Positions 1 to 55,378 of a stretch of DNA of 55,378 nt are shown here, one piece after another. Both the position numbers and the translations under genes were made by a program. The DNA is from an uncultured virus (IMG/VR IMGVR_UViG_3300020048_000016). Taxonomy: Duplodnaviria > Heunggongvirae > Uroviricota > Caudoviricetes. How positions within the stretch are numbered: position 1 is the first letter of the stretch; every line of letters starts with the position of its first letter. The notes beneath the pieces were generated by a model, which was given only the letters and a program-made list of their open reading frames with translations, ran no database searches and was not told where the DNA came from. The stretch lies in the IMG/VR virus record IMGVR_UViG_3300020048_000016; one strand, written 5' to 3'.

Positions 1-2
1 AA

Positions 3-149
3 AAATTACCAAACGACCAGGATCTAGGCAAGTATGTTAGATCATTAATCAGAGAGATAGAATCAAATGAGATCAAAGATATTGTAAAAGAATATCCAAA
101 TGATTTCGACTTAGGTAAACAACTAAGAAAAAAAATAAATCAAAAATAA
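3..149 (+). CDS. Partial (5'-truncated) small phage protein with two PNDxxLGKxxR repeats
   Basis: Manual translation: KLPNDQDLGKYVRSLIREIESNEIKDIVKEYPNDFDLGKQLRKKINQK*. Confidence 0.6.
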   Translation, partial: KLPNDQDLGKYVRSLIREIESNEIKDIVKEYPNDFDLGKQLRKKINQK

Positions 150-184
150 ATCAAAAAAAAGGATAATAATCGAAAAATAATCCT

Positions 185-192
185 TAGATTTG
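185..192 (+). promoter_or_regulatory. Bacteroidota sigma-A -7 element (TAGATTTG)
   Basis: Matches TAnnTTTG, upstream of the AAA ATPase gene. Confidence 0.55.
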
Positions 193-240
193 CAAAGAAG
201 AAAAATTAGTAATTAAATCGTAAATAAAACAAAAACAAAT

Positions 241-1392
241 ATGGAGAATAATGTAGAAGTTGCCGCTGCGCAAGAAAATGGTATGATGCCACAATGGATG
301 TTAGACAAATTGGATACTCTAACAGAGAAAGAAAGAGAGTACTTGGCAATTATGTGGCCTAAGTATGGTGTTTTATTCATAACATCGAAACCTGGTGTTG
401 CGAAGTCTGCAATCGGATTGTCAATTGCAACTAAGTTAGGATTTAGATACCTTGATATGCGTTTATCAATGTCTGATGAGTCCGATTTCAAATACCCATA
501 CTTAGAGGACTTAACACAAGATGGTCAAACTTTTAAAGTTTCTGGCTATGCTGTTCCTAAATGGGCTTTCGAATCTAATCAAAGACCAACTATCATTCAC
601 TTTGAAGAGTTGAACAGAGCCCCACAATTCGTAAGAAACGCGGCTTTACAAATCTTACTTGAACGCGAAATTGGTGATTTCAAATTCAACGATAACGTAC
701 TAATGATGGCTTCTGGTAACTTAGGTGACGAAGATGGTACAGACGTAGAAGAGTTCGATTCTGCTTTGAACAACCGTTTAATTCACGTAGATCACGTATT
801 ATCAGTTGATGAGTGGTTGAAAAACTTCGCAGTAGATAAATGTCACCGCTTAATCGTGAGCTACATCAAAACTCACCCTGAGCAAATCTACAAAACGAGT
901 GATAATATGAAGGGTTACGCAACACCGCGTTCTTGGACTATGCTTTCTAAGTTCATCACTCAAAACTATGGTAAAGAATCATCTGCAAGAGATTTCTTAC
1001 CATTGTTGAGAAAAGTGGCTCACGGGTATGTTGGAAACTCAGCAATGAAGTTCTTACAATATTGCGAAGATATGTTGAACATCTCAATCCAAGATGTAAT
1101 CAACAACTACGATGGAGTTAAGAAAGACTTGGCTAAATACAACCGAGACAAAAACTCTGAGTTAATCCAGTCATTGAAAGAGATTGACATCTCTACATTG
1201 AATGAGAAACAATTAGGTAACATCGTTAAATTCCTTGGTGGAGTTGGAGATGATGAGAAAACTGCTTACTTGTTGTGGATCTTAGACAACGTGGCGAACA
1301 TCGGCGAACCTAAGATGAAGAAGTTCTTACTTCAATTCGAAGACTTGTTGAGAACGATCAAAAAGATCAACAAACCTACTGCTAAGAAGTAA
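241..1392 (+). CDS. MoxR-like AAA+ ATPase
   Basis: Walker A-like SKPGVAKS, Walker B IIHFEELNRA, sensor MASGN, ALNNRL arginine finger, ATPRSW motif. Confidence 0.85.
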   Translation: MENNVEVAAAQENGMMPQWMLDKLDTLTEKEREYLAIMWPKYGVLFITSKPGVAKSAIGLSIATKLGFRYLDMRLSMSDESDFKYPYLEDLTQDGQTFKVSGYAVPKWAFESNQRPTIIHFEELNRAPQFVRNAALQILLEREIGDFKFNDNVLMMASGNLGDEDGTDVEEFDSALNNRLIHVDHVLSVDEWLKNFAVDKCHRLIVSYIKTHPEQIYKTSDNMKGYATPRSWTMLSKFITQNYGKESSARDFLPLLRKVAHGYVGNSAMKFLQYCEDMLNISIQDVINNYDGVKKDLAKYNRDKNSELIQSLKEIDISTLNEKQLGNIVKFLGGVGDDEKTAYLLWILDNVANIGEPKMKKFLLQFEDLLRTIKKINKPTAKK

Positions 1393-1407
1393 TTCAAAGC
1401 ATAGTAG

Positions 1408-1437
1408 AAAGGGTGTCACTTAGACACCCTTTTTTTT
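1408..1437 (+). terminator. Rho-independent terminator
   Basis: AAAGGGTGTC-ACTTA-GACACCCTTT hairpin followed by a T-tract. Confidence 0.8.
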
Positions 1438-1510
1438 AACTAGTTTTTTCAATAGAATAAACAAATTGGTAAGTCTACAATATAAGACTATACTATAATA
1501 ATCAAAGAAA

Positions 1511-2146
1511 ATGTTTAGAGACAAATTTAAGAAGTTTGGTGGGGATTTTATTCCGGATATAATAGAATACTTGAAAGGACAACTAGAAGTTGATCCTGGC
1601 TTAACTATTACAGCAGGATGTGATTCAATACAATTACGAAGAAGAACTGTTTACGCGGTTACTATTATGATGTATAATGGTGATGTTAAGAATGGTGCAC
1701 ACGTTGTTTTCTTCAGAGAGTCTTGTTCTAAAATTAGAGAAAACCAAGAAAGATTATACAAAGAAGCACAATATCTTCATGATCTTGGTACTTTCTTAGA
1801 TATAGAATTATCCGAATTCTATACAAGAAAAGATTTAAATGATTATGAAAGAAAGAGATATAAATATCATCTTGCTAAATGCAATCACGAATACTCTCAC
1901 GTTCCTGATCACCAAGAAGAAGGAGTTATTAAAAATTTATTAATGACACCTGCAGATAATATGGAATTCAAATTAGTTGACTTACATATTGACTTTAATC
2001 CATTTGAAGGAAATAGTGGTAAGAATAAATCTTATATCGCATATAAGAGTTTCGTTCCTTGGTTAAGAGGATTAGGATTTAGAGTTTGGGCAAAACCGAT
2101 GGCTCACGCGGCATCAACAGGAGCCGACCTTTTATTAAAAGATTAA
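1511..2146 (+). CDS. RNase H-like YkuK (DUF458) family protein
   Basis: GCDS, GAHV, ERLYKEA, DLHIDFN, KPMAHAASTGAD motifs. Confidence 0.7.
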   Translation: MFRDKFKKFGGDFIPDIIEYLKGQLEVDPGLTITAGCDSIQLRRRTVYAVTIMMYNGDVKNGAHVVFFRESCSKIRENQERLYKEAQYLHDLGTFLDIELSEFYTRKDLNDYERKRYKYHLAKCNHEYSHVPDHQEEGVIKNLLMTPADNMEFKLVDLHIDFNPFEGNSGKNKSYIAYKSFVPWLRGLGFRVWAKPMAHAASTGADLLLKD

Positions 2147-2156
2147 AATTAAATAT

Positions 2157-2309
2157 ATGAACGAAGTTAAATTTAAAATTTGGAATGATGATCAACCAAA
2201 TGAAGTTGTGGATAAAATAGCATCACAATTAAAATCTTATGGTTTAGAAGTTATTGAGTTAGATGGTGGTGATGGATTCAACGAATATGAAATAAAACCA
2301 TTAAAATAA
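2157..2309 (+). CDS. Small hypothetical protein (50 aa, not in ORF track)
   Basis: MNEVKFKIWNDDQPNEVVDKIASQLKSYGLEVIELDGGDGFNEYEIKPLK*; fills the intergenic gap. Confidence 0.6.
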   Translation: MNEVKFKIWNDDQPNEVVDKIASQLKSYGLEVIELDGGDGFNEYEIKPLK

Positions 2310-2316
2310 AATAGTT

Positions 2317-2910
2317 ATGAAAAGGAAACAATTAAAAGTTCTAGGATTATCATATAGCCAATCACAGATTGGTTCTTATGTGTTAGTTCTATCAGAGAAA
2401 AAAGGAAGTAGAAAACTACCTATTATTATAAAACCAGCAGAAGCTCAACAAATTGCTGTTAAAATCGAAGGTATTAAACCTGCTCGACCATTAACACACG
2501 ACTTGTTTAAGTCTTTAACTGATACTTTTCAAGTTGATATACAGGAAGTATTTATCTATTCATTAGCAGAAGGTATTTTCTACGCGAAGATGATTGCTAC
2601 TAATGGTGTTGATGAGACTGAAATCGATTGTACGATCGGTGATGCGGTTGCTTTATCATTAACATACAAATGTCCTATCTGGGTTAAATCTGATATACTT
2701 GATTCAGCAGGTATCTCTCTTAATGATGATGGTTCTGAGGTTACTGAGGATGATGATGATGCTGAAGATGAATTCTATGAGACACCAACGAAATCAAAAT
2801 CAGTTGATGATTTAGAACATCTTATGCAAAGTGCTATTGAGAATGAAGAATACGAAATCGCTGCTGAATTAAGAGATCGAATTCAAAAATTAAAAGATGG
2901 TCAATTATAA
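2317..2910 (+). CDS. Bifunctional nuclease (DUF151/BFN) with C-terminal UVR domain
   Basis: RKLPIII..EAQQIA, RPLTHDL, GIFYA, DAVAL; C-terminal AIENEEYEIAAELRD; Bacteroidota-type architecture. Confidence 0.85.
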   Translation: MKRKQLKVLGLSYSQSQIGSYVLVLSEKKGSRKLPIIIKPAEAQQIAVKIEGIKPARPLTHDLFKSLTDTFQVDIQEVFIYSLAEGIFYAKMIATNGVDETEIDCTIGDAVALSLTYKCPIWVKSDILDSAGISLNDDGSEVTEDDDDAEDEFYETPTKSKSVDDLEHLMQSAIENEEYEIAAELRDRIQKLKDGQL

Positions 2911-3230
2911 TGCAAAAAGTAATTGACTATTTATTATCAATTGGATATGATTGTGTTAAATCACCAAAGTCTGGTTATTCATCTATTGTACCTGGTGGTA
3001 TATGTAGTATCTATAAAAAAGATAATTCAAGTTGGATCTTTGGATTAAATGAAAAAGGACATCATCCAACATTAATTTATCCAAGACCTTATAAAGATAT
3101 ATCTTATGAGAAAGACGGTGAATTTTTCATAGGAAAAACTAAAATGAGAGATTCTGAAATACATACTTATCTAGATAGTAAGAAACCTGATGAAATTTTT
3201 GAAGAGTTAAATTATATTTCAAGAGTATAA
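2910..3230 (+). CDS. Hypothetical protein
   Basis: ORF coupled to the upstream stop. Confidence 0.6.
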   Translation: MQKVIDYLLSIGYDCVKSPKSGYSSIVPGGICSIYKKDNSSWIFGLNEKGHHPTLIYPRPYKDISYEKDGEFFIGKTKMRDSEIHTYLDSKKPDEIFEELNYISRV

Positions 3231-3563
3231 AAACTTTTCGTACTTCTTTTCATCCTTTATATTAATCTCCATAATTGTTTCTTTTAATGGTGTTGTGAAT
3301 GTTATCAAAACATAAGAAAGATAATCACTCTCAACACCATTTAATAATTCATCTAAGAGTAATTCTCTCTCATCTTCTTTATTCAAACGTTCACCAGTAT
3401 CTATTCTAAGATTGATCTTCCAGGGAAGTCTTTTTGTAACATAAGTAAGTACAGACATCTTATATACATTAGGTTGTCTAATCTGTCTTTTAAATAAAAA
3501 TACTGCAAATATAACTACCTTAGTTATGTATTGGTGATAAACTTCATTTATATCAAGTTTCAT
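3219..3563 (-). CDS. Hypothetical protein, third gene of the GT2 cluster
   Basis: Starts 3 nt after the barrel gene; contains internal ERELLLDELL motif. Confidence 0.55.
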   Translation of the reverse strand: MKLDINEVYHQYITKVVIFAVFLFKRQIRQPNVYKMSVLTYVTKRLPWKINLRIDTGERLNKEDERELLLDELLNGVESDYLSYVLITFTTPLKETIMEINIKDEKKYEKFLYS

Positions 3564-3566
3564 ATC

Positions 3567-4496
3567 TTATTTATCAGAAACCTTCTTGTTCGCAAAGGTA
3601 TAATAAACTTTAAATGTAAATGTGTTATATAAATAAGTATTGAAATTTCTAGAAGATAACGCAAACTCATAATTCCATTTAGATTTTAAGTCAGTAGTTA
3701 CTTTTAAATCTAAATTGAACATATACATATAATAATTATCAATCTCTTGAACACCTGCTCCAAAATAAAACTTTGTAGTAAACTTATCTTTATAAACCGG
3801 TTTATAAAAACCATATCCAATATTATATTGATTTATATAATTAGGACTGAAATAATATGGTGACCACTCACCACCATACATTTTTCTAACTTTAAGATCC
3901 ACATATGATCTATTTTTAATAGTAGATATAAATCTCATAGTTTGAAACCATCTACGATTACCATCACTTATATCATTATAAGCTAAACTATTAACTAACG
4001 TTAATCTTCTAGTTAATCTAAAATCAACAGATAAACCGGTGAATGAAGAAATGTATCTAAGATTATTAGTTACCGGTGTACCAATAGTTTCTCTTTCTCT
4101 GTATAATTCATATGCAAACTTTTTTCTACTATATCTTATATACCCATCATAAAACATAGGTGACCAATCTTTTGAAGATAAGAATGATAAGTTAAAACTA
4201 CCACATAATCTATTACTATATTTATATGATACATTTGTTCTTAAATCAGTATAATGATTTTCAAGACCATTATAGAAATAACATCTCCATCCGATCATAG
4301 GAGTTACTGATAGTAATCTATCTGGTTTTAATGTGTCTTTTGGATGAAATGTGAAATTCTTTTCATAACCAACATATTCTTTAAATGATGATTGATATGC
4401 ATTATCATTTGTTAAATATGTATGTGATAGAAATCTATCTTGTGACATACTAAAAAATGTTATAAACGAAATTAAAAATACTAGTAAACTTCTCAT
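3567..4496 (-). CDS. Predicted outer-membrane beta-barrel protein
   Basis: Signal-peptide-like MRSLLVFLISFITFFSMSQ; alternating aromatic strands; FTFKVYYTF near the C-terminus; ATGA overlap with the GT2 gene. Confidence 0.55.
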   Translation of the reverse strand: MRSLLVFLISFITFFSMSQDRFLSHTYLTNDNAYQSSFKEYVGYEKNFTFHPKDTLKPDRLLSVTPMIGWRCYFYNGLENHYTDLRTNVSYKYSNRLCGSFNLSFLSSKDWSPMFYDGYIRYSRKKFAYELYRERETIGTPVTNNLRYISSFTGLSVDFRLTRRLTLVNSLAYNDISDGNRRWFQTMRFISTIKNRSYVDLKVRKMYGGEWSPYYFSPNYINQYNIGYGFYKPVYKDKFTTKFYFGAGVQEIDNYYMYMFNLDLKVTTDLKSKWNYEFALSSRNFNTYLYNTFTFKVYYTFANKKVSDK

Positions 4497-5797
4497 TTCC
4501 AAACTCTCTTTCTTTTGAATAACTCTGACAAATAACCTGCTAATGTTGCTGGAGTCATAATGAATTGATATAAAAACATATAAAGAATGTAACTAACATT
4601 CTTATTTAACATACTTATATTTAATTTGTTAAGTTCTTTCTTTTGTATTCTGAAAATAATAGAACTATAAATGAAAGTTATTGGTAATAAATAAAGTGTC
4701 ATACTACCAGCAAGTAAGTGAAAGCCAAATATAAGTGCGATTAAAACACCCGGAACAAATATAAATATGAATGTTAAATCTATATAAGGAAACATTAGAT
4801 TATACCAAATGAAAAAAGCATACATCTCTCTTCTGAATAATAAATTAGGGTATCTTCTGAATGCTTCAATTAAACCTCTGGACCATCTTTTTCTTTGTCT
4901 GTAAAATATCTTATAAGTCGTTGGTACATTTGTCCAGCAAATTGCTTCTTCCGAATGATCTATATAATAACCAGCATTTAACATAGCCCAAGAAAGAACT
5001 ATATCTTCACCGATCTTATCTGGCCAACCACCAACTTCTTCTAATACGGATCTTCTATAAATTGAAAACGCACCTTGTGCAACCAGAGTTCCTTTATACA
5101 TAGATTGTATTCTCTTAACTGCAGATATACCTAAAAGGTAATCCCAGTCCTGTAACTTAGCAATAAATGAATCATTATAATTTTTACATAATATAGAACC
5201 AGCAACCGCAGCATAAGTATCATCTTTGTTAAGCATAGTATTTACTATACTTTTAAGAGCACCTGGGTGTAATTCAGAATCCGCATCCAATGTTAGTACA
5301 TATTCACATCTTATTTCTTTAAGTGCTAAGTTTAAAACATTTGCTTTACCAATATTAACTGGTGCATCACAAAGTCTAATTCTAACTTTTCTTTTACTTT
5401 TATTTGCGATGAAACCTAATACAATTCCTTTTGTATTGTCAGTTGATCCATCATTTGCTACAATAACATCTATAAAATTATCATAATCCTGATCAATAAT
5501 TGATTTAAGAGTTCTTTCAATAGTATCTTCTTCGTTATATGCTGCTACAATTATAGATATTTGAGGACATTCTTTTAAATCATCATATTTAGGTCTTTTA
5601 TCCATCAATAACGATGAATTTACAAATGACATAGCGACACCTGGTATAAGAGCCATACCGGTAACGCCGAACCAAGCCAACCAAAGTGGAACATATCTAG
5701 ATATCTCACCGATCCAAGGAATTGCAAATATCAAACTGAATAATAACCAAAGGATTGAATAGATTATAGCAGTCCTATATTTGCTTTTTAGTTTCAT
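4493..5797 (-). CDS. Processive membrane GT2, PgaC/IcaA-like poly-GlcNAc synthase
   Basis: AAYNEE, NDGSTD, GKA, LDAD, GAFSIYR, GED and QRKRW motifs; N- and C-terminal TM helices. Confidence 0.8.
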   Translation of the reverse strand: MKLKSKYRTAIIYSILWLLFSLIFAIPWIGEISRYVPLWLAWFGVTGMALIPGVAMSFVNSSLLMDKRPKYDDLKECPQISIIVAAYNEEDTIERTLKSIIDQDYDNFIDVIVANDGSTDNTKGIVLGFIANKSKRKVRIRLCDAPVNIGKANVLNLALKEIRCEYVLTLDADSELHPGALKSIVNTMLNKDDTYAAVAGSILCKNYNDSFIAKLQDWDYLLGISAVKRIQSMYKGTLVAQGAFSIYRRSVLEEVGGWPDKIGEDIVLSWAMLNAGYYIDHSEEAICWTNVPTTYKIFYRQRKRWSRGLIEAFRRYPNLLFRREMYAFFIWYNLMFPYIDLTFIFIFVPGVLIALIFGFHLLAGSMTLYLLPITFIYSSIIFRIQKKELNKLNISMLNKNVSYILYMFLYQFIMTPATLAGYLSELFKRKRVWK

Positions 5798-5906
5798 TAA
5801 TGTATATATTTAATACTGAAACAAAATAACCAGGATACCTTGAAAATCAGCAATTTTGCGCAATTATATTTTAAAAAACTTTTTAATATTTACTCATATA
5901 ATATCT

Positions 5907-6932
5907 ATGAAAGAATTAAAAGTAATATCGTTGTTCTCTGGATATGGAACTCAAGAACTAGCACTAAACTATTGTGGAATAAACTACAAAAACATCGCAA
6001 ATTGTGATATTCTTAAAACCGCAAACGAAGCTTATGACTCATTACATGTAACTAAATTTGGTAACCTTGGTGATGTTATGAAAGTTGATGAGAAAACATT
6101 TCCTGATTGTGATTTATTAACATATTCATTTCCTTGTCAAGATATATCACTTGCCGGGAACCAGAGAGGAATTAAAAAAGGAACTAGATCTGGACTTCTA
6201 TATGAAGTAGAGAGAATAGTAGCACACAACAAGCCAAAGTATTTACTTATGGAGAATGTTAAGAATTTGGTTTCTAAGAATCATATGAGTAACTTCCAAG
6301 ACTTCATCGATACATTGACTTCAATTGGTTATGGAAGTTCTTGGATCGTTCTTAATGGCGCAGATTTCGGTTGTCCACAGAATAGAGAAAGAGTTTTTAT
6401 GATGTCTGTATTAGATGAGACACACGAAGAAGTAAGAAATAAACTTTATAATGTTGTTAAGATACCTAGATCAGCAGGTACGACAGTTCCGATGAGACCA
6501 TTCTTAGAATCAAATGTTGATAGTAGTTTATATGTAAATGATACATATGAGTTAAGTAAAACTTCTAAAGCATCAACTTGTCATTTAGTTGCTAAAAGAG
6601 ATAACATTAAATTTGATCAAAGAAGAAGAATTTATAGTATAGATGGTGCATCACCAACATTAGATATCGTAGGTGCAGGTAGTTTACCACAGATCATGAT
6701 GGAAGATAAAAGATTTAGATCTATTACACCAAGAGAAGGTTATAGATTTATGGGAGTTAGAGATAATGATATTGATAAGTTATTAACTACTAGTTTATCA
6801 AATAGACATCATTTAGCACTAGCAGGTAATTCTATTTGTGTTCCAGTAATGGAAGCAATATTTAATAAGTTTTTCCAAGAGTATAAAAAATCAACTGAGT
6901 TTTCAACATCTGAATTAGAAAAAAAAAATTAA
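5907..6932 (+). CDS. dcm: DNA (cytosine-5) methyltransferase
   Basis: LFSGYG (motif I), FPCQD (IV), ENV (VI), QNRER (VIII), GNS (X); likely start MKELKV at 5907. Confidence 0.92.
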   Translation: MKELKVISLFSGYGTQELALNYCGINYKNIANCDILKTANEAYDSLHVTKFGNLGDVMKVDEKTFPDCDLLTYSFPCQDISLAGNQRGIKKGTRSGLLYEVERIVAHNKPKYLLMENVKNLVSKNHMSNFQDFIDTLTSIGYGSSWIVLNGADFGCPQNRERVFMMSVLDETHEEVRNKLYNVVKIPRSAGTTVPMRPFLESNVDSSLYVNDTYELSKTSKASTCHLVAKRDNIKFDQRRRIYSIDGASPTLDIVGAGSLPQIMMEDKRFRSITPREGYRFMGVRDNDIDKLLTTSLSNRHHLALAGNSICVPVMEAIFNKFFQEYKKSTEFSTSELEKKN

Positions 6933-6956
6933 TTAGGTTATTCGGATAACCTGTAT

Positions 6957-6964
6957 TATATTTG
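6957..6964 (+). promoter_or_regulatory. Bacteroidota -7 element (TATATTTG)
   Basis: TAnnTTTG ending 15 nt before the ATG at 6980. Confidence 0.55.
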
Positions 6965-6979
6965 TATAAAATTAGAGAT

Positions 6980-7828
6980 ATGGATTATAATAAGGAAGAG
7001 TTATTCGATAAAATCGAAAGATTGAAAGTTGAAAAGATTGGTGGAACAGTTGTTACCAAGTATAACGACAATGTTATTAGAACAGTTCACGTTTCTCCAA
7101 TATATGAGGTCTTTGATATTGTTAAGTATTTAAAAGATAAGATTTCTCTTATCGAGAATAACTTTACTATTAAAGAATATGGACTTAGAATTAAAGGAGG
7201 TATTCAATACCTTCAATTATATTCTGATGAAATTACTATTGGTGGTAAAAAATTCATTAAGATGTTCAACATCTTAAATTCAACTGATAAAACTAGAAAG
7301 TTGAGTTTCAACACCGGTCTTTATTGTGTTAGTGACAATTACTTCCTTGTCTCAGGTGGTAGTGATGTTTCTTTAACAAAAAGACATACTACAGGTGTGA
7401 CAAACTTCGCTGAAACCGCAAGTGAATCATTAAACGGTGAAACATTTAATGAGCAAGTTGAATCATTAGATAGTTTAGTTGGACACAAAGTAGCATTCTC
7501 AAAAGTTAGAGAGTTGATCTTAGGTGATAAAGAAAACATACCTAATGTAAATCATAAAAAGTTTGATGCTTTTAGAAACTCAATTTATTGGGACATACAA
7601 AAAGATCTTTCAGATACGAGTAAAAACATATTATGTACTAGATCAGAAAGACTTAAAACGGTTGAAAAGAAAGATGATTTTTACATACAAGCATTTGATG
7701 TGCTAAAACACTATCTTAAATTGTTTAAGAAAGAAGATTCTAGTATCATCAAAAACGAAACTGAGAAGATTATGAAGATCACTCAGTCTGCAGTTAGAAA
7801 TGATATCTTAGAAATGTTAGGTATTTAA
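6980..7828 (+). CDS. Hypothetical protein, DUF932-like, with C-terminal tag
   Basis: ILNSTD..KLSFNTGLY..KRH pattern; ends VRNDILEMLGI. Confidence 0.5.
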   Translation: MDYNKEELFDKIERLKVEKIGGTVVTKYNDNVIRTVHVSPIYEVFDIVKYLKDKISLIENNFTIKEYGLRIKGGIQYLQLYSDEITIGGKKFIKMFNILNSTDKTRKLSFNTGLYCVSDNYFLVSGGSDVSLTKRHTTGVTNFAETASESLNGETFNEQVESLDSLVGHKVAFSKVRELILGDKENIPNVNHKKFDAFRNSIYWDIQKDLSDTSKNILCTRSERLKTVEKKDDFYIQAFDVLKHYLKLFKKEDSSIIKNETEKIMKITQSAVRNDILEMLGI

Positions 7829-7861
7829 TAAACAAATTCGTCTCTCATTAATACAAATAAG

Positions 7862-8596
7862 ATGAGAGACGAATTACTTAAAAGACTTGAATGTTTTAAT
7901 GATCCTGAATTCTTATTTGATCCAGGACTTCACAAATACACCTATCACGGTGATACATTCCAATCAGTTACTCAGTTCATAGGACAGTTTCACGAACCTT
8001 TTGATACAGAAAAATGGTCGAAGATCAAGGCAGATCAAGCAGGTGTTGATCAGTCTGAAATCAAAAAAGAATGGAAACGTCTTAACGATTACGCGAATGA
8101 GATCGGTACTGATACACACAATTACATAGAATTTTACTATAAGAAAGTATATCAAGAGATACCAACTAACTTAGATCTTCTACACAGAATATCAAAATTC
8201 CAAAAAATACACGCTAAACAATTACACAAGTTAGAACCTCTTGCTTTTGAAGTTAGAGTATTTTCTAAGAAGTGGAAGAAAGCAGGAATGATTGATTCTT
8301 TGTTTATAAAGGATGGTAAGATATTTATTCTAGACTGGAAAACGAATAAAGAGTTTAGAGATGATGATCATCCAAAAGGTTCTTATCATAAATTATTAGA
8401 ACCTTTTGATGATTTCTATGAAAATCATCATAATGAATATTCTATACAATTATCAATGTACGCGGCTATATTAGAAGAGTGGGGATTTGAAGTTGGTGGT
8501 GCTTACCTAGTTCATATTGGACCTGGTGATGAAGAAGCCAAATTAATAAAGGTTAAAGATATGAGAAAATATATTAGAAAATATTTTACTGATTAA
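7862..8596 (+). CDS. Cas4-like PD-(D/E)XK exonuclease
   Basis: HKY, SVT, GTDTH, AGMID, LDWKT, YSIQLSMY. Confidence 0.85.
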   Translation: MRDELLKRLECFNDPEFLFDPGLHKYTYHGDTFQSVTQFIGQFHEPFDTEKWSKIKADQAGVDQSEIKKEWKRLNDYANEIGTDTHNYIEFYYKKVYQEIPTNLDLLHRISKFQKIHAKQLHKLEPLAFEVRVFSKKWKKAGMIDSLFIKDGKIFILDWKTNKEFRDDDHPKGSYHKLLEPFDDFYENHHNEYSIQLSMYAAILEEWGFEVGGAYLVHIGPGDEEAKLIKVKDMRKYIRKYFTD

Positions 8597-8614
8597 TATT
8601 TTATATATAGTTTT

Positions 8615-8884
8615 ATGGAAAATAAATATATTAAAACTTTTGAATCATATATGTCAAACGATGAAATAATATCAGCTATAGAAAAACTTTCAAAAGATGA
8701 GAGAGAATTTTTAATCAACTTCGGAGACGAAAGTGTTTTGAGAAAGATGTTATCATCAGTAGAAATAAAATCTTGTAACAAACTTGTTAAAAAGGGAGTT
8801 ATGGAGAAAGGAATGTTTGATGGATCTGAAGGTAGATCTACGGTTGTTTATTATGTAGATTCATTTGTTAGAAAAAGATTATAA
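8615..8884 (+). CDS. Hypothetical protein with N-terminal leader (KYIKTFESY), possibly winged-helix
   Basis: Leader motif; TTATATATAG immediately upstream. Confidence 0.6.
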   Translation: MENKYIKTFESYMSNDEIISAIEKLSKDEREFLINFGDESVLRKMLSSVEIKSCNKLVKKGVMEKGMFDGSEGRSTVVYYVDSFVRKRL

Positions 8885-8914
8885 AAAAAGCCACTCGATT
8901 TGAGTGGCTTTTTT
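8884..8914. terminator. Bidirectional terminator, CACTC/GAGTG family
   Basis: AAAAAAGCCACTCGATTTGAGTGGCTTTTTT between convergent genes. Confidence 0.8.
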
Positions 8915-8915
8915 A

Positions 8916-9236
8916 TTAATATTTACTTGAACGAATTGTTTTCATTGTTTTTAAAGCACTATACATCTTCTTAAAACGTATACCTTCATCAGAATTTATA
9001 AATTCTTGCCATTTTCCAATTTTTTGCAATTCTTTCATATAGTGATCGATCGCTCTTGGTTCATCAAATTTTGTGCTAATTTGTTTTACCAATTCTTTAT
9101 ATTGATCTTCTATGCTTTTTTCAGGTTCAACTTCTTTTTCAGGTTCAACTTCTTGATTATTTTTACCTACGATGAAATCTTTAACTTTACCAAAAATTGA
9201 TTCATTAAACTCTTCTACACTTTTTAAATATTTCAT
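8916..9236 (-). CDS. Hypothetical protein with N-terminal leader
   Basis: MKYLKSVEEFNESIFGK; EVEPEK repeated twice. Confidence 0.65.
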   Translation of the reverse strand: MKYLKSVEEFNESIFGKVKDFIVGKNNQEVEPEKEVEPEKSIEDQYKELVKQISTKFDEPRAIDHYMKELQKIGKWQEFINSDEGIRFKKMYSALKTMKTIRSSKY

Positions 9237-9276
9237 ATAATATTTTATTTTTTATTATATATTTAAATTTTAAAAC

Positions 9277-9305
9277 AAAAAAAGTCACTCAATGAGTGAC
9301 TTTTT
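9277..9305 (-). terminator. Terminator, CACTC/GAGTG family
   Basis: AAAAAAAGTCACTCAATGAGTGACTTTTT. Confidence 0.75.
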
Positions 9306-9307
9306 AA

Positions 9308-9823
9308 TTATGCTTGTTCTATAGTTACTTTTGTCTCTTCAACATCTGCTAATTTAGTAGCCGTTACAGTTTCAGTGAACTCTAAATATAAGTTTTTAGC
9401 TTTAAGTAATTCTAATACTTCATTAGTAATCTCAAATTTTTCTTTAAGAAAAACAACTTCCATTTTACCAATAACCATATCAACATTGTTAGCAACTGAC
9501 CATTCATCTATGATAGTAGAAAGTTCATCATATGTTACTCGGTTAAGTTCATCCTGTGCTTTCTTCATAGTTGATTTAAATTCAGAATCAATTGCCATTG
9601 CACCTTCCTGAAGTTCATTGAATTTTATTTCACTTTCACTTTGAGATTTCTCATCCATAATTAAACCACTATTTGCTGCTTTAATTATTTTTTCCATCTC
9701 ATTTTTAAGTGGGTCCAACTTTTTGATAAAAGAATTTCTAACTTCTGATAAGTTTATAATTCCGTCTTGATAATTTTTGTAGTTCCTTGTAAGGATGTCA
9801 AAATCTACTACTCTTAATTCCAT
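9308..9823 (-). CDS. OmpH/Skp-like protein lacking a signal peptide
   Basis: VVDFDIL N-terminal strand, long coiled coil, VDMVI...FEITNEVLELL C-terminal signature. Confidence 0.7.
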   Translation of the reverse strand: MELRVVDFDILTRNYKNYQDGIINLSEVRNSFIKKLDPLKNEMEKIIKAANSGLIMDEKSQSESEIKFNELQEGAMAIDSEFKSTMKKAQDELNRVTYDELSTIIDEWSVANNVDMVIGKMEVVFLKEKFEITNEVLELLKAKNLYLEFTETVTATKLADVEETKVTIEQA

Positions 9824-9867
9824 AAAATATATTTTTTCTTATTTATAGTTTTAATAAGTCAAAATGT

Positions 9868-10758
9868 TTAGGATAATAAGTAATCAATTGCCATTACATA
9901 TCTTTGATATAGATTCATTTCCTCAGACACTGCAGGATCATTATGCACAATTGTTAAAACATCTGTTTGTCCTACTTTCTTAACTTCTAGAAAAGTCTTT
10001 TTATAACCAAGTATTTCAGCAAGTTGTTTATTTTTATAATAGTAGTTAGATTCAAGATAATTATCTATTAATACCTCTGTTATAGTTCCAATAGTATCAT
10101 CTCTTTCTACTTCTAATCTATATGAGAACTTACCATAATCGTTTCTTTTTTCAACTTCTATTAGATAAGTACCTCCGTGTGTTAAAGGAATTTGCGTAGC
10201 GTAACTAGATTGAGTGAAGTAATCAGATCCGGAAGTTAAACTTTGTAAAGGTTTAGCAAATCTAGGAACATCATTAGACCAATCAACCGTACTTATATCT
10301 ATGTTATATAAATTAGTATCTACTATATCAATATTAAGTATATCATCTATCCTAGTGAATTCAACTTTAGATGAAGTAGCAACAATCGCATAATTAGAAT
10401 CCAATGTATCAGATAGAGTAAAAATAGCATTTAATATGTTATCTGATTTTAGTTGGTCACCTTGTTGATAAATACCATTTGATTTGTATAATTTCTTCAA
10501 TCTCTCTACAAAAGATGAACTTGTTCTTTCAATTATCAAAGGCCAAGTTAAATTTTTTAATTCAGTTATACTTTTATAAGATCTTGGATCTATATCATAT
10601 AAAGTTTCAATACATAATTGAAAACTTTCATAATCACCCTTTTGTACTAATTCATCTATATAATTTTTATAATCAATTTGATAATCTTTACCAGATCTCG
10701 CAATCTTATCAATCTTATTGAAGATTTTACCAACCTTTATTCTAACCTCATTTCTCAT
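9868..10758 (-). CDS. Hypothetical protein
   Basis: 296-aa ORF with TATATATAG motif upstream. Confidence 0.65.
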   Translation of the reverse strand: MRNEVRIKVGKIFNKIDKIARSGKDYQIDYKNYIDELVQKGDYESFQLCIETLYDIDPRSYKSITELKNLTWPLIIERTSSSFVERLKKLYKSNGIYQQGDQLKSDNILNAIFTLSDTLDSNYAIVATSSKVEFTRIDDILNIDIVDTNLYNIDISTVDWSNDVPRFAKPLQSLTSGSDYFTQSSYATQIPLTHGGTYLIEVEKRNDYGKFSYRLEVERDDTIGTITEVLIDNYLESNYYYKNKQLAEILGYKKTFLEVKKVGQTDVLTIVHNDPAVSEEMNLYQRYVMAIDYLLS

Positions 10759-10769
10759 ATACTATATAT

Positions 10770-10800
10770 AAAAAAAAGTGTATCAAATGATACACTTTTT
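10770..10800 (-). terminator. Terminator abutting a TATATA motif
   Basis: AAAAAAAGTGTATCAAATGATACACTTTTT. Confidence 0.75.
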
Positions 10801-10806
10801 AAATTA

Positions 10807-12207
10807 TTATTTTGGTAGTTTATTTAACTCATCATCAATCAAATCTTTGATAGTATTGACATCATCTTCTTTACCTTTTCTTAGAAATTCTGCGTAACTA
10901 GATACCTTTTTCATCTTCTCTGGATCATCTTTGATCATACCAAGTTCTTCTGCTGCTTTTTTAGCTTCTTCACTTTTTTGCTCATCTCCGATAACACCAA
11001 CTATATCACTATAACTTCTTTCAATAGTTTTACCATCTTTTTCAAACTTAACACTTTTATCATTGTTTTGATCATTAAGTGCAACCATTTGTCCAACACC
11101 TACAACCTCAGCCTGTTCATCTGGTTTCTTTTTTGCATCATATTTATCTTTTTCAATACCTGGTAATAAATAGATAACTTCTTTCTTATCACCATATATT
11201 TTATTAAGTTTCTCATAGTCCATTCCCTGACCTTCACCTTCTTTAATTCCAAGTAATTTCTCAGCCTCTACTTTTGATAATAACTTATCAACTGGTTTAT
11301 CAAATTTACTTCCTTTATCAGTTTCGATTGAAAATCCTTTAGTCTCATCAAATGCGGTTACTTTACCTTTACCAATAAGTTCTTTTTTAGGTGCTTTTGC
11401 ATCATATCCATCCATCATATAATAGATATCTTTACCTACAAGTTCTTTTTCTTCTTTAACACCATATGAACCAAGAACATCAGTATCATCACCTACTTCA
11501 CCAACACCAGCGAATTTGTTAACTTCTTCTTCTGTTATTGCATTAACAAATTCATACATTTTTTTAACCATAACATTGTTAACCCAGTTCATTACTGCCA
11601 TTTTCTTCTTATCATCTGTAAGACCAGCAATAAGTTTTTTCAATTGTGGAAGATGTGCTTGATCAACAAATCCTTTTGCATCCGCTGTTCTTTGAACTGC
11701 TTTACCTGATTTCAACTCTGGTTTAATTGCAGGTACAGGAAGTGCTTTACCAACTACAAATGATTTAGCAGAACCTGCTCCATATTGAAAGAATACTAGT
11801 GTTTTATTTCTTACACTTTCCAATTCATATTGAACTTCTTTTTTTAATTTCTCATCATCAAAACCTGCTATGAATTCCTGAATACTTTTGGTACTAAGAA
11901 CACCATCATCAGGATCAATTATCTTAGAAATAATATCAAAACAATCTTGATCATTAAACTGTGGTTTTGCATTATATTCTTTAAATACACCAGCAAATAA
12001 ACTTTCTGAACTCTTGACACCAAATAGTTCCGTTTGAAAGTATTTTTTAATATCTTCAAAAGATGTCATTTTTTTAATTTTATCCTGTGCTTTCTTAAAA
12101 ATACCTTTAAGAAAGTCAAGAATTTTACCGAATATTGCCTCTTCATTTACTGGTTCAGCATTTGAGTTCTTAAAAGACTCGAATTTTTTAATATATTTAT
12201 TTTCCAT
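10807..12207 (-). CDS. Hypothetical Lys/Glu-rich protein with N-terminal leader and duplicated C-terminal module
   Basis: MENKYIKKFESF...NEEAIFGK; two IY..YDAK..G.G modules. Confidence 0.7.
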   Translation of the reverse strand: MENKYIKKFESFKNSNAEPVNEEAIFGKILDFLKGIFKKAQDKIKKMTSFEDIKKYFQTELFGVKSSESLFAGVFKEYNAKPQFNDQDCFDIISKIIDPDDGVLSTKSIQEFIAGFDDEKLKKEVQYELESVRNKTLVFFQYGAGSAKSFVVGKALPVPAIKPELKSGKAVQRTADAKGFVDQAHLPQLKKLIAGLTDDKKKMAVMNWVNNVMVKKMYEFVNAITEEEVNKFAGVGEVGDDTDVLGSYGVKEEKELVGKDIYYMMDGYDAKAPKKELIGKGKVTAFDETKGFSIETDKGSKFDKPVDKLLSKVEAEKLLGIKEGEGQGMDYEKLNKIYGDKKEVIYLLPGIEKDKYDAKKKPDEQAEVVGVGQMVALNDQNNDKSVKFEKDGKTIERSYSDIVGVIGDEQKSEEAKKAAEELGMIKDDPEKMKKVSSYAEFLRKGKEDDVNTIKDLIDDELNKLPK

Positions 12208-12256
12208 AAACTATATATAAAAATTTTAATATAAAAAAGAAAAAAAACTATTTTTT

Positions 12257-12721
12257 ATGAATAAATATTTAGAAGCTGTTTCAGAGTTCCACGAAACATT
12301 TGGAGCACCAATTTTAGAAACACCTCAAATTCCATCAAGCGATAGATGTGAATTAAGAGTATCTTTATTACAAGAAGAATTAAACGAATTAAAAGAAGCA
12401 ATCGAGAAAGGAGATGTTGTGGAGATTGCTGATGCACTTGCTGACTTACAATATGTTCTATCTGGCGCAGTTTTAGAATTCGGTATGGGCACTAAGTTCG
12501 ATGAATTATTTGATGAAGTACAACGAAGTAATATGAGCAAAGCGTGTGATTCACAACAAGATGCATTAGCAACACTTTCACACTACAAACAAAAAGATGG
12601 CACTGAAGGTGTTTATAAAGAAGAAAACGGTAAATGGTTAGTTTACAGAAAAGAAGATAACAAAGTTTTAAAATCTGTTAACTACTCACCTGCAAACTTA
12701 AAAGATATTGTAAATGGATAA
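12257..12721 (+). CDS. MazG-like NTP pyrophosphohydrolase (PRA-PH-like)
   Basis: EFHETFG, LQEELNEL, EIADALAD, EVQRSNMSK, KVLKS. Confidence 0.88.
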   Translation: MNKYLEAVSEFHETFGAPILETPQIPSSDRCELRVSLLQEELNELKEAIEKGDVVEIADALADLQYVLSGAVLEFGMGTKFDELFDEVQRSNMSKACDSQQDALATLSHYKQKDGTEGVYKEENGKWLVYRKEDNKVLKSVNYSPANLKDIVNG

Positions 12722-13073
12722 TCAATATGTTAGGAATAAACTTTCTATAAAACTTAATATGATAATGAGTCAAGGCAAGAAGACAGAAGGTATTGTTGCT
12801 GATGCAGTTATTGATAAATTACTAAGAATAGATAGTGAAAACTATTATGGTTTTGATAACTTTGGTTTATATGAAATAATCTGGGATAAACCAAAGTTAT
12901 TTCCTGTTGCAATTATGAGACTAGATGATGGTTATACTTGTGAAAAAAGTGGAAGCAATTATATTCTTTTTTATAAAGGTGCTTATGAAAAAGCATTATT
13001 TTGGTCACAGATCATAGATTTTAATGTAAAAGAATATAGAGAAGAGCAATTAAAATTACTACTAGATGAATGA
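12714..13073 (+). CDS. Hypothetical protein with C-terminal tag
   Basis: Ends EYREEQLKLLLDE. Confidence 0.6.
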   Translation: MDNQYVRNKLSIKLNMIMSQGKKTEGIVADAVIDKLLRIDSENYYGFDNFGLYEIIWDKPKLFPVAIMRLDDGYTCEKSGSNYILFYKGAYEKALFWSQIIDFNVKEYREEQLKLLLDE

Positions 13074-13315
13074 AAGAAGACTTATTTCTAAAATCTGTTA
13101 TAAATATTTCTACTAAAATTGGAACATATCATACATTAGGAATGCCTAAGTATTTTGATAATGGATCTAAGGTAGATGTTTATCACCATTTTTATTTTGA
13201 TTTAATATCAATTGATAAAAATGGTGAGCTTTATATTTTAAGTAGAAACCAATTTGATAAAAACTTTTATACTATAGAAAATTGGAGAGATAAGCAATTG
13301 AAAAAACTGATATAA
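13070..13315 (+). CDS. Hypothetical protein with C-terminal tag
   Basis: Ends FYTIENWRDKQLKKLI. Confidence 0.6.
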   Translation: MKEDLFLKSVINISTKIGTYHTLGMPKYFDNGSKVDVYHHFYFDLISIDKNGELYILSRNQFDKNFYTIENWRDKQLKKLI

Positions 13316-13320
13316 TTTCA

Positions 13321-13328
13321 TATATTTG
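13321..13328 (+). promoter_or_regulatory. Bacteroidota -7 element, near-leaderless
   Basis: TATATTTG, then TAAA, then ATG. Confidence 0.6.
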
Positions 13329-13332
13329 TAAA

Positions 13333-13680
13333 ATGGAAAATAAAAGAATAGAAAAAGAATTTAATTCATTCAAAAAGAAAATGATCGGATCAAATCTAAT
13401 TTGGTTCGAATCACTTCCTGTTAGGAAAAAATGGGATCTATTTTATGAATGGAAAAGAGTTAAATACCACAGAGGTAAAAATATAAAAGAACCTAAGAAG
13501 ATCAGAAAAAGAACTTACGACTTCATTGCAAGAAGTTATAAGATGGTTGAAATTATGTTATACCCAGCAAGTCTTAAACATTTCATTATAGAAAGAAAAA
13601 ACTCATACAAATATAAAGTATCAAAAGAGACACTTAGAGATAAAACAATCGATATGCTTTTTGATACAAATAAAAAATAA
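13333..13680 (+). CDS. Basic hypothetical protein with C-terminal tag
   Basis: Ends ETLRDKTIDMLFDTNKK. Confidence 0.6.
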   Translation: MENKRIEKEFNSFKKKMIGSNLIWFESLPVRKKWDLFYEWKRVKYHRGKNIKEPKKIRKRTYDFIARSYKMVEIMLYPASLKHFIIERKNSYKYKVSKETLRDKTIDMLFDTNKK

Positions 13681-13689
13681 AAACAATTT

Positions 13690-14052
13690 ATGAAAATGTT
13701 ACTTATTGATATTGATGGAACTATTTCCGATGATATTAAAAACGAAGATTCGCATCTTTACCCAACCGCAGCAGTTATAGAAGGTTCATTAGAACAAATT
13801 AATAACTGGTACGAAGAAGGTCACCATATAACATTCTTCACCGCAAGAGAATCAAAAGATAGAGAAGTTACAATTAAATGGTTAGACGATAATGGATTTA
13901 AATACCACGGTCTTATAACTGATAAACCAAGATGTATTAATCAAGATGATGAATACTTCTGGATTGACAACAGACCAGTTAGAGGTGTTACATATAAAGG
14001 TGTTTGGGGACCTCTTGTTGATACCGTTGCTAAAATTAAAACAATGGGATAA
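13690..14052 (+). CDS. HAD-superfamily phosphatase (capless)
   Basis: DIDGT, FTAR, KP, WIDN motifs. Confidence 0.85.
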   Translation: MKMLLIDIDGTISDDIKNEDSHLYPTAAVIEGSLEQINNWYEEGHHITFFTARESKDREVTIKWLDDNGFKYHGLITDKPRCINQDDEYFWIDNRPVRGVTYKGVWGPLVDTVAKIKTMG

Positions 14053-14936
14053 TGATATTAGATGGTAAAGCAGTATCAGAAAAGATACTTAGCGATTTAA
14101 AATTAAAGATTGAAGAACAAATACAATCAAACAACTTAGGATATACGATAGCAAGACCTAGTATTGCTATCGTTATCGTAGGTAGTAATCCAGCATCAGA
14201 AACTTATGTTAAAGCAAAGATAAAGGCTTGTGAAAAAGCAGGTATCGATTCTAAACTAATAAGATTTGATGAAGACATTTCTAACTTTGATCTTCAACAA
14301 GAAATATTTCAATTGAACAAATCTCACTTTGATGGATTTATCGTTCAACTTCCTCTTCCAGCACACATTAAGGAAGAACCAATTATCGGATCAATTGATC
14401 CCGAAAAAGATATTGATGGCTTTCATCCACTTAATTTTGGTAAAATGGCAATCGGTCAAAAATCTATGAGACCTGCCACACCTTATGGTATATTGAAATT
14501 AATTCAACACTATAACTTAGAAACAAAAGGTAAACACGTTGTTGTTATTGGTAGATCAAATTTAGTCGGTAAACCTATTTCTATAATGTTAGGTAACGAT
14601 TTTGGTATAGGTCGTAGTACAGTGACATCTTGTGATATTAACACACCCAGAGAGCTTCTAATAACTCAAACAAAAATGGCTGATATAATTATTGTTGCGG
14701 TAGGTAAAACTAATATACTCACTGAAGATATGATTAAAGAAGGTGCTGTCGTTATTGATGTTGGAATCAATAGAAATGAAGAAGGTAAACTTGTTGGTGA
14801 TGTTGATTTTGAAAATGTTAGCAAGAAAGCAGGTTGGATTACACCAGTTCCTGGTGGAGTTGGACCTATGACTGTTGCTGGATTGATTTTGAATACTTAT
14901 GAATCTTGGAAGTCTAAATATTTTATAAATGAGTAG
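14052..14936 (+). CDS. folD: Methylenetetrahydrofolate dehydrogenase/cyclohydrolase
   Basis: ILDGK, YVKAK, VQLPLP, KDIDGFHP, PATPYG, GRSNLVGKP, DVGIN, TPVPGGVGPMT. Confidence 0.97.
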   Translation: MILDGKAVSEKILSDLKLKIEEQIQSNNLGYTIARPSIAIVIVGSNPASETYVKAKIKACEKAGIDSKLIRFDEDISNFDLQQEIFQLNKSHFDGFIVQLPLPAHIKEEPIIGSIDPEKDIDGFHPLNFGKMAIGQKSMRPATPYGILKLIQHYNLETKGKHVVVIGRSNLVGKPISIMLGNDFGIGRSTVTSCDINTPRELLITQTKMADIIIVAVGKTNILTEDMIKEGAVVIDVGINRNEEGKLVGDVDFENVSKKAGWITPVPGGVGPMTVAGLILNTYESWKSKYFINE

Positions 14937-15204
14937 TTATGTTGTATATGTAGGAGATGGTCATAACAATTTCACATATGGTAAAAAGTATAGAGTTATG
15001 AGTAATCTACATACAACATCATCTTTTTACTATATTAATGTAATAGACAATTTAGGAGAAAGTCAAATTGTTCCAACTGATGGAGAAGAAGAGATTACAA
15101 ATTATAAATTTTCAACTAGACGATACGGACCTGCTACAAAAAAAGTTGAATATTTCATAACTATTGAAGAATTTAGAGATAGAAAACTAAACGAATTATT
15201 ATGA
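14929..15204 (+). CDS. Hypothetical protein, FTxGKxY family, with C-terminal tag
   Basis: FTYGKKYRV; ends YFITIEEFRDRKLNELL. Confidence 0.65.
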   Translation: MSSYVVYVGDGHNNFTYGKKYRVMSNLHTTSSFYYINVIDNLGESQIVPTDGEEEITNYKFSTRRYGPATKKVEYFITIEEFRDRKLNELL

Positions 15205-15380
15205 GCAAAGAGATGTGTACAGAAGAAATAAATTGTATTAATTGTAATGATCAATTTTTAACATATTGGTGGATTGAAGAAGGTATGCCAGTTGAAATGT
15301 TTTGTTGTAGTGATTGTATGGAAGAATACTATTCTATAGAAAGTAGGATAGATAGGTTAATTGAAAATATTATAAATTGA
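15201..15380 (+). CDS. Small Cys-rich (zinc-finger-like) protein, 59 aa, not in ORF track
   Basis: CINC...CCSDC; ends SRIDRLIENIIN. Confidence 0.6.
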   Translation: MSKEMCTEEINCINCNDQFLTYWWIEEGMPVEMFCCSDCMEEYYSIESRIDRLIENIIN

Positions 15381-15382
15381 AT

Positions 15383-15883
15383 ATGAAAGAAAAGAAATTA
15401 AAAAAAATAGCAAAATTGATATCAAATCAATTACATGTCATAGAATCTCCAATGAAAGGAGAAGTAGAATATAGAGCGGAATATGACTCAGAAGTTTCTG
15501 ATAAATTAAAAAAATTTATACTTAATGTTATACAATATAAAGAAAACTTAAGTATCACTATATCCGAAAAACATTTTACTATTTCAACAAATGATATTAA
15601 AAATATTAAAAAAAGTAATAACAATAGCAATTCCATTAATAAATATTCAAACTCAGATGAGAATTATTTAGAAATATTTGTAGATGAGAAAGGATTTTAT
15701 TTAAACTACGGATATAGAAAAAGAAGTAGATATACAGATGAGGAAATTTTTAATGAATTACTACCAATAGTTAAACAAAGAAACAAAGAGATAAACTCTG
15801 AAAACTTTAATGAGATATGGGAAGAGGTAATGATCGAATCTGGAATAATGAGAGATAATAACTTAGATGAGTTAGGAATATGA
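15383..15883 (+). CDS. Hypothetical protein with C-terminal tag
   Basis: Ends MRDNNLDELGI. Confidence 0.6.
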   Translation: MKEKKLKKIAKLISNQLHVIESPMKGEVEYRAEYDSEVSDKLKKFILNVIQYKENLSITISEKHFTISTNDIKNIKKSNNNSNSINKYSNSDENYLEIFVDEKGFYLNYGYRKRSRYTDEEIFNELLPIVKQRNKEINSENFNEIWEEVMIESGIMRDNNLDELGI

Positions 15884-16056
15884 GTGACGTAACTAAAGAG
15901 CAATGGGAAAGCCTAAGAGAAATGATAATTGGTGAATTATCCGCTTTTCTAAAAGAATGTACAATTTGTAAAAACAAATACAAAGATTATTTAGATAATA
16001 AAACAGTTTGTATAAATTGTGATAGAGATCAAAAGATAGATAACTTACTTAAATAA
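15880..16056 (+). CDS. Small zinc-finger-like protein, 58 aa, not in ORF track
   Basis: CTIC...CINC; ends DRDQKIDNLLK. Confidence 0.65.
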   Translation: MSDVTKEQWESLREMIIGELSAFLKECTICKNKYKDYLDNKTVCINCDRDQKIDNLLK

Positions 16057-16062
16057 ATTAAA

Positions 16063-17061
16063 ATGAACATAAACGATTACATTAAAGACTTATCAATAAA
16101 AGATAAGAAAACACTTTCACAGAAAACATTAAAACTAGTAGAAGAAGTTGGTGAATTAGCACGAGTTATCTTACCATACGATTCTGCACACGGAACTAAC
16201 CACCGATTTACAGACAGAGATGCTATCCTAGAAGAATTAGTTGATGTTTATTTGACAAATATATCTATCTCACACTCATTAGGTTTTACTGATGAAGAGT
16301 TTAATGATATGTTAGTTAAGAAGACTGAGAAATGGGGCTCACTTCAAGCGAAAGAAGAACAAGCAACTTTTCCACTTCCATTTGAAATACACGTTACAGT
16401 TGATATGGAAAGAATTATTGATGGTGATGGTGACTCAACTAATGGTAAAAAATTATTTATTAAAGATTTCAAAAATCAATGCTTATCAATTGGTGTTAAA
16501 CCAATTGTAATAGATTTAGAGATTAATGATGGTTCTATCATAAAAGATGTAATGACTAGTTCTAAGTTCTTTGGTGATAACAGAACCGCTTATGAAGAGT
16601 CTGAACGAATTGTTAAAGAATTAAAAGATAGAGGTTATAAAGTAGTCCGCAATAAAATTGAAAGCGTTCCGTGGCACCCAGCAGCACCTGTTATTTCAAC
16701 CGGTAATGAAATACCAAATGGTTGTTACTTCGAATCACATATTGGTGTAACTATAAATAATGATCAGAAAGAAGATCTAGAAACATTCATAAGATCAACA
16801 TTAACCAACGGTCATTTAATTGAGCTAAGTGGAACTGCTAAATTATCACAAAACTTTTTCAAGAAATCTAATGATGGAAGTAGGTTCGTAAATATGCTTA
16901 CTTATAGAAGTAATATATGCGGAAGACCATTATTTGAAGCAGAGGTTAAAAGTATTCAGTATTTATTGAAAGAAGAAGGATTTGATTTTGAGAAGGTTGA
17001 AGTAGAATACGCTGTATATGATACAAATGTTACACACGATGCAAAATGGATCAAAGGATAA
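16063..17061 (+). CDS. MazG-like domain fused to an uncharacterised two-His domain
   Basis: KLVEEVGELA and EELVDV at the N-terminus; FEIHVTV and YFESHIGV in the C-terminal part. Confidence 0.7.
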   Translation: MNINDYIKDLSIKDKKTLSQKTLKLVEEVGELARVILPYDSAHGTNHRFTDRDAILEELVDVYLTNISISHSLGFTDEEFNDMLVKKTEKWGSLQAKEEQATFPLPFEIHVTVDMERIIDGDGDSTNGKKLFIKDFKNQCLSIGVKPIVIDLEINDGSIIKDVMTSSKFFGDNRTAYEESERIVKELKDRGYKVVRNKIESVPWHPAAPVISTGNEIPNGCYFESHIGVTINNDQKEDLETFIRSTLTNGHLIELSGTAKLSQNFFKKSNDGSRFVNMLTYRSNICGRPLFEAEVKSIQYLLKEEGFDFEKVEVEYAVYDTNVTHDAKWIKG

Positions 17062-17306
17062 AACACCCATCTAACTATTTGTTAAAAAGAGGTGACATAA
17101 TCGTTTGTATTACACACAACTGGGAAACCTTTACATACGGAAGGCAATATGAAGTTCTTATGGATCAATTTGGCCCCGATAGAATGAGTATTGTTGATGT
17201 TATGAATGATAGAGGTGATAGATATATGCCTGCTTCCAACTACTTTGTTACTCTAGATGAATGGCGCGAAATGAAAATAGATGAAATAATAAAACCAGTC
17301 GATTGA
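17046..17306 (+). CDS. Hypothetical protein, FTxGKxY family, with C-terminal tag
   Basis: FTYGRQYEV; YFVTLDEWREMKIDEII. Confidence 0.65.
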   Translation: MDQRIKHPSNYLLKRGDIIVCITHNWETFTYGRQYEVLMDQFGPDRMSIVDVMNDRGDRYMPASNYFVTLDEWREMKIDEIIKPVD

Positions 17307-17314
17307 CTGGTTTT
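17291..17314. terminator. Bidirectional terminator
   Basis: AAAACCAGTCGATTGACTGGTTTT between convergent genes. Confidence 0.7.
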
Positions 17315-17317
17315 ATT

Positions 17318-18007
17318 TTAATTTAATATTCTGTAAACAACATCTGGTCTACCACTTTCATATCTTATTGTAGCACTTTGTAACATAGAATCTCGAACGG
17401 TTAATTCACCTGCATAGATAGATTTCTCAGGATCATTTATATCCAATGGTTCAAACTTCCAAGTATCTGGTGAATATTCATCTAAGAAAAAGTCATTTTC
17501 ATCTAATTTAAAACCTAATGACTTATAAAATCCTGTTAGGAAACCATCATAATGATCTAGTTTAGAACCACCAGACTTTATTACTTTATCCATAATAATT
17601 TTACCTACACCACCAACTCTTTCATTATTATGAACAAGTATAATATCACCATCTTCTTTTAAAGCAAATCCAATTTTGTAACCTTCAAGTTTAAATAGTC
17701 TGAATTCTGATAATTCCTCAACTGAATAAGGTGTTAGAAATTCAATTCTCTTAGAAGCGTTAACAGAATCTAAAAATTCATCAGGAGTGGTTTTCCAATT
17801 ACCAGTAGAAATCTTTTCTAGTATATCATTTCGATCCTCATTAGTATCTTCTTTAACAACATCTTCCATTAATAACATATCTAGGTATCTTTTCTCATAT
17901 CTCTCAGAGATACCAGATATCATTTCTACTTCAGGTTGTGCATAATCAACATCATAATCAATAAATCTTTCGTTTACAAATTGACCAAACTTTTTAATTT
18001 TTTTCAT
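17318..18007 (-). CDS. GNAT-like protein with N-terminal leader
   Basis: MKKIKKFGQFVNE; GVGKIIM, LDHYDGFLTGFYKSLGF resembles GNAT motifs A/B. Confidence 0.55.
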   Translation of the reverse strand: MKKIKKFGQFVNERFIDYDVDYAQPEVEMISGISERYEKRYLDMLLMEDVVKEDTNEDRNDILEKISTGNWKTTPDEFLDSVNASKRIEFLTPYSVEELSEFRLFKLEGYKIGFALKEDGDIILVHNNERVGGVGKIIMDKVIKSGGSKLDHYDGFLTGFYKSLGFKLDENDFFLDEYSPDTWKFEPLDINDPEKSIYAGELTVRDSMLQSATIRYESGRPDVVYRILN

Positions 18008-18714
18008 TTATCAAAAACTATTTTTTTGAATAGTTCGCTTATTTTTTCAAAGTCGTTAAAAACTCTTTTATTAACTTCAAACATAAAACCACTAACTCTT
18101 TTATCTTTCATATAGTATTTATTTGGAATTAAACAACCGATGAACGGCTCATTTATAGACCAAGTATAACCATAACTTTCTATCATATTTATTAAATTTT
18201 CCAAATGGTTTTTATTCAAGTGGAACTCTTCAATACCAATACAGATATCAGGTCTCTTTAAATCTTTATGTTTCTCATATGGTAATGGTACATCCCAATA
18301 AGAGTGTAGATCGATAAACATAACTTCACCATACTTATTTAATAAGTTCTCACACTTATCATCAAGTAACTTATGATGCTCGTGGTAGTATTTAAATATA
18401 CTTTCTTTATCTTTTACTCTTCTAATCTCTTTTAGTTCGTGAGAGTGAGTATATAGAACACCCATCCCAATATCATTCATTTCTTCTTCTTCACCATTGA
18501 ACCTTTCTACATCACATAATATTCTAGAGTATGGAAATTGAACAACATTTTCCTTGAATAGTTCTTCTGGTAAAATATCTGCTAATTTATCAGTACCATG
18601 ATCCATTAGTATATCAGCAATGCTTTTAACTTCTTCACTTGATACAATATAATCACTCATATACTTTTCGGGTATATAGACTGAAGAATGTGGTATGTGT
18701 ATAAGTTTATTCAT
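18004..18714 (-). CDS. hutG: N-formylglutamate amidohydrolase
   Basis: HIPHSS, SRILCDVER, DLHSY, RPDICIG, NEPFIG, FEVNKR; likely start MNKL at 18714. Confidence 0.85.
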   Translation of the reverse strand: MNKLIHIPHSSVYIPEKYMSDYIVSSEEVKSIADILMDHGTDKLADILPEELFKENVVQFPYSRILCDVERFNGEEEEMNDIGMGVLYTHSHELKEIRRVKDKESIFKYYHEHHKLLDDKCENLLNKYGEVMFIDLHSYWDVPLPYEKHKDLKRPDICIGIEEFHLNKNHLENLINMIESYGYTWSINEPFIGCLIPNKYYMKDKRVSGFMFEVNKRVFNDFEKISELFKKIVFDK

Positions 18715-18719
18715 ATCTA

Positions 18720-18727
18720 CAAATATA
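18720..18727 (-). promoter_or_regulatory. Bacteroidota -7 element, near-leaderless
   Basis: Minus strand TATATTTG-TAGAT-ATG. Confidence 0.6.
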
Positions 18728-18785
18728 ATCATTTTATCAAACTTTTACAATATAGTTTTCTATAAATCAAAAATAAAATTATTAA

Positions 18786-19964
18786 ATGGGAAAATTAGCG
18801 TTAAATTTCATCTGTAAAGATGAGTCGCATGTTATCGAAACTATGCTTAACAGCGCAAAAGATGTTGTTGATCTTATTGTTGTAAATGATACTGGTTCAA
18901 CTGATGGAACACAACAAATAATTAAAGACTTCGGTGAGAAAAACAATATACCTACATATGTTTTCGAAAGACCTTTCGATGACTTTGAGAAAAGTAGAAC
19001 ATATGCTATGGAAAAACTTAGAGATGTTGTCAATGAACTTGGTTGGGATCCAAATAAAGTTCACGGATTTTGGTTTGATTGTGATGAACAATTAATTATT
19101 GATACTAAATTCAATAAAGCACAATTCACAAAAGACCTTTATATGATTAACACTTATATTGGACAAATGAAATACACTCGTAATACTTTCTTTAAAGTTT
19201 CTAAACCATTCCGCTGGTATGGTCCTGTTCATGAGTTCATTGTATGTGATGATCAAAACATTACATCTGGTCTTGCCGAAAACATCAGTGTTGATGTTAA
19301 AATGACTGGTGCTTCTTGGCAAGGTGATATTTCTAAAAAATATCTATCTCACGCACATAAGTTAGAAGCATATATTGCAGATAGTAGACAAGATCCACGT
19401 TGGATATTCTACACTGCGCAATCTTATCATGATTCTGCTTCTATGAAAGATAACAAAGAAGAGAATGAAGAAAGACTTAGAAGATCTATGAAATATTACA
19501 AAGAAAGAATTTCTAGACAAGATGGTTATCCAGAAGAAATATTTTATGCACAATATAGAGTTGGTACTATTATGAGAACTCTTGATGAACCTTGGAACTT
19601 AACACACCAAGAATTGTTAAAAGCATATGCAATCGATCCTTTAAGAGCAGAATCAATTAAAGTAATTATTGATTATTATTTACAAATGGGTGAATGGCAT
19701 ATGGCATATATGTACACTAAATTTGCTAAGATGAATTTCCACGGTAAAAATCCTTACCCAACTAGATTGTTATTCATTGATGAAGCAACATATGTTTGGA
19801 AGATAGCAGAAGCACATAGTGCAGCATGTTATTATACAGGTAGAATGGATGAAGCAAAAGCAACATATCAAGATATTGTTAATGCAACTAAAACACATCC
19901 ACATTGTTTCACACCAGAAGATTTGCAAAAAATTCAAATGAATGGTCAATTCTTCAATAAATAA
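18786..19964 (+). CDS. GT2 glycosyltransferase with TPR-like C-terminus
   Basis: ICKDESHVI, DTGSTDGT, DCDE, GPVHE, RWIFYTAQSY, helical repeats. Confidence 0.85.
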   Translation: MGKLALNFICKDESHVIETMLNSAKDVVDLIVVNDTGSTDGTQQIIKDFGEKNNIPTYVFERPFDDFEKSRTYAMEKLRDVVNELGWDPNKVHGFWFDCDEQLIIDTKFNKAQFTKDLYMINTYIGQMKYTRNTFFKVSKPFRWYGPVHEFIVCDDQNITSGLAENISVDVKMTGASWQGDISKKYLSHAHKLEAYIADSRQDPRWIFYTAQSYHDSASMKDNKEENEERLRRSMKYYKERISRQDGYPEEIFYAQYRVGTIMRTLDEPWNLTHQELLKAYAIDPLRAESIKVIIDYYLQMGEWHMAYMYTKFAKMNFHGKNPYPTRLLFIDEATYVWKIAEAHSAACYYTGRMDEAKATYQDIVNATKTHPHCFTPEDLQKIQMNGQFFNK

Positions 19965-19971
19965 AAATATT

Positions 19972-20148
19972 ATGAATAAAGTATTAATATACATTAAAAA
20001 ATATGCTTGGGCTTGGTTCCTAGGTTCTGGTACTGAAATGATATCAGGATATGGTTTATTTAACTGGCAATGGTATGCATTTGTAATACCATTAATATTA
20101 TTAGTAGCGATAAGAGATCATGGTAAAGATAATAGTAGCAACATCTAA
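19972..20148 (+). CDS. Small membrane protein
   Basis: MNKVL... with two hydrophobic Trp-rich segments. Confidence 0.5.
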   Translation: MNKVLIYIKKYAWAWFLGSGTEMISGYGLFNWQWYAFVIPLILLVAIRDHGKDNSSNI

Positions 20149-20599
20149 AAATAGGGTTATTGGAGATTCCAATAGCCTTATTTGGCATTTACCTGCAGAT
20201 CTTAAACGATTTAAAGAACTGACAACAGGTAATCCAATAGTAATGGGTAGAAAGACCTACGAATCAATTGGTAGACCTCTTCCGAATAGAAGAAACATAA
20301 TTATAACCAGAGATGTTAAGTATGATGTTGAAGGTTGTGAAGTTGTTAATTCATTAGAAGAAGCTCTTATGATATGTAATAACAATTGTTTCATTATTGG
20401 TGGTGGAGAGATTTACAATCAATCTATGGAAATAGCTGATCAGATTTATCTAACTCTAGTTCACGAGGATTTTGAAGGTGATACTACATTTCCTGAGATT
20501 GGTTCTGAATGGAAGATGGTGACATCACAAGATTTTGAACCGGATGAAAATAACAAACATAAGTACTCTTTTATTGAGTATATTAAATTTGGATTTTAA
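20120..20599 (+). CDS. folA: Dihydrofolate reductase
   Basis: VIG, WHLPADLKRFK, MGRKTYESIGRPLPNRRN, IIGGGEIY, GDTTFP. Confidence 0.97.
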   Translation: MVKIIVATSKNRVIGDSNSLIWHLPADLKRFKELTTGNPIVMGRKTYESIGRPLPNRRNIIITRDVKYDVEGCEVVNSLEEALMICNNNCFIIGGGEIYNQSMEIADQIYLTLVHEDFEGDTTFPEIGSEWKMVTSQDFEPDENNKHKYSFIEYIKFGF

Positions 20600-20600
20600 T

Positions 20601-20632
20601 AAAAAAGTCACTCGATTTGAGTGGCTTTTTTT
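20601..20632. terminator. Bidirectional terminator, CACTC/GAGTG family
   Basis: AAAAAAGTCACTCGATTTGAGTGGCTTTTTT, one base different from 8884-8914. Confidence 0.8.
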
Positions 20633-20909
20633 ATACTAATCTTCTTAATTCACCAATTTTCTTACCAAATCCACTATTATCGATTTCAATAGCATAAACA
20701 AAAGGCTCTGTTTTATCAACATCTTTCATAGTCTCTTGACCAGGTGTACCCCATAATGAAAAGTAATTTTTAACATCAGATGTTGTTATATACATATAAT
20801 CACTCAACATCTCAACTACTTGTTTTTGAGAAGTAGCAAATATGTATAATTGGTTTCCCTTTAACCTACCAACCTGAACATAATATGCGAATTCTTTTAA
20901 CTTTGCCAT
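20631..20909 (-). CDS. Hypothetical protein
   Basis: ORF preceded by TATATTTG at 20922-20929 (minus). Confidence 0.6.
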   Translation of the reverse strand: MAKLKEFAYYVQVGRLKGNQLYIFATSQKQVVEMLSDYMYITTSDVKNYFSLWGTPGQETMKDVDKTEPFVYAIEIDNSGFGKKIGELRRLV

Positions 20910-20940
20910 AATTTTTTTTTACAAATATAATAAAAAATAT

Positions 20941-21327
20941 TTAAATTACATAAATAACAGGAACTTTATCCATACCAAACCAGCTAAATGCAACTATTCT
21001 ATGTCTACCTTCCATTATAAATCTACTTTCATCATTTAATTCAACAAAAATAGGCATAGGTTTACCACCAACCTCTAATAAATCAAGAATATATTCAGTT
21101 CTATCAAACTCATCTTCATACTCATCAAAAGTGCTCTCCATTTCTGATATAGTATCACTAAACATAGATATTGGTTCTTCTTTATAATAGAATTTTATCT
21201 TATTTATTGGTTTAGATAACCATTCGGAAACATCATCAACATCACTTTTTTGTGAAAGATCAATAACATTTTTTAATGAAATTTTATTAAGTTTGTCAAA
21301 ATTTTCAAATAATTTAATATATCTCAT
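20941..21327 (-). CDS. ParB/Srx-like domain protein with N-terminal leader
   Basis: MRYIKLFENF; PIFV..IMEGRHRIVA..G..KVPV. Confidence 0.7.
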   Translation of the reverse strand: MRYIKLFENFDKLNKISLKNVIDLSQKSDVDDVSEWLSKPINKIKFYYKEEPISMFSDTISEMESTFDEYEDEFDRTEYILDLLEVGGKPMPIFVELNDESRFIMEGRHRIVAFSWFGMDKVPVIYVI

Positions 21328-21794
21328 AGTTCTGATAACCATTTTTTATTAGTCCAAACAAATGGATCTCCTTCAAACTCATCAACACCAAATCCCCATT
21401 TATCTTCTAATATATTAACAAGTTTTTTATTAACAACTGTTGCTGATAATTGGTCCGTTTGTTCATCTTTTTTAAATCTATCAATAAGATCACCCATAAG
21501 ATATTTCAAATATCCTTTATTTCTATAACCCTTTTTAATAATAACATCAAATCTATATTCCCAAGGTAGATAATCAGGATCAAGTAAAATAGAACCAATT
21601 AACTTATTATTCAAATATAATCCATTAAGTGGAAATCCATTAGAATTGAAAGTAGTTATCATATCATGCACTTCATCTAAATGAGCATAAGAAGATAAAT
21701 CTTTACCTTCTACAGGTTCATTAAGAAGTCTAACCTCTAATACAGGCTCTACTTTTGCTTCATTAAACTTATTATAATTCAGTATCTTCTTCAT
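21324..21794 (-). CDS. GNAT acetyltransferase-like protein with N-terminal leader
   Basis: MKKILNYNKFNEA; YRNKGY motif A; N...KWGF. Confidence 0.65.
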   Translation of the reverse strand: MKKILNYNKFNEAKVEPVLEVRLLNEPVEGKDLSSYAHLDEVHDMITTFNSNGFPLNGLYLNNKLIGSILLDPDYLPWEYRFDVIIKKGYRNKGYLKYLMGDLIDRFKKDEQTDQLSATVVNKKLVNILEDKWGFGVDEFEGDPFVWTNKKWLSEL

Positions 21795-22446
21795 CTGTTA
21801 CGTATTGATAAACATATTTTTTAAACCTTTTTAATATATCCGGTTTCATTTTACTATAGATATTTTCAATCCAAGATACTGGTTTCTTACCACCTCTCAA
21901 ATGTTCAATTATATCTTCATTTGACATTCTTTTTTGATGACACTGATCAACAAAAGATTGTGCATAAGCCATTATCTCATCAGTTGAACCGAAATACTTA
22001 TCTGGAACTTTTGGAGAGTTCTCTAAGTTTCTAATTTTTATATGTGGTCTTCTTTGAGCTTGTTGTTGATGAATAGATTCATGTCTTAAAACTTCTCTAA
22101 GGAAAGCGAATAATTTTTCTTTACCAAGATTATCATTAACCGCATTTAGGAATTGATCCCATATAACACAAACATACATTTTATCTGTGTGTACATTATG
22201 AGCAGCAAATCTAATACCACCAAGCATAGGTGGCATATTTTCAGGAACTAATTCAATTTCTTTTTTAGTCTGTAGTTTAGATTTGAAATAATCAACATCT
22301 ACAAATTCTACATTCATAGGTGCTAGAACTCTTTCTAGTTCTTCTTTTGTTATTTCTGGAATAGATTTAAGTTCTTCTATTGCGGGATCGAAGTCATATG
22401 GTTTTATAACTGCTTCATATAATTTAAAAGATCTAATATGTTTCAT
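21772..22446 (-). CDS. HExxH metallopeptidase-like protein with N-terminal leader
   Basis: MKHIRSFKLYEA; LRHESIHQQQ, Y..DEIMAYA. Confidence 0.6.
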   Translation of the reverse strand: MKHIRSFKLYEAVIKPYDFDPAIEELKSIPEITKEELERVLAPMNVEFVDVDYFKSKLQTKKEIELVPENMPPMLGGIRFAAHNVHTDKMYVCVIWDQFLNAVNDNLGKEKLFAFLREVLRHESIHQQQAQRRPHIKIRNLENSPKVPDKYFGSTDEIMAYAQSFVDQCHQKRMSNEDIIEHLRGGKKPVSWIENIYSKMKPDILKRFKKYVYQYVTDEEDTEL

Positions 22447-22527
22447 AGAGTATATATAAAAAAAGAAACCCAAGAAAATTTTCTTGGGTCAGTCTAAGAA
22501 TACTATTCTTAGAGGGGGAAGTTCTTA

Positions 22528-23169
22528 TTATTTTGAAAGAAGTTTGATTAAATCTTCTGTTATAATTGCAATCATTTTTCTACCTTCAACTGTAACAAGA
22601 GGAATGTTTTTAACCATAGAATAAACATCAGTACCATCTACTTTAATTCCTTCAATAAGTTTACAAACTTTAACATCTTTTGAATACTTAGCTAAGTAAT
22701 AAGTTTTAAGTTCGTTAACGAATTTATTCAAATCAACACCTTCTTTATTATTATATTTAACCATTTGAAGTTCATTATCTTGTTTCTCAACCATAATGTA
22801 CCATATAGATTTTTTAGAAACCTTAACATTTTCTAAAAAGTTATACGCTTTTGATGCCTTTACATTTTTTGGGAATTTAGCAACTTTACCAAAAGTTTCA
22901 ACTTTTTCGTTTTTCTCATCATCAGAAAGAAATTCATTCTCTTCACCAGAAGGTAAATCGATATCTTGCTCTTCTGGCTGAAGACCTTTTCTAGATATTG
23001 ACTTCTCAATACTTTTTCTATCTGCGGTTTCTGGTAAATTTGGATTCGCAGGTAAGTCAGAGTCAACCTCTGGTCTACCATTTAATTCAACTTCCTCTAT
23101 CTCTGGTTTTTTAGTCTCTTTGATATCTGAAAATTTTTTAAATCCTGCTATTTTTCTTGATTCTCCCAT
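22528..23169 (-). CDS. Hypothetical protein
   Basis: 213-aa ORF, weak leader (KIAGFKKFSD); TAATATATA upstream. Confidence 0.65.
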   Translation of the reverse strand: MGESRKIAGFKKFSDIKETKKPEIEEVELNGRPEVDSDLPANPNLPETADRKSIEKSISRKGLQPEEQDIDLPSGEENEFLSDDEKNEKVETFGKVAKFPKNVKASKAYNFLENVKVSKKSIWYIMVEKQDNELQMVKYNNKEGVDLNKFVNELKTYYLAKYSKDVKVCKLIEGIKVDGTDVYSMVKNIPLVTVEGRKMIAIITEDLIKLLSK

Positions 23170-23235
23170 GTATATTAAATTTTTATTATATATGTTATAT
23201 ATTAAATAAATTATTTGTTTTTTTGATTTTCCCTT

Positions 23236-23490
23236 TTATTTACTATGTTTATAGTAATATTTGTCTACCATATAGTTTTGAAAGTTCTTCATAACATTCA
23301 TTTGATCGAAAAATATCGAAACCAGTGGTTGTAATTTATTAAGAAATGAATTCATTAAATCATTTCTATATAAATAAGGTGATAACTTATTAGACAATAT
23401 ATTCTTTTGATAGTCTACATAATCTTTATTATCATCGTGTCTATGCTTCATATAATGAAGTTCCGACAAATCTTTATCTTCGTATAACAT
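23236..23490 (-). CDS. Small protein coupled to the baseplate gene
   Basis: Start overlaps the stop of the baseplate wedge gene. Confidence 0.55.
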   Translation of the reverse strand: MLYEDKDLSELHYMKHRHDDNKDYVDYQKNILSNKLSPYLYRNDLMNSFLNKLQPLVSIFFDQMNVMKNFQNYMVDKYYYKHSK

Positions 23491-25196
23491 TAGATACCTG
23501 TTTTATTTTTTACATCAACAATACCTTTCTTAATGATGTTGACTGCTTTTAATCCGTTTGAATCTATATCATCACTATAATAAATTGAATTTCTATCAGA
23601 CCAACCACCTCTTATTAAAGGAAGTTCATTTGATTCAAATAATATATCACCAAGAGTAGCATCCAATCCTAAAACAGTAGTTGGTGTATAGTTAACTGGT
23701 GTATTTACCATATTAGTTGTTGCATACATATTTACTTGATTCTGTAAATTTTGTATGTTATCTTTATGATAATCTTCATTCTTTTTAGAAACAAATTGAA
23801 TATCAACTGAGTGAATATCAGCAATTGCAGAAAGAACTTTTATAATATCTAGTTTAGGAATTCTATCAACTCTTGTTAAATTTAAGAAGTATGTTGATAT
23901 TGCATCTAATATTTGTGAGTTAACCGACTCATCTGTTGCATCAGAATAAGGTATAACAAATACATTTATAGCATAATATGACAATATAGGATTAACTATT
24001 TTATACTTTTTAGTTAATTGTATAGTACCACCACTTCTTAAATATTTATCGACCTTAGATTTCTCATAGTTATCCATAACAAATGCACCCTGATCTATTG
24101 TAAAATAGTTAGAACTTTGATTTTTAAATAAATTAACATTTGGTGTAACAGAGATAAAAATAGTTCCTGAACTCTCATATGCATTAACGTGTGAGAATAC
24201 ACCTAATTTCTTGATCTCATATGCATAATGTTGAGGTAAGGCCAATACCGCATTATTCGTAACAATAGGTAATATAGCTTTTGTGAATTGAAGATCTTCT
24301 TTATCTGCTCCAAAATTAATATCGGTATAAATACCAATATCAAAAACTTTTGTAATATCTAATGTTTGACCATTACCATCTAGAACATCATCAACAAAAG
24401 TCCAATCATTTTGAGTTCTTCTAAATATGTTTCCATTAGAACCATCACTAACAAGATAAGATACTCGAATTATAGAACCAATTGGTGGTATCATACCAAA
24501 CGCACCATTACCAAAAATAATATCTAATGATCCATTAAAACCAGTTCTAACAACAACTGCCTTTTCATCCGGTATCATATCCCACATATGTCTTTTGATA
24601 GTCCACATTTCACCGTTAACTGTAATTTCTACATTAAAGTTTTCTATATCTTTTCTACCAATTTCAGACAATTGAAAAGTTTGCAAACCTGCACCAGCAC
24701 CTGTGAATATTTTTGTTTTCCACTCACCTTGAATTATAGATATAAAGAATTGATAATTTTGTGTTATTTTATGCGTAACTCTATCATTACCAAGACTTAA
24801 TGAATAATTTAAACTATTTGTTTTATTTTTAATAGTTATTTTATTCGCAAAACTTATTCTTGATCCAGGTATTTCCTTTTCAAGATCTACACTTGGCTTA
24901 AGTGTGAATTTAAGAGTACCACTTGCACTAATAGATCTACCAGGTATATGACCTGCAAATATTGCAGCATTTCTAATAATTCTTTCATTTTGAGAGTTAG
25001 GTAAACTTATATCAAACTGGTTTATAGCATTTTTTAAATATAAAAAAGAAAGTTGTTGTAAATTTTCTATAATAGATAAAATTTGACCATATGGTGACGC
25101 ATCACTATATAGAATACCTGCTTTATTGTATTCAGTAGTAAGAAAACTTTCAATCTCCTTTTTAATGGAACTAAACCTTATTGCTGTGAAATTCAT
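23490..25196 (-). CDS. Baseplate wedge subunit (T4 gp6-like)
   Basis: FSSIKKEIESFL start, RSISASG, IIQGE, IIFGNGAFGMIP, VSYLVSDGSNGN, GADKE motifs. Confidence 0.8.
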   Translation of the reverse strand: MNFTAIRFSSIKKEIESFLTTEYNKAGILYSDASPYGQILSIIENLQQLSFLYLKNAINQFDISLPNSQNERIIRNAAIFAGHIPGRSISASGTLKFTLKPSVDLEKEIPGSRISFANKITIKNKTNSLNYSLSLGNDRVTHKITQNYQFFISIIQGEWKTKIFTGAGAGLQTFQLSEIGRKDIENFNVEITVNGEMWTIKRHMWDMIPDEKAVVVRTGFNGSLDIIFGNGAFGMIPPIGSIIRVSYLVSDGSNGNIFRRTQNDWTFVDDVLDGNGQTLDITKVFDIGIYTDINFGADKEDLQFTKAILPIVTNNAVLALPQHYAYEIKKLGVFSHVNAYESSGTIFISVTPNVNLFKNQSSNYFTIDQGAFVMDNYEKSKVDKYLRSGGTIQLTKKYKIVNPILSYYAINVFVIPYSDATDESVNSQILDAISTYFLNLTRVDRIPKLDIIKVLSAIADIHSVDIQFVSKKNEDYHKDNIQNLQNQVNMYATTNMVNTPVNYTPTTVLGLDATLGDILFESNELPLIRGGWSDRNSIYYSDDIDSNGLKAVNIIKKGIVDVKNKTGI

Positions 25197-25202
25197 ATTT
25201 TA

Positions 25203-25532
25203 TTATTTATTATTTATACTTGAAATGTATTCTTCATCAAATCTATTTTTTGTAATAACATCTTTAACATCAGTTGTTATATCTGCAATACTAGATGTTC
25301 TTTCTACTAATAAAGAATCATCCTTCAATGGATTCGAATAGTATGACCAATTTAAGTTACCAGTTTCAACAGATTTTTTAGTTAAAATCAATTTAACTTC
25401 TTTTCCCTCATTAATTGCAGAAATTAAAAAGTAATTTCCAAATTTTTTATCAGATTTCTCATCAATTCTAACTTCTTCAAAATTAGACAATAAGTCACTA
25501 TGTATCTTGTTAATATTGTATTTTAATTCCAT
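25203..25532 (-). CDS. Hypothetical protein upstream of the baseplate gene
   Basis: ORF with TAATATATA at 25552-25560 (minus). Confidence 0.65.
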   Translation of the reverse strand: MELKYNINKIHSDLLSNFEEVRIDEKSDKKFGNYFLISAINEGKEVKLILTKKSVETGNLNWSYYSNPLKDDSLLVERTSSIADITTDVKDVITKNRFDEEYISSINNK

Positions 25533-25626
25533 TTTTTATTATATTTTTCTTTATATATTAAATTATCTCACTACTATATTTTTTTTAAATTTTATATATT
25601 AATATATAAAGAAAAATACTAATAAT

Positions 25627-26370
25627 ATGAGTGAAATAAAATATGCAATTGAGATATTTAAAGAGTATGGATATATGGGTTTGTTAATCGCTATTTTAAT
25701 TGCTATTTTAATTGGTGCATTAAAAGGAGGTGCATTAAAAAGATTATGGTCATATATTAGTGATAAATTTGTTATGACATTTATGAAATCTAAAATAAAA
25801 GATCATAAATCAGTAGAGATATCAATAACAGAGTCGGATGTTATAAACCACGATGTATTTAATTACATAAGTCTTTGGAGATATTCAAAAGTACCGGCTC
25901 TACAATTTTCAACAGAATATAGAACCGTTGTATTTAGAAAATACATTACAATATTTCTTAAAAATTATAGAAGCAATCTAAGTGATTTTATAAACAACAA
26001 TGAATATAAAAATATGAATAGTGCTCAGTTATGGACTGAATTTCTAGGTCTTATGAATAAAACGGTTTATGATTATGAAAAAGAAATGGAAGAAGCAGGT
26101 ATTCCAAAAGTTATTATTGAGAAAATGAAATCAAAAAATAATGACACAATAACACTTATCATCGACTTAATAGAAGGCATTTGCAATTCTCAATTTTATG
26201 ATTCAGAAAATAACTATTTAAAGATTTATTCAATATTAAATATAATACTTTCTGTATTAGAAAACACTATTGCAAATTCGGAAGCAACTTGTAATTCAAT
26301 AAATGGACAATTAGCAGGTTTATCATTTAACGATGGTGGTAGAATTGTAACAGAACCAAAGAAACACTAA
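25627..26370 (+). CDS. Protein with a single N-terminal TM helix
   Basis: YGYMGLLIAILIAILIGAL; TAATATATA at 25600-25608. Confidence 0.65.
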   Translation: MSEIKYAIEIFKEYGYMGLLIAILIAILIGALKGGALKRLWSYISDKFVMTFMKSKIKDHKSVEISITESDVINHDVFNYISLWRYSKVPALQFSTEYRTVVFRKYITIFLKNYRSNLSDFINNNEYKNMNSAQLWTEFLGLMNKTVYDYEKEMEEAGIPKVIIEKMKSKNNDTITLIIDLIEGICNSQFYDSENNYLKIYSILNIILSVLENTIANSEATCNSINGQLAGLSFNDGGRIVTEPKKH

Positions 26371-26615
26371 TGAAGTATCTAGAAACATATAAAATATTCG
26401 AATCTAAATCTAAGATTAAATTCGTTAAGCAGCAGAATAAAAAAGATGCTAAGACTGAAATATATAATGTCGTTAAAGGTAGTTCTGTGATTGGTCAAAT
26501 AAAATGGTCCTCTAGAAATAGAGGTTATGCTTTTCTACCTGAGAAAGATCATGATAATGAGATAAAAGAATTCATTAAAGATTTAATGAAGAAAAGAAAA
26601 GAACTAAAACATTAA
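26370..26615 (+). CDS. Small basic protein with N-terminal leader
   Basis: MKYLETYKIFES. Confidence 0.65.
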   Translation: MKYLETYKIFESKSKIKFVKQQNKKDAKTEIYNVVKGSSVIGQIKWSSRNRGYAFLPEKDHDNEIKEFIKDLMKKRKELKH

Positions 26616-27164
26616 ATCGTATATATCATCCGCATTAAATTCAGGATCACCTATTCTTAAATCATAATCACCAGTTTTATCAAATTCAGAAAAGTCAATA
26701 TCATCAGCATCCATTCTTCTTTTTACAGAATCATTTTGATCTGCTCTTTTTATAACTCTACCTTCTCTAACACTTCGCTCTATATCGATATAAACAACAA
26801 ATAACTTTTTTCTTAATTCATCATCAAGCTTTATAGAATAAAATTCAGCAGGTGTCATTATGAATACTTGTGCTCTTTCGAACTCTTCTTTTGTTATACC
26901 ATAATACCAAGTTTCTGGATCTTTATTTAACGGTGTTACGTTGAATGTCTGATAGCATAAGAACTCATCATTCTCAATCCTTTCTTTGAAAGTCCAATCT
27001 GCCACGAATTCGTAGGTTACCCATTGAATTTCGTGTTTTCTTTGAGGACGTGTGGTCGTTTTTATGCAACCAAGCATATCCTTCTCAACAAGTTTTCTCA
27101 TTAAGTAATCTTTTCCAGATCCGGATTTTCCCAACAAAACCACTTTTTCAGTTTTTTTAGACAT
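26604..27164 (-). CDS. gmk: Guanylate kinase-like protein
   Basis: GKSGSGKD, TTTRPQRKHE, YEFV, WYYG, RRMDADDIDF. Confidence 0.8.
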   Translation of the reverse strand: MSKKTEKVVLLGKSGSGKDYLMRKLVEKDMLGCIKTTTRPQRKHEIQWVTYEFVADWTFKERIENDEFLCYQTFNVTPLNKDPETWYYGITKEEFERAQVFIMTPAEFYSIKLDDELRKKLFVVYIDIERSVREGRVIKRADQNDSVKRRMDADDIDFSEFDKTGDYDLRIGDPEFNADDIYDLMF

Positions 27165-27196
27165 AGATTCTTTTTCTAATTATAGAATAGGAAGTA

Positions 27197-27778
27197 TTAG
27201 AAGTTTATTGTTGCGCCAATATAATTAGATCCACTCATTCTAGTGAAATTAAATCTAACCTCATGTTTATGTATATCAACTGCTTTACTATAATTGATAT
27301 CTAATATTGGAATAAGTTTTACTTCCGCAGATACTGCTTGAACCATATAATAGTTTATTTTAAATGGTAGACCCGGTTTAGAAAGTAAATCTAAATCAGA
27401 TAAAGAAAGTTTTGGTAGTTTATTTGATATTAAATTTGAATTGAATTGTGTTAAACTTCTTTCTAAAAAAGAAAGTGTCTCTGCATTATTGTTATTAAAA
27501 TCAATAGGATCTTTACTTTCTATCTTCTCATCAATCACTAATTGAGGATTTTCTGTTGAGATTGTATCAACAAGTGATTCTAATGATTTATTTATATCTT
27601 TATTAACAACCGATGTATCACTAACTTCAACAGGAACTACTGGTTCATTACCAACAGGTGTGTTAGCATTTACCGGGTTCGAAACAGAAGACGCAGCGAT
27701 TGCACCACCTATTAAAGCATTTTTTAAAAAACCCTTTTCTTCATTTAAGAAGTCATTATATCCCTTAATATTTCTCAT
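27197..27778 (-). CDS. Hypothetical protein with N-terminal leader and hydrophobic segment
   Basis: MRNIKGYNDFLNEE then KNALIGGAIAASSV. Confidence 0.65.
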   Translation of the reverse strand: MRNIKGYNDFLNEEKGFLKNALIGGAIAASSVSNPVNANTPVGNEPVVPVEVSDTSVVNKDINKSLESLVDTISTENPQLVIDEKIESKDPIDFNNNNAETLSFLERSLTQFNSNLISNKLPKLSLSDLDLLSKPGLPFKINYYMVQAVSAEVKLIPILDINYSKAVDIHKHEVRFNFTRMSGSNYIGATINF

Positions 27779-28230
27779 TTTTTAATTGTTGTTATATTTG
27801 TTTTCTTTTCAAAGTCATTGAAGTTCATAACTTTTGGTTGTTTTACTTCACCTTCACCTGCAGTAAAATCTTGATCTTTATTAAACAATATGCTTTTAAG
27901 TGCTGCTTTTGCAACCCCTGATCTTGATTTTCTTTCACCAACTGAACCATGTGATCTCGTCTTTCTTTCACCAGTAGGTTCTTTTTGGTAAACATTTTTT
28001 TTACCGGTTCCCATATTAAGAGGGTTACTTATATAACCTCCTACTTTACCACCATTATTAGTATATGCTGGATCAACCGTTTGTCCAGATAAAGAAGAAG
28101 GTTGTGCGTTACTATCCATTGAAACCGGCATTGAACTAACACTACCACCAGATACAGAACCTGCTGGACCACCAGTTGCTGATGTATCTTCATTAATTGA
28201 ATAATCTTCGAATTTTTTTAAATGTTCCAT
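27775..28230 (-). CDS. Gly/Ser-rich protein with N-terminal leader
   Basis: MEHLKKFEDYSINED; leader-like KVMNFNDF near the C-terminus. Confidence 0.65.
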   Translation of the reverse strand: MEHLKKFEDYSINEDTSATGGPAGSVSGGSVSSMPVSMDSNAQPSSLSGQTVDPAYTNNGGKVGGYISNPLNMGTGKKNVYQKEPTGERKTRSHGSVGERKSRSGVAKAALKSILFNKDQDFTAGEGEVKQPKVMNFNDFEKKTNITTIKK

Positions 28231-28299
28231 AAAGTATATATTTATTTTCTAATATGTAAATTTTATGAACAAGAGAATAATCCAATTATATATAAGTTG

Positions 28300-28911
28300 A
28301 TGAGCAAACTAAAGCAATTAGAAGTTAAAAGATTGATAAAAGAATTAGACTTTTTAGGTTCAGATTTTGAGTATAAAAATGAATTAGTTTTTGAAGCAGA
28401 TAATAGTTTTATTAAAAATGTAAATGATTTTCTAGATGATAATCCAGAAGTTAAAAAAATATTCGATCGTAAGATAAATGATAGATTGGATAAAATAATT
28501 ATGAATAAAGTTGAAAAGGAGAATATAATCGATGAAGACAATTTAATAATCGATGAAGTAGAAGAGATCTCTATCAAAAAGGATAATAAAATTAAAAAGA
28601 TATACAGAGAAATCGCTAAGATGACTCACCCAGATAAAATAGATAATAAAAAACTAAATGATATTTATATCAAAGCAAGTAATCACTATGATAATAATGA
28701 TGTAATTCAAATATATTCTATATGTGATGAACTAGGAATTGAATATGATATAAATGAAGATGATACCGAACTAATAATAAACAACATTAATAATATTAAA
28801 CAAAAGATACAATTTATAGAATCAACAACAACTTGGAAGTGGTACTATACAGAAGATGAAGGTTTAAAAAATGAAATAATTTTAAACTATATAAGATCAC
28901 AAATTAAATAA
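28300..28911 (+). CDS. J-domain-like protein
   Basis: IKKIYREIAKMTHPDK (HPD motif); likely start 28300. Confidence 0.65.
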   Translation: MSKLKQLEVKRLIKELDFLGSDFEYKNELVFEADNSFIKNVNDFLDDNPEVKKIFDRKINDRLDKIIMNKVEKENIIDEDNLIIDEVEEISIKKDNKIKKIYREIAKMTHPDKIDNKKLNDIYIKASNHYDNNDVIQIYSICDELGIEYDINEDDTELIINNINNIKQKIQFIESTTTWKWYYTEDEGLKNEIILNYIRSQIK

Positions 28912-29587
28912 TAGTGAGTTTAACACTTTTATCATCTGAATTATTTTTAATAGAGTCAATCAATTCTTCTAATTCTTCGTTTCTCAATATTTTTTTATAT
29001 TTATCTGTTTCTTTTTCGGAATTCTTTAATATCCAATCATTGCCATTACTAGTTGAATAGATATAGTCAACTTCATCATCACTAATTTTAATTGTTTTAG
29101 AAGACAATTTAGTGTAGAAATCATTAACATTACCACCAATTTTATATAATTTAACAGGTGTCCATTCATTAGAAGATTTGTGTAAAACTTGAAATAGTAT
29201 ATAAATAGGATTTTGTAAATCATGTGCATTTTGTTCGTAAATAAACATAAACTTACAAGGTTTGTTTATAAATGTTGATAAGTCATTACTATTTTGAACT
29301 TCTGATATTCTAAATCCTTTTTTTGATAAAGAATTTATAAATTTAGTGTATGGTTGATTTCTATCACCATCACCACAAAGATAATCTAGATCCAATTTGC
29401 TATTATCTTTATAATCATTTTTATTCATACCAAGTTCAGAAAATAGATCCGTCTCTTCAGCAGAGATTGATTTAAGTAAAACATCATGCCAATCTATATT
29501 CAAAGATTCACTCAAATCAATAGACTGGAACTTAATATCAATAACTATTGACTCTTGATATTTTGAATAAGATTTCAACCAACGCAT
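28904..29587 (-). CDS. Hypothetical protein with N-terminal leader
   Basis: MRWLKSYSKYQES. Confidence 0.65.
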   Translation of the reverse strand: MRWLKSYSKYQESIVIDIKFQSIDLSESLNIDWHDVLLKSISAEETDLFSELGMNKNDYKDNSKLDLDYLCGDGDRNQPYTKFINSLSKKGFRISEVQNSNDLSTFINKPCKFMFIYEQNAHDLQNPIYILFQVLHKSSNEWTPVKLYKIGGNVNDFYTKLSSKTIKISDDEVDYIYSTSNGNDWILKNSEKETDKYKKILRNEELEELIDSIKNNSDDKSVKLTII

Positions 29588-29602
29588 AAATGAATAATAA
29601 AT

Positions 29603-29620
29603 TTTAATATATATATTAAA
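29603..29620. promoter_or_regulatory. Palindromic, bidirectional TAATATATA motif (putative late promoter)
   Basis: TTTAATATATATATTAAA, a perfect palindrome between two divergent leader-bearing genes. Confidence 0.55.
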
Positions 29621-29636
29621 ATAATAATTTCAATTA

Positions 29637-31055
29637 ATGAAATGGGTTAAAAATTATAAATTGTTCAAAGAATCTAAACAAGATTCAATATATTCTGTTA
29701 AAAACTTAGTGCAAGAGATATGTGTAAGTATGGTATTAATTAACAATGAGTTTCTTGATAATATATTAGACAGAGGTCTTAAAGCTAGATACTCAGAAGA
29801 TTCATCTGTATTTATAACAGATTTAAAAAATCTTCTACTTGCTAAAAATAGATTAAACCTTGGTCGCTTCGAAGGTAATAAATGTATTGTAGATGATGAG
29901 ATATCAAAGATATCAGGTCTTTTCGAAGCAACTGAATTCAGTATAGAAAAAGATTGGGATAAATTATCAAGTGCTAGAACAACTGCTAGAAATATAATTG
30001 ATAAACTTTTAAGTGATGAGAAATTATCTTCTGATAGGATTAGAATGATTTATTGGTTAGGACCAAATATCGACTCAGAACATCAAGAAAATATAGTTAT
30101 TGAATTAAATGACGGTAAACAATATTCTTTATTTTTAAATAAAAACTTAGCAACACAAAAAACCGCAAGTTTTAATACATTCGCAGATGATCTAATTGGA
30201 ACCGATATTCAAAAATTATATAATGATGATTACCTTACACACTGGAATAAACTAACTCAAGAGTGGGTAAAAATTATTTATGAAAATGCAAATAAAGATA
30301 TTCAAAAACATATAGAGAAGTTTATAGATCCTAGAAGAATTGAAACTATGGGTTACTTTGAGTACTTTGATATAAGACACCAAGATCCTAGATATAAACA
30401 TTTAGGTGAATTTATTGATGTGTTTGATAAAAACATTTTGAAATTCTCAGATCTTTTAAATGAGATATGGAAGAAAAAAGATAATTGTTTTATGGATGTA
30501 GAACGAGTAACAGAAGAATGGTTAGAGACTAAGATCGTTATTATGAACTCTAAAATTCTTGAAAATCTTTTAACAACATCTTTAAAAACAAATTTCTCAG
30601 AAGATATTCAAAAAACAGAGAATGAATTAAAATTAGCAAATGGCACTGTTAAAATGAAATTGTTTAAAACTATTGTTGAGAAAATGGGTTGTCTAGAAAG
30701 AAATCTTTACTTCTTAGGTAATAATGGTAATGTATTCAATATGGTTCCATCAAGAGAATTTTTCAGAAAATATTATGAAGATCTAACATTGAAATTTGAT
30801 TACCACGTTAACTTCGTTGTTAATGAAGAAGATGAAGAGAACAATGACTTTATAATAAAAATAATACTTGAACTCGATGGTGAACAATTAATTGAGATGT
30901 TTATAAATGTTAAGTTTGCTGGTGGTGAGATGTCTGGTAAATTAAATGCTAAATATAAATTCGAATTAGCAGATAACTTTAACTATTTAATTTCAAAGAA
31001 ACAATTAAGTGAATTTGAGCCAAATTCAGATGAAGAAGATAATTTAGAAGACTAA
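29637..31055 (+). CDS. Hypothetical protein with N-terminal leader
   Basis: MKWVKNYKLFKES; 472 aa. Confidence 0.7.
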   Translation: MKWVKNYKLFKESKQDSIYSVKNLVQEICVSMVLINNEFLDNILDRGLKARYSEDSSVFITDLKNLLLAKNRLNLGRFEGNKCIVDDEISKISGLFEATEFSIEKDWDKLSSARTTARNIIDKLLSDEKLSSDRIRMIYWLGPNIDSEHQENIVIELNDGKQYSLFLNKNLATQKTASFNTFADDLIGTDIQKLYNDDYLTHWNKLTQEWVKIIYENANKDIQKHIEKFIDPRRIETMGYFEYFDIRHQDPRYKHLGEFIDVFDKNILKFSDLLNEIWKKKDNCFMDVERVTEEWLETKIVIMNSKILENLLTTSLKTNFSEDIQKTENELKLANGTVKMKLFKTIVEKMGCLERNLYFLGNNGNVFNMVPSREFFRKYYEDLTLKFDYHVNFVVNEEDEENNDFIIKIILELDGEQLIEMFINVKFAGGEMSGKLNAKYKFELADNFNYLISKKQLSEFEPNSDEEDNLED

Positions 31056-31654
31056 TGAAATACTTAAAATTATTTGAAAACTTCAATAACGAAGATATAC
31101 TAGATGATATTGAAGAGATTTTAACTGGTTTGAATGCACCATCAACAGGATCATCTAAACCAGAACTATTAAGAAATGAACTAAATGGTAATCTATTATT
31201 TTATAAAGTAGAACATAACTATTCAGAAGATGATCTTAATACTTCAATTTTAAGACTAGAAGATTTAGGTTATTATATACTACACCATTCAATTAATGGA
31301 CCAATACTTTTTAAATCTGATTATTTTAAAGATAAAAATATAAAAGGAGTTTGTCTACAATGGCTTAATGAGAAATTCGGTAAAGGTAAATTGAAAATTG
31401 ATAAAGATCCTAAAGCAATAAACTATGTTAATGATAATGGTGAAAATATAATTAGATTTTACAAAGATAAAGATGATAACTTTCTTATAAATAATGATTT
31501 AGTTTGGTCTCTTTTCAATAAAGGATTTATATTAAGTTATAATACTACACAAGAAATAATATCAACTTGGCTTGAAGAAACATATGAATTAAAAGGTAAA
31601 GCCAATTGTTTTAGTTGGGGCGTAATGGACGAAGATAATTTAGAAGACTAATGA
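31035..31654 (+). repeat. 24-bp direct repeat flanking one gene
   Basis: GAAGATAATTTAGAAGACTAATGA at 31035-31058 and 31631-31654. Confidence 0.9.
31055..31651 (+). CDS. WLEETY paralog family member 1, with leader
   Basis: MKYLKLFENF; shares long identical blocks with the next gene. Confidence 0.75.
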   Translation: MKYLKLFENFNNEDILDDIEEILTGLNAPSTGSSKPELLRNELNGNLLFYKVEHNYSEDDLNTSILRLEDLGYYILHHSINGPILFKSDYFKDKNIKGVCLQWLNEKFGKGKLKIDKDPKAINYVNDNGENIIRFYKDKDDNFLINNDLVWSLFNKGFILSYNTTQEIISTWLEETYELKGKANCFSWGVMDEDNLED

Positions 31655-31679
31655 TGAAATACATAAAAATAAAATTAAT

Positions 31680-32267
31680 ATGAAATACATAAAACTTTTT
31701 GAAAACTTTGATAACATAGAAGATGTGTTAGAAGACATTAAATGGATTCTAGTTGAACTTGATGATAATCCAGAACTATTAAGAAATGAACTAAATGGTA
31801 GTTTATTATTTTATAAAGTTAATCATGATTATACCGTTGAAGAGAATATAACAGCGGAACGTAGACTAAAAGATATAGATTATGAAATTTTAAAAGATAC
31901 TAATTACGGAATGGTACTTATTAAATCTGATTATTTTAAAGATAAAAATATAAAAGAAGTTTGTCTACAATGGCTTAATGAGAAATTTGGTAAATTGAAA
32001 ATTGTTAATGATGATAATAGCGTCTTTTCTAGAAGCTCTATAAACTATGTTGATGATAATGGCGAAATAATAATTAAATTTTATAAACATAGAGATAAAG
32101 ATGATAACTTTTTTATAAATAATGATTTAGTTTGGTCTCTTTTCAACAAAGGATTTACATTAAGTTATAATGATACACAAGAAATATTATCAACTTGGCT
32201 TGAAGAAACATATGAATTAACAGGTATGACACCATTTTCTTGGATTCCACCACCAAATAGAAACTAA
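31680..32267 (+). CDS. WLEETY paralog family member 2, with leader
   Basis: MKYIKLFENF; PELLRNELNG, KSDYFKDKNIK, NNDLVWSLFNKGF, STWLEETYEL shared with member 1. Confidence 0.75.
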   Translation: MKYIKLFENFDNIEDVLEDIKWILVELDDNPELLRNELNGSLLFYKVNHDYTVEENITAERRLKDIDYEILKDTNYGMVLIKSDYFKDKNIKEVCLQWLNEKFGKLKIVNDDNSVFSRSSINYVDDNGEIIIKFYKHRDKDDNFFINNDLVWSLFNKGFTLSYNDTQEILSTWLEETYELTGMTPFSWIPPPNRN

Positions 32268-32303
32268 ACTAATTTATATATAACCGTAAAATTATAAATT
32301 TTT

Positions 32304-35300
32304 ATGGGTATTTGGCCACTATATAGAGAGAACCTTTTACAAGGTCCTTCACACGTTTCATTAGCAATTCCTGGCGTACCTAGCAATATATCTAAATCAG
32401 TCGGTGGTACTCAACCAGCATTACTTTTATTCCCAAATCTAGACTTCCTACAATCTTTTATAAAAGGTAATGTTGGCATAGCAGATGGTGTATTAAAAGG
32501 TGCCTTATTATCAAATATTAATGCACTTGCAGGTAGTGCTACTATACCAAGCGTTCCAAGTGTACCAAATATTCCAAGTGCTACTATACCAAATATTCCA
32601 AGTGCGCCAAATGTTCCAACTGGTAATATTCCAGCTGGTGCAAAAGTACCAGATGCACCAAAAGTACCAGATGTGCCAAATATTCCGAGTCCACCAAACA
32701 TTCCAAAAGTACCTAACTCAACTGAGATGGGACTTAAAATGTTTATAAAGGCAACCGAATTAGATATACCAGATCTAGACAAATATAAAAAGGAGGGTCA
32801 AATAAAAATACCAGCAGCAGATATACAACTACCACCAGAGTATGATTATATCGGACTTAAAGCGATGGAGAAAACCATAATGACTTCTATATTTGAAACA
32901 CAGAAGCCATATATGGATATAGCAAAAGTTATAATATCTTCTATGGTCAAAGTAGAGGATATAATTGCTAGAATTATGCCACTTCTTTCTTTAAATCCAC
33001 TTACATCAAAATCAGAGAAGCCAATCGTAAAAGATGGTAAATCAAATGGTACAAAAGCTATTGGTTATCAAAATGGATTAGAGATAAAGAAAATATTAGC
33101 AGAACTTGAAAAACTATCAAAAATAGGTGGTGCTCTTACCGTCAATAAAGATGGTACAACATCAAAGGATAAAAAATCAAGTAATTCATCAACTGATAAT
33201 CCAAAACCTTCTGATAGCGATGCTGTTGCTCAAGGAAAAGAATGGAGAATAATAAGTACATTTTATTCTACTGGTGACTTCGATCCAACAATTGAATATT
33301 TATACACATATAATATATTACCACCTGATGATGAGGGTGTTAATAATTTAACTACTGAGGTAGTTGAACCGGATAACCCATTCGATAAATATAAACCTAA
33401 GAAAATAATTCTTGGCTTATTTAATTCAGATGGTACACCATTAAATCCAAATGGGTTACTTAAAACTAAAATTGGAGACAAACCAGAAGATATAGTAGAT
33501 TCAAAGTCTAAGAAAGCAGATTGGGTATTTGTTTCACCTAAATGGCATTTTAAACCAAATGAATACATATGGCCATCATTTGGTGGTGATGGAAGTGGCG
33601 AACCTGTTTATTTATGGGAAGATGTTGTTGGTGGTATATTAACAAAGGAAAGTAAAAAATCACCAGGTAATATTTGGAGTATAAAAAAATATAAAAAAGG
33701 TGATAAAAATCAACTTAATAAACTAGATGCTATTGAAGGTGATCCAGTTATTGTAAAGTTTGATGCAAGTGATACAGGTGAATATACAAAATATTTCAAA
33801 GAGTTCACCACACTACAAACTAATATGTCAAAAGATTTAGATCAAGTAGAAAAGGATGCAATTGTAGTTGATATAATGAGTAAACTAGATGTTCAATCTC
33901 ATTTACAAAATGTTTTCTTATATGGCTCTGGTAATAGTTCTTTCTATAAAGCACCTGATATACCAAAAGCAATGAAGAAAGCATTTAAACCATATCAAAT
34001 ATATGTTTCAGAAGCAGCGAAAGATCCTAATCTATCAGGCGATGGATTGATCTGGGTAGATCCAGAAGCAGATTATGAATTTAAAGTTATAAGAGTTGAT
34101 GTTTATCCAGATGCAGAATATAAAAATAATATTGTTAAAAACGATATTCTAAAAACAACTAATTTATTCTCTGATGGATTTTATGGCAATGGAACAAAAG
34201 ATAATCCACAAGAAATAGAAATAATTAAAAGATATTCTCTTACAAATCTTGATGTAGAATCTTATTATATAATAGAAGGAATAGCAGTTGATGATAATAA
34301 AAAAACAGATGGTGGTAAAACAAATGCAAATGCATCAGGAGATGATGGTAATAAATGGTATAGATTACCTCATGCTATAGGTGCTGTAATTCCATTTATA
34401 AAACTTCTTATTGACTTAGCAATTAAATTATTTCCATCAATTGCTAAATTATTGAAACTATTTACAAATCCTATGAGTTTTATAACAGATATAATCTCTG
34501 AAAAAGTAGGAGACGCATTTGCTATATTTTCAAAAGAAGCATTTAAAAAATTCGAAGACACTAAAAAGATAATTGATAAAAAGAAAGATATAATTGATGA
34601 GGGAAGAACATCAGACTACTCAGGACAAATAAAAAAGAATTTCAATACATCACCATTGGTTGGCCATGTTCACGTAGATCAATTCTCTATTTCAAATCCT
34701 GGTAAGTTTAAGTTCTTATTAGATGGTGTTGCAATGATACCATTTGAGATATTTGGTAAAAGTCTTCCATTTGGTATGGAATTGAAAATGGCTAACTTAA
34801 TACCTGACGTACCTAATATAAATGTACCAAAAGTAGATGTACCAAAAGTACCTGATATAAATGTATCTACATCTACATTACCAACTGTTCCTAGTGTTCC
34901 TAGTGTTCCTAATGTCGGTATACCTAGTATAACTTTACCAAAAGTAAAATCACCTCTTAAACTTATACTTGGAAAACCAGGTAAAGCAAAAACAAAAGAT
35001 TGTGATGGATCTAATCAAACACCACCTGCAACTGGTAAATCCAATAGTGATTATCTAAATGCATTAAATAATCCAGCAACTGATAATAATAAAGGCAATG
35101 TAAGTAAAGGAAACGCAAATGATAAATTTGTTACATCAACTTGGTATTCTACAGGAGAGTTTAAAAAAGGCGTTGATTACAATTATTATTACATAACAGA
35201 AGATACCGAATCTATTTTATTAGAAGTAGATGATTTAATAAAACCAAGTGGATCTAGTAGTGAAGATGCTCTACCAGGTGGTACAAATGCAAATGATCCG

Positions 35301-36449
35301 GATAACACAACAGTTCCAATGGAAGATTTACAATTAGCAAAAGAAAAGTTAGCAAATGCTTTGTCAAAAGATCCAACTAATCCATTGTTAAAATTAAAAC
35401 TTTCCGAGGTTAATCAAAAAATATTAGACTCTGCAACATTAACTCAGCCTATATTAAAATTAGCACTTGGTATGGTAGCAACTCCAATAAAAGTTGTTTC
35501 TTGTATCGTTCAGTGGATACTGGATTTCTTTAAAAGTCTTATCAATCCTATGATGTTACCTGCTAAGATAGCCGAACTACTTTCATTTAAATGGATAATG
35601 AAATTTTTCAGTCCACAGGGTCTTCTTAAAACAGCAGGTATAAACTTCAACCCAGCTATTGTACAGGAATGGGTATCACTAGCTAGTATTCCGAATGCTA
35701 ACATACCAGCCAAACCTGAACTTAATACATCTAAATTAAATATACCGAAAGTACCAGATGTGAATATACCGAAAGTACCAGACGTTAATATACCAAGTGT
35801 TCCGAGTGTAACTATACCAAAAGTACCAGGTGTAAATGTTCCTAAAGTAGATATTCCAAGTCTTCCAAAGGTTGATGTTAAAATACCAAAAGTAGATTTA
35901 GGATTTAGTATAAACTCAGGAACTAGTGATATATTAAAGAATATAAAACCACACAATGGTAAATATGCACTACCAGATGATTTTGAGATTGCAGACTTAA
36001 CAAAGTTCTTAGATGTTTCTTTTATGGCAAGTTTACCTACGTATGATGCAAAAACAATAAGAGAGAATCCTAAACTACCTTTTATGTTGTTTGATCCTAT
36101 TCTTTGTTTTATAGAAAAACTTATTAATGCATTCATTGATTTTATATGGTCAACTCTTGGAATTGAAGCAGTAATTCCACCACCACATATAAAACTATGT
36201 AAAACAAAAGACGCAAAAGAGGTAAACAAATTACAGAACGGTGAGTCACCAAAAGTTCCAAGTGATACAGCACCTGATGATACTACTGAAATAGATAGCA
36301 CTATGCCTTATCAAGATAAAAAAGCATCTGATGCATTTGTTTATGAAGTACAACTTCCAGATGGTAAAATAGTAACACTTAAGAATGATGAGGAATTACA
36401 AAACTATTTAGATCAAAATAGAGATCTTGGATTTGATTTACAATTTTAA
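32304..36449 (+). CDS. Large protein (1381 aa) with three Pro-rich repeat tracts
   Basis: PxVP/PxIP tracts; duplicated ST(F/W)YSTG(D/E)F..Y.Y motif; TTATATATA upstream. Confidence 0.75.
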   Translation: MGIWPLYRENLLQGPSHVSLAIPGVPSNISKSVGGTQPALLLFPNLDFLQSFIKGNVGIADGVLKGALLSNINALAGSATIPSVPSVPNIPSATIPNIPSAPNVPTGNIPAGAKVPDAPKVPDVPNIPSPPNIPKVPNSTEMGLKMFIKATELDIPDLDKYKKEGQIKIPAADIQLPPEYDYIGLKAMEKTIMTSIFETQKPYMDIAKVIISSMVKVEDIIARIMPLLSLNPLTSKSEKPIVKDGKSNGTKAIGYQNGLEIKKILAELEKLSKIGGALTVNKDGTTSKDKKSSNSSTDNPKPSDSDAVAQGKEWRIISTFYSTGDFDPTIEYLYTYNILPPDDEGVNNLTTEVVEPDNPFDKYKPKKIILGLFNSDGTPLNPNGLLKTKIGDKPEDIVDSKSKKADWVFVSPKWHFKPNEYIWPSFGGDGSGEPVYLWEDVVGGILTKESKKSPGNIWSIKKYKKGDKNQLNKLDAIEGDPVIVKFDASDTGEYTKYFKEFTTLQTNMSKDLDQVEKDAIVVDIMSKLDVQSHLQNVFLYGSGNSSFYKAPDIPKAMKKAFKPYQIYVSEAAKDPNLSGDGLIWVDPEADYEFKVIRVDVYPDAEYKNNIVKNDILKTTNLFSDGFYGNGTKDNPQEIEIIKRYSLTNLDVESYYIIEGIAVDDNKKTDGGKTNANASGDDGNKWYRLPHAIGAVIPFIKLLIDLAIKLFPSIAKLLKLFTNPMSFITDIISEKVGDAFAIFSKEAFKKFEDTKKIIDKKKDIIDEGRTSDYSGQIKKNFNTSPLVGHVHVDQFSISNPGKFKFLLDGVAMIPFEIFGKSLPFGMELKMANLIPDVPNINVPKVDVPKVPDINVSTSTLPTVPSVPSVPNVGIPSITLPKVKSPLKLILGKPGKAKTKDCDGSNQTPPATGKSNSDYLNALNNPATDNNKGNVSKGNANDKFVTSTWYSTGEFKKGVDYNYYYITEDTESILLEVDDLIKPSGSSSEDALPGGTNANDPDNTTVPMEDLQLAKEKLANALSKDPTNPLLKLKLSEVNQKILDSATLTQPILKLALGMVATPIKVVSCIVQWILDFFKSLINPMMLPAKIAELLSFKWIMKFFSPQGLLKTAGINFNPAIVQEWVSLASIPNANIPAKPELNTSKLNIPKVPDVNIPKVPDVNIPSVPSVTIPKVPGVNVPKVDIPSLPKVDVKIPKVDLGFSINSGTSDILKNIKPHNGKYALPDDFEIADLTKFLDVSFMASLPTYDAKTIRENPKLPFMLFDPILCFIEKLINAFIDFIWSTLGIEAVIPPPHIKLCKTKDAKEVNKLQNGESPKVPSDTAPDDTTEIDSTMPYQDKKASDAFVYEVQLPDGKIVTLKNDEELQNYLDQNRDLGFDLQF

Positions 36450-36457
36450 TAAACATT

Positions 36458-36467
36458 NNNNNNNNNN
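36458..36467. other. Scaffold gap (10 N)
   Basis: N run. Confidence 1.
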
Positions 36468-36514
36468 ACATTTTAAATAAATAAAATATAATACTAAACT
36501 AATAAATTTTAATT

Positions 36515-36745
36515 ATGGCAGGTAATACTAAACACAGAAAAGATCACAAAAAGAAACTTGAAGCTAGAAAAAACAGATTAGCACAAGAAAAAGCACAGGC
36601 TCAAAAATACCAAAAAGAATTCATTATGAATTTAATTAAACAAGAGCAAGAAAAAGGAATGTTTGAGAATAACCCAACTATTAATGGACCTATCATCGAT
36701 GGACCAATGATTGATAGCACCGTTATTGAAGGACCTTCTATATAA
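36515..36745 (+). CDS. Small basic hypothetical protein
   Basis: K/R-rich N-terminus; I(N/D/E)GP repeats at the C-terminus. Confidence 0.65.
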   Translation: MAGNTKHRKDHKKKLEARKNRLAQEKAQAQKYQKEFIMNLIKQEQEKGMFENNPTINGPIIDGPMIDSTVIEGPSI

Positions 36746-36767
36746 TAACTAATTAGTTATCTTCAAG

Positions 36768-36798
36768 AGTCTTAACCTTTTTGGTTAGGACTTTTTTT
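36768..36798 (+). terminator. Rho-independent terminator
   Basis: AGTCTTAACC-TTTTT-GGTTAGGACT followed by a T-tract. Confidence 0.75.
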
Positions 36799-36973
36799 AT
36801 TACACAGTCTAAGAATTTACCAGCCAAAAACGTTTTTTTACAACGAGGCTTTTCCATTTTGCACTTTATAAAGTACCAATTAGCCAAAAGTATATCATCT
36901 AGTTCATCTTTACTCATATTAAAAGGAAACTTTTTATAAAGTTATATATAAAATCTAAAAATCATTTTTTACT

Positions 36974-38656
36974 ATGACAAAAAAAATATCAACCGCGCTC
37001 ATCTCAGTTTATGATAAAACTGGATTAGAAGAAGTGGTAACCAGATTAGTTGACCTAGGTGTAACTATATACTCTACAGGAGGAACTTATGACTTCATAA
37101 AAAATTTAAACCAACCGGTAGTATCAGTTGACTCATTAACAGAATTTCCTGAGATATTAGGTGGTCGTGTTAAAACATTACATCCAAAAGTGTTTGGTGG
37201 TATTTTGAATCAGAGAGACTCTAAGAGCGATCAAAAAGAGATCAAGAAGCATAAGATACCAGAAATTGATTTGGTTATCGTAGATCTTTACCCATTCGCT
37301 GACACCGTTAATGATGAAACAAAAAATCACGAAGATATAATTGAAAAAATTGATATTGGTGGTATTTCTTTATTAAGAGCAGCAGGTAAAAATTACAATG
37401 ATGTTATAGTCATAGCAAGTAAAGATCAATATCCACTTTTATTAGAAGTAATTAAAGAAGGTACTTCCGAACTAGAAGAAAGAGAAGAGTTCGCTATAGA
37501 TGCATTTAATATAACATCAAACTATGATGCTGAGATATTTAAATATTTATTAGATGGTAACCTTGAAATACCAGAAGGTATGGGTCAATTCGGTATGCAA
37601 CAAGGCCAATCAGGTCTTTCAATAAATGTATCAAAAGATGATCACAACTTAAATGATTTCCTTTTATGCTGGGAGAAGTTTGGACAAAGACCAAATAGAA
37701 TTTTAATTCACAATACATATTCTTCTAAGTTATTCAACAAAGCAATTAATGATTTAATTTTAGATAAAAATGTTTTCACAGAAGTAATTCCTGATAGTGA
37801 AGAACTTATTATAAATGATAAGATGTTTGTTAAGTTAGATGAAGATTGTTATTTATCTTATATCGTTGCTGACAGAAATATGGATAACTCATTCATTGAT
37901 TCTATAACATTCTATTACAATAATGGTTATGATAAAGTTCAAGACTTTGTTGAATTATTAAACGAATGTGTTCTTGACTTCTGTGAAGATGATTCTAATA
38001 AATTAAACACTATTGGTTTATCTCAAAATGGTTTAGAATTGGAACCAGTTAACTTTCACAACATCGATTTAGAAAACATTGAAATGTTCTACAATGAACA
38101 AACATTCAAATCAGTTGAGAAAGCAATAAAGAAAATAAAGAAAGCAGATAAAGGATTGACCGTATTATATGGTGATAGAGGAACTGGTAAAACTTCAATA
38201 ATTAATCACTTAGCAACTAAGTTGGATAGAATTATAATGTTCATTCCTAATAATATGATCGAACACACTATAAATAATCCAGATTTTAGAAGATTTATTA
38301 AAAAATATGAGAGACCTATTATTGTTTTAGATGATTGTGAAATGTTATTTAACGAGATGTATAAATCAAATCCAATTTCAAATAACTTACTACAAATGGT
38401 TGATGGGTTTTTATCAGATACGATGAATGTAAATATAATTGCTTTATTCAATACAGATAACGAAGATGATATAGATGAATCATTATTAGATTGTAATAAT
38501 TTAATCGATGTGATAGAATTTGAGTTGTTATCTACCGAAGAGAGTAATGAACTTGCCAAACATTTAGAAAGTAATAAAAAATATAAAAACAAAAACAGAG
38601 TTATAGATATAATAAAGAAAAGATCTAGTAACGAAGCAAGTAAAATTGGATTTTAA
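36974..38656 (+). CDS. PurH IMP-cyclohydrolase (MGS-like) domain fused to a C-terminal AAA ATPase
   Basis: ALISVYDKTG, STGGT, GGRVKTLHP, DLYPF, IDIGG, RAAGKN in the first ~190 aa; GDRGTGKT and IIVLDDCE later; no transformylase domain. Confidence 0.85.
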   Translation: MTKKISTALISVYDKTGLEEVVTRLVDLGVTIYSTGGTYDFIKNLNQPVVSVDSLTEFPEILGGRVKTLHPKVFGGILNQRDSKSDQKEIKKHKIPEIDLVIVDLYPFADTVNDETKNHEDIIEKIDIGGISLLRAAGKNYNDVIVIASKDQYPLLLEVIKEGTSELEEREEFAIDAFNITSNYDAEIFKYLLDGNLEIPEGMGQFGMQQGQSGLSINVSKDDHNLNDFLLCWEKFGQRPNRILIHNTYSSKLFNKAINDLILDKNVFTEVIPDSEELIINDKMFVKLDEDCYLSYIVADRNMDNSFIDSITFYYNNGYDKVQDFVELLNECVLDFCEDDSNKLNTIGLSQNGLELEPVNFHNIDLENIEMFYNEQTFKSVEKAIKKIKKADKGLTVLYGDRGTGKTSIINHLATKLDRIIMFIPNNMIEHTINNPDFRRFIKKYERPIIVLDDCEMLFNEMYKSNPISNNLLQMVDGFLSDTMNVNIIALFNTDNEDDIDESLLDCNNLIDVIEFELLSTEESNELAKHLESNKKYKNKNRVIDIIKKRSSNEASKIGF

Positions 38657-38681
38657 TAACACTAAAAATAATATATAGAAA

Positions 38682-39014
38682 ATGATATCAGAACTTAACG
38701 ACGATGAGATATTAGATCTCTTGATGACTTCTGAGTTTGACGGTGACTTATCACCAAAAGAACTTAAATACCTTTTATATAAATATAGGTATTTTTACAG
38801 ACTATTACACGGAAGATTAGAAAGAATTAAAACTGATAACGAAGGAGTTATAGAAGATTTAAATATTAAAATTGGATCACTTAATAATTCAATTACCAAT
38901 CTTCAAGTTGAAAACACAAATAAAGAGAATACAATACACGGATTAGAAAATAGAAAACTTACCTGGAAAGAAAGATGGACAGGAAAAATTATAACAAATA
39001 AAGATGAAAATTAA
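38682..39014 (+). CDS. Coiled-coil hypothetical protein
   Basis: Heptad pattern; ends RKLTWKERWTGK. Confidence 0.65.
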   Translation: MISELNDDEILDLLMTSEFDGDLSPKELKYLLYKYRYFYRLLHGRLERIKTDNEGVIEDLNIKIGSLNNSITNLQVENTNKENTIHGLENRKLTWKERWTGKIITNKDEN

Positions 39015-40146
39015 AGAGTTCGATAAACTTGACAAAAAAATTAATGGACAAAATTTCCATGAAAGCTACAGAACAATAAATGTAGTTATGACCATATTAT
39101 CATATTTCGGTCACATAGCTTCCATATTCCTAGCTTTCTTTATGCTATCAAAAGTACTTTTTGGTGTTATGGAAAGTAAACCAGTAGTATATGTAGTAAC
39201 AATTATAATGTTATCAGCAATAGAATTACTTAAGAGAGATATATTTGGAAAATTCGCAAAACTTTATTTAAAGTTAAGATCATTTACAAAAGATGTTTTA
39301 CCTTTATTCTTTTTAAGTATTGCTATAATCGGTATATCTTTTTACTCATCGCTAAAAGGTGCATCTGAATATTCATCAAAAGGTGATAAGATAGAAGCAG
39401 ATTCAAAAGAAATTCTTAAAAAGAATATCGATAGTTTATCTAAACCATATGAGTTAAAAATAACTTTAAAAGAAAAAGAGGTTGCTAGTTTAGAATCTGA
39501 TTTAAATGGTCTTAGATCACAACAAAGACAATTAAATGATCTTGCACTTTCTGGTTCATTAACACCAGCACAGAAGAAACTTCTTTCTAGTTTACCTAAA
39601 CAAATAAAAGAAATAGAGTTACAGAATAAACCAACGATTGATGCTAAGAACGCTGAGATAGATGCAATTAAATCTGATTTAGAAAAGGAAATAAAAAAAT
39701 ATGAGACTTCACATAATTCCGAGACAGACAAAAAGAAAAGCGATAATTCTAAGAATTCTATTGCATTCATAATATTCTCTACTCTTATCGAGATTGCTAT
39801 ATTAGCAGGTGTTTACTTCAATGACTATTACGATGTTAGATCACATAGAGAAAAGAAAGCTCAGATTGAAAAAGATCCCGGTTTTCAAAAATGGAAACTT
39901 TATAGTCAAATATTATCAATGATATACACAGAAGATACTAAGATGAATCAAAAACTACCATCCGGCAAAAGTATAATTGATATGTGTAAGACAAATGATA
40001 TAATAATTCTTAATAAAGATTTAACAGACTTCCTAAAAACAATGGCAACTCTTGGAGTTATTAAAGTTTCTGGTAGTACAAGATACATAAGCAAAGCGAG
40101 AGAACTTTCGTTTGAAGCTCTAAACAAACATTTCAATATTGATTAA
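39004..40146 (+). CDS. Membrane protein with long coiled coil
   Basis: Three N-terminal TM segments, coiled coil, a further TM segment. Confidence 0.7.
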   Translation: MKIKEFDKLDKKINGQNFHESYRTINVVMTILSYFGHIASIFLAFFMLSKVLFGVMESKPVVYVVTIIMLSAIELLKRDIFGKFAKLYLKLRSFTKDVLPLFFLSIAIIGISFYSSLKGASEYSSKGDKIEADSKEILKKNIDSLSKPYELKITLKEKEVASLESDLNGLRSQQRQLNDLALSGSLTPAQKKLLSSLPKQIKEIELQNKPTIDAKNAEIDAIKSDLEKEIKKYETSHNSETDKKKSDNSKNSIAFIIFSTLIEIAILAGVYFNDYYDVRSHREKKAQIEKDPGFQKWKLYSQILSMIYTEDTKMNQKLPSGKSIIDMCKTNDIIILNKDLTDFLKTMATLGVIKVSGSTRYISKARELSFEALNKHFNID

Positions 40147-40406
40147 TGAAAGTAGAAATAGGAGACACACTAGTATTCACCGGCAATAAAGCCGGTGTTT
40201 TACATTATGACAACTTTATTGTTGGTAAACAATATACAATTAGAGATATATCTGTATTCTCATATGGATTAGATGATATTTATCATGAACACAGTGTTGC
40301 AGTTCTATTCGAAGATGAAAAATATGGAACATATATGCACGATCTAGATAAGTATTTTGAAAAATTAGATGAGTACAGAGACAAAAAAATAGATCAAATA
40401 ATATGA
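40146..40406 (+). CDS. Hypothetical protein, FTxGKxY family, with C-terminal tag
   Basis: FIVGKQYTI; YFEKLDEYRDKKIDQII. Confidence 0.65.
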   Translation: MKVEIGDTLVFTGNKAGVLHYDNFIVGKQYTIRDISVFSYGLDDIYHEHSVAVLFEDEKYGTYMHDLDKYFEKLDEYRDKKIDQII

Positions 40407-40897
40407 TAGAATTAAAACCGACAAGTAAATTAACAAATGAACAATTAGAAGAATTCTCATTAAGGATATTCTTAGCAGGAAGTATAGGCGGATCTTCAAT
40501 CAATACTCTAACATCAGACTGGCAATCAATTGTAGTTGAAAAATTTAAAGATAGTAGTGTTACATTCTTTAACCCAAGAAGAGATGAATGGGATTTATCC
40601 TGGAAACAAGAACAGAAAGAGTCTAACTTTAATGAACAAGTAAATTGGGAAATGAATAACTTAGAAGATTCTGATATAATATTTATGTATTTAGCACCTG
40701 ATACACAAGCACCAATATCTCTTTTAGAATTAGGTTTGAATGCAGCAAGTGGTAAAATTATTGTTGTTTGTCCTGATGGATTTTGGAGAAAAGGGAATGT
40801 TGAAATTGTTTGTACAAGGTATAATATACCATTCTTCAACACATTAGAAGAAGGAATGGGAGGTTTAGAAACTTTTATAAGAAGATTAGAAAGATAA
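40403..40897 (+). CDS. Nucleoside 2-deoxyribosyltransferase-like protein
   Basis: IFLAGSI, FNPRRDEWD, EQVNWE, APISLLELG, CPDGFWRKGNV. Confidence 0.85.
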   Translation: MIELKPTSKLTNEQLEEFSLRIFLAGSIGGSSINTLTSDWQSIVVEKFKDSSVTFFNPRRDEWDLSWKQEQKESNFNEQVNWEMNNLEDSDIIFMYLAPDTQAPISLLELGLNAASGKIIVVCPDGFWRKGNVEIVCTRYNIPFFNTLEEGMGGLETFIRRLER

Positions 40898-40944
40898 GTG
40901 AAATTTTATTTATAATATATACTCTATAAAAAATAAATAAAACT

Positions 40945-41160
40945 ATGGAGTATTTAGACAAATATGATAAATTAGTCAAAATTCTTACAGAAGAAATTGA
41001 AATCGATGGTAAGAAATATGATCTTAAAGAAGACTTTGAGAAATTTTTCATAAGAGAAAATAAAACTGCTGGAACTCGTGTAAGAAGAGTTATGCAAGAG
41101 TTGAAAAAACTCGCACAAGAAGTCAGAGATGACGTTCAGAAAGAAAAAAAAGACATTTAA
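40945..41160 (+). CDS. Hc1-like (histone H1-like) nucleoid protein
   Basis: DFEKF..NKTAGTRVRRVMQELKKLAQEVR. Confidence 0.75.
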   Translation: MEYLDKYDKLVKILTEEIEIDGKKYDLKEDFEKFFIRENKTAGTRVRRVMQELKKLAQEVRDDVQKEKKDI

Positions 41161-41164
41161 ATAC

Positions 41165-41192
41165 AAACCCACCTAAAAAGGTGGGTTTTTTT
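41165..41192 (+). terminator. Terminator, followed by TAATATATA
   Basis: AAACCCACC-TAAAAA-GGTGGGTTT followed by a T-tract. Confidence 0.8.
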
Positions 41193-41209
41193 ATTTAATA
41201 TATAATCTT

Positions 41210-41779
41210 ATGAAATACATTAAACTATTTGAAAACTTTGATGGTGGCACACATATAGAAGATGCTAAGTGGATCGTTATATCTCATCTTGGAGAAGTAG
41301 AAGAAATTGAAATAGATCCTAAATGGAATGCTAAAAACTTATTTGAATTTGAACTTCAAGAAATACCAACTTCCAATCAAATAGAAAGTTGCAGAGAACA
41401 TCTTAGTGAAGAAGGTTTCTTTCTAGAATTAAACGAGAATAGTATTGTTGGAACCACCGGCGTAGGTAAGTCTCTAAAAGATTATTATATTAATTGGTTA
41501 AACGAAAACTTCAGTAATATGGATATTTTTGAAAGTAAAGATAGACCAGGATGCATTTTATATAGATATATTGCTAAAGATAATGTATTTATTTACGATA
41601 AAAAAAATGCAGAAGTTTATATAAATTATAATAAAATTTGGTCATTTTTTGAGAGTTATTTTAGTATGGAATATAAGGAAATACAAGAGTTAACTGAGGA
41701 GTGGTTGAGTGAAGCATACAATTTAAAGGGAGTTACAACACAAGCAGTAGCAGCACCCAAAGCACTTGCTGTTGAGTGA
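41210..41779 (+). CDS. WLEETY paralog family member 3, with leader
   Basis: MKYIKLFENF; WLNENF, IWSFF, EWLSEAYNL. Confidence 0.75.
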   Translation: MKYIKLFENFDGGTHIEDAKWIVISHLGEVEEIEIDPKWNAKNLFEFELQEIPTSNQIESCREHLSEEGFFLELNENSIVGTTGVGKSLKDYYINWLNENFSNMDIFESKDRPGCILYRYIAKDNVFIYDKKNAEVYINYNKIWSFFESYFSMEYKEIQELTEEWLSEAYNLKGVTTQAVAAPKALAVE

Positions 41780-41794
41780 AGCATACAATTTAAA
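41704..41794 (+). repeat. 24-bp direct repeat around a 43-bp insert
   Basis: GTTGAGTGAAGCATACAATTTAAA at 41704-41727 and 41771-41794. Confidence 0.9.
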
Positions 41795-41809
41795 TAATAA
41801 AAATTAAAA

Positions 41810-42412
41810 ATGAAATATATTAAACTATTTGAGAACTTTAACAATGATACATTAGAAGATTCTAAGTGGATTATTATATCTCATCTTGGTGAAGTAGAAG
41901 ATGTTGAGATTGATTCTAGATGGAATGCTAAGAATATATTAAGACTAGAACTTTTAGAAGCACCAACAGAGGATCAGATAAAAAGATGTGAAGAACATCT
42001 TAAAGAAGAAGGCTTCTTTTTATTTATGACCGGTACTGATTGGTCAAAAGAAAATGAAAATGTTAGCATAATAGTAGGAGTTGGTAGTTCGTTAGAAGAT
42101 GTTGTAACCAAATGGTTAGATGATAATTTTAGTAACTTAAAAAGAGTAGATTATGGAACTACTGCATTTTTCACCGAAGATCATAGTTTAAAAAAAATAG
42201 AGGTCACTGATATTCCTAGAAGTGTTATATTTTATACCGATCCTGTTAGTCTTTCACATACTTTCACAAAGGTTAATTGGAGCAAATTGTGGCAATTTCT
42301 TGATCATGATTTATTTTTGAATAGAGATCAGATAAGAGAAATTCTTAAAAAATGGATAGAAAAAACATACGGATTAGAAGATATACCACCATTAGATTGG
42401 GCAAATATCTAA
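41810..42412 (+). CDS. WLEETY paralog family member 4, with leader
   Basis: MKYIKLFENF; ISHLGEVE, WNAKN shared with member 3; KWIEKTYGL. Confidence 0.75.
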   Translation: MKYIKLFENFNNDTLEDSKWIIISHLGEVEDVEIDSRWNAKNILRLELLEAPTEDQIKRCEEHLKEEGFFLFMTGTDWSKENENVSIIVGVGSSLEDVVTKWLDDNFSNLKRVDYGTTAFFTEDHSLKKIEVTDIPRSVIFYTDPVSLSHTFTKVNWSKLWQFLDHDLFLNRDQIREILKKWIEKTYGLEDIPPLDWANI

Positions 42413-42428
42413 CATTTTAAATAAATAT

Positions 42429-42455
42429 AAACTCATCTAAAAAGGTGAGTTTTTT
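42429..42455 (+). terminator. Terminator related to 41165-41192, followed by TAATATATA
   Basis: AAACTCATC-TAAAAA-GGTGAGTTT followed by a T-tract. Confidence 0.7.
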
Positions 42456-42489
42456 AATTTAATATATACTTTAAATATAAACTATTACT

Positions 42490-42699
42490 ATGAAATACAT
42501 TAAAAAACATCCAGTTCATACAGATAAAGATTTGAATTTATCTGACGATATGAAGAAACAAGATCATGTTGATGCACCATCTAACAAAAAATTAGATGCA
42601 GATAAAAGTCTTAGCGATCCAACAATATCTAAAAAAGTAAGTAAACCTTCTAACAAAAAATTAGACGGTGAAAACTTTTTATCAAAAGATCAGAAATAA
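42490..42699 (+). CDS. Small hydrophilic protein with partial leader
   Basis: MKYIKK; PSNKKLD repeated twice. Confidence 0.6.
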   Translation: MKYIKKHPVHTDKDLNLSDDMKKQDHVDAPSNKKLDADKSLSDPTISKKVSKPSNKKLDGENFLSKDQK

Positions 42700-42707
42700 T
42701 AAACTAT

Positions 42708-43298
42708 ATGAAAAAATTTAGTAATATATCAAACGCAAAAGTTGGTCAAGAGCCAGAGAAAAAAGAAGTAAAGATAAACGAAGAAGACGCTTTTAAGTCT
42801 CAGGTAGTTTCTCTAATGGATTCTTATTTAAGAATTCAAACTTATGGTCCAGTTGATCGTTTTTTAAGAGCAGGTACTCTTAAAATATCAGGTAAAGAAA
42901 TGTTCGCAGAAGCATTATTAACTTTAATGAGTGATAAGTCTTTAAAAGAACAAAGTTCTATCTTAGAAAGTCTTAAATCAACTGTTAGAGATTGGGAATC
43001 TATTGATGAGAAAATAGATCAACTAAATTCTAAAATAGAAGAAACTCAAACTAAAAACAAAATGATCGAACATAGAGATAAATTAGAGTCTTTATACGAA
43101 AGATATGGTAAAGATGAAGAGATATTACTAAAAATGGTTGAAAGTTCATCAGAGAAGATAAAAACAAGTGAGAAAGCTCACCTAAGATCTTTAACTGCAG
43201 AGTATATGTCTAACGAGGGTAAATATCCAAAAGAAGTTTTTGCTAAAATATCAGAAAAATACAAAGAAAGAGCAAACCAATTGGGTAATAATAAATAA
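42708..43298 (+). CDS. Hypothetical helical protein
   Basis: MKKFSNI...INEE; coiled coil. Confidence 0.65.
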   Translation: MKKFSNISNAKVGQEPEKKEVKINEEDAFKSQVVSLMDSYLRIQTYGPVDRFLRAGTLKISGKEMFAEALLTLMSDKSLKEQSSILESLKSTVRDWESIDEKIDQLNSKIEETQTKNKMIEHRDKLESLYERYGKDEEILLKMVESSSEKIKTSEKAHLRSLTAEYMSNEGKYPKEVFAKISEKYKERANQLGNNK

Positions 43299-43306
43299 AA
43301 TCCATT

Positions 43307-43888
43307 ATGGAAGATATTGTATATAAAATATTCGACACGAGGATGTTTGAAAACATCCTTTTTGTCGCTGAAAACCCAGCATCAATTAAGACTGAGTACA
43401 CCTCTAAGCAAGATGGTGAATTAGTTAAAACACAAATAGAGAATATTTATAATCTAAGTAGCAAAGTTTATTTAGATGATTTGGTATCAGATAGTTTAAT
43501 TCATAATTTTTTTGTGAATCTGAATTTCAAATCTGATACAAAAGAAATTAAATACTTTAAAAGAAACTCATTACAAAGACTATTCAAAAGACTAAACTTT
43601 GACGATCTATTAAAACATATAGAAGGATATGATTGGGTTATAACAAATGATGTTATAGTAAAAGAATTTGAGAAATCACCTGACTTTGAAATTCTAGATA
43701 GTAAATCAGAAATAAAATTAGTAGGTAAGATAAACAACACACTGATCTATTTAAATCCATTTGATTCCGGTTCAAAAATGTACTTAGGTAAAAAAGAATC
43801 AATTACTGCTTTATTCAAAAAAAATACAGAATCAATAGAATACACATACCACTCAAATGGTAATCTAAATAAGTTAATTGTGTCGTGA
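43307..43888 (+). CDS. Hypothetical protein resembling the C-terminal part of T4 gp23-type capsid protein
   Basis: GYDWVITN...VGKINNTLIYLNPF...MYLGKK. Confidence 0.45.
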   Translation: MEDIVYKIFDTRMFENILFVAENPASIKTEYTSKQDGELVKTQIENIYNLSSKVYLDDLVSDSLIHNFFVNLNFKSDTKEIKYFKRNSLQRLFKRLNFDDLLKHIEGYDWVITNDVIVKEFEKSPDFEILDSKSEIKLVGKINNTLIYLNPFDSGSKMYLGKKESITALFKKNTESIEYTYHSNGNLNKLIVS

Positions 43889-44154
43889 AAACTCTAAGTG
43901 ATAAACATATTGAGATGTTACTCGAAATGGTAGAAATACATTTTGCTTGTTTTGAGAAGCACTACCCAGAATATGATATTACTTATGAGAATGTTCTAGA
44001 ACTTAACCACCAAAAGATGATGGATATTTTAGATGGTTGCTTAGATTGCGAAGATGATATATTAGACTTCATATTCGAATCAATGATAGATGATTATAAA
44101 CGAATTCTAGTAAACGAAAGACCAAATGACGAAGATGAATATTATGGATATTAA
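43885..44154 (+). CDS. Acidic hypothetical protein
   Basis: GTG start overlapping the upstream stop. Confidence 0.55.
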   Translation: MKTLSDKHIEMLLEMVEIHFACFEKHYPEYDITYENVLELNHQKMMDILDGCLDCEDDILDFIFESMIDDYKRILVNERPNDEDEYYGY

Positions 44155-44185
44155 AAAAGCCGATATAAATTATATCGGCTTTTTT
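44153..44185. terminator. Bidirectional terminator
   Basis: AAAAAAGCCGATATAAATTATATCGGCTTTTTT. Confidence 0.8.
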
Positions 44186-44188
44186 GTT

Positions 44189-44923
44189 TTACTTTTTCAA
44201 CACCTCCTTAGTGTAGTACTCATCAAAACCGGTTAACAATTTGCTAACATCATAAGTCTTATCATTAGTGATAACCTCATCGATGAAACCAAATTCCAAA
44301 GCCTCATAAGCATTTAACCACTTGTCGCGTCTTGCAGCTTCTAATACGAAGTCAAACTCCTTTCCGCTATTCTCAGCCAACATCTTAAACAAGATGTAGT
44401 TATACTTCTCAGACTCCATTTGTGAGATACGATTATCTTGAACGTGTCCTTGAGCACCTGAACTAACTTGGTGAATCATTACTTTAGAGAAGTTCAAAGA
44501 AGAACGTTTACCTTTTGTACCTGATGATAGTAAGATAGAACCCATCGATGCTGCCATTCCTGTATTTATTGTTTCAACATCAGAGTTGATATATCTCATA
44601 ACATCTACCATTCCTAAACCAGCCAAAACTGATCCACCTGGCGAGTCGATATGCATTTTGATATCTTTTTTCTCAACAGAATCTAAGTACATTAACTGTG
44701 CTTGAACAACAGTTGACATATTTTGATTAACGACACCAGCAACCCATAATATACGATCTCGCATAAGTCTACTAAAAATGTCCATCTGCGTTACTCGCAT
44801 CTCTCTTTCTTCAAGAATGTATGGTGTCATACTATTCTCTACTTGTTTATCATAGTAGTCTAAATTCATAGAACTTAAACCATTACTCAAAGCATACTTT
44901 TTGAAATCTTTTCCGAAATCCAT
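44189..44923 (-). CDS. clpP: Clp protease proteolytic subunit
   Basis: DIFSRLMRDRI, IDSPGGSV, GMAASMG (catalytic Ser), MIHQ, RDKW..EALEFGFIDEV. Confidence 0.95.
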   Translation of the reverse strand: MDFGKDFKKYALSNGLSSMNLDYYDKQVENSMTPYILEEREMRVTQMDIFSRLMRDRILWVAGVVNQNMSTVVQAQLMYLDSVEKKDIKMHIDSPGGSVLAGLGMVDVMRYINSDVETINTGMAASMGSILLSSGTKGKRSSLNFSKVMIHQVSSGAQGHVQDNRISQMESEKYNYILFKMLAENSGKEFDFVLEAARRDKWLNAYEALEFGFIDEVITNDKTYDVSKLLTGFDEYYTKEVLKK

Positions 44924-44939
44924 ATATTTAATTTAATTG

Positions 44940-45509
44940 TTACACATTTATATAGGAATCAAAAGACTTGTTATCCGTTGATCTACCTAAATTTTCTAAT
45001 TCATTACCGTCATATAAAACCTTTGATACCATATCATCAATAAAGAAATCGTTTGTACCGATCTCACCCATTAAAATGATTTTTAGTTTTGATAAATCAA
45101 ACTCTTCATCTTCTATGATAGATTCAAAGAAAGTTCCTTTCTCACCAGATACATTCATAAACAAAAGATCTTCATTAACTTTAATGTTATTATCCGATAA
45201 GTAATTCTCAAAATATTCATAGTCAATAGTTTCTTCTTCGTTATCCTGTAAGTCAAATGCTCTTGCTTCAAAAACAACCTCACTATTCTCATCAGTTACT
45301 TCTAAACTAAACTCATCATTTGCTTGAAAGTTTGAGTAAACATCATTTATATCATACCAATCACTACCCAATAAATCAGAGTCTGTTGCTACTTCATTAA
45401 GTTCAGTACCTTCTTCAACTGCTTCTGCAATTTTATCTTTTGTTTCTTGGTCTATATGACCAAATGCTACTTCGGAACCATAACCGAAGATTCTAATAGT
45501 ATATTCCAT
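44940..45509 (-). CDS. Acidic hypothetical protein
   Basis: GYGSE, EKGTFF, FDLSKL, STDNK. Confidence 0.65.
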   Translation of the reverse strand: MEYTIRIFGYGSEVAFGHIDQETKDKIAEAVEEGTELNEVATDSDLLGSDWYDINDVYSNFQANDEFSLEVTDENSEVVFEARAFDLQDNEEETIDYEYFENYLSDNNIKVNEDLLFMNVSGEKGTFFESIIEDEEFDLSKLKIILMGEIGTNDFFIDDMVSKVLYDGNELENLGRSTDNKSFDSYINV

Positions 45510-45554
45510 ATTGTTTTTATTAAATTACTTAATTAAAGTTTAAAAAATAATAAT

Positions 45555-45589
45555 AAAAAAAAATACTGGATCAAATCCAGTATTTTTTT
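45555..45589 (-). terminator. Rho-independent terminator
   Basis: AAAATACTGGAT-CAA-ATCCAGTATTTT with A/T tracts. Confidence 0.75.
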
Positions 45590-46017
45590 TATCTTTCTAA
45601 TATTTGAATCATAACATCTAATATGTGATCCTCGTTACTAATCGAACCACCGAATCCATATCCATCTGCGTGTGACTCATAATCAAAAACTAGTTTTCCA
45701 TCAAGTTTAACCTCACCAGAAACCACACCCTCATCATACTCGTTATATTTAGTAGAATAGTCTACATCGAATCTACGCTCAAATTCGTCATATGTTGCTT
45801 CAGCATAAGCTTCGTCTTTTCCTGCAGATAGAAGGCTATCACTCAATATCTCACAACACTTCGTTACAAATTGATCACCATTTCCGTAGTCGTACAATCC
45901 ATCAACATAGTCCTCTAGTTCTTTTTCTAGTTCACTCGAAGTCGTCTCTGCGTTAACCAAAAATCCAAAATCATGCTCTTCGTTCTCAAAAAGTCTGTAA
46001 TTTTTAATATACTTCAT
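45589..46017 (-). CDS. Acidic protein with N-terminal leader
   Basis: MKYIKNYRLFENEE; TAATATATA at 46038-46046 (minus). Confidence 0.7.
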   Translation of the reverse strand: MKYIKNYRLFENEEHDFGFLVNAETTSSELEKELEDYVDGLYDYGNGDQFVTKCCEILSDSLLSAGKDEAYAEATYDEFERRFDVDYSTKYNEYDEGVVSGEVKLDGKLVFDYESHADGYGFGGSISNEDHILDVMIQILER

Positions 46018-46043
46018 AATATTTTATTTTTTATTATTATATA

Positions 46044-46289
46044 TTAACTTAATTTTTCAATTTTTAATTTTCTAAACTCACTACGAACTTTTATATCATA
46101 TCTTCTCATAGATATAGTATCACTCTCAGTCGTTGAGAAAAAATCACCACAAGTAGTACACTCATATGATAACCAAATAACATCAACTTTTCTATTTAAC
46201 CTAGCACAATATACCAAATTATTATACTCAATCAAATTCATTGGTCCACCATCACACAAAGGACAATCATTTACTACTTTCTCTATCAT
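46044..46289 (-). CDS. Zinc-ribbon protein with C-terminal tag
   Basis: CPLC...CTTC; ends EFRKLKIEKLS. Confidence 0.65.
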   Translation of the reverse strand: MIEKVVNDCPLCDGGPMNLIEYNNLVYCARLNRKVDVIWLSYECTTCGDFFSTTESDTISMRRYDIKVRSEFRKLKIEKLS

Positions 46290-46534
46290 AAACTTAACAA
46301 TAGTGATAACTTCAACTCTCTTTCTAATTCTTTATCACCTTCACAAATATCAACAATTGCAGATTCAAGAGCAATTTCAATACTCGAATAAAATAAACCA
46401 TCTTCTGATTCCATTAACATATTACCAGGAAATAATACTTGATAAACATAACCAGATACATCTTCCATAATATCAATCTCGTGATTAAACCATTCAAGAT
46501 GTTTAACTACTTTATCTGGTGTATATTCAATCAT
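46286..46534 (-). CDS. Hypothetical protein with C-terminal tag
   Basis: Ends ELERELKLSLLLSL. Confidence 0.6.
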   Translation of the reverse strand: MIEYTPDKVVKHLEWFNHEIDIMEDVSGYVYQVLFPGNMLMESEDGLFYSSIEIALESAIVDICEGDKELERELKLSLLLSL

Positions 46535-46791
46535 TATTTCTCAGTTTCAGCAATCAATTGCATAATTAAATCTTTGGATTCCTCACATTGGTTTGCTAAT
46601 CTATTTATGATATCAATCAATTCGGTATTAGACTTATCATATCTTTCTTCTGATAAGATAGATGATAATGTCCAGAATGGTGTCAACTTATTTCTAAGTT
46701 TGGCTTGTGGTGTTTCCTCAACCCAATTACCATTAATATCTCTGTGTCCTGTTTTTCTCTCGCTCATATTATAGATTCTTAATTCGTTCAA
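46534..46791 (-). CDS. Hypothetical protein
   Basis: In a run of coupled minus-strand ORFs; start may be 46767. Confidence 0.55.
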   Translation of the reverse strand: MNELRIYNMSERKTGHRDINGNWVEETPQAKLRNKLTPFWTLSSILSEERYDKSNTELIDIINRLANQCEESKDLIMQLIAETEK

Positions 46792-47149
46792 TCTCTGCTT
46801 CCAACTTTGCTATATGCTCAGACTTAGTATTTTCTTTCTTTTCTTCTTCTGATTTGATGAATAAAGCGATTTCTTCATCTGTAGATCTACGATAGATAAC
46901 ACCAGTTACTTCCACTTCATTATGATCACAATGAAAGTCTACATTAACATAGTTTGCACCTTGCTTCTCAAATTCATCTAATGCTTTTCTCATATTTTCA
47001 ATAGAAATCACACCACCCTCCAAATAATTTAATTCTTCGATAACTTCATATCTATCATTGCTATTCCAATCATAACCAAGATCACTTTCTGGTTCTACAT
47101 AGAATTGTTTTGTCTCTAAATTTTTCTTTGTGAAATATTGCATTGCCAT
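46769..47149 (-). CDS. Hypothetical protein
   Basis: Preceded by TACATTTG at 47173-47180 (minus). Confidence 0.65.
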   Translation of the reverse strand: MAMQYFTKKNLETKQFYVEPESDLGYDWNSNDRYEVIEELNYLEGGVISIENMRKALDEFEKQGANYVNVDFHCDHNEVEVTGVIYRRSTDEEIALFIKSEEEKKENTKSEHIAKLEAEIERIKNL

Positions 47150-47191
47150 ATGTTTTGTTTTTAGTTATTATACAAATGTACTAAATAAAAA

Positions 47192-48094
47192 TTAAAGTGC
47201 AACAGTTTTAAGACGATTGTTTATTAAAGTAAATATTTTACTACAAACGGTCTCATTCAATTTTAAATTATTAATACTGAATTCTTCATATTGATCATAA
47301 CAATCAGCATAGTAAGAACCATTTTGAGCACATTCTGCTAAGATAGAACTGATTGAACCTTCTATCGGATAAACTATTTCATAAATTTGATTTTCAGTTA
47401 GAGAAATTCTTTTACCTTCACCCCACATATAATCAACATAGTACTTTTTGAAGAATTTTTGAAGATCAATAGATATATATTCAATTGAAACACCATTCCA
47501 ATTTGAGTGAGTATAATCAAAAGTAACTTCGTGACCATAACGATATGCATATATCTCATTATTATTATTAACCAAAGTAGATATATCAGATTTAGATTTA
47601 ACTTCATATCCTCTGATAAATATATTCAAATTAATTGTATTCTCATTTGCTTGTGTTTTGTACCAAGAATTGTGTTTTTTATAAAGAGTTACATTATATA
47701 AACCATCATAAATCGGTTTACCCTCCCAATTTACCGGATTATTAAGATCCATTTTATTTTGATCAATACCAACCGCAGCAGGTAGCCAGTATTCTCCTTC
47801 GTGAAATACTAAACCATCTTTGACTTCTACAACAGCTTTTGTACCATGATCACCATTACAAATATAACCATCATATCTAGCAAATGAATTGTAATATTTA
47901 ATAACATCATCTTTATCAGACCAATCAACTATTGTGTTTGGACTAAATCTAAATTGAATAGGTTCACCACTATCAACAAGTTTTTTAATCTTGTTCCAAC
48001 CCATCCTGGTTTTACCAAAAAAGCAAAACTTGTCACTTACTCTAGTGACTTCATTTCCCTGAAAAAAATCTCCTTGTTTTAATATAGTGCCCAT
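47192..48094 (-). CDS. Hypothetical protein
   Basis: 300 aa; TATATTTG at 48117-48124 (minus). Confidence 0.65.
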   Translation of the reverse strand: MGTILKQGDFFQGNEVTRVSDKFCFFGKTRMGWNKIKKLVDSGEPIQFRFSPNTIVDWSDKDDVIKYYNSFARYDGYICNGDHGTKAVVEVKDGLVFHEGEYWLPAAVGIDQNKMDLNNPVNWEGKPIYDGLYNVTLYKKHNSWYKTQANENTINLNIFIRGYEVKSKSDISTLVNNNNEIYAYRYGHEVTFDYTHSNWNGVSIEYISIDLQKFFKKYYVDYMWGEGKRISLTENQIYEIVYPIEGSISSILAECAQNGSYYADCYDQYEEFSINNLKLNETVCSKIFTLINNRLKTVAL

Positions 48095-48234
48095 TTCTAA
48101 TAAATTTTATAAAGTACAAATATAATAAAAATATTTCAATAAATACTAAACTTTTTAAAACATTGATAGATACTAGGAATATAATATACATACGAGTTCA
48201 ATTAAGAAGTCGTAATAAAAATAGAAATATAAAG

Positions 48235-48507
48235 ATGAATAAATCTGAATTAGTAGAAGCAATTGCTAAAGAGAGTGGTTTAACAAAATCAAAATCTGCT
48301 GAAGTTCTTAACGCTATCGTTAACAACATTACAGAAGCTCTTAAAAATGGAGAAAAAGTTTCTTTAACTGGTTTCGGAACTTGGTCAACAACTAAGAGAG
48401 AAGCAAGAAAAGGAAGAAATCCTAAAACTGGTGCTGAGATCGAGATCCCAAGCAAAATAGTTGCAAAGTTTAAAGCAGGTAATGATTTGAACAAAACGGT
48501 TAATTAA
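48235..48507 (+). CDS. hup: HU DNA-binding protein
   Basis: MNKSELVEAIA, GEKVSLTGFGTW, ARKGRNPKTG, KFKAG. Confidence 0.95.
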   Translation: MNKSELVEAIAKESGLTKSKSAEVLNAIVNNITEALKNGEKVSLTGFGTWSTTKREARKGRNPKTGAEIEIPSKIVAKFKAGNDLNKTVN

Positions 48508-48529
48508 TTAACCAATCTCTAGAAAGGAT

Positions 48530-48562
48530 AAAAGCCTCTGATAAATAATCAGAGGCTTTTTT
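48530..48562. terminator. Bidirectional terminator
   Basis: AAAAGCCTCTGATAAATAATCAGAGGCTTTTTT. Confidence 0.8.
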
Positions 48563-48563
48563 A

Positions 48564-48830
48564 TTAGTTATACGTTTCGATAACATCTAATAATTCAGAC
48601 TTAGTGATACCAACTTTAAGATATTTTGATACAATCCAATCAAAAATTTCATCACCATCTAAATCATTTTTAACATCATTCCACTCACTACCTTCTACTT
48701 CATCATAACCCAATAAATCTTCTGCTATAGAAAAAAGTGAATCAATATCCAAATCTTTTAATAATTCTGATATCTCATCTTCTTTCAAATTTGATTCATT
48801 AAATTGTTCTTTACTTTTTAAATGTTTCAT
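48564..48830 (-). CDS. Acidic protein with N-terminal leader
   Basis: MKHLKSKEQFNES. Confidence 0.65.
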   Translation of the reverse strand: MKHLKSKEQFNESNLKEDEISELLKDLDIDSLFSIAEDLLGYDEVEGSEWNDVKNDLDGDEIFDWIVSKYLKVGITKSELLDVIETYN

Positions 48831-49012
48831 TTAATATTATTTTTTTTATAACCCCAAGGGCAATGTCTACAAAAAGATTTACAACACAATGGTCTAACTG
48901 TCTTAAGATACTCTTCTGTGAATATTCTCATTCTTATTCCATCAACTTCTTCCCAATAGAAGTCAACACCTTCTATCAATTCGTTAATATGTAGTCTTTT
49001 ATGATCGCACAT
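48827..49012 (-). CDS. Cys-rich DUF5522-like protein
   Basis: EGVDFY..FTEEYL..CC..CRHCPWGY. Confidence 0.65.
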   Translation of the reverse strand: MCDHKRLHINELIEGVDFYWEEVDGIRMRIFTEEYLKTVRPLCCKSFCRHCPWGYKKNNIK

Positions 49013-49022
49013 AAACTATATA

Positions 49023-49625
49023 TTATTTTACAATCTCCAATTCTTTAAGTGCATAATAAACAAAAAGACCAGAGAATATACACATTATAAAGTTTCCAGT
49101 AAAAAGACAATATACTAATAATAAAGATGCGGTTACTAATGAAACAATTGCTGCAATTCTAGCACCCTTCCATCTATCTCTCATATTCAACATTAAGAAA
49201 TCTTTTAAGATATGTCCACCATCCATAGGATAGATAGGTAATATGTTAAATATAAAAAGAATTAAGTTTATAGATGCAAACATAGTTATGAAATCATTTA
49301 CAACGAAATACTGAGCGAATGTTGCAATACCAAATAATAAAAGATTACTAATTGGTCCAGCAGCGTTGATCGAAATAGAATCTCTCTGAGCCATATTAGT
49401 ATCAATAGATGCAGAACCTGCAAATAAACCTACATTGATACCATATACACGATAATGATACCTATTAGCAACAAATGCGTGAGCCATTTCATGTACTAGT
49501 ATCGCAATGAATGCAGATACAAAAAGATTAATATTAAATCCAGTTAAAGGAAGTAATAATAAGAACCAAATACTAACCGTTACTGGTGTTCCTTGAAAGT
49601 CAAATAATTTAAATTGTTTATCCAT
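49023..49625 (-). CDS. Site-2 protease (M50 family)
   Basis: HEMAH, AGPISN, FNILPIYPMDGG; multiple TM segments. Confidence 0.92.
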   Translation of the reverse strand: MDKQFKLFDFQGTPVTVSIWFLLLLPLTGFNINLFVSAFIAILVHEMAHAFVANRYHYRVYGINVGLFAGSASIDTNMAQRDSISINAAGPISNLLLFGIATFAQYFVVNDFITMFASINLILFIFNILPIYPMDGGHILKDFLMLNMRDRWKGARIAAIVSLVTASLLLVYCLFTGNFIMCIFSGLFVYYALKELEIVK

Positions 49626-49647
49626 TTTTTATCTTTTTTATTTATTT

Positions 49648-50418
49648 TTAATCCGCACACGAAAATAAATCATCAAGGCTCATCGAACCACTGATATCTA
49701 TATAAGAACCACCGTATATACCACTAGGTAGTTCAGAAACAAATTCAATTGCTGGTTTATCGCTTAGAATATTTTGAATTCTTTGATCTCTAGCAACTGA
49801 AGTATCATCCATTTCAATTTGTTTCCAACCTCTTTCTATGAATTTATAACTTCTCATAACAGATCTACTATGAGAATACATCTTTGCATTTTTGTTAATA
49901 TAGAAACTAAGGTTCTGACAATGTGCTATCGCATTAGGATAATTCTCATATAAATGTACACCATCCCAACTAACACCACAACAACTGATATCAACATTTT
50001 GAATTAGTTCAACGAAAGCTTGTTCATAATATTTTGAATCTGATGTGAACGCTATACCAGCCTTTAAAGAATTAATAACCGGTCTAATCAACTGAACTAT
50101 TTTAGTTCCTTTCATCCAAGTTCTAGGTTCGTTAATAATTCGAATATCAGTATAAACAGAAGAAAGATCTTTTGGTGTTAAACTCTCCATATAACTATAA
50201 CCTTGTTCTTTCAAAGTAAACTCAACTAATCTACAAGATTGTGCACCAACTAAGATATCGACATCATTAATTGATTGTCCTGCAATTATATCACGAATTG
50301 CACCACCAAATACTCTGACTAATCTTTTTACTTTTATTGAATTTTCATCAATCGGAGTTCGATTGAATAGGAGTTTAGAATCAAATTCTAAATATTCATC
50401 TAATTTTTCTTTTATCAT
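49648..50418 (-). CDS. Nucleotidyltransferase (CCA/poly(A) polymerase head-like, short)
   Basis: FGGAIRDII..INDVDI; carries RDQRIQNIL tag near the C-terminus. Confidence 0.65.
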   Translation of the reverse strand: MIKEKLDEYLEFDSKLLFNRTPIDENSIKVKRLVRVFGGAIRDIIAGQSINDVDILVGAQSCRLVEFTLKEQGYSYMESLTPKDLSSVYTDIRIINEPRTWMKGTKIVQLIRPVINSLKAGIAFTSDSKYYEQAFVELIQNVDISCCGVSWDGVHLYENYPNAIAHCQNLSFYINKNAKMYSHSRSVMRSYKFIERGWKQIEMDDTSVARDQRIQNILSDKPAIEFVSELPSGIYGGSYIDISGSMSLDDLFSCAD

Positions 50419-50891
50419 TTGCTTGATTTAAACCAGTTTAAGATCTCATCTACCTTAGTCTTCATTTCAGAAGAAGTTACTTTGTCGTGTGCAACTGCAT
50501 ATGATAACATCATAATTACATCCTTCTCTGTAAATTCTTTTTCATCACAAGGAGAAACATGAACATCTCCATTAGATCTTAGTTTTACAACTTTATCTTT
50601 CCAGTTTTCTTTTTGAAGATATAAATAAACAGATTTTATTTTTTTAAACTTATCAGTGTATGTCCACATAAAGTCTAATCCAATAGTTGGGTAACCATCA
50701 TCTTTTTCTGATGTTGCTAAAACTTTATCATCATTACGAAACTCAACCTTTACACTTTGACCACCTTCAAATTTAGTTCCTAAATGTTGTAAAGAAATAC
50801 CGTCTTCATCTTCAAACATTCTAATATTAGTAACATTATCAGATTCTACCAAATGTACTGAACATTCTATTTTAATATAATCATTAATCAT
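50415..50891 (-). CDS. Hypothetical protein
   Basis: Likely start MINDY at 50891; FTEKDV...NWF C-terminus. Confidence 0.6.
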   Translation of the reverse strand: MINDYIKIECSVHLVESDNVTNIRMFEDEDGISLQHLGTKFEGGQSVKVEFRNDDKVLATSEKDDGYPTIGLDFMWTYTDKFKKIKSVYLYLQKENWKDKVVKLRSNGDVHVSPCDEKEFTEKDVIMMLSYAVAHDKVTSSEMKTKVDEILNWFKSSK

Positions 50892-50895
50892 AATA

Positions 50896-51141
50896 TTACT
50901 TTTTTTCTCTTTTAAAAACATAGTATTGTGCAAATGCTCTATCATTTGCAACTGCAGAGTGAGTTATTAATTCCCAACCACTATTACCAAGTGCATTCAA
51001 TTGTCTAAGTGTTAATGCTCTATTGAAGTGCATATACTCAATCTTAGTATCATTCCAAACCATTTGCTCTTCTGTCATTAATGGTTTCTCAACAGGTTTG
51101 AAAAATGTTTTGACTTTCTCTTTAAACTTATTATAATTCAT
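50896..51141 (-). CDS. DUF4177-like small protein
   Basis: LNALGNSGWELI...YYVFKR. Confidence 0.65.
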   Translation of the reverse strand: MNYNKFKEKVKTFFKPVEKPLMTEEQMVWNDTKIEYMHFNRALTLRQLNALGNSGWELITHSAVANDRAFAQYYVFKREKK

Positions 51142-51147
51142 AATTAT

Positions 51148-51390
51148 TTATTTAACAGATTTAACTTCAAAATTTACAAAATCAACAGAGTTTAAAAATT
51201 CAAGACTATAGAACTCTCTTTCTACTCTATCAACCAAATATGATTTAATTTTTTCTTTAAACTCTTCAATTGCATTATCAAGTTGTTTACCTTTGAAACC
51301 ATCATGATTTGAAAATTGAAGATCACTTACTACTAGATTTAATGTTACTGGTAGATTAATATCAAATTTATCAGAACTTCTTTGTGACAT
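51148..51390 (-). CDS. Hypothetical protein
   Basis: ORF in a minus-strand run. Confidence 0.55.
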   Translation of the reverse strand: MSQRSSDKFDINLPVTLNLVVSDLQFSNHDGFKGKQLDNAIEEFKEKIKSYLVDRVEREFYSLEFLNSVDFVNFEVKSVK

Positions 51391-51402
51391 AATTTTTTCT
51401 TT

Positions 51403-51546
51403 TTATTTTCTTACCTTCTCTATTAATACTAAAACATTAGAGGTTGGTAAATTATACTTTCGTATCTCAGATAACCAAATTAAGTCATTAGTGCTTAAAT
51501 TTTGATTATTTTCGATAATATTAATTACTTCTTCTATTTTTGTCAT
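51403..51546 (-). CDS. Small hypothetical protein (47 aa, not in ORF track)
   Basis: MTKIEEVINIIENNQNLSTNDLIWLSEIRKYNLPTSNVLVLIEKVRK*. Confidence 0.45.
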   Translation of the reverse strand: MTKIEEVINIIENNQNLSTNDLIWLSEIRKYNLPTSNVLVLIEKVRK

Positions 51547-51561
51547 AACCTTAATTTTTAG

Positions 51562-51630
51562 TGCCTTCCCAGGATTCGAACCTGCTCACCTATTATTTCA
51601 GTGAGGTGTCTATTGACCCGATCAAGAGGC
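51562..51630 (-). tRNA. Atypical tRNA-like element (possibly a degenerate tRNA-Phe, GAA)
   Basis: T-arm CAGG-TTCGAAT-CCTG; acceptor GCCT/AGGC; mini D-arm GTC-AATA-GAC; enlarged anticodon loop containing CTGAAA. Confidence 0.5.
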
Positions 51631-51635
51631 TAATA

Positions 51636-51643
51636 CAAATATA
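51636..51643 (-). promoter_or_regulatory. Bacteroidota -7 element for the tRNA-like element
   Basis: TATATTTG-TATTA-GCCTC on the minus strand. Confidence 0.6.
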
Positions 51644-51702
51644 ATAAAATAAAATAATAAATTGGATTTGAAATATAATATATAATAAAAAAAATTAATA
51701 AA

Positions 51703-52017
51703 ATGAAAAATATTAAAACATTTGAAGGTTTCGTGAATGAAAGCAAAACCGTATCTTTAGATAATATGTCAGACGTAAATTTAAAAAAGTACAACTCTTT
51801 AATATCCTTTGTAAATAGAACTGTTGAGAAATTATTAGCGAGAGAAGGAGAATTACCAACATCTTATTTTAAACCAGGTTTAGAAGCGAGATTAGATGCG
51901 TTAACTAATAACATTAAGACTATAAAAGATATTGATGATAACATTAGTGAAATCATCTCAGTACACGCAGATCTAAAAGATGGTATCAAAGGAATGAAAG
52001 CGTCAGGTAGATTATAA
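51703..52017 (+). CDS. Hypothetical protein with N-terminal leader
   Basis: MKNIKTFEGFVNES; TAATATATA at 51676-51684. Confidence 0.7.
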   Translation: MKNIKTFEGFVNESKTVSLDNMSDVNLKKYNSLISFVNRTVEKLLAREGELPTSYFKPGLEARLDALTNNIKTIKDIDDNISEIISVHADLKDGIKGMKASGRL

Positions 52018-52127
52018 TATCAATATTAAAATACGCACGTTTTTTAATTTTTTTTATTCAACCTATTGTGGAAATGGATTTAATACCTATCTTGTTAAAA
52101 AAACTAATTAGATTTCTATAAAAGATT

Positions 52128-52163
52128 TAAAAATCGCTCAGATAATCACTGAGCGATTTTTTT
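52128..52163. terminator. Bidirectional terminator
   Basis: AAAAATCGCTCAG-ATAATCA-CTGAGCGATTTTT. Confidence 0.8.
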
Positions 52164-52467
52164 ATTCATAAAACCATTTATCTTCTTCATCATAATAATA
52201 ACTTTTTGAGTTACAATTATAATCATTCAGTATCTCACAATACACTTCATACTCTTTAGCAATCTCTTCACATAAGAATGTATCTACATCATCAATATCA
52301 GTAACATCTACATCGAAGATTATTTTGAATTCTTCTTCATCTTCATCAAAGATAACTCTCACATCTGTTTCAGGGTAATCCATATTGAATCTATCTGCGA
52401 TATTAACGGATAAATCGGTTCCGTAGTTTTGGTCATCGCTAAATCCATAAAATATAACATTAATCAT
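52162..52467 (-). CDS. Acidic hypothetical protein
   Basis: ORF in a minus-strand run. Confidence 0.6.
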   Translation of the reverse strand: MINVIFYGFSDDQNYGTDLSVNIADRFNMDYPETDVRVIFDEDEEEFKIIFDVDVTDIDDVDTFLCEEIAKEYEVYCEILNDYNCNSKSYYYDEEDKWFYE

Positions 52468-52468
52468 A

Positions 52469-52987
52469 TTAATTTCTTTTAAGTATTAAACATCTTTCTT
52501 TATCTAACTTAGGTATACCTGCCATACCAACTTCATCATCAGTTACAACTTCACTCATAATGATTTCAACATCCCATCTATCTTGACTTAGTGATTTCAA
52601 TAGTGATTTAGCATCACAACTTCTACATGTAGTATTATACTTATGAGCATTTGAATCACAGTCAAAGTTTTTAGCACAATCTCTTATGAACTCATAATAC
52701 TTGTTAGTGTCTGTAAGTTCGATGGATTTTTTGAACCCTCTAAGGAAGCCAACGTGAAATTGTATTTTTTCCATACCTGGGGTATTAGTAGGTAGTAACT
52801 CAGATTCTTTATTAACTAATTCATCTAAGTCATAACCTAGTTCAACCGATTCACAATTCTTTATATTTAGTTTATAAAGTTCATGTTCATTTGCTAATTC
52901 AGAATTTGATATGGCATAAAGATCATCAATATCATTTGTTAATGATAAGGTATAACCTTCTACCATTTTAATTAAAGTTGCTTTCAT
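52469..52987 (-). CDS. Hypothetical phage protein
   Basis: MKATLIK, KNC..GYDLDEL, WDVEI, PKLD..CLILK. Confidence 0.65.
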   Translation of the reverse strand: MKATLIKMVEGYTLSLTNDIDDLYAISNSELANEHELYKLNIKNCESVELGYDLDELVNKESELLPTNTPGMEKIQFHVGFLRGFKKSIELTDTNKYYEFIRDCAKNFDCDSNAHKYNTTCRSCDAKSLLKSLSQDRWDVEIIMSEVVTDDEVGMAGIPKLDKERCLILKRN

Positions 52988-52993
52988 ATATCA

Positions 52994-53071
52994 TTAGTTT
53001 GAATCTTTAGCTGCCATAAATAAGGCGTATCCTCCTACGACTATGACTACAATGAATAGTAATGTACACAT
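52994..53071 (-). CDS. 25-aa hydrophobic peptide (not in ORF track)
   Basis: MCTLLFIVVIVVGGYALFMAAKDSN*; TATATTTG at 53092-53099 (minus). Confidence 0.45.
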   Translation of the reverse strand: MCTLLFIVVIVVGGYALFMAAKDSN

Positions 53072-53139
53072 ATTATTTTTTATATAGAATACAAATATAT
53101 GGAATTAATTTTAATATATACATTTAATAAAATAATTAT

Positions 53140-54587
53140 ATGATGAGATATATTAAATTTTTTGAAGAATTTAAAGGTAAAAGAGTTATTGTTAAATCTG
53201 AAGATAAAAAGAAGTTAAGAGAAATAACCAGAGTTATAATTAAGTACTGTAAAGAGGATAAGTTAACTAAGGGTATTCATGATAAATATCCTGTGTTATT
53301 TGATTTAGGTGAATTGAAAAATCTATTAAAAAGTGGTAATTATTTATATGTTAACCCCAATCCAAATAGATTAGAAATAGATAATAAAAAACATAAAGAT
53401 GATGGTTATAAGCTAGTTGATGATTATGCTAATAAACTTTCTAAGTTAAGAGGGGTAGATATTATCTTTGATAGAAAGAATGGATGTTTTACAACCGCAT
53501 CTGGGAAAGCTATGACAACTGTTAATGTTGTTTCTGAATACCCTAAAGAAAGTAACATGTCTGATAATACTGCTGGATTTCAAAATGGTAGTAATCAAAG
53601 AGTTTTTATAAATTATAAAACTGGTGATGTTGTTAGTAAATTTCATAAATCTTCAGATTATATGGTAGTTTGGGATTTTACAGGTGATAATATTTATATG
53701 TCAATTAATCGTGATATTAGAAGAGCTAGAAAAACAGATGGGAAAACTCTTTTAGAAGATATTTTTTCAACATTATATCATGAATTCATTCATTCTAATG
53801 ATCCTCTTTGTTGGGCTAATGATTATTTAGATAATAAAGAAATTTATGGTGAGGAAAGAGGTGGTGTATATGCTAGTCATGATAAAGAGGTTCAAACATT
53901 TTCTAATCAATTTTTAGAGTTAATAGAGTACTATTTTGAAAAAACTCTAAGAGGTGATACAGATGGTAATGGAGTTAATTATGATTTACCAAAAGAACAT
54001 ATAAATAACGTTTTTATTCCGGTTATAATGGAGATTGTAAAGTTTATAAATGCTGAGTCTGATAAATTAAGTGATTTTGTTATTTCAGAGTTATCGGGTA
54101 CTAATAAAAATAGTAGTAGTACTAGGTCAGTTTCTCAACATTTAGTTAATATGAGAAATGAGGATGCTGAAGATGGTAAAGTTATTAGACAATGGTTAAG
54201 AGATGACTTTAATAGATTTGTTGATTATTATAATTTGAAAGTGATTGAAATAAATAAGAAAAAAGAGAAGGGTCAAGAACTACCTCTTTTACATAAAGGA
54301 TTTCCATTTGAATTAACACCAGTAAAACCAACACCTGNNNNNNNNNNTTCTCAAATGCTAATCCTAATGTTATAGTTGATGTGAAGAAAAGATTAGAAAC
54401 ATTACTTAAAGATTTAAAAACTAATAACCCAGTAAGAATTAAAGATTCCGTAAGAGTTTTTTATTCTAATATAAGTCCAAAATTATCTGATAGTAATGTA
54501 TCAAGTTGGTTGAAATCACCTGAGGGTGTAAAATGGGGAGAAACAATAGTTAAGTATGAAAACTTAGTCTCACATATTTTAAAATAA
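53140..54587 (+). CDS. HExxH metallopeptidase-like protein with leader, interrupted by a scaffold gap
   Basis: MRYIKFFEEF; LYHEFIHSND, Y.SHDKEVQTF; after the N gap the frame FSNANPNVIVDVKKRL runs to 54587. Confidence 0.6.
54338..54347. other. Scaffold gap (10 N)
   Basis: N run. Confidence 1.
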
Positions 54588-54590
54588 ATA

Positions 54591-54767
54591 TTATTTATCT
54601 TTCTTATTATATTTAGTTAACCAAGATTGGAAGTTTTCATAGGTCCATTCATCTACAAAGTCGTCACCCCATGTCAACTTTGAATATTGTTTACGACCAG
54701 CTTTAAAAGCCTTCTTCAAATCTTCTTCTGTGTAAACCTTAATAGGTTCATTTGTTTCTTCACTCAT
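54591..54767 (-). CDS. Small hypothetical protein (58 aa, not in ORF track)
   Basis: MSEETNEPIKVYTEEDLKKAFKAGR...FQSWL; TATTTTTG at 54772-54779, 4 nt before the ATG. Confidence 0.6.
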   Translation of the reverse strand: MSEETNEPIKVYTEEDLKKAFKAGRKQYSKLTWGDDFVDEWTYENFQSWLTKYNKKDK

Positions 54768-54803
54768 AATACAAAAATAGGAATTATTTTTAATATATAC
54801 ACT

Positions 54804-55355
54804 ATGAGAATAAAAAGTTGGAGGAAGTTCTTCGAATCGGTTGAAGATAGTTTAGAAGACATCAAATGGGTTTTAGTTGACTATGATAATATAGTTCCTT
54901 ATGATTATTATCCTAACTCAACTAATTTACTTGTATTCAGAGTATCTGGTTATGGATTATCAAAAGCTGATTTTGAGAGAATAAAAAGACTTTCTAATGA
55001 AGAAGGTTGGAGTGTTGTAAATAAGCCAGGATTTCTTATTTTCTATAAAGGAACTAAAGAAGAAGCTATTTTAAATTGGTTAGATGAGAATTATAATAAT
55101 CTTAAAATTAAAGTTATATCAAAAGGTGAAGACCAATACTATAAGGAAAATGAGTATCTAATTTCATTTACTGTTGATAAAACTTTTAATCCGAATTATG
55201 AATTACTTTATAACAATATATTTATGAAAAGTGATTTATATTATATACCACATGTTTGTATTGGAGATGCTAAATTATTAGATGATATTTTAAAGAAGTG
55301 GTTAGAAAGGACTTATGGTATTAATAATGTAACTAACATTTATTATGTGGATTGA
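54804..55355 (+). CDS. WLEETY paralog family member 5, with leader
   Basis: MRIKSWRKFFES, LEDIKWVL, WLDENY, KWLERTYGI; TAATATATA at 54791-54799. Confidence 0.7.
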   Translation: MRIKSWRKFFESVEDSLEDIKWVLVDYDNIVPYDYYPNSTNLLVFRVSGYGLSKADFERIKRLSNEEGWSVVNKPGFLIFYKGTKEEAILNWLDENYNNLKIKVISKGEDQYYKENEYLISFTVDKTFNPNYELLYNNIFMKSDLYYIPHVCIGDAKLLDDILKKWLERTYGINNVTNIYYVD

Positions 55356-55378
55356 TATAGATATTTCTAATAATGAGA

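Follow-up and report, generated by a model that had tools for sequence, protein, structure and literature searches.

Why should small and otherwise unrelated phage proteins end in the same short peptide, and what might read it? This question is raised by a stretch of 55,378 nt (one strand; hereafter the window) from the uncultured virus IMGVR_UViG_3300020048_000016 (Caudoviricetes). About 1 in 8 of the 89 window proteins ends in a tag helix, and the carriers are small, otherwise unrelated and mostly encoded by early genes. The tag is real, modular, conserved at the protein level, limited to one clade, early-class and mutually exclusive with an N-terminal leader. It is probably a docking label that one common reader recognises. 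Labels of this kind are known; for this one, placed on the early proteins of a huge-phage clade, a literature search for such a C-terminal tag found no published description.

The Tag and Its Carriers in the Window

The motif was located by a six-frame pattern scan together with the gene list. In the window, it follows the pattern phi-R-[DEN]-x-K-[IL]-x-x-[IL]-[LGIF] with 0–5 trailing residues; the consensus is [KLIV]-[SEQD]-E-phi-R-[DEN]-x-K-[IL]-[NDK]-[EQK]-[IL]-[LGIF], then 0–2 residues. The tag logo (n = 66) has Arg at position 0 in 66/66 tags and Lys at +3 in 49/66, with no Gln and no aromatic pair, and the distance to the C-terminus is at most 2 residues in 51 of the 66. An earlier note on this DNA had counted about 14 carriers. 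Ten of the 89 proteins bear a clear tag, one more is a moderate fit and one is off register; the coordinates given in that note as motif positions are actually gene boundaries, and the instance that it quoted at 49648 is internal.

An L-G-I variant of the tag at 7796..7822 (+; score 18.7) closes a 288-aa protein (6962–7828) one residue before the stop, and the LR745206.1 ortholog retains a similar C-terminal end. The clustering noticed earlier at 12.7–17.3 kb is confirmed, with 8/12 carriers located there. They include a 119-aa protein (12714–13073) that matched no Pfam or PHROG family and is tagged at 13038..13064 (+; score 24.0), two residues from the stop; a 115-aa protein (13333–13680), with a TAnnTTTG box immediately upstream of its gene, tagged at 13636..13662 (+; score 24.2), five residues from the stop; and a 58-aa CxxC...CxxC protein (15880–16056) tagged at 16024..16050 (+; score 25.3), one residue from the stop. 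The tag occupies the very end of three members of a paralog family: an 81-aa small beta protein (13070–13315; tag 13286..13312, +, score 26.7), a 91-aa protein (14929–15204; tag 15175..15201, +, score 26.6) and an 86-aa protein (40146–40406; tag 40377..40403, +, score 25.3), the last of which lies in an operon headed by an AAA gene.

Two further carriers have many homologs. The 168-aa protein at 15377–15883 ends in an L-G-I variant (15851..15877, +) one residue from the stop, and the tag pattern is kept in 86/88 of its homologs, among which the L-G-I end swaps with L/F plus 2–6 residues; the mean identity of this family is 0.77 in the tag window versus 0.57 in the rest of the protein. Likewise, the tag of an 86-aa SH3-like protein (17046–17306; tag 17265..17291, +), four residues from the stop, is kept in 75/79 homologs. 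A 59-aa Cys-rich protein (15201–15380) has a weak tag-like end at 15345..15377 (+), one residue off register, which was missed by every pattern applied, and its membership is uncertain. On the other strand, an 82-aa protein (46286–46534), whose operon is preceded by TAnnTTTG boxes, carries the tag at 46295..46321 (−; score 21.4), two residues from the stop. The moderate tag (score 11.0) is located at the end of an 81-aa Cys-rich protein (46044–46289; tag 46047..46073, −); R, K+3, I+4 and L+7 are present, and positions +1 and +8 are atypical.

Two copies are internal. The sole interior match of the strict pattern, at 49765..49791 (−), had been placed near a C-terminus; it belongs to a 256-aa nucleotidyltransferase-like protein (weak match to the PolyA_pol head domain), stops 38 residues short of the end and is either a chance occurrence or a tag with an extension. 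Because this motif is internal, the nucleotidyltransferase drops out as a clear carrier, and no other window enzyme is one. A motif-like stretch at 3342..3368 (−; gene 3219–3563), correctly described before as internal, is 40 residues from the end and is probably due to chance.

Synonymous codons for the same tag residues differ between the window copies; therefore, conservation acts at the protein level. The spacing of the window tags to the stop codon and to the next gene is variable. In the AT-rich window genome, gene ends often overlap the start of the next gene.

The tag can be described as a capped three-turn helix of about 11–12 residues, often with 1–5 residues beyond. On a helical wheel, Arg, Lys +3 and the hydrophobic residues at −1, +4, +7 and +8 share one face. 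In the single AlphaFold2 model made (17046–17306), the tag is helical, forming helix 70–82 after the barrel with a mean pLDDT of 82.6. The amphipathic docking helix proposed earlier is thus helical in this one model, and docking itself is what we infer.

Enrichment and Distribution in Relatives

In the window, a loose pattern matched 10/712 start positions in the last 16 residues versus 5/16168 in the interior (Fisher p 4e-11), and there were no matches in the N-terminal zone of window proteins. When the last 30 residues were shuffled 2000 times, a mean of 0.08 and never more than 2 matches appeared. Since the loose pattern was tested on the very data that had yielded it, the real control is provided by the out-of-sample tests in relatives; their result is overwhelming. 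A scoring matrix derived from the window tags was applied to the proteins of four relatives. It found a C-terminal tag on 56/941 proteins in LR745206.1 and 61/972 in LR756502.1, as opposed to 0/1013 in LR756501.1 (32% G+C) and 0/590 in Lak-A1 (26% G+C), both of similar composition. With a looser pattern, 18–19% of the LR745206.1 and LR756502.1 proteomes are marked. The enrichment over interior and shuffles, together with the matrix matches in two relatives, bears out the shared C-terminal tag of the earlier note.

In an AT-rich genome with many overlapping gene ends, the tag could be imagined to be an artefact, produced by composition, by a gene-end signal in the DNA or by ORF calling. However, codons, stop distances and next-gene distances vary between copies, the two tag-less genomes have similar composition and the shuffled C-termini yield almost no matches. 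This explanation is refuted and retains next to no probability.

The tag is also modular, as had been claimed. The window carriers are dissimilar except for four small paralogs, and the 56 carrier bodies of LR745206.1 fall into 56 singleton clusters. Pfam scans left 53 of these 56 carriers and 37 of 40 further ones without any family. The tag Arg, Lys +3 and the register persist in orthologs down to 27% identity. LR756501.1 has a different C-terminal tag, D-P-Y-G-E-E-x-W.

It could be argued that there is no common reader and that the helix is a self-contained oligomerisation or stabilisation module spread by recombination or shared descent. The four paralogous window carriers would agree with such a module, as would the single model, in which no long linker separates the last strand from the helix. 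However, at least 56 unrelated bodies share the fixed register, the invariant Arg and the nearly invariant Lys at +3, a helix of 11 residues is short for a self-sufficient oligomeriser and the tag is missing from related phages of similar composition. The module is therefore an unlikely explanation.

Promoter Class and the N-Terminal Leader

Promoter classes were assigned from sequence, by matches to short consensus motifs in a genome of 29% G+C, and not from transcripts. By this measure, operons with only TAnnTTTG (host-type) boxes hold 41% and 45% of the tagged genes in two whole genomes versus 18% and 27% of the others (p 8e-10 and 3e-6), while operons with only the phage-type AATATATA promoter hold 20% and 18% of the tagged genes versus 47% and 48% of the others (p 1e-10 and 8e-14). 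In the window, 7 tags are behind host-type promoters, 3 behind phage-type and 1 behind none (n = 11), in line with the earlier remark that several lie behind TAnnTTTG. The phage AATATATA promoter heads the baseplate-wedge operon and is also used by the genes whose proteins carry the N-terminal leader.

The earlier note had stated that tag and leader never occur together. With one exception, this holds in the relatives, where 0/34 leaders (P 9e-4) and 1/53 leaders (P 1.5e-4) share a protein with the tag. The window alone is not significant (1/15 leaders, P 0.41), and its sole overlap (17318–18007) is chance-like, being a match of the loose pattern only with a matrix score of −7.8.

These results bear on the idea that the tag is a virion packaging signal by which small effectors would be loaded into the capsid and injected with the DNA. 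Many small, diverse, fast-evolving proteins with only a short terminal peptide in common would suit such a signal, and phage T4 offers a precedent: according to PMC3012670, its internal proteins and Alt have a short terminal capsid targeting sequence (CTS) common to diverse small phage proteins. In both cases, a short terminal peptide giving one address is the sole common part of small, fast-evolving proteins. However, the T4 CTS is N-terminal, comprises about 10 residues on the precursor and loads proteins made late, along with those of the head, into the prohead core; its carriers end up in the virion, and the prohead protease cuts the peptide off. By contrast, the tag is C-terminal and early-class and is found on 18–19% of the proteome. 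Tagged genes are rarer behind the phage promoter and commoner behind the host-type one, and the tag excludes the leader that accompanies the late class. Packaging is accordingly rather improbable.

Candidate Readers and the Proposed Mechanism

If the tag is a docking label, what receives it? We tentatively propose, at somewhat below even probability, that early proteins are handed via the tag to an AAA+/protease machine. A portable docking helix would have been added to many accessory proteins that are unrelated, small and fast-evolving and that the clade expresses early, behind host-type promoters. One helix face, with Arg, Lys and the hydrophobic residues, may plug into an acidic pocket beside a hydrophobic groove of the reader. 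A later-made AAA+ or protease machine would then receive the tagged early proteins, and the tag could act as a removal tag or as a tether of adaptor-like proteins.

Two reader candidates, both unproven, fit best: an IGF-tailed, Bcs1-like ATPase together with ClpP, and PrkA with DUF444. In the ATPase (36974..38656, +; phage-type promoter upstream), an IMP-cyclohydrolase domain is joined to an AAA ATPase of the Bcs1/YjoB kind, with K-I-G-F as the last residues. Foldseek matched it to YjoB (E 4e-13) and to heptameric Bcs1 (E 8.5e-12 to 4.2e-10) over 327–373 aligned columns, and phmmer matched it to Bcs1 (E 0.002). Like the Bcs1/YjoB proteins, with which it can be aligned at full length, it has an N-terminal alpha/beta domain and one classic-clade AAA module. 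Against this candidate, the pore-loop aromatic and the arginine fingers of classical unfoldases were not seen in the clade's Bcs1-like ATPase when the alignment was read by eye. The hydrophobic pockets of ClpP bind [ILV]-G-[FL] peptides of its partners. The tripeptide of this type in the ATPase sits at the C-terminus and not in a loop; in the AAA family, a phi-G-phi end occurs in 108/126 full-length representatives, and the tail Gly is invariant in 49/49 aligned sequences. A ClpP gene at 44189..44923 (−; Pfam E 1.7e-53; NCBIfam ClpP model 237 bits versus head-maturation model 71 bits) may encode the proteolytic partner of the IGF-tailed ATPase. ClpP is present in the window and in two copies in each tag-bearing relative; LR756501.1 has an IGF-tailed homolog and no ClpP of its own. 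PrkA with DUF444 is found in 3/3 tag-bearing records versus 0/2 tag-less ones. The phyletic comparison covers 5 records in all, and its pattern of presence and absence is shared by 108 other proteins (150 aa or longer).

A possible and only slightly less probable reading is that the docking label addresses some hub that is neither a protease nor an unfoldase, so that early effectors would be concentrated at one site. Such a hub could, for example, be a host structure (RNA polymerase, ribosome or nucleoid), a phage factory for replication or takeover, or an early MoxR-like ATPase acting as a chaperone. The tag anatomy and the early-class evidence fit such a hub equally well. The MoxR/AAA_5-like ATPase (241..1392, +) has a host-type promoter upstream, is 72–77% conserved among tag-bearing phages, is absent from Lak-A1 and fits the phyletic pattern nearly as well as the IGF-tailed ATPase. 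However, a homolog is conserved at full length (42%) in LR756501.1, whose tag differs entirely, and a clear VWA partner is missing: LR745206.1 gave a single match, below threshold, and LR756502.1 gave none. No result specifically favours any such hub. Of the partners suggested before, neither host RNA polymerase nor a scaffold is indicated by anything obtained here, and the encoded ClpP and AAA proteins are candidates only.

The proposal of an AAA+/protease reader can be extended to a proteome-wide two-address code, which is speculative and, on balance, unlikely. Here, the early class expressed from host-type promoters, which amounts to about 18% of all proteins, would carry the C-terminal helix, and the phage-promoter class would carry the N-terminal leader instead. 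The reader would be the phage-made, Bcs1-like, possibly heptameric ATPase, acting at the switch to phage-promoter transcription and plugging into heptameric ClpP by its C-terminal IGF tails, so that early proteins as a whole would be removed or put to another use; PrkA with DUF444 could be an alternative reader. Sister clades might follow this logic with tags of their own, D-P-Y-G-E-E-x-W of LR756501.1 being one example.

Comparison with Known Systems

The ClpX-binding peptide of SspB and degrons of the ssrA and MuA class are extreme C-terminal peptides that deliver proteins to an AAA+ protease. Like them, the tag is short, C-terminal, basic and hydrophobic and is found on unrelated proteins; unlike them, it has a different sequence and is a capped three-turn helix that often has 1–5 residues beyond. 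The ClpX zinc-binding domain (PF06689), which ClpX systems have, is absent from LR745206.1 and from a 150-kb relative, while control genomes were positive.

The MIM1 helices, which several ESCRT-III proteins carry, are recognised by the N-domain of the AAA ATPase Vps4, an MIT three-helix bundle. They too are three-turn C-terminal amphipathic helices with Arg/Lys and Leu positions, as far as the one model of the tag helix indicates. Register and consensus differ, and the N-domain of the candidate ATPase is alpha/beta, like that of Bcs1, and no MIT bundle.

Sliding-clamp clients, among them the replicative polymerase and further replisome proteins, are typically unrelated proteins with short C-terminal hydrophobic motifs. 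The PIP box has a Gln and an aromatic pair, and the beta-clamp motif is QL[SD]LF. The tag may resemble the PIP box in its phi-x-x-phi-phi spacing, and it is like clamp-binding tails of the PIP-box or T4 gp43 kind (T4/RB69 polymerase C-terminus) in being a short C-terminal motif on many proteins. However, its consensus has an invariant Arg and a Lys without Gln or aromatic pair, its carriers are small family-less proteins and not replication enzymes, and the family-B DNA polymerase of the tag-bearing LR745206.1 and LR756502.1 uses another tail, which presumably resembles the T4 one. The beta clamp (PF00712) was not found in LR745206.1; a search for PF02916 gave no match, with its controls silent too. 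With polymerase tail, consensus and carrier families all mismatched, a clamp-binding motif is disfavoured and highly improbable.

Encapsulin cargo-loading and microcompartment encapsulation peptides are terminal peptides that direct unrelated cargo to one shell. The tag is likewise terminal and on unrelated proteins, but its consensus differs, no shell was identified and its early class argues against capsid loading.

Significance

The early C-terminal tag and the mutually exclusive leader of the phage-promoter class form a directly testable pair. The tag is a simple handle for finding early accessory proteins in metagenomes, which are likely host-takeover and counter-defence factors. If the docking label is real, it would be a portable peptide for protein control in Bacteroidota, and identification of the reader would give hundreds of unannotated proteins a common fate, be it timed removal, delivery or localisation. 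One short helix would then address a sixth of the proteins of a giant phage, giving a view of how huge phages with about 1000 genes organise infection.

The Window and Its Relatives

The window has a G+C content of 29% and about 89 genes, which include those for ClpP, a C5 DNA methylase, FolD, DHFR, MazG-like enzymes, a baseplate-wedge homolog and AAA ATPases; many of its proteins have no family, and no tRNA was found in it with ARAGORN. Two N runs, 20 bases in total, lie at about 36548-36557 (intergenic) and inside the 411-aa ORF 53140-54375. The best DNA matches are LR745206.1 (634 kb) and LR756502.1 (642 kb), both from uncultured phages; the match to the Prevotella Lak phages is weak, and two locus searches returned three and two close related loci. 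All genome-wide figures were taken from the complete genomes of relatives, not from the window's own phage. Gene calls in these relatives were made with our own codon-score heuristic, and the phyletic sample consists of five records. A 1381-aa protein of the window (32304-36449, +), without Pfam or PHROG match, recurs in pieces at 34-48% identity in LR745206.1 and LR756502.1 and is absent from LR756501.1 and Lak-A1.

A Tag Concentrated at C-Termini

A six-frame pattern scan combined with the gene list placed a short tag at the end of ten window proteins, followed by 0-5 further residues. Its pattern in the window is phi-R-[DEN]-x-[KQ..]-[IL]-x-x-[IL]-[LIFG], in which the fifth position (+3, with Arg as position 0) holds K, Q and other residues. 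The list of instances in the earlier note needs some correction. Ten are C-terminal, and the one at 46044-46289 fits moderately (matrix score 11.0). The end of 15201-15380 is tag-like and out of register, and the copy in 49648-50418, although listed as C-terminal, is internal. The instance in 3219-3563 is internal, just as had been noted.

The loose pattern starts at 10 of the 712 positions in the last 16 residues of window proteins vs 5 of 16168 interior positions (p 4e-11), and shuffling the last 30 residues 2000 times gave a mean of 0.08 matches. A 12-column matrix was derived from the ten window tags and run on the complete public relatives, with a threshold of at least 12 bits; matches within 8 residues of the C-terminus were counted as C-terminal. 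There were 56 C-terminal and 11 interior matches among the 941 called proteins of LR745206.1 (p 5e-64), and 61 and 16 among the 972 of LR756502.1. The interior high-scoring matches in LR745206.1, which lie in helicases, a fragment of AlaRS and proteins of that sort, look like chance. The C-terminal enrichment implied by the earlier note holds both in the window and out of sample.

Two other genomes lack the tag. LR756501.1 (735 kb, 32% G+C) gave no C-terminal and five interior matches among 1013 proteins, and Lak-A1 (26% G+C) gave none and four among 590 proteins with TAG read as Gln; the result was the same when Lak-A1 was called under table 11 (899 proteins). These two tag-less genomes of 26-32% G+C rule out an artefact of composition. 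A motif-free search also returned R...phi..phi as the top enriched C-terminal pattern in LR745206.1 and LR756502.1, with 167 occurrences vs 13.8 expected and 183 vs 14.6 expected. A broad form of the tag is found on 18-19% of their proteins (172/941 and 184/972, where 6-7 are expected). The corresponding counts are 22/1013 vs 5.0 expected in LR756501.1, a small excess, 3/590 vs 2.2 in Lak-A1 and 11/89 vs 0.8 in the window, where one of the 11 looks like chance.

Carriers and Anatomy of the Tag

The proteins that end in the tag, here called carriers, are mostly unrelated. Four window carriers of 81-91 aa (genes starting at 13070, 14929, 17046 and 40146) are paralogs; the others showed no mutual similarity, and no Pfam or PHROG function was found for any window carrier. 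In LR745206.1, the 56 carrier bodies fall into 56 singleton clusters (BLASTP, 1e-3), and 53 of them have no Pfam match (E up to 0.001). Among 116 further broad-pattern carriers, 40 drawn from the largest were scanned and 37 had no Pfam match; one of the three that did is a DNA polymerase fragment. The singleton clusters and the missing mutual similarity exclude homology as the common origin of all carriers, and the tag is modular, as had been proposed.

Carriers are small (median 108-117 aa vs 162-163 aa for other proteins) and ordinary in net charge, cysteine content and membrane-like segments. BLASTP found orthologs in LR745206.1 for only two window carriers, which implies that carrier bodies turn over quickly. 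The tag is retained in the orthologs of two window carriers (75/79 and 86/88). In the family of the gene starting at 15377, mean identity is 0.77 in the tag window vs 0.57 elsewhere, and the tag window ranks 16th of 157.

The logo of 66 tags reads [KLIV]-[SEQD]-E-phi-R-[DEN]-x-K-[IL]-[NDK]-[EQK]-[IL]-[LGIF]. Arg is present in 66/66, though by construction of the matrix; Lys occupies +3 in 49/66, and Ile or Leu occupies +4 in 66/66 and +7 in 64/66. At most two residues follow the tag in 51/66, and among orthologs the L-G-I ending interchanges with an L or F that has 2-6 residues after it. Where position -3 holds Ser, Asp or Thr, this residue resembles a helix cap. On a calculated helical wheel, Arg 0 and Lys +3 fall on the same side as the four hydrophobic positions. 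The AlphaFold2 model of the 17046 family (mean pLDDT 82.6) is an SH3-like barrel with a helix at residues 70-82; its Foldseek matches were limited to generic barrels of the SH3, PWWP and KOW types, at E of about 0.04. It could be argued that such a helix is simply structural and has no reader, that is, no common partner; the invariant register of the tag on unrelated bodies disfavours this explanation.

Conserved tag residues are written with varying synonymous codons in the window copies (AGA/CGC; TTA/CTA/TTG/CTG/CTT; ATA/ATC), and the distances from the tag to the stop codon and to the next gene differ among them. The constraint therefore acts on the protein, and a signal at the DNA level is ruled out. 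A membrane-targeting helix was also dropped as an explanation, given the conserved acidic residues and the membrane-like segments in 2% of carriers vs 3% of other small proteins.

The tag was also considered as a sliding-clamp motif. In both tag-bearing genomes the family-B polymerase has a tail different from the tag, and no beta clamp was found in LR745206.1, which argues against this reading; the tag logo likewise disfavours it. A Pfam search for a gp45-type clamp gave no match, in the control genomes either. The polymerase fragment itself (LR745206.1 130568-131992, -, and its LR756502.1 ortholog) has an M-D-I-F-G-G-like tail, which resembles the clamp-binding tail of T4/RB69. This tail suggests that a gp45-like clamp may be present in these phages.

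Promoter Classes and the N-Terminal Leader

Two promoter-like motifs lie upstream of operons: the phage motif AATATATA, which also precedes the operon with the baseplate-wedge gene, and a host-type TAnnTTTG box. The phage-type motif TAATATATA stands about 10-40 nt before start codons, e.g., before 25203-25532, 29637, 41210 and 53140, and is reminiscent of the T4 late TATAAATA box. The host-type class corresponds to the Bacteroidota -7 box TAnnTTTG, found, e.g., before 241, 13333, 46769 and 47192. A phage-type promoter also lies upstream of a 71-aa protein (40945-41160, +) that matches the chlamydial histone-like Hc1 family (PF07432, E 1.8e-16).

Each gene was assigned to the motif that is encountered first on going upstream through its run of same-strand genes. 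By these assignments, which are short consensus pattern matches and not transcripts, only a host-type motif precedes 70/172 tagged vs 131/735 other genes in LR745206.1 (p 8e-10) and 83/184 vs 197/736 in LR756502.1 (p 3e-6); the phage type alone precedes 35/172 vs 343/735 (p 1e-10) and 34/184 vs 352/736 (p 8e-14). The split of tagged genes in the window is seven host, three phage and one none. The observation that several tagged genes lie behind TAnnTTTG promoters is confirmed at the level of pattern matches, with seven in the window and enrichment in both relatives.

The classes are reversed for genes of the N-terminal leader, M-K-[YHW]-[IL]-K-x-[FY]-x-x-F, which lie almost exclusively behind the phage AATATATA promoter: phage type only in 26/34 (LR745206.1) and 45/52 (LR756502.1), vs none and one with the host type alone, and 11 phage, two host and two none in the window. 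The leader is carried by 15/89 window proteins, 34/941 in LR745206.1, 53/972 in LR756502.1 and 0/590 in Lak-A1. Window examples are 8615-8884, 10807-12207, 29637-31055, 31055-31651, 31680-32267, 41210-41779, 41810-42412, 51703-52017 and 53140-54375. The leader bears a loose resemblance to the T4 capsid targeting sequence. The earlier note had the tag never co-occurring with the leader. This is true of LR745206.1 (0/34 leader proteins tagged, P 9e-4) and nearly so of LR756502.1, where there is one co-occurrence among 53 (P 1.5e-4); the window alone gives the test no power. The tag might also load proteins into the virion, but the promoter classes of tagged genes point against this disfavoured explanation.

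Candidate Readers

The window encodes a Bcs1-like ATPase that ends in K-I-G-F and is fused to an IMP-cyclohydrolase domain (36974-38656, +). The PurH-type fusion is found in the window and one 70%-identical relative; the LR745206.1 homolog has the same end without the fused domain. The family is large, and 96 representatives match at an E of 1e-30 or below. A phi-G-phi tail (IGF, IGL or IGY) lies within the last 9 residues of 108/126 full-length family representatives, and its Gly does not vary in an alignment of 49 sequences. The IGF tripeptide is the one used by ClpX and ClpA loops for docking on ClpP. The model of the ATPase (pLDDT 89.4) matched B. subtilis YjoB and heptameric Bcs1 over its whole length. 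If the ATPase also forms a heptamer, its tails would fit the sevenfold symmetry of the ClpP ring. As judged by eye, the alignment shows neither arginine fingers nor an aromatic residue in the pore loop for the close clade. The gene has a phage-type promoter in four phages. No description of such a phi-G-phi-tailed Bcs1/YjoB-like ATPase was found in the literature search, and the ESM Atlas returned only unnamed viral clusters for a 380-aa neighbour. Complex prediction of one copy of the ATPase (349 aa) with the tagged SH3-like protein returned no answer (score 0.00 in both of two runs) and is given no weight.

The window ClpP (44189-44923, -) is of the true ClpP type and not a head-maturation protease. 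Each tag-bearing relative has two copies (75119-75859 and 123556-124221 in LR745206.1), and no ClpX zinc finger was found in LR745206.1 or in the 150-kb relative described below. In LR745206.1, the gene directly after the second copy (122918-123550) codes for a 210-aa protein whose end is tag-like.

ClpP is present in both tag-bearing genomes and in Lak-A1, not in LR756501.1. The IGF-tailed ATPase is in both tag-bearing genomes, alignable only in its AAA module in LR756501.1 and absent from Lak-A1. A MoxR-like ATPase (241..1392 in the window), with a host-type promoter, is in LR745206.1, LR756502.1 and LR756501.1, not in Lak-A1; the search for a VWA partner gave one sub-threshold match in LR745206.1 and none in LR756502.1. 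The PrkA and DUF444 (YeaH/YhbH-like) pair is found in both tag-bearing genomes (LR745206.1 480112-483419; LR756502.1 273831-277133) and in a 150-kb IMG/VR relative (G001 22375-25596), which also has tags, and in neither tag-less genome. The two proteins are 84% and 75% identical between LR745206.1 and LR756502.1. PrkA was reported as an ATP-dependent protease in B. subtilis in the cited work (PMC9512850). Of the 460 proteins that LR745206.1 and LR756502.1 have in common, 108 are missing from the two tag-less genomes. Since these 108, each 150 aa or longer, share the presence/absence pattern, it only narrows the field of candidate readers.

Interpretation

Shared terminal address peptides include ClpX degrons, the SspB tail, ESCRT-III MIM helices, clamp tails, and encapsulin and microcompartment peptides. 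The T4 capsid targeting sequence is a known case of this kind, as described in the cited report (PMC3012670). The tag has the defining features of none of these, and full-text literature searches, subscription-only papers aside, returned no published description of it. LR756501.1 (loci L042-L078) has a C-terminal tag of its own, D-P-Y-G-E-E-x-W followed by 1-3 residues, which is very sharp and ends 40/1013 proteins with unrelated bodies; its motif is also found internally 67 times. The genes with this tag are likewise skewed to host-type promoters (19/40 vs 174/973).

The results agree with a portable label for docking that early accessory proteins carry. The use favoured here, though tentatively, is that these proteins would be passed on to an AAA+ or protease machine produced later, because the tag sits at the extreme C-terminus, because it marks the early class and because the phage invests in PrkA, ClpP and the ATPase with the IGF tail. 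A different hub as the docking partner is nearly as likely.

Follow-up and report, generated by a model that had tools for sequence, protein, structure and literature searches.

A short N-terminal leader shared by unrelated proteins of a Mahaphage-type virus: a candidate capsid-targeting propeptide

The DNA analyzed in this study is a stretch of 55,378 nucleotides from an uncultured virus (hereafter the window), which belongs to a Bacteroidota-type "Mahaphage". About one quarter of the genes in the window encode proteins with the same N-terminal peptide of 10-14 residues, which raises the question of what function this shared leader may serve. The first-pass annotation proposed that it is a portable tag of the T4 type, which loads cargo proteins into the phage head for injection. 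Our results suggest that the leader is probably a greatly expanded T4-like capsid-targeting propeptide, portable and removable by a protease. A literature search revealed no publication on such a shared leader.

Twenty of the 87 ORFs of the window begin with M-[KR]-x-[LIV]-[KR]-x-[FY]-x-x-[FY] (score of at least 8 on a position matrix trained on 17 of these 20 ORFs). In a leave-one-out test of the matrix, 16 of the 87 ORFs were recovered at score 8 and 18 at score 6. A regular expression describing the leader matched 17 of the 87 N-termini, compared with 2 of the 15,851 internal positions of the window ORFs, and following shuffling of residues 2-25 the mean number of matches was 0.15 (maximum of 3 in 1000 shuffles). 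The motif is thus far commoner at N-termini than in internal or shuffled sequence, a comparison that had been recommended in the first-pass annotation, and a chance origin of the shared leader is excluded. All 21 starts that were originally listed as main copies open a real ORF with the motif on the expected strand, and 20 of them reach a score of 8; the other (54804) is a degenerate copy, whose body is paralogous to four strong bearers. Of three weaker copies proposed at the same time, one (23169) is leader-like, albeit weakly, after a 5-residue extension, and another (42490) keeps only MKYIKK. The third (42708; matrix score -9.3) is not a leader and was rejected as a leader gene. The features of the window are summarized in Table 1.

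Table 1. Leader genes and related features of the window (arrows mark predicted sites; scores are those of the position matrix).
Feature	Coordinates	Strand	Sequence	Score	Remarks
Leader gene, 89 aa	8615..8884	+	MENKYIKTFESY	23.8	Leader from residue 3; TTATATATA 14 nt upstream; no homolog found in LR745206
Leader gene, 106 aa	8916..9236	-	MKYLKSVEEFNE↓SIFGKVKDF	22.2	AATATATA upstream
Leader gene, 466 aa	10807..12207	-	MENKYIKKFESFKNSNAEPVNE↓EAIFGKILDF	27.9	LR745206 ortholog (26.9% identity) retains leader and EPVNE↓E
Leader gene, 229 aa	17318..18007	-	MKKIKKFGQFVNE↓R	21.6	phrog_2563, function unknown
Leader gene	20941..21327	-	MRYIKLFENF	26.9	Further ATG five codons upstream (21342) in open frame
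Leader gene, 156 aa	21324..21794	-	MKKILNYNKFNE↓A	10.3	GNAT acetyltransferase body (PF00583, E 2e-5)
Leader gene, 224 aa	21772..22446	-	MKHIRSFKLYE↓A	19.0	26.7% identity to LR745206 leader protein
Leader gene, 81 aa	26370..26615	+	MKYLETYKIFE↓S	8.9	Body matches only C-terminal 72 aa of 222-aa LR745206 leader protein
Leader gene, 193 aa	27197..27778	-	MRNIKGYNDFLNE↓E	17.9
Leader gene, 151 aa	27775..28230	-	MEHLKKFEDYSINE↓DTSATGGPAG	16.8
Leader gene, 227 aa	28904..29587	-	MRWLKSYSKYQE↓S	17.3	Ortholog with leader retained (46.9% identity)
Palindromic sequence	29600..29620		TTAATATATATATTAA		Separates two divergent leader genes; both strands carry the promoter-like motif (AATATATA at 29606+ and 29610-)
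Leader gene, 472 aa	29637..31055	+	MKWVKNYKLFKE↓S		Widely conserved
Leader gene, 198 aa, paralog family	31055..31651	+	MKYLKLFENFNNE↓D	29.1
Leader gene, 195 aa, paralog family	31680..32267	+	MKYIKLFENFDN	30.3
Leader gene, 189 aa, paralog family	41210..41779	+	MKYIKLFENFDG	28.6	AATATATA 13 nt upstream
Leader gene, 200 aa, paralog family	41810..42412	+	MKYIKLFENFNN
Leader gene, 142 aa	45589..46017	-	MKYIKNYRLFE↓N	24.0	AATATATA upstream
Leader gene, 88 aa	48564..48830	-	MKHLKSKEQFNE↓S	18.7
Leader gene, 104 aa	51703..52017	+	MKNIKTFEGFVNE↓S	24.9	AATATATA upstream
Leader gene, 411 aa	53140..54375	+	MMRYIKFFEEF	25.3	Leader from residue 2; AATATATA upstream
Degenerate leader	54804..55355	+	MRIKSWRKFFE↓S	1.6	Body paralogous to 41810 family
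Weak, shifted leader-like stretch	22528..23169	-	MGESRKIAGFKKF	5.4	Adjoins baseplate genes; ortholog 66% identical
Doubtful member	42490..42699	+	MKYIKK	-6.2	First six leader residues only

The codons of the conserved leader positions differ synonymously and the amino acid replacements are conservative (K/R, I/L/V, F/Y), so the leader is conserved as a peptide and not as DNA. Its most constant residues are those at position 4 (L/I/V) and position 7 (F/Y), but the counts at these two positions are partly circular, because they were taken from sequences picked by a matrix that rewards these very residues.

The proteins behind the leader are mostly unrelated, as had been noted earlier: the window contains a single paralog family (31055, 31680, 41210, 41810 and 54804), and no other pair matched (BLASTP, 1e-3). 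The reported similarity of the proteins starting at 9236 and 12207 beyond their Glu was also confirmed. When the 20 bearers of the window were combined with 81 from the relative LR745206.1, the resulting 101 proteins (approx. 60 to 555 aa in length) fell into 81 BLASTP families, one of them with 11 members. Pfam domains were detected in 2 of the 81 bearers of LR745206.1 (both NUDIX) and in 1 of the 20 in the window, a GNAT domain, which constitutes the exception to the otherwise correct statement that no metabolic gene carries the leader. Membrane-type hydrophobic segments are present in 2 of the 101 leader proteins versus 91 of 913 others. The leader proteins are therefore predicted to be soluble, mostly without known domains. 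They are also acidic (median pI 5.0), whereas the internal proteins of T4 are basic.

The leader has been retained in the homologs of two bearers. The protein encoded at 29637..31055 has 1158 homologs, and among the best 120 of these the leader is located at the start in 114, just behind an upstream start in 5, and is absent in 1. In the case of 41810..42412, 43 of 44 homologs carry it, and in 2 of these it follows a short N-terminal extension. AlphaFold2 models of the same two proteins gave pLDDT values below 50 for residues 1-17 and 1-11, respectively, and mean values of 71 and 84 for the bodies, which places the leader outside the predicted fold in both. A structure search with the 29637..31055 model yielded no fold match.

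The occurrence of the leader was also analyzed in other genomes. In LR745206.1 (634,780 bp), the matrix trained on the window matched 74 of 927 ORF starts and 24 of 164,140 internal positions (score of at least 8); several of the internal matches coincide with a downstream Met, which suggests that the start of the ORF was miscalled. A strict DNA pattern occurred 26 times in LR745206, 39 in LR756502, 34 in LR756504 and 14 in LR756500, while a control in which the pattern was read backwards gave 0-1 matches. Among related phage genomes, there was no match to the strict pattern in Lak-B1, PTm1, MaF61 and MA9V-2, and a single one in pT24. These counts indicate that the leader is clade-specific and not an effect of base composition.

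The window contains no head genes, and the head module was read from relatives (approx. 65% protein identity). The capsid protein of LR745206.1 belongs to the Gp23 family (88.7 bits) and also matches solved chains of T4 gp23 (E 0.0014). The ORF located just upstream of its gene has a Peptidase_S77 (gp21) domain match of 20.1 bits, which is under the Pfam cut-off (27 bits). This 707-aa candidate protease ORF contains about 11 tandem 14-residue scaffold repeats, each with the sequence [LI]AE↓N, and in six related genomes [IML]-x-E↓[ND] is conserved in the capsid protein around residue 44. The leader likewise tends to end in hydrophobic-x-Glu: [ILMVF]xE[SANDEG] was found at positions 7-18 of 53 of the 101 leaders versus 115 of 913 other N-termini, although a clear site at these positions is limited to 53-66 of the 101. 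The same Glu motif thus occurs at the leader ends, in the scaffold repeats and at the junction in the capsid protein. The leader matrix does not, however, score the propeptide of the capsid protein itself. The genome of LR756501 (735 kb) encodes scaffold repeats like those of LR745206.1, yet it has only 1 strict pattern match; therefore, such a head type does not require the leader.

A closer link with the capsid protein is provided by 27775-28230, which in the window reads leader-SINE↓DTSATGGP. Its orthologs (LR745206, LR756502) have an unrelated N-terminus of 43 residues ending in ILE↓(T or D)SATGGP, and the similarity begins exactly after the Glu. Moreover, these orthologs carry a stretch resembling that of the capsid protein immediately behind its INE↓N site. 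This capsid-protein stretch is matched by a leader protein of LR745206 (r93266) with 58% identity over 38 residues (E 8e-8, local database), and it was also matched by the ortholog r554784. Three proteins resemble the predicted mature capsid-protein N-terminus after their Glu.

Of the 81 leader genes of LR745206.1, 41 are preceded by the sequence AATATATA at a distance of up to 60 nt, compared with 141 of the 846 remaining genes (Fisher p 4e-11), i.e. about half of the leader genes are without it. In 27 of the 41 motif-bearing leader genes it ends 0-9 nt before the ATG, and therefore some messages may begin near the start codon. The other named genes preceded by this sequence include those for (i) the portal, large terminase, tail tube, tail fibre and baseplate wedge, (ii) head decoration, an adaptor and two endolysins, and (iii) UvsX-like, SbcC-like, HNH, methyltransferase and PhoH proteins. 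Among 129 genes without it, virion and lysis functions are represented only by a baseplate hub and one endolysin-like protein, and the replication and nucleotide genes fall into this group. The leader genes are thus enriched behind a promoter-like motif common to virion and lysis genes, which may act as a late promoter.

The Glu motif, the swap, the capsid-like continuation, the promoter-like motif and the T4-type head genes of relatives all indirectly support the capsid-targeting reading, as do the predicted solubility of the leader proteins, their general lack of known domains and the two AlphaFold2 models, with the reservation that only about half of the leaders have a clear site. According to this model, the amphipathic leader stretch, in which positions 4 and 7 are the most constant, would attach a freshly synthesized protein to the prohead core during assembly of the shell. 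A gp21-like prohead protease would then cut after the Glu of hydrophobic-x-Glu, at the leader or shortly after it, and the mature protein would be set free within the head. At least part of the cargo might finally exit with the DNA at infection; this injection step is the most speculative part of the model.

Alternatively, the leader could be a docking tag for another shared partner (such as a chaperone, an export route, or a compartment for replication or assembly), its resemblance to T4 being convergent. Any common binding partner would be compatible with a short, conserved linear motif that lies outside the fold of unrelated bodies, but at least three bearers are linked with head maturation by the N-terminal swap at the Glu and by the capsid-like continuation, both the Glu motif and the promoter-like motif are shared with head or virion genes, and the depletion of membrane-type segments speaks against export or membrane targeting. 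We consider this alternative rather unlikely, even though approx. 9-10% of ORFs is a large number for head cargo and LR756501 combines the same scaffold repeats with absence of the leader. It is improbable that the leader marks proteins for timed degradation by phage ClpP or Lon-type proteases. ClpX recognises some N-terminal Met-basic-hydrophobic motifs, a ClpP is encoded in the window (44189-44923; PF00574, 181.7 bits), and LR745206.1 has two ClpP-like proteins and a Lon-like protease; however, domain and phrog annotation detected no ClpX-type unfoldase in the window, and the Glu motif of the scaffold and capsid protein and the swap at the Glu would be left unexplained. There is very little probability that the leader is an mRNA or translation-start signal (e.g. 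linked with a near-absent 5′ untranslated stretch), as might be suggested by its A/T-rich codons and the proximity of the upstream motif to the ATG, since synonymous codons vary freely, the amino acid replacements are conservative, the pattern is absent in related phage genomes, and highly expressed genes such as that of the capsid protein lack it. Equally hard to credit is an origin of all bearers from one old paralog family with diverged bodies and a slowly evolving N-terminus: the true paralogs in the window and the 11-member family are outweighed by the number of families and range of lengths, the unrelated GNAT and NUDIX folds, the body seen with two different N-termini, and the exclusion of the leader from the fold in the two models.

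The closest known counterpart of the leader is the capsid-targeting sequence (CTS) of T4. The CTS is present on the internal proteins IPI-III and Alt, and the prohead protease gp21 removes it (Mullaney and Black 1996, as cited in PMC9026906, PMC9958956, PMC5694885 and PMC3012670). Its first 10 residues are sufficient for loading; residues 4 and 7 are the main determinants of targeting, and residues 8 and 10 those of processing (PMC9026906), and the T-even internal proteins are described as diverse except for this sequence (PMC3012670). Like the CTS so described, the leader (i) is short (approx. 10-14 residues) and placed at the extreme N-terminus, (ii) is common to otherwise unrelated, fast-changing proteins, and (iii) has key hydrophobic positions 4 and 7 followed by a Glu-ending site; the capsid protein of the phage lineage is also of the gp23 type, and its candidate protease of the gp21 type. 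Unlike the handful of T4 proteins named in these sources, the bearers represent at least approx. 80 families and 9-10% of ORFs. They also differ in being acidic, in the variable distance from the leader to the Glu (positions 8-22) and in the scaffold, which consists of 14-residue repeats and forms a fusion with the protease. The acidity of the bearers and their share of ORFs, which as cargo is far above that of any phage we found described in the literature, count against the capsid-targeting reading.

A second comparison is offered by the giant phages phiKZ, 201phi2-1 and SPN3US, which share with the lineage of the present virus a gp21-related protease (a candidate one here) and a short Glu-ending motif (PMC5694885, PMC10052503, PMC9026906). 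The proteases of T4, phiKZ and SPN3US are all reported to cleave after Glu (PMC5694885). Those three giant phages are cultured and their cuts were observed by mass spectrometry, whereas the sites of this uncultured virus are predicted. In the sources cited, many of their internal head proteins are processed (8-19 proteins per phage) and the propeptides are thought to target the prohead; these are mostly 100-250 residues long and protein-specific, in contrast to the single short tag shared by the proteins described here.

The leader, an N-terminal peptide of 10-14 residues (M-[KR]-x-[LIV]-[KR]-x-[FY]-x-x-[FY]), was sought in the 87 genes that a greedy call of ATG-initiated ORFs yields for the window. 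A regular expression ([KRE]-x-[ILVM]-[KR]-x-[FYWV]-x-x-[FYW]), applied to the first 16 residues of each ORF, matched 17 of the 87 N-termini versus 2 of 15,851 internal positions, and shuffling of residues 2-25 (1000 times) gave a mean of 0.15 matches and a maximum of 3; the first-pass annotation had named the lack of such an enrichment over internal or shuffled sequence as grounds for rejection, and the counts show that the enrichment is there. A position matrix trained on 17 window leaders assigns a score of 8 or more, taken here as the mark of a bearer (an ORF starting with the leader), to 20 window ORFs; with leave-one-out matrices, 16 ORFs reach a score of 8 and 18 a score of 6. Inspection of the ORFs showed that the main starts named in that annotation do open with the motif, including the one at 54804, where the leader is degenerate and the body is a true paralog of other bearers. 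The weaker copies it had proposed fared unequally: that at 23169 is present in a weak and shifted form, that at 42490 stands in part, with six residues kept, and that at 42708 is not a member. The observation of the leader itself is confirmed. The bodies of the bearers are, as had been stated, mostly unrelated, with only one paralog family (five genes) among those of the window.

The window has a G+C content of 28-29%, and searches of Pfam and PHROGs identified genes for a baseplate wedge protein, FolD, DHFR, MazG-type enzymes, a C5 DNA methyltransferase, glycosyltransferases, ClpP, an M50 peptidase, HU and an Hc1-like histone. The best matches of the baseplate wedge protein are found in uncultured phage records, namely LR745206.1 (634,780 bp; 65.8% identity) and LR756502.1 (64.4%); LR756504, LR756501/503 (735 kb) and LR756500 are more distant, and the Lak phages and cultured Bacteroidota jumbo phages the most distant. 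Genomes above 634 kb are assigned to the "Mahaphage" clade, for which the predicted hosts are Bacteroidetes (PMC7162821). The window is collinear with a block of LR745206 (see table); a megablast search of phage records with 15 kb of the window returned no match. Six public freshwater runs from two studies contain at least half of the sampled words of an 8-kb stretch, and no RNA run was among those listed.

Coordinates and properties of features in the window and in its relative LR745206.1
Record	Coordinates (strand)	Feature	Observation
Window	2317-2910 (+)	Bifunctional-nuclease domain and UVR motif	63.5% identity in LR745206; unusual phage gene
Window	9308-9823 (-)	OmpH-like chaperone protein	52% identity in LR745206; unusual phage gene
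Window	27775-28230 (-)	Small leader protein	Capsid-like stretch directly behind predicted cut
Window	29600-29620	Palindromic copy of AATATATA	Serves two divergent leader genes
Window	29637-31055	472-aa leader protein	
Window	32304-36449 (+)	1381-aa ORF	No Pfam/PHROG match; 37.7% identity over 512 residues to a 1491-aa LR745206 ORF
Window	36974-38656 (+)	560-aa protein: MGS-like domain, first ~60 residues of AICARFT/IMPCHase (PurH) family, AAA ATPase domain	LR745206 ortholog has the C-terminal ATPase part only, aligned from residue 245
Window	40945-41160 (+)	Histone H1-like Hc1 protein (PF07432, E 1.8e-16)	AATATATA upstream; 70% identity in LR745206
Window	41810	200-aa leader protein	
Window	44189-44923 (-)	ClpP	81% identity to LR745206 copy, which lies at 75 kb, outside the collinear block
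Window	49023-49625 (-)	M50-family peptidase	54% identity to LR745206 copy, which lies at 54 kb, outside the collinear block
LR745206.1	18783-19250	NUDIX hydrolase with leader	
LR745206.1	70479-71036	NUDIX hydrolase with leader	
LR745206.1	93266-93520	Small leader protein	Capsid-like stretch directly behind predicted cut
LR745206.1	198546-200669	707-aa ORF (L015), protease-like domain and repeats	IIE↓N at residues 6-9 (↓, predicted cut after Glu)
LR745206.1	522,980-572,561	Block collinear with the window	
LR745206.1	554784-555284	Small protein	Capsid-like stretch directly behind predicted cut

LR745206.1 was taken as a whole genome, and 927 ORFs were called in it. The enrichment was found there as well: with the window-trained matrix, 74 of the 927 ORF starts reach a score of 8 or more versus 24 of 164,140 internal positions, several of the latter being Met residues 4-48 residues inside a called ORF that look like true starts. 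With the downstream-Met cases included, 81 bearers were carried forward, which with the 20 of the window form a set of 101. The leader regular expression matches 34 of the 927 ORFs (shuffled mean, 1.1). A strict DNA pattern of the leader is matched 26 times in LR745206, 39 times in LR756502, 34 times in LR756504, 14 times in LR756500 and once in LR756501, with 0-1 matches in the backwards-read control; among related phage genomes there was none in Lak-B1, PTm1, MaF61 and MA9V-2, and one in pT24. Set against the control and the related phages, these counts indicate that the leader is specific to a clade and does not simply result from base composition. A scan of IMG/VR with the leader pattern matched at least 130 stretches, mostly by single matches on scattered contigs.

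The capsid protein is known from the relative and not from the window: that of LR745206 belongs to the Gp23 family (PF07068, 88.7 bits, above the cut-off) and matches solved chains of gp23, the T4 capsid protein (E 0.0014). Directly upstream of its gene lies a 707-aa ORF with a weak match to Peptidase_S77, the family of the T4 prohead protease gp21 (PF03420, E 1.1e-4; 20.1 bits, where the cut-off is 27). Behind this protease-like domain, which takes up about the first 170 residues, come approximately 11 tandem 14-residue repeats (NIxYSEY[LI]AENLDK), each holding [LI]AE↓N; the ORF ends with an acidic tract followed by a C-terminal domain. The ORF looks like a scaffold built for cutting into 14-residue pieces. 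LR756502, LR756504 and LR756501 share these repeats, and LR756500 has them in a looser form. Near residue 44 of the capsid protein, [IML]-x-E↓[ND] is conserved in six genomes (as INE↓N, IHE↓N, MNE↓N, LYE↓N or LNE↓D). A comparison of the first 140 capsid-protein residues with solved structures gave no useful match, so that the T4 cleavage site could not be mapped by alignment. For the proteases of T4, phiKZ, 201phi2-1 and SPN3US, PMC5694885 describes a short motif with cleavage after its Glu.

LR756501.1 (735 kb) has the scaffold repeats and the capsid-protein junction of its relatives, yet a single strict leader match; another leader may be in use in this genome, and a co-variation of leader and scaffold repeats is not supported. 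The proposal that the leader is a copy of the end of the capsid propeptide was rejected (matrix score -7.8, a value reached or exceeded by 2.3% of internal positions).

The motif [ILMVF]xE[SANDEG] is present at positions 7-18 in 53 of the 101 leaders, versus 115 of 913 other N-termini and 7 of 101 at control positions 41-52 of the leader proteins; a clear predicted site is thereby seen in only about half of the leaders. The most telling case is the window protein 27775-28230, whose N-terminus reads MEHLKKFEDYSINE↓DTSATGGPAG. Its orthologs have an unrelated 43-residue start, ending in ...LILE↓TSATGGPAG (LR745206) and ...MILE↓DTSATGGP (LR756502), and the three proteins become similar precisely from the residue behind the Glu. 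What precedes the Glu is therefore exchangeable, as expected of a propeptide. A leader protein of LR745206 (93266-93520) reads MRYLKPYKKFIE↓NADGSSTSGMGAV... and continues like the capsid protein after INE↓N (58% identity over 38 residues, E 8e-8 in a local database), and the LR745206 ortholog (554784-555284) is 45% identical to the same capsid stretch over 51 columns. In these proteins, the leader takes the position that the propeptide has in the capsid protein. Their capsid-like stretch (SGMGAV..AQP..LAG..GSGD), which resembles the mature capsid N-terminus, is followed by a basic tail; these small proteins may be head-internal and rely on the contacts that the N-arm of the capsid protein itself makes.

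A tag for some other shared partner would match the nature of the motif; it leaves unexplained the Glu motif, the swap and the capsid-protein-like continuation, and the best supported of the readings is that of a signal probably working like the capsid targeting sequence (CTS) of T4 internal proteins. A role as a tag for degradation by ClpP or Lon of the phage is possible but improbable.

BLASTP grouping divided the 101 bearers into 81 families, 72 of them singletons. A Pfam domain was detected in 2 of the 81 LR745206 bearers (both NUDIX) and, in the window, in 1 of the 20 bearers (GNAT) versus 24 of the 67 other genes. The bearers are small and acidic (median 161 aa, median pI 5.0), and a membrane-type hydrophobic segment is found in 2 of 101, versus 91 of 913 other proteins. 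A BLASTP match in LR745206 (1e-5) is missing for 14 of the 20 window leader genes and for 30 of the 67 others, which is a modest excess. Some bearers are conserved core genes, e.g. that of the 472-aa protein, which has 1158 homologs; among the best 120 of these, 114 carry the leader at their start, 5 behind an upstream start, and 1 is without it. In the 41810 family the leader is present in 43 of 44 homologs (in 2 of those behind a short N-terminal extension). Contigs of 179,378 and 686,955 bp are among those that carry homologs. Diverged paralogy of the bearers is contradicted by the number of families, by the unrelatedness of the known folds among them and by the occurrence of a single body with two different N-termini.

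AlphaFold2 models gave pLDDT values below 50 for leader residues 1-17 of the 472-aa protein (body mean 71) and 1-11 of the 200-aa 41810 protein (body mean 84). As modelled, the leader, which is the best-conserved part of the family but is not included in the fold, behaves as a propeptide or a linear signal would. Neither body has a known fold. For the 472-aa protein, Foldseek gave nothing at an E value of 0.001 or lower (best VIA-align Z 5.0), and its likeness to the HinP1I restriction endonuclease (Z 4.8) was discarded as within noise. The 200-aa paralog body matched no PDB entry at that threshold; in BFVD it matched only uncharacterised phage proteins.

The codons of conserved leader positions vary synonymously (AAA/AAG, AGA/CGT, TAT/TAC, ATT/ATA, TTA/CTA/CTT/TTG, TTT/TTC) and residue changes within the leader are conservative, which indicates that selection acts on the peptide. 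A signal at the mRNA level is contradicted by this variation and by the lack of the pattern in related phage genomes.

A promoter-like motif, AATATATA, is found in the 60 nt that precede 41 of the 81 leader genes of LR745206, about half being without it, versus 141 of the 846 other genes (odds ratio 5.1, p 4e-11). A looser form precedes 11 of the 20 leader genes of the window and 13 of the 67 others. Across the whole window the motif is not above shuffles (20 vs 16.45), and the signal resides in its placement. When 115 non-leader genes of LR745206 with the motif were checked by PHROG names, they were found to include those for portal, large terminase, head decoration, head-tail adaptor, tail tube, tail fibre, baseplate wedge, a gp63-like ligase and two endolysins; UvsX-like, SbcC-like, HNH, methyltransferase and PhoH genes are also preceded by it. 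The motif-free comparison comprised 129 of the 147 such genes with products of at least 220 aa (18 were dropped by size limits), among them DNA polymerase, primase, helicases, ligase, ribonucleotide reductase, thymidylate synthase, SSB, an elongation factor and NAD enzymes; the only virion or lysis genes were those for a baseplate hub and one endolysin-like protein. We infer that AATATATA is a promoter of the late type. In T4, late promoters consist of a short -10 element with no -35 (PMC9026906).

In 27 LR745206 leader genes, AATATATA ends 0-9 nt before the ATG, and in 14 others the distance is 20-34 nt; the short spacing suggests messages almost without a 5' untranslated stretch. The Hc1 protein of the window may be a DNA-condensing protein made late, and the 1381-aa ORF may encode a virion protein, because its LR745206 counterpart has the promoter-like motif.

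Huge phages carry hundreds of genes with no assigned function. If the leader marks head cargo, it provides a first functional assignment for about 20 genes of the window and about 80 of the complete relative; the bearers would be late products that are packaged in the head and probably act as soon as the next infection begins, which makes them candidates for counter-defence and host takeover. A mechanism of a handful of T4 proteins would then also be extended to a scale absent from the literature found. A broader and more tentative proposal is that in a clade of 0.46-0.64-Mb phages the T4 head tag has become a general address system, by which around one in ten proteins (at least 80 unrelated, fast-changing families, including NUDIX and GNAT) would be head-loaded by the leader, cut after Glu and delivered with the DNA. 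Were this true, sequence alone would suffice to list the effectors that an uncultured giant phage injects, and the leader could be used for loading foreign proteins. The leader combined with hydrophobic-x-Glu is a testable rule for cargo searches in metagenomes. The protease-repeat scaffold with its predicted cut sites and the mimics of the capsid N-terminus hold as observations independently of how the leader is read. No such leader is described in the accessible parts of the sources found in a literature search, supplements aside, including PMC7162821 and bioRxiv 10.1101/2025.02.27.640493 and 10.1101/2021.07.26.453748.

In T4, the first 10 residues of internal protein IPIII are enough for loading; the CTS directs targeting mainly via residues 4 and 7 (section 2.6) and processing via residues 8 and 10, and the cut is lost when the Glu is replaced by Asp (PMC9026906). 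The T4 peptide string quoted in the first-pass annotation was not found in PMC9026906. The T-even internal proteins are a diverse set in which the CTS alone is conserved (PMC3012670). Like the CTS, the leader is a short peptide at the extreme N-terminus, common to otherwise unrelated proteins. All 101 bearers have L/I/V at position 4, and 97 of them have F/Y at position 7, a constancy that is partly circular, as selection by the matrix rewards those residues; set beside the T4 data, it points to the same design. We consider it rather probable that the leader works like the T4 CTS, the likeness drawn here being one of design, with loading and cutting as predicted steps and the protease match weak. 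Unlike the T4 system, the leader (i) occurs on about 80 families, i.e. 9-10% of ORFs, (ii) is borne by acidic proteins, and (iii) is accompanied in the relatives by a repeat scaffold fused to a protease-like domain.
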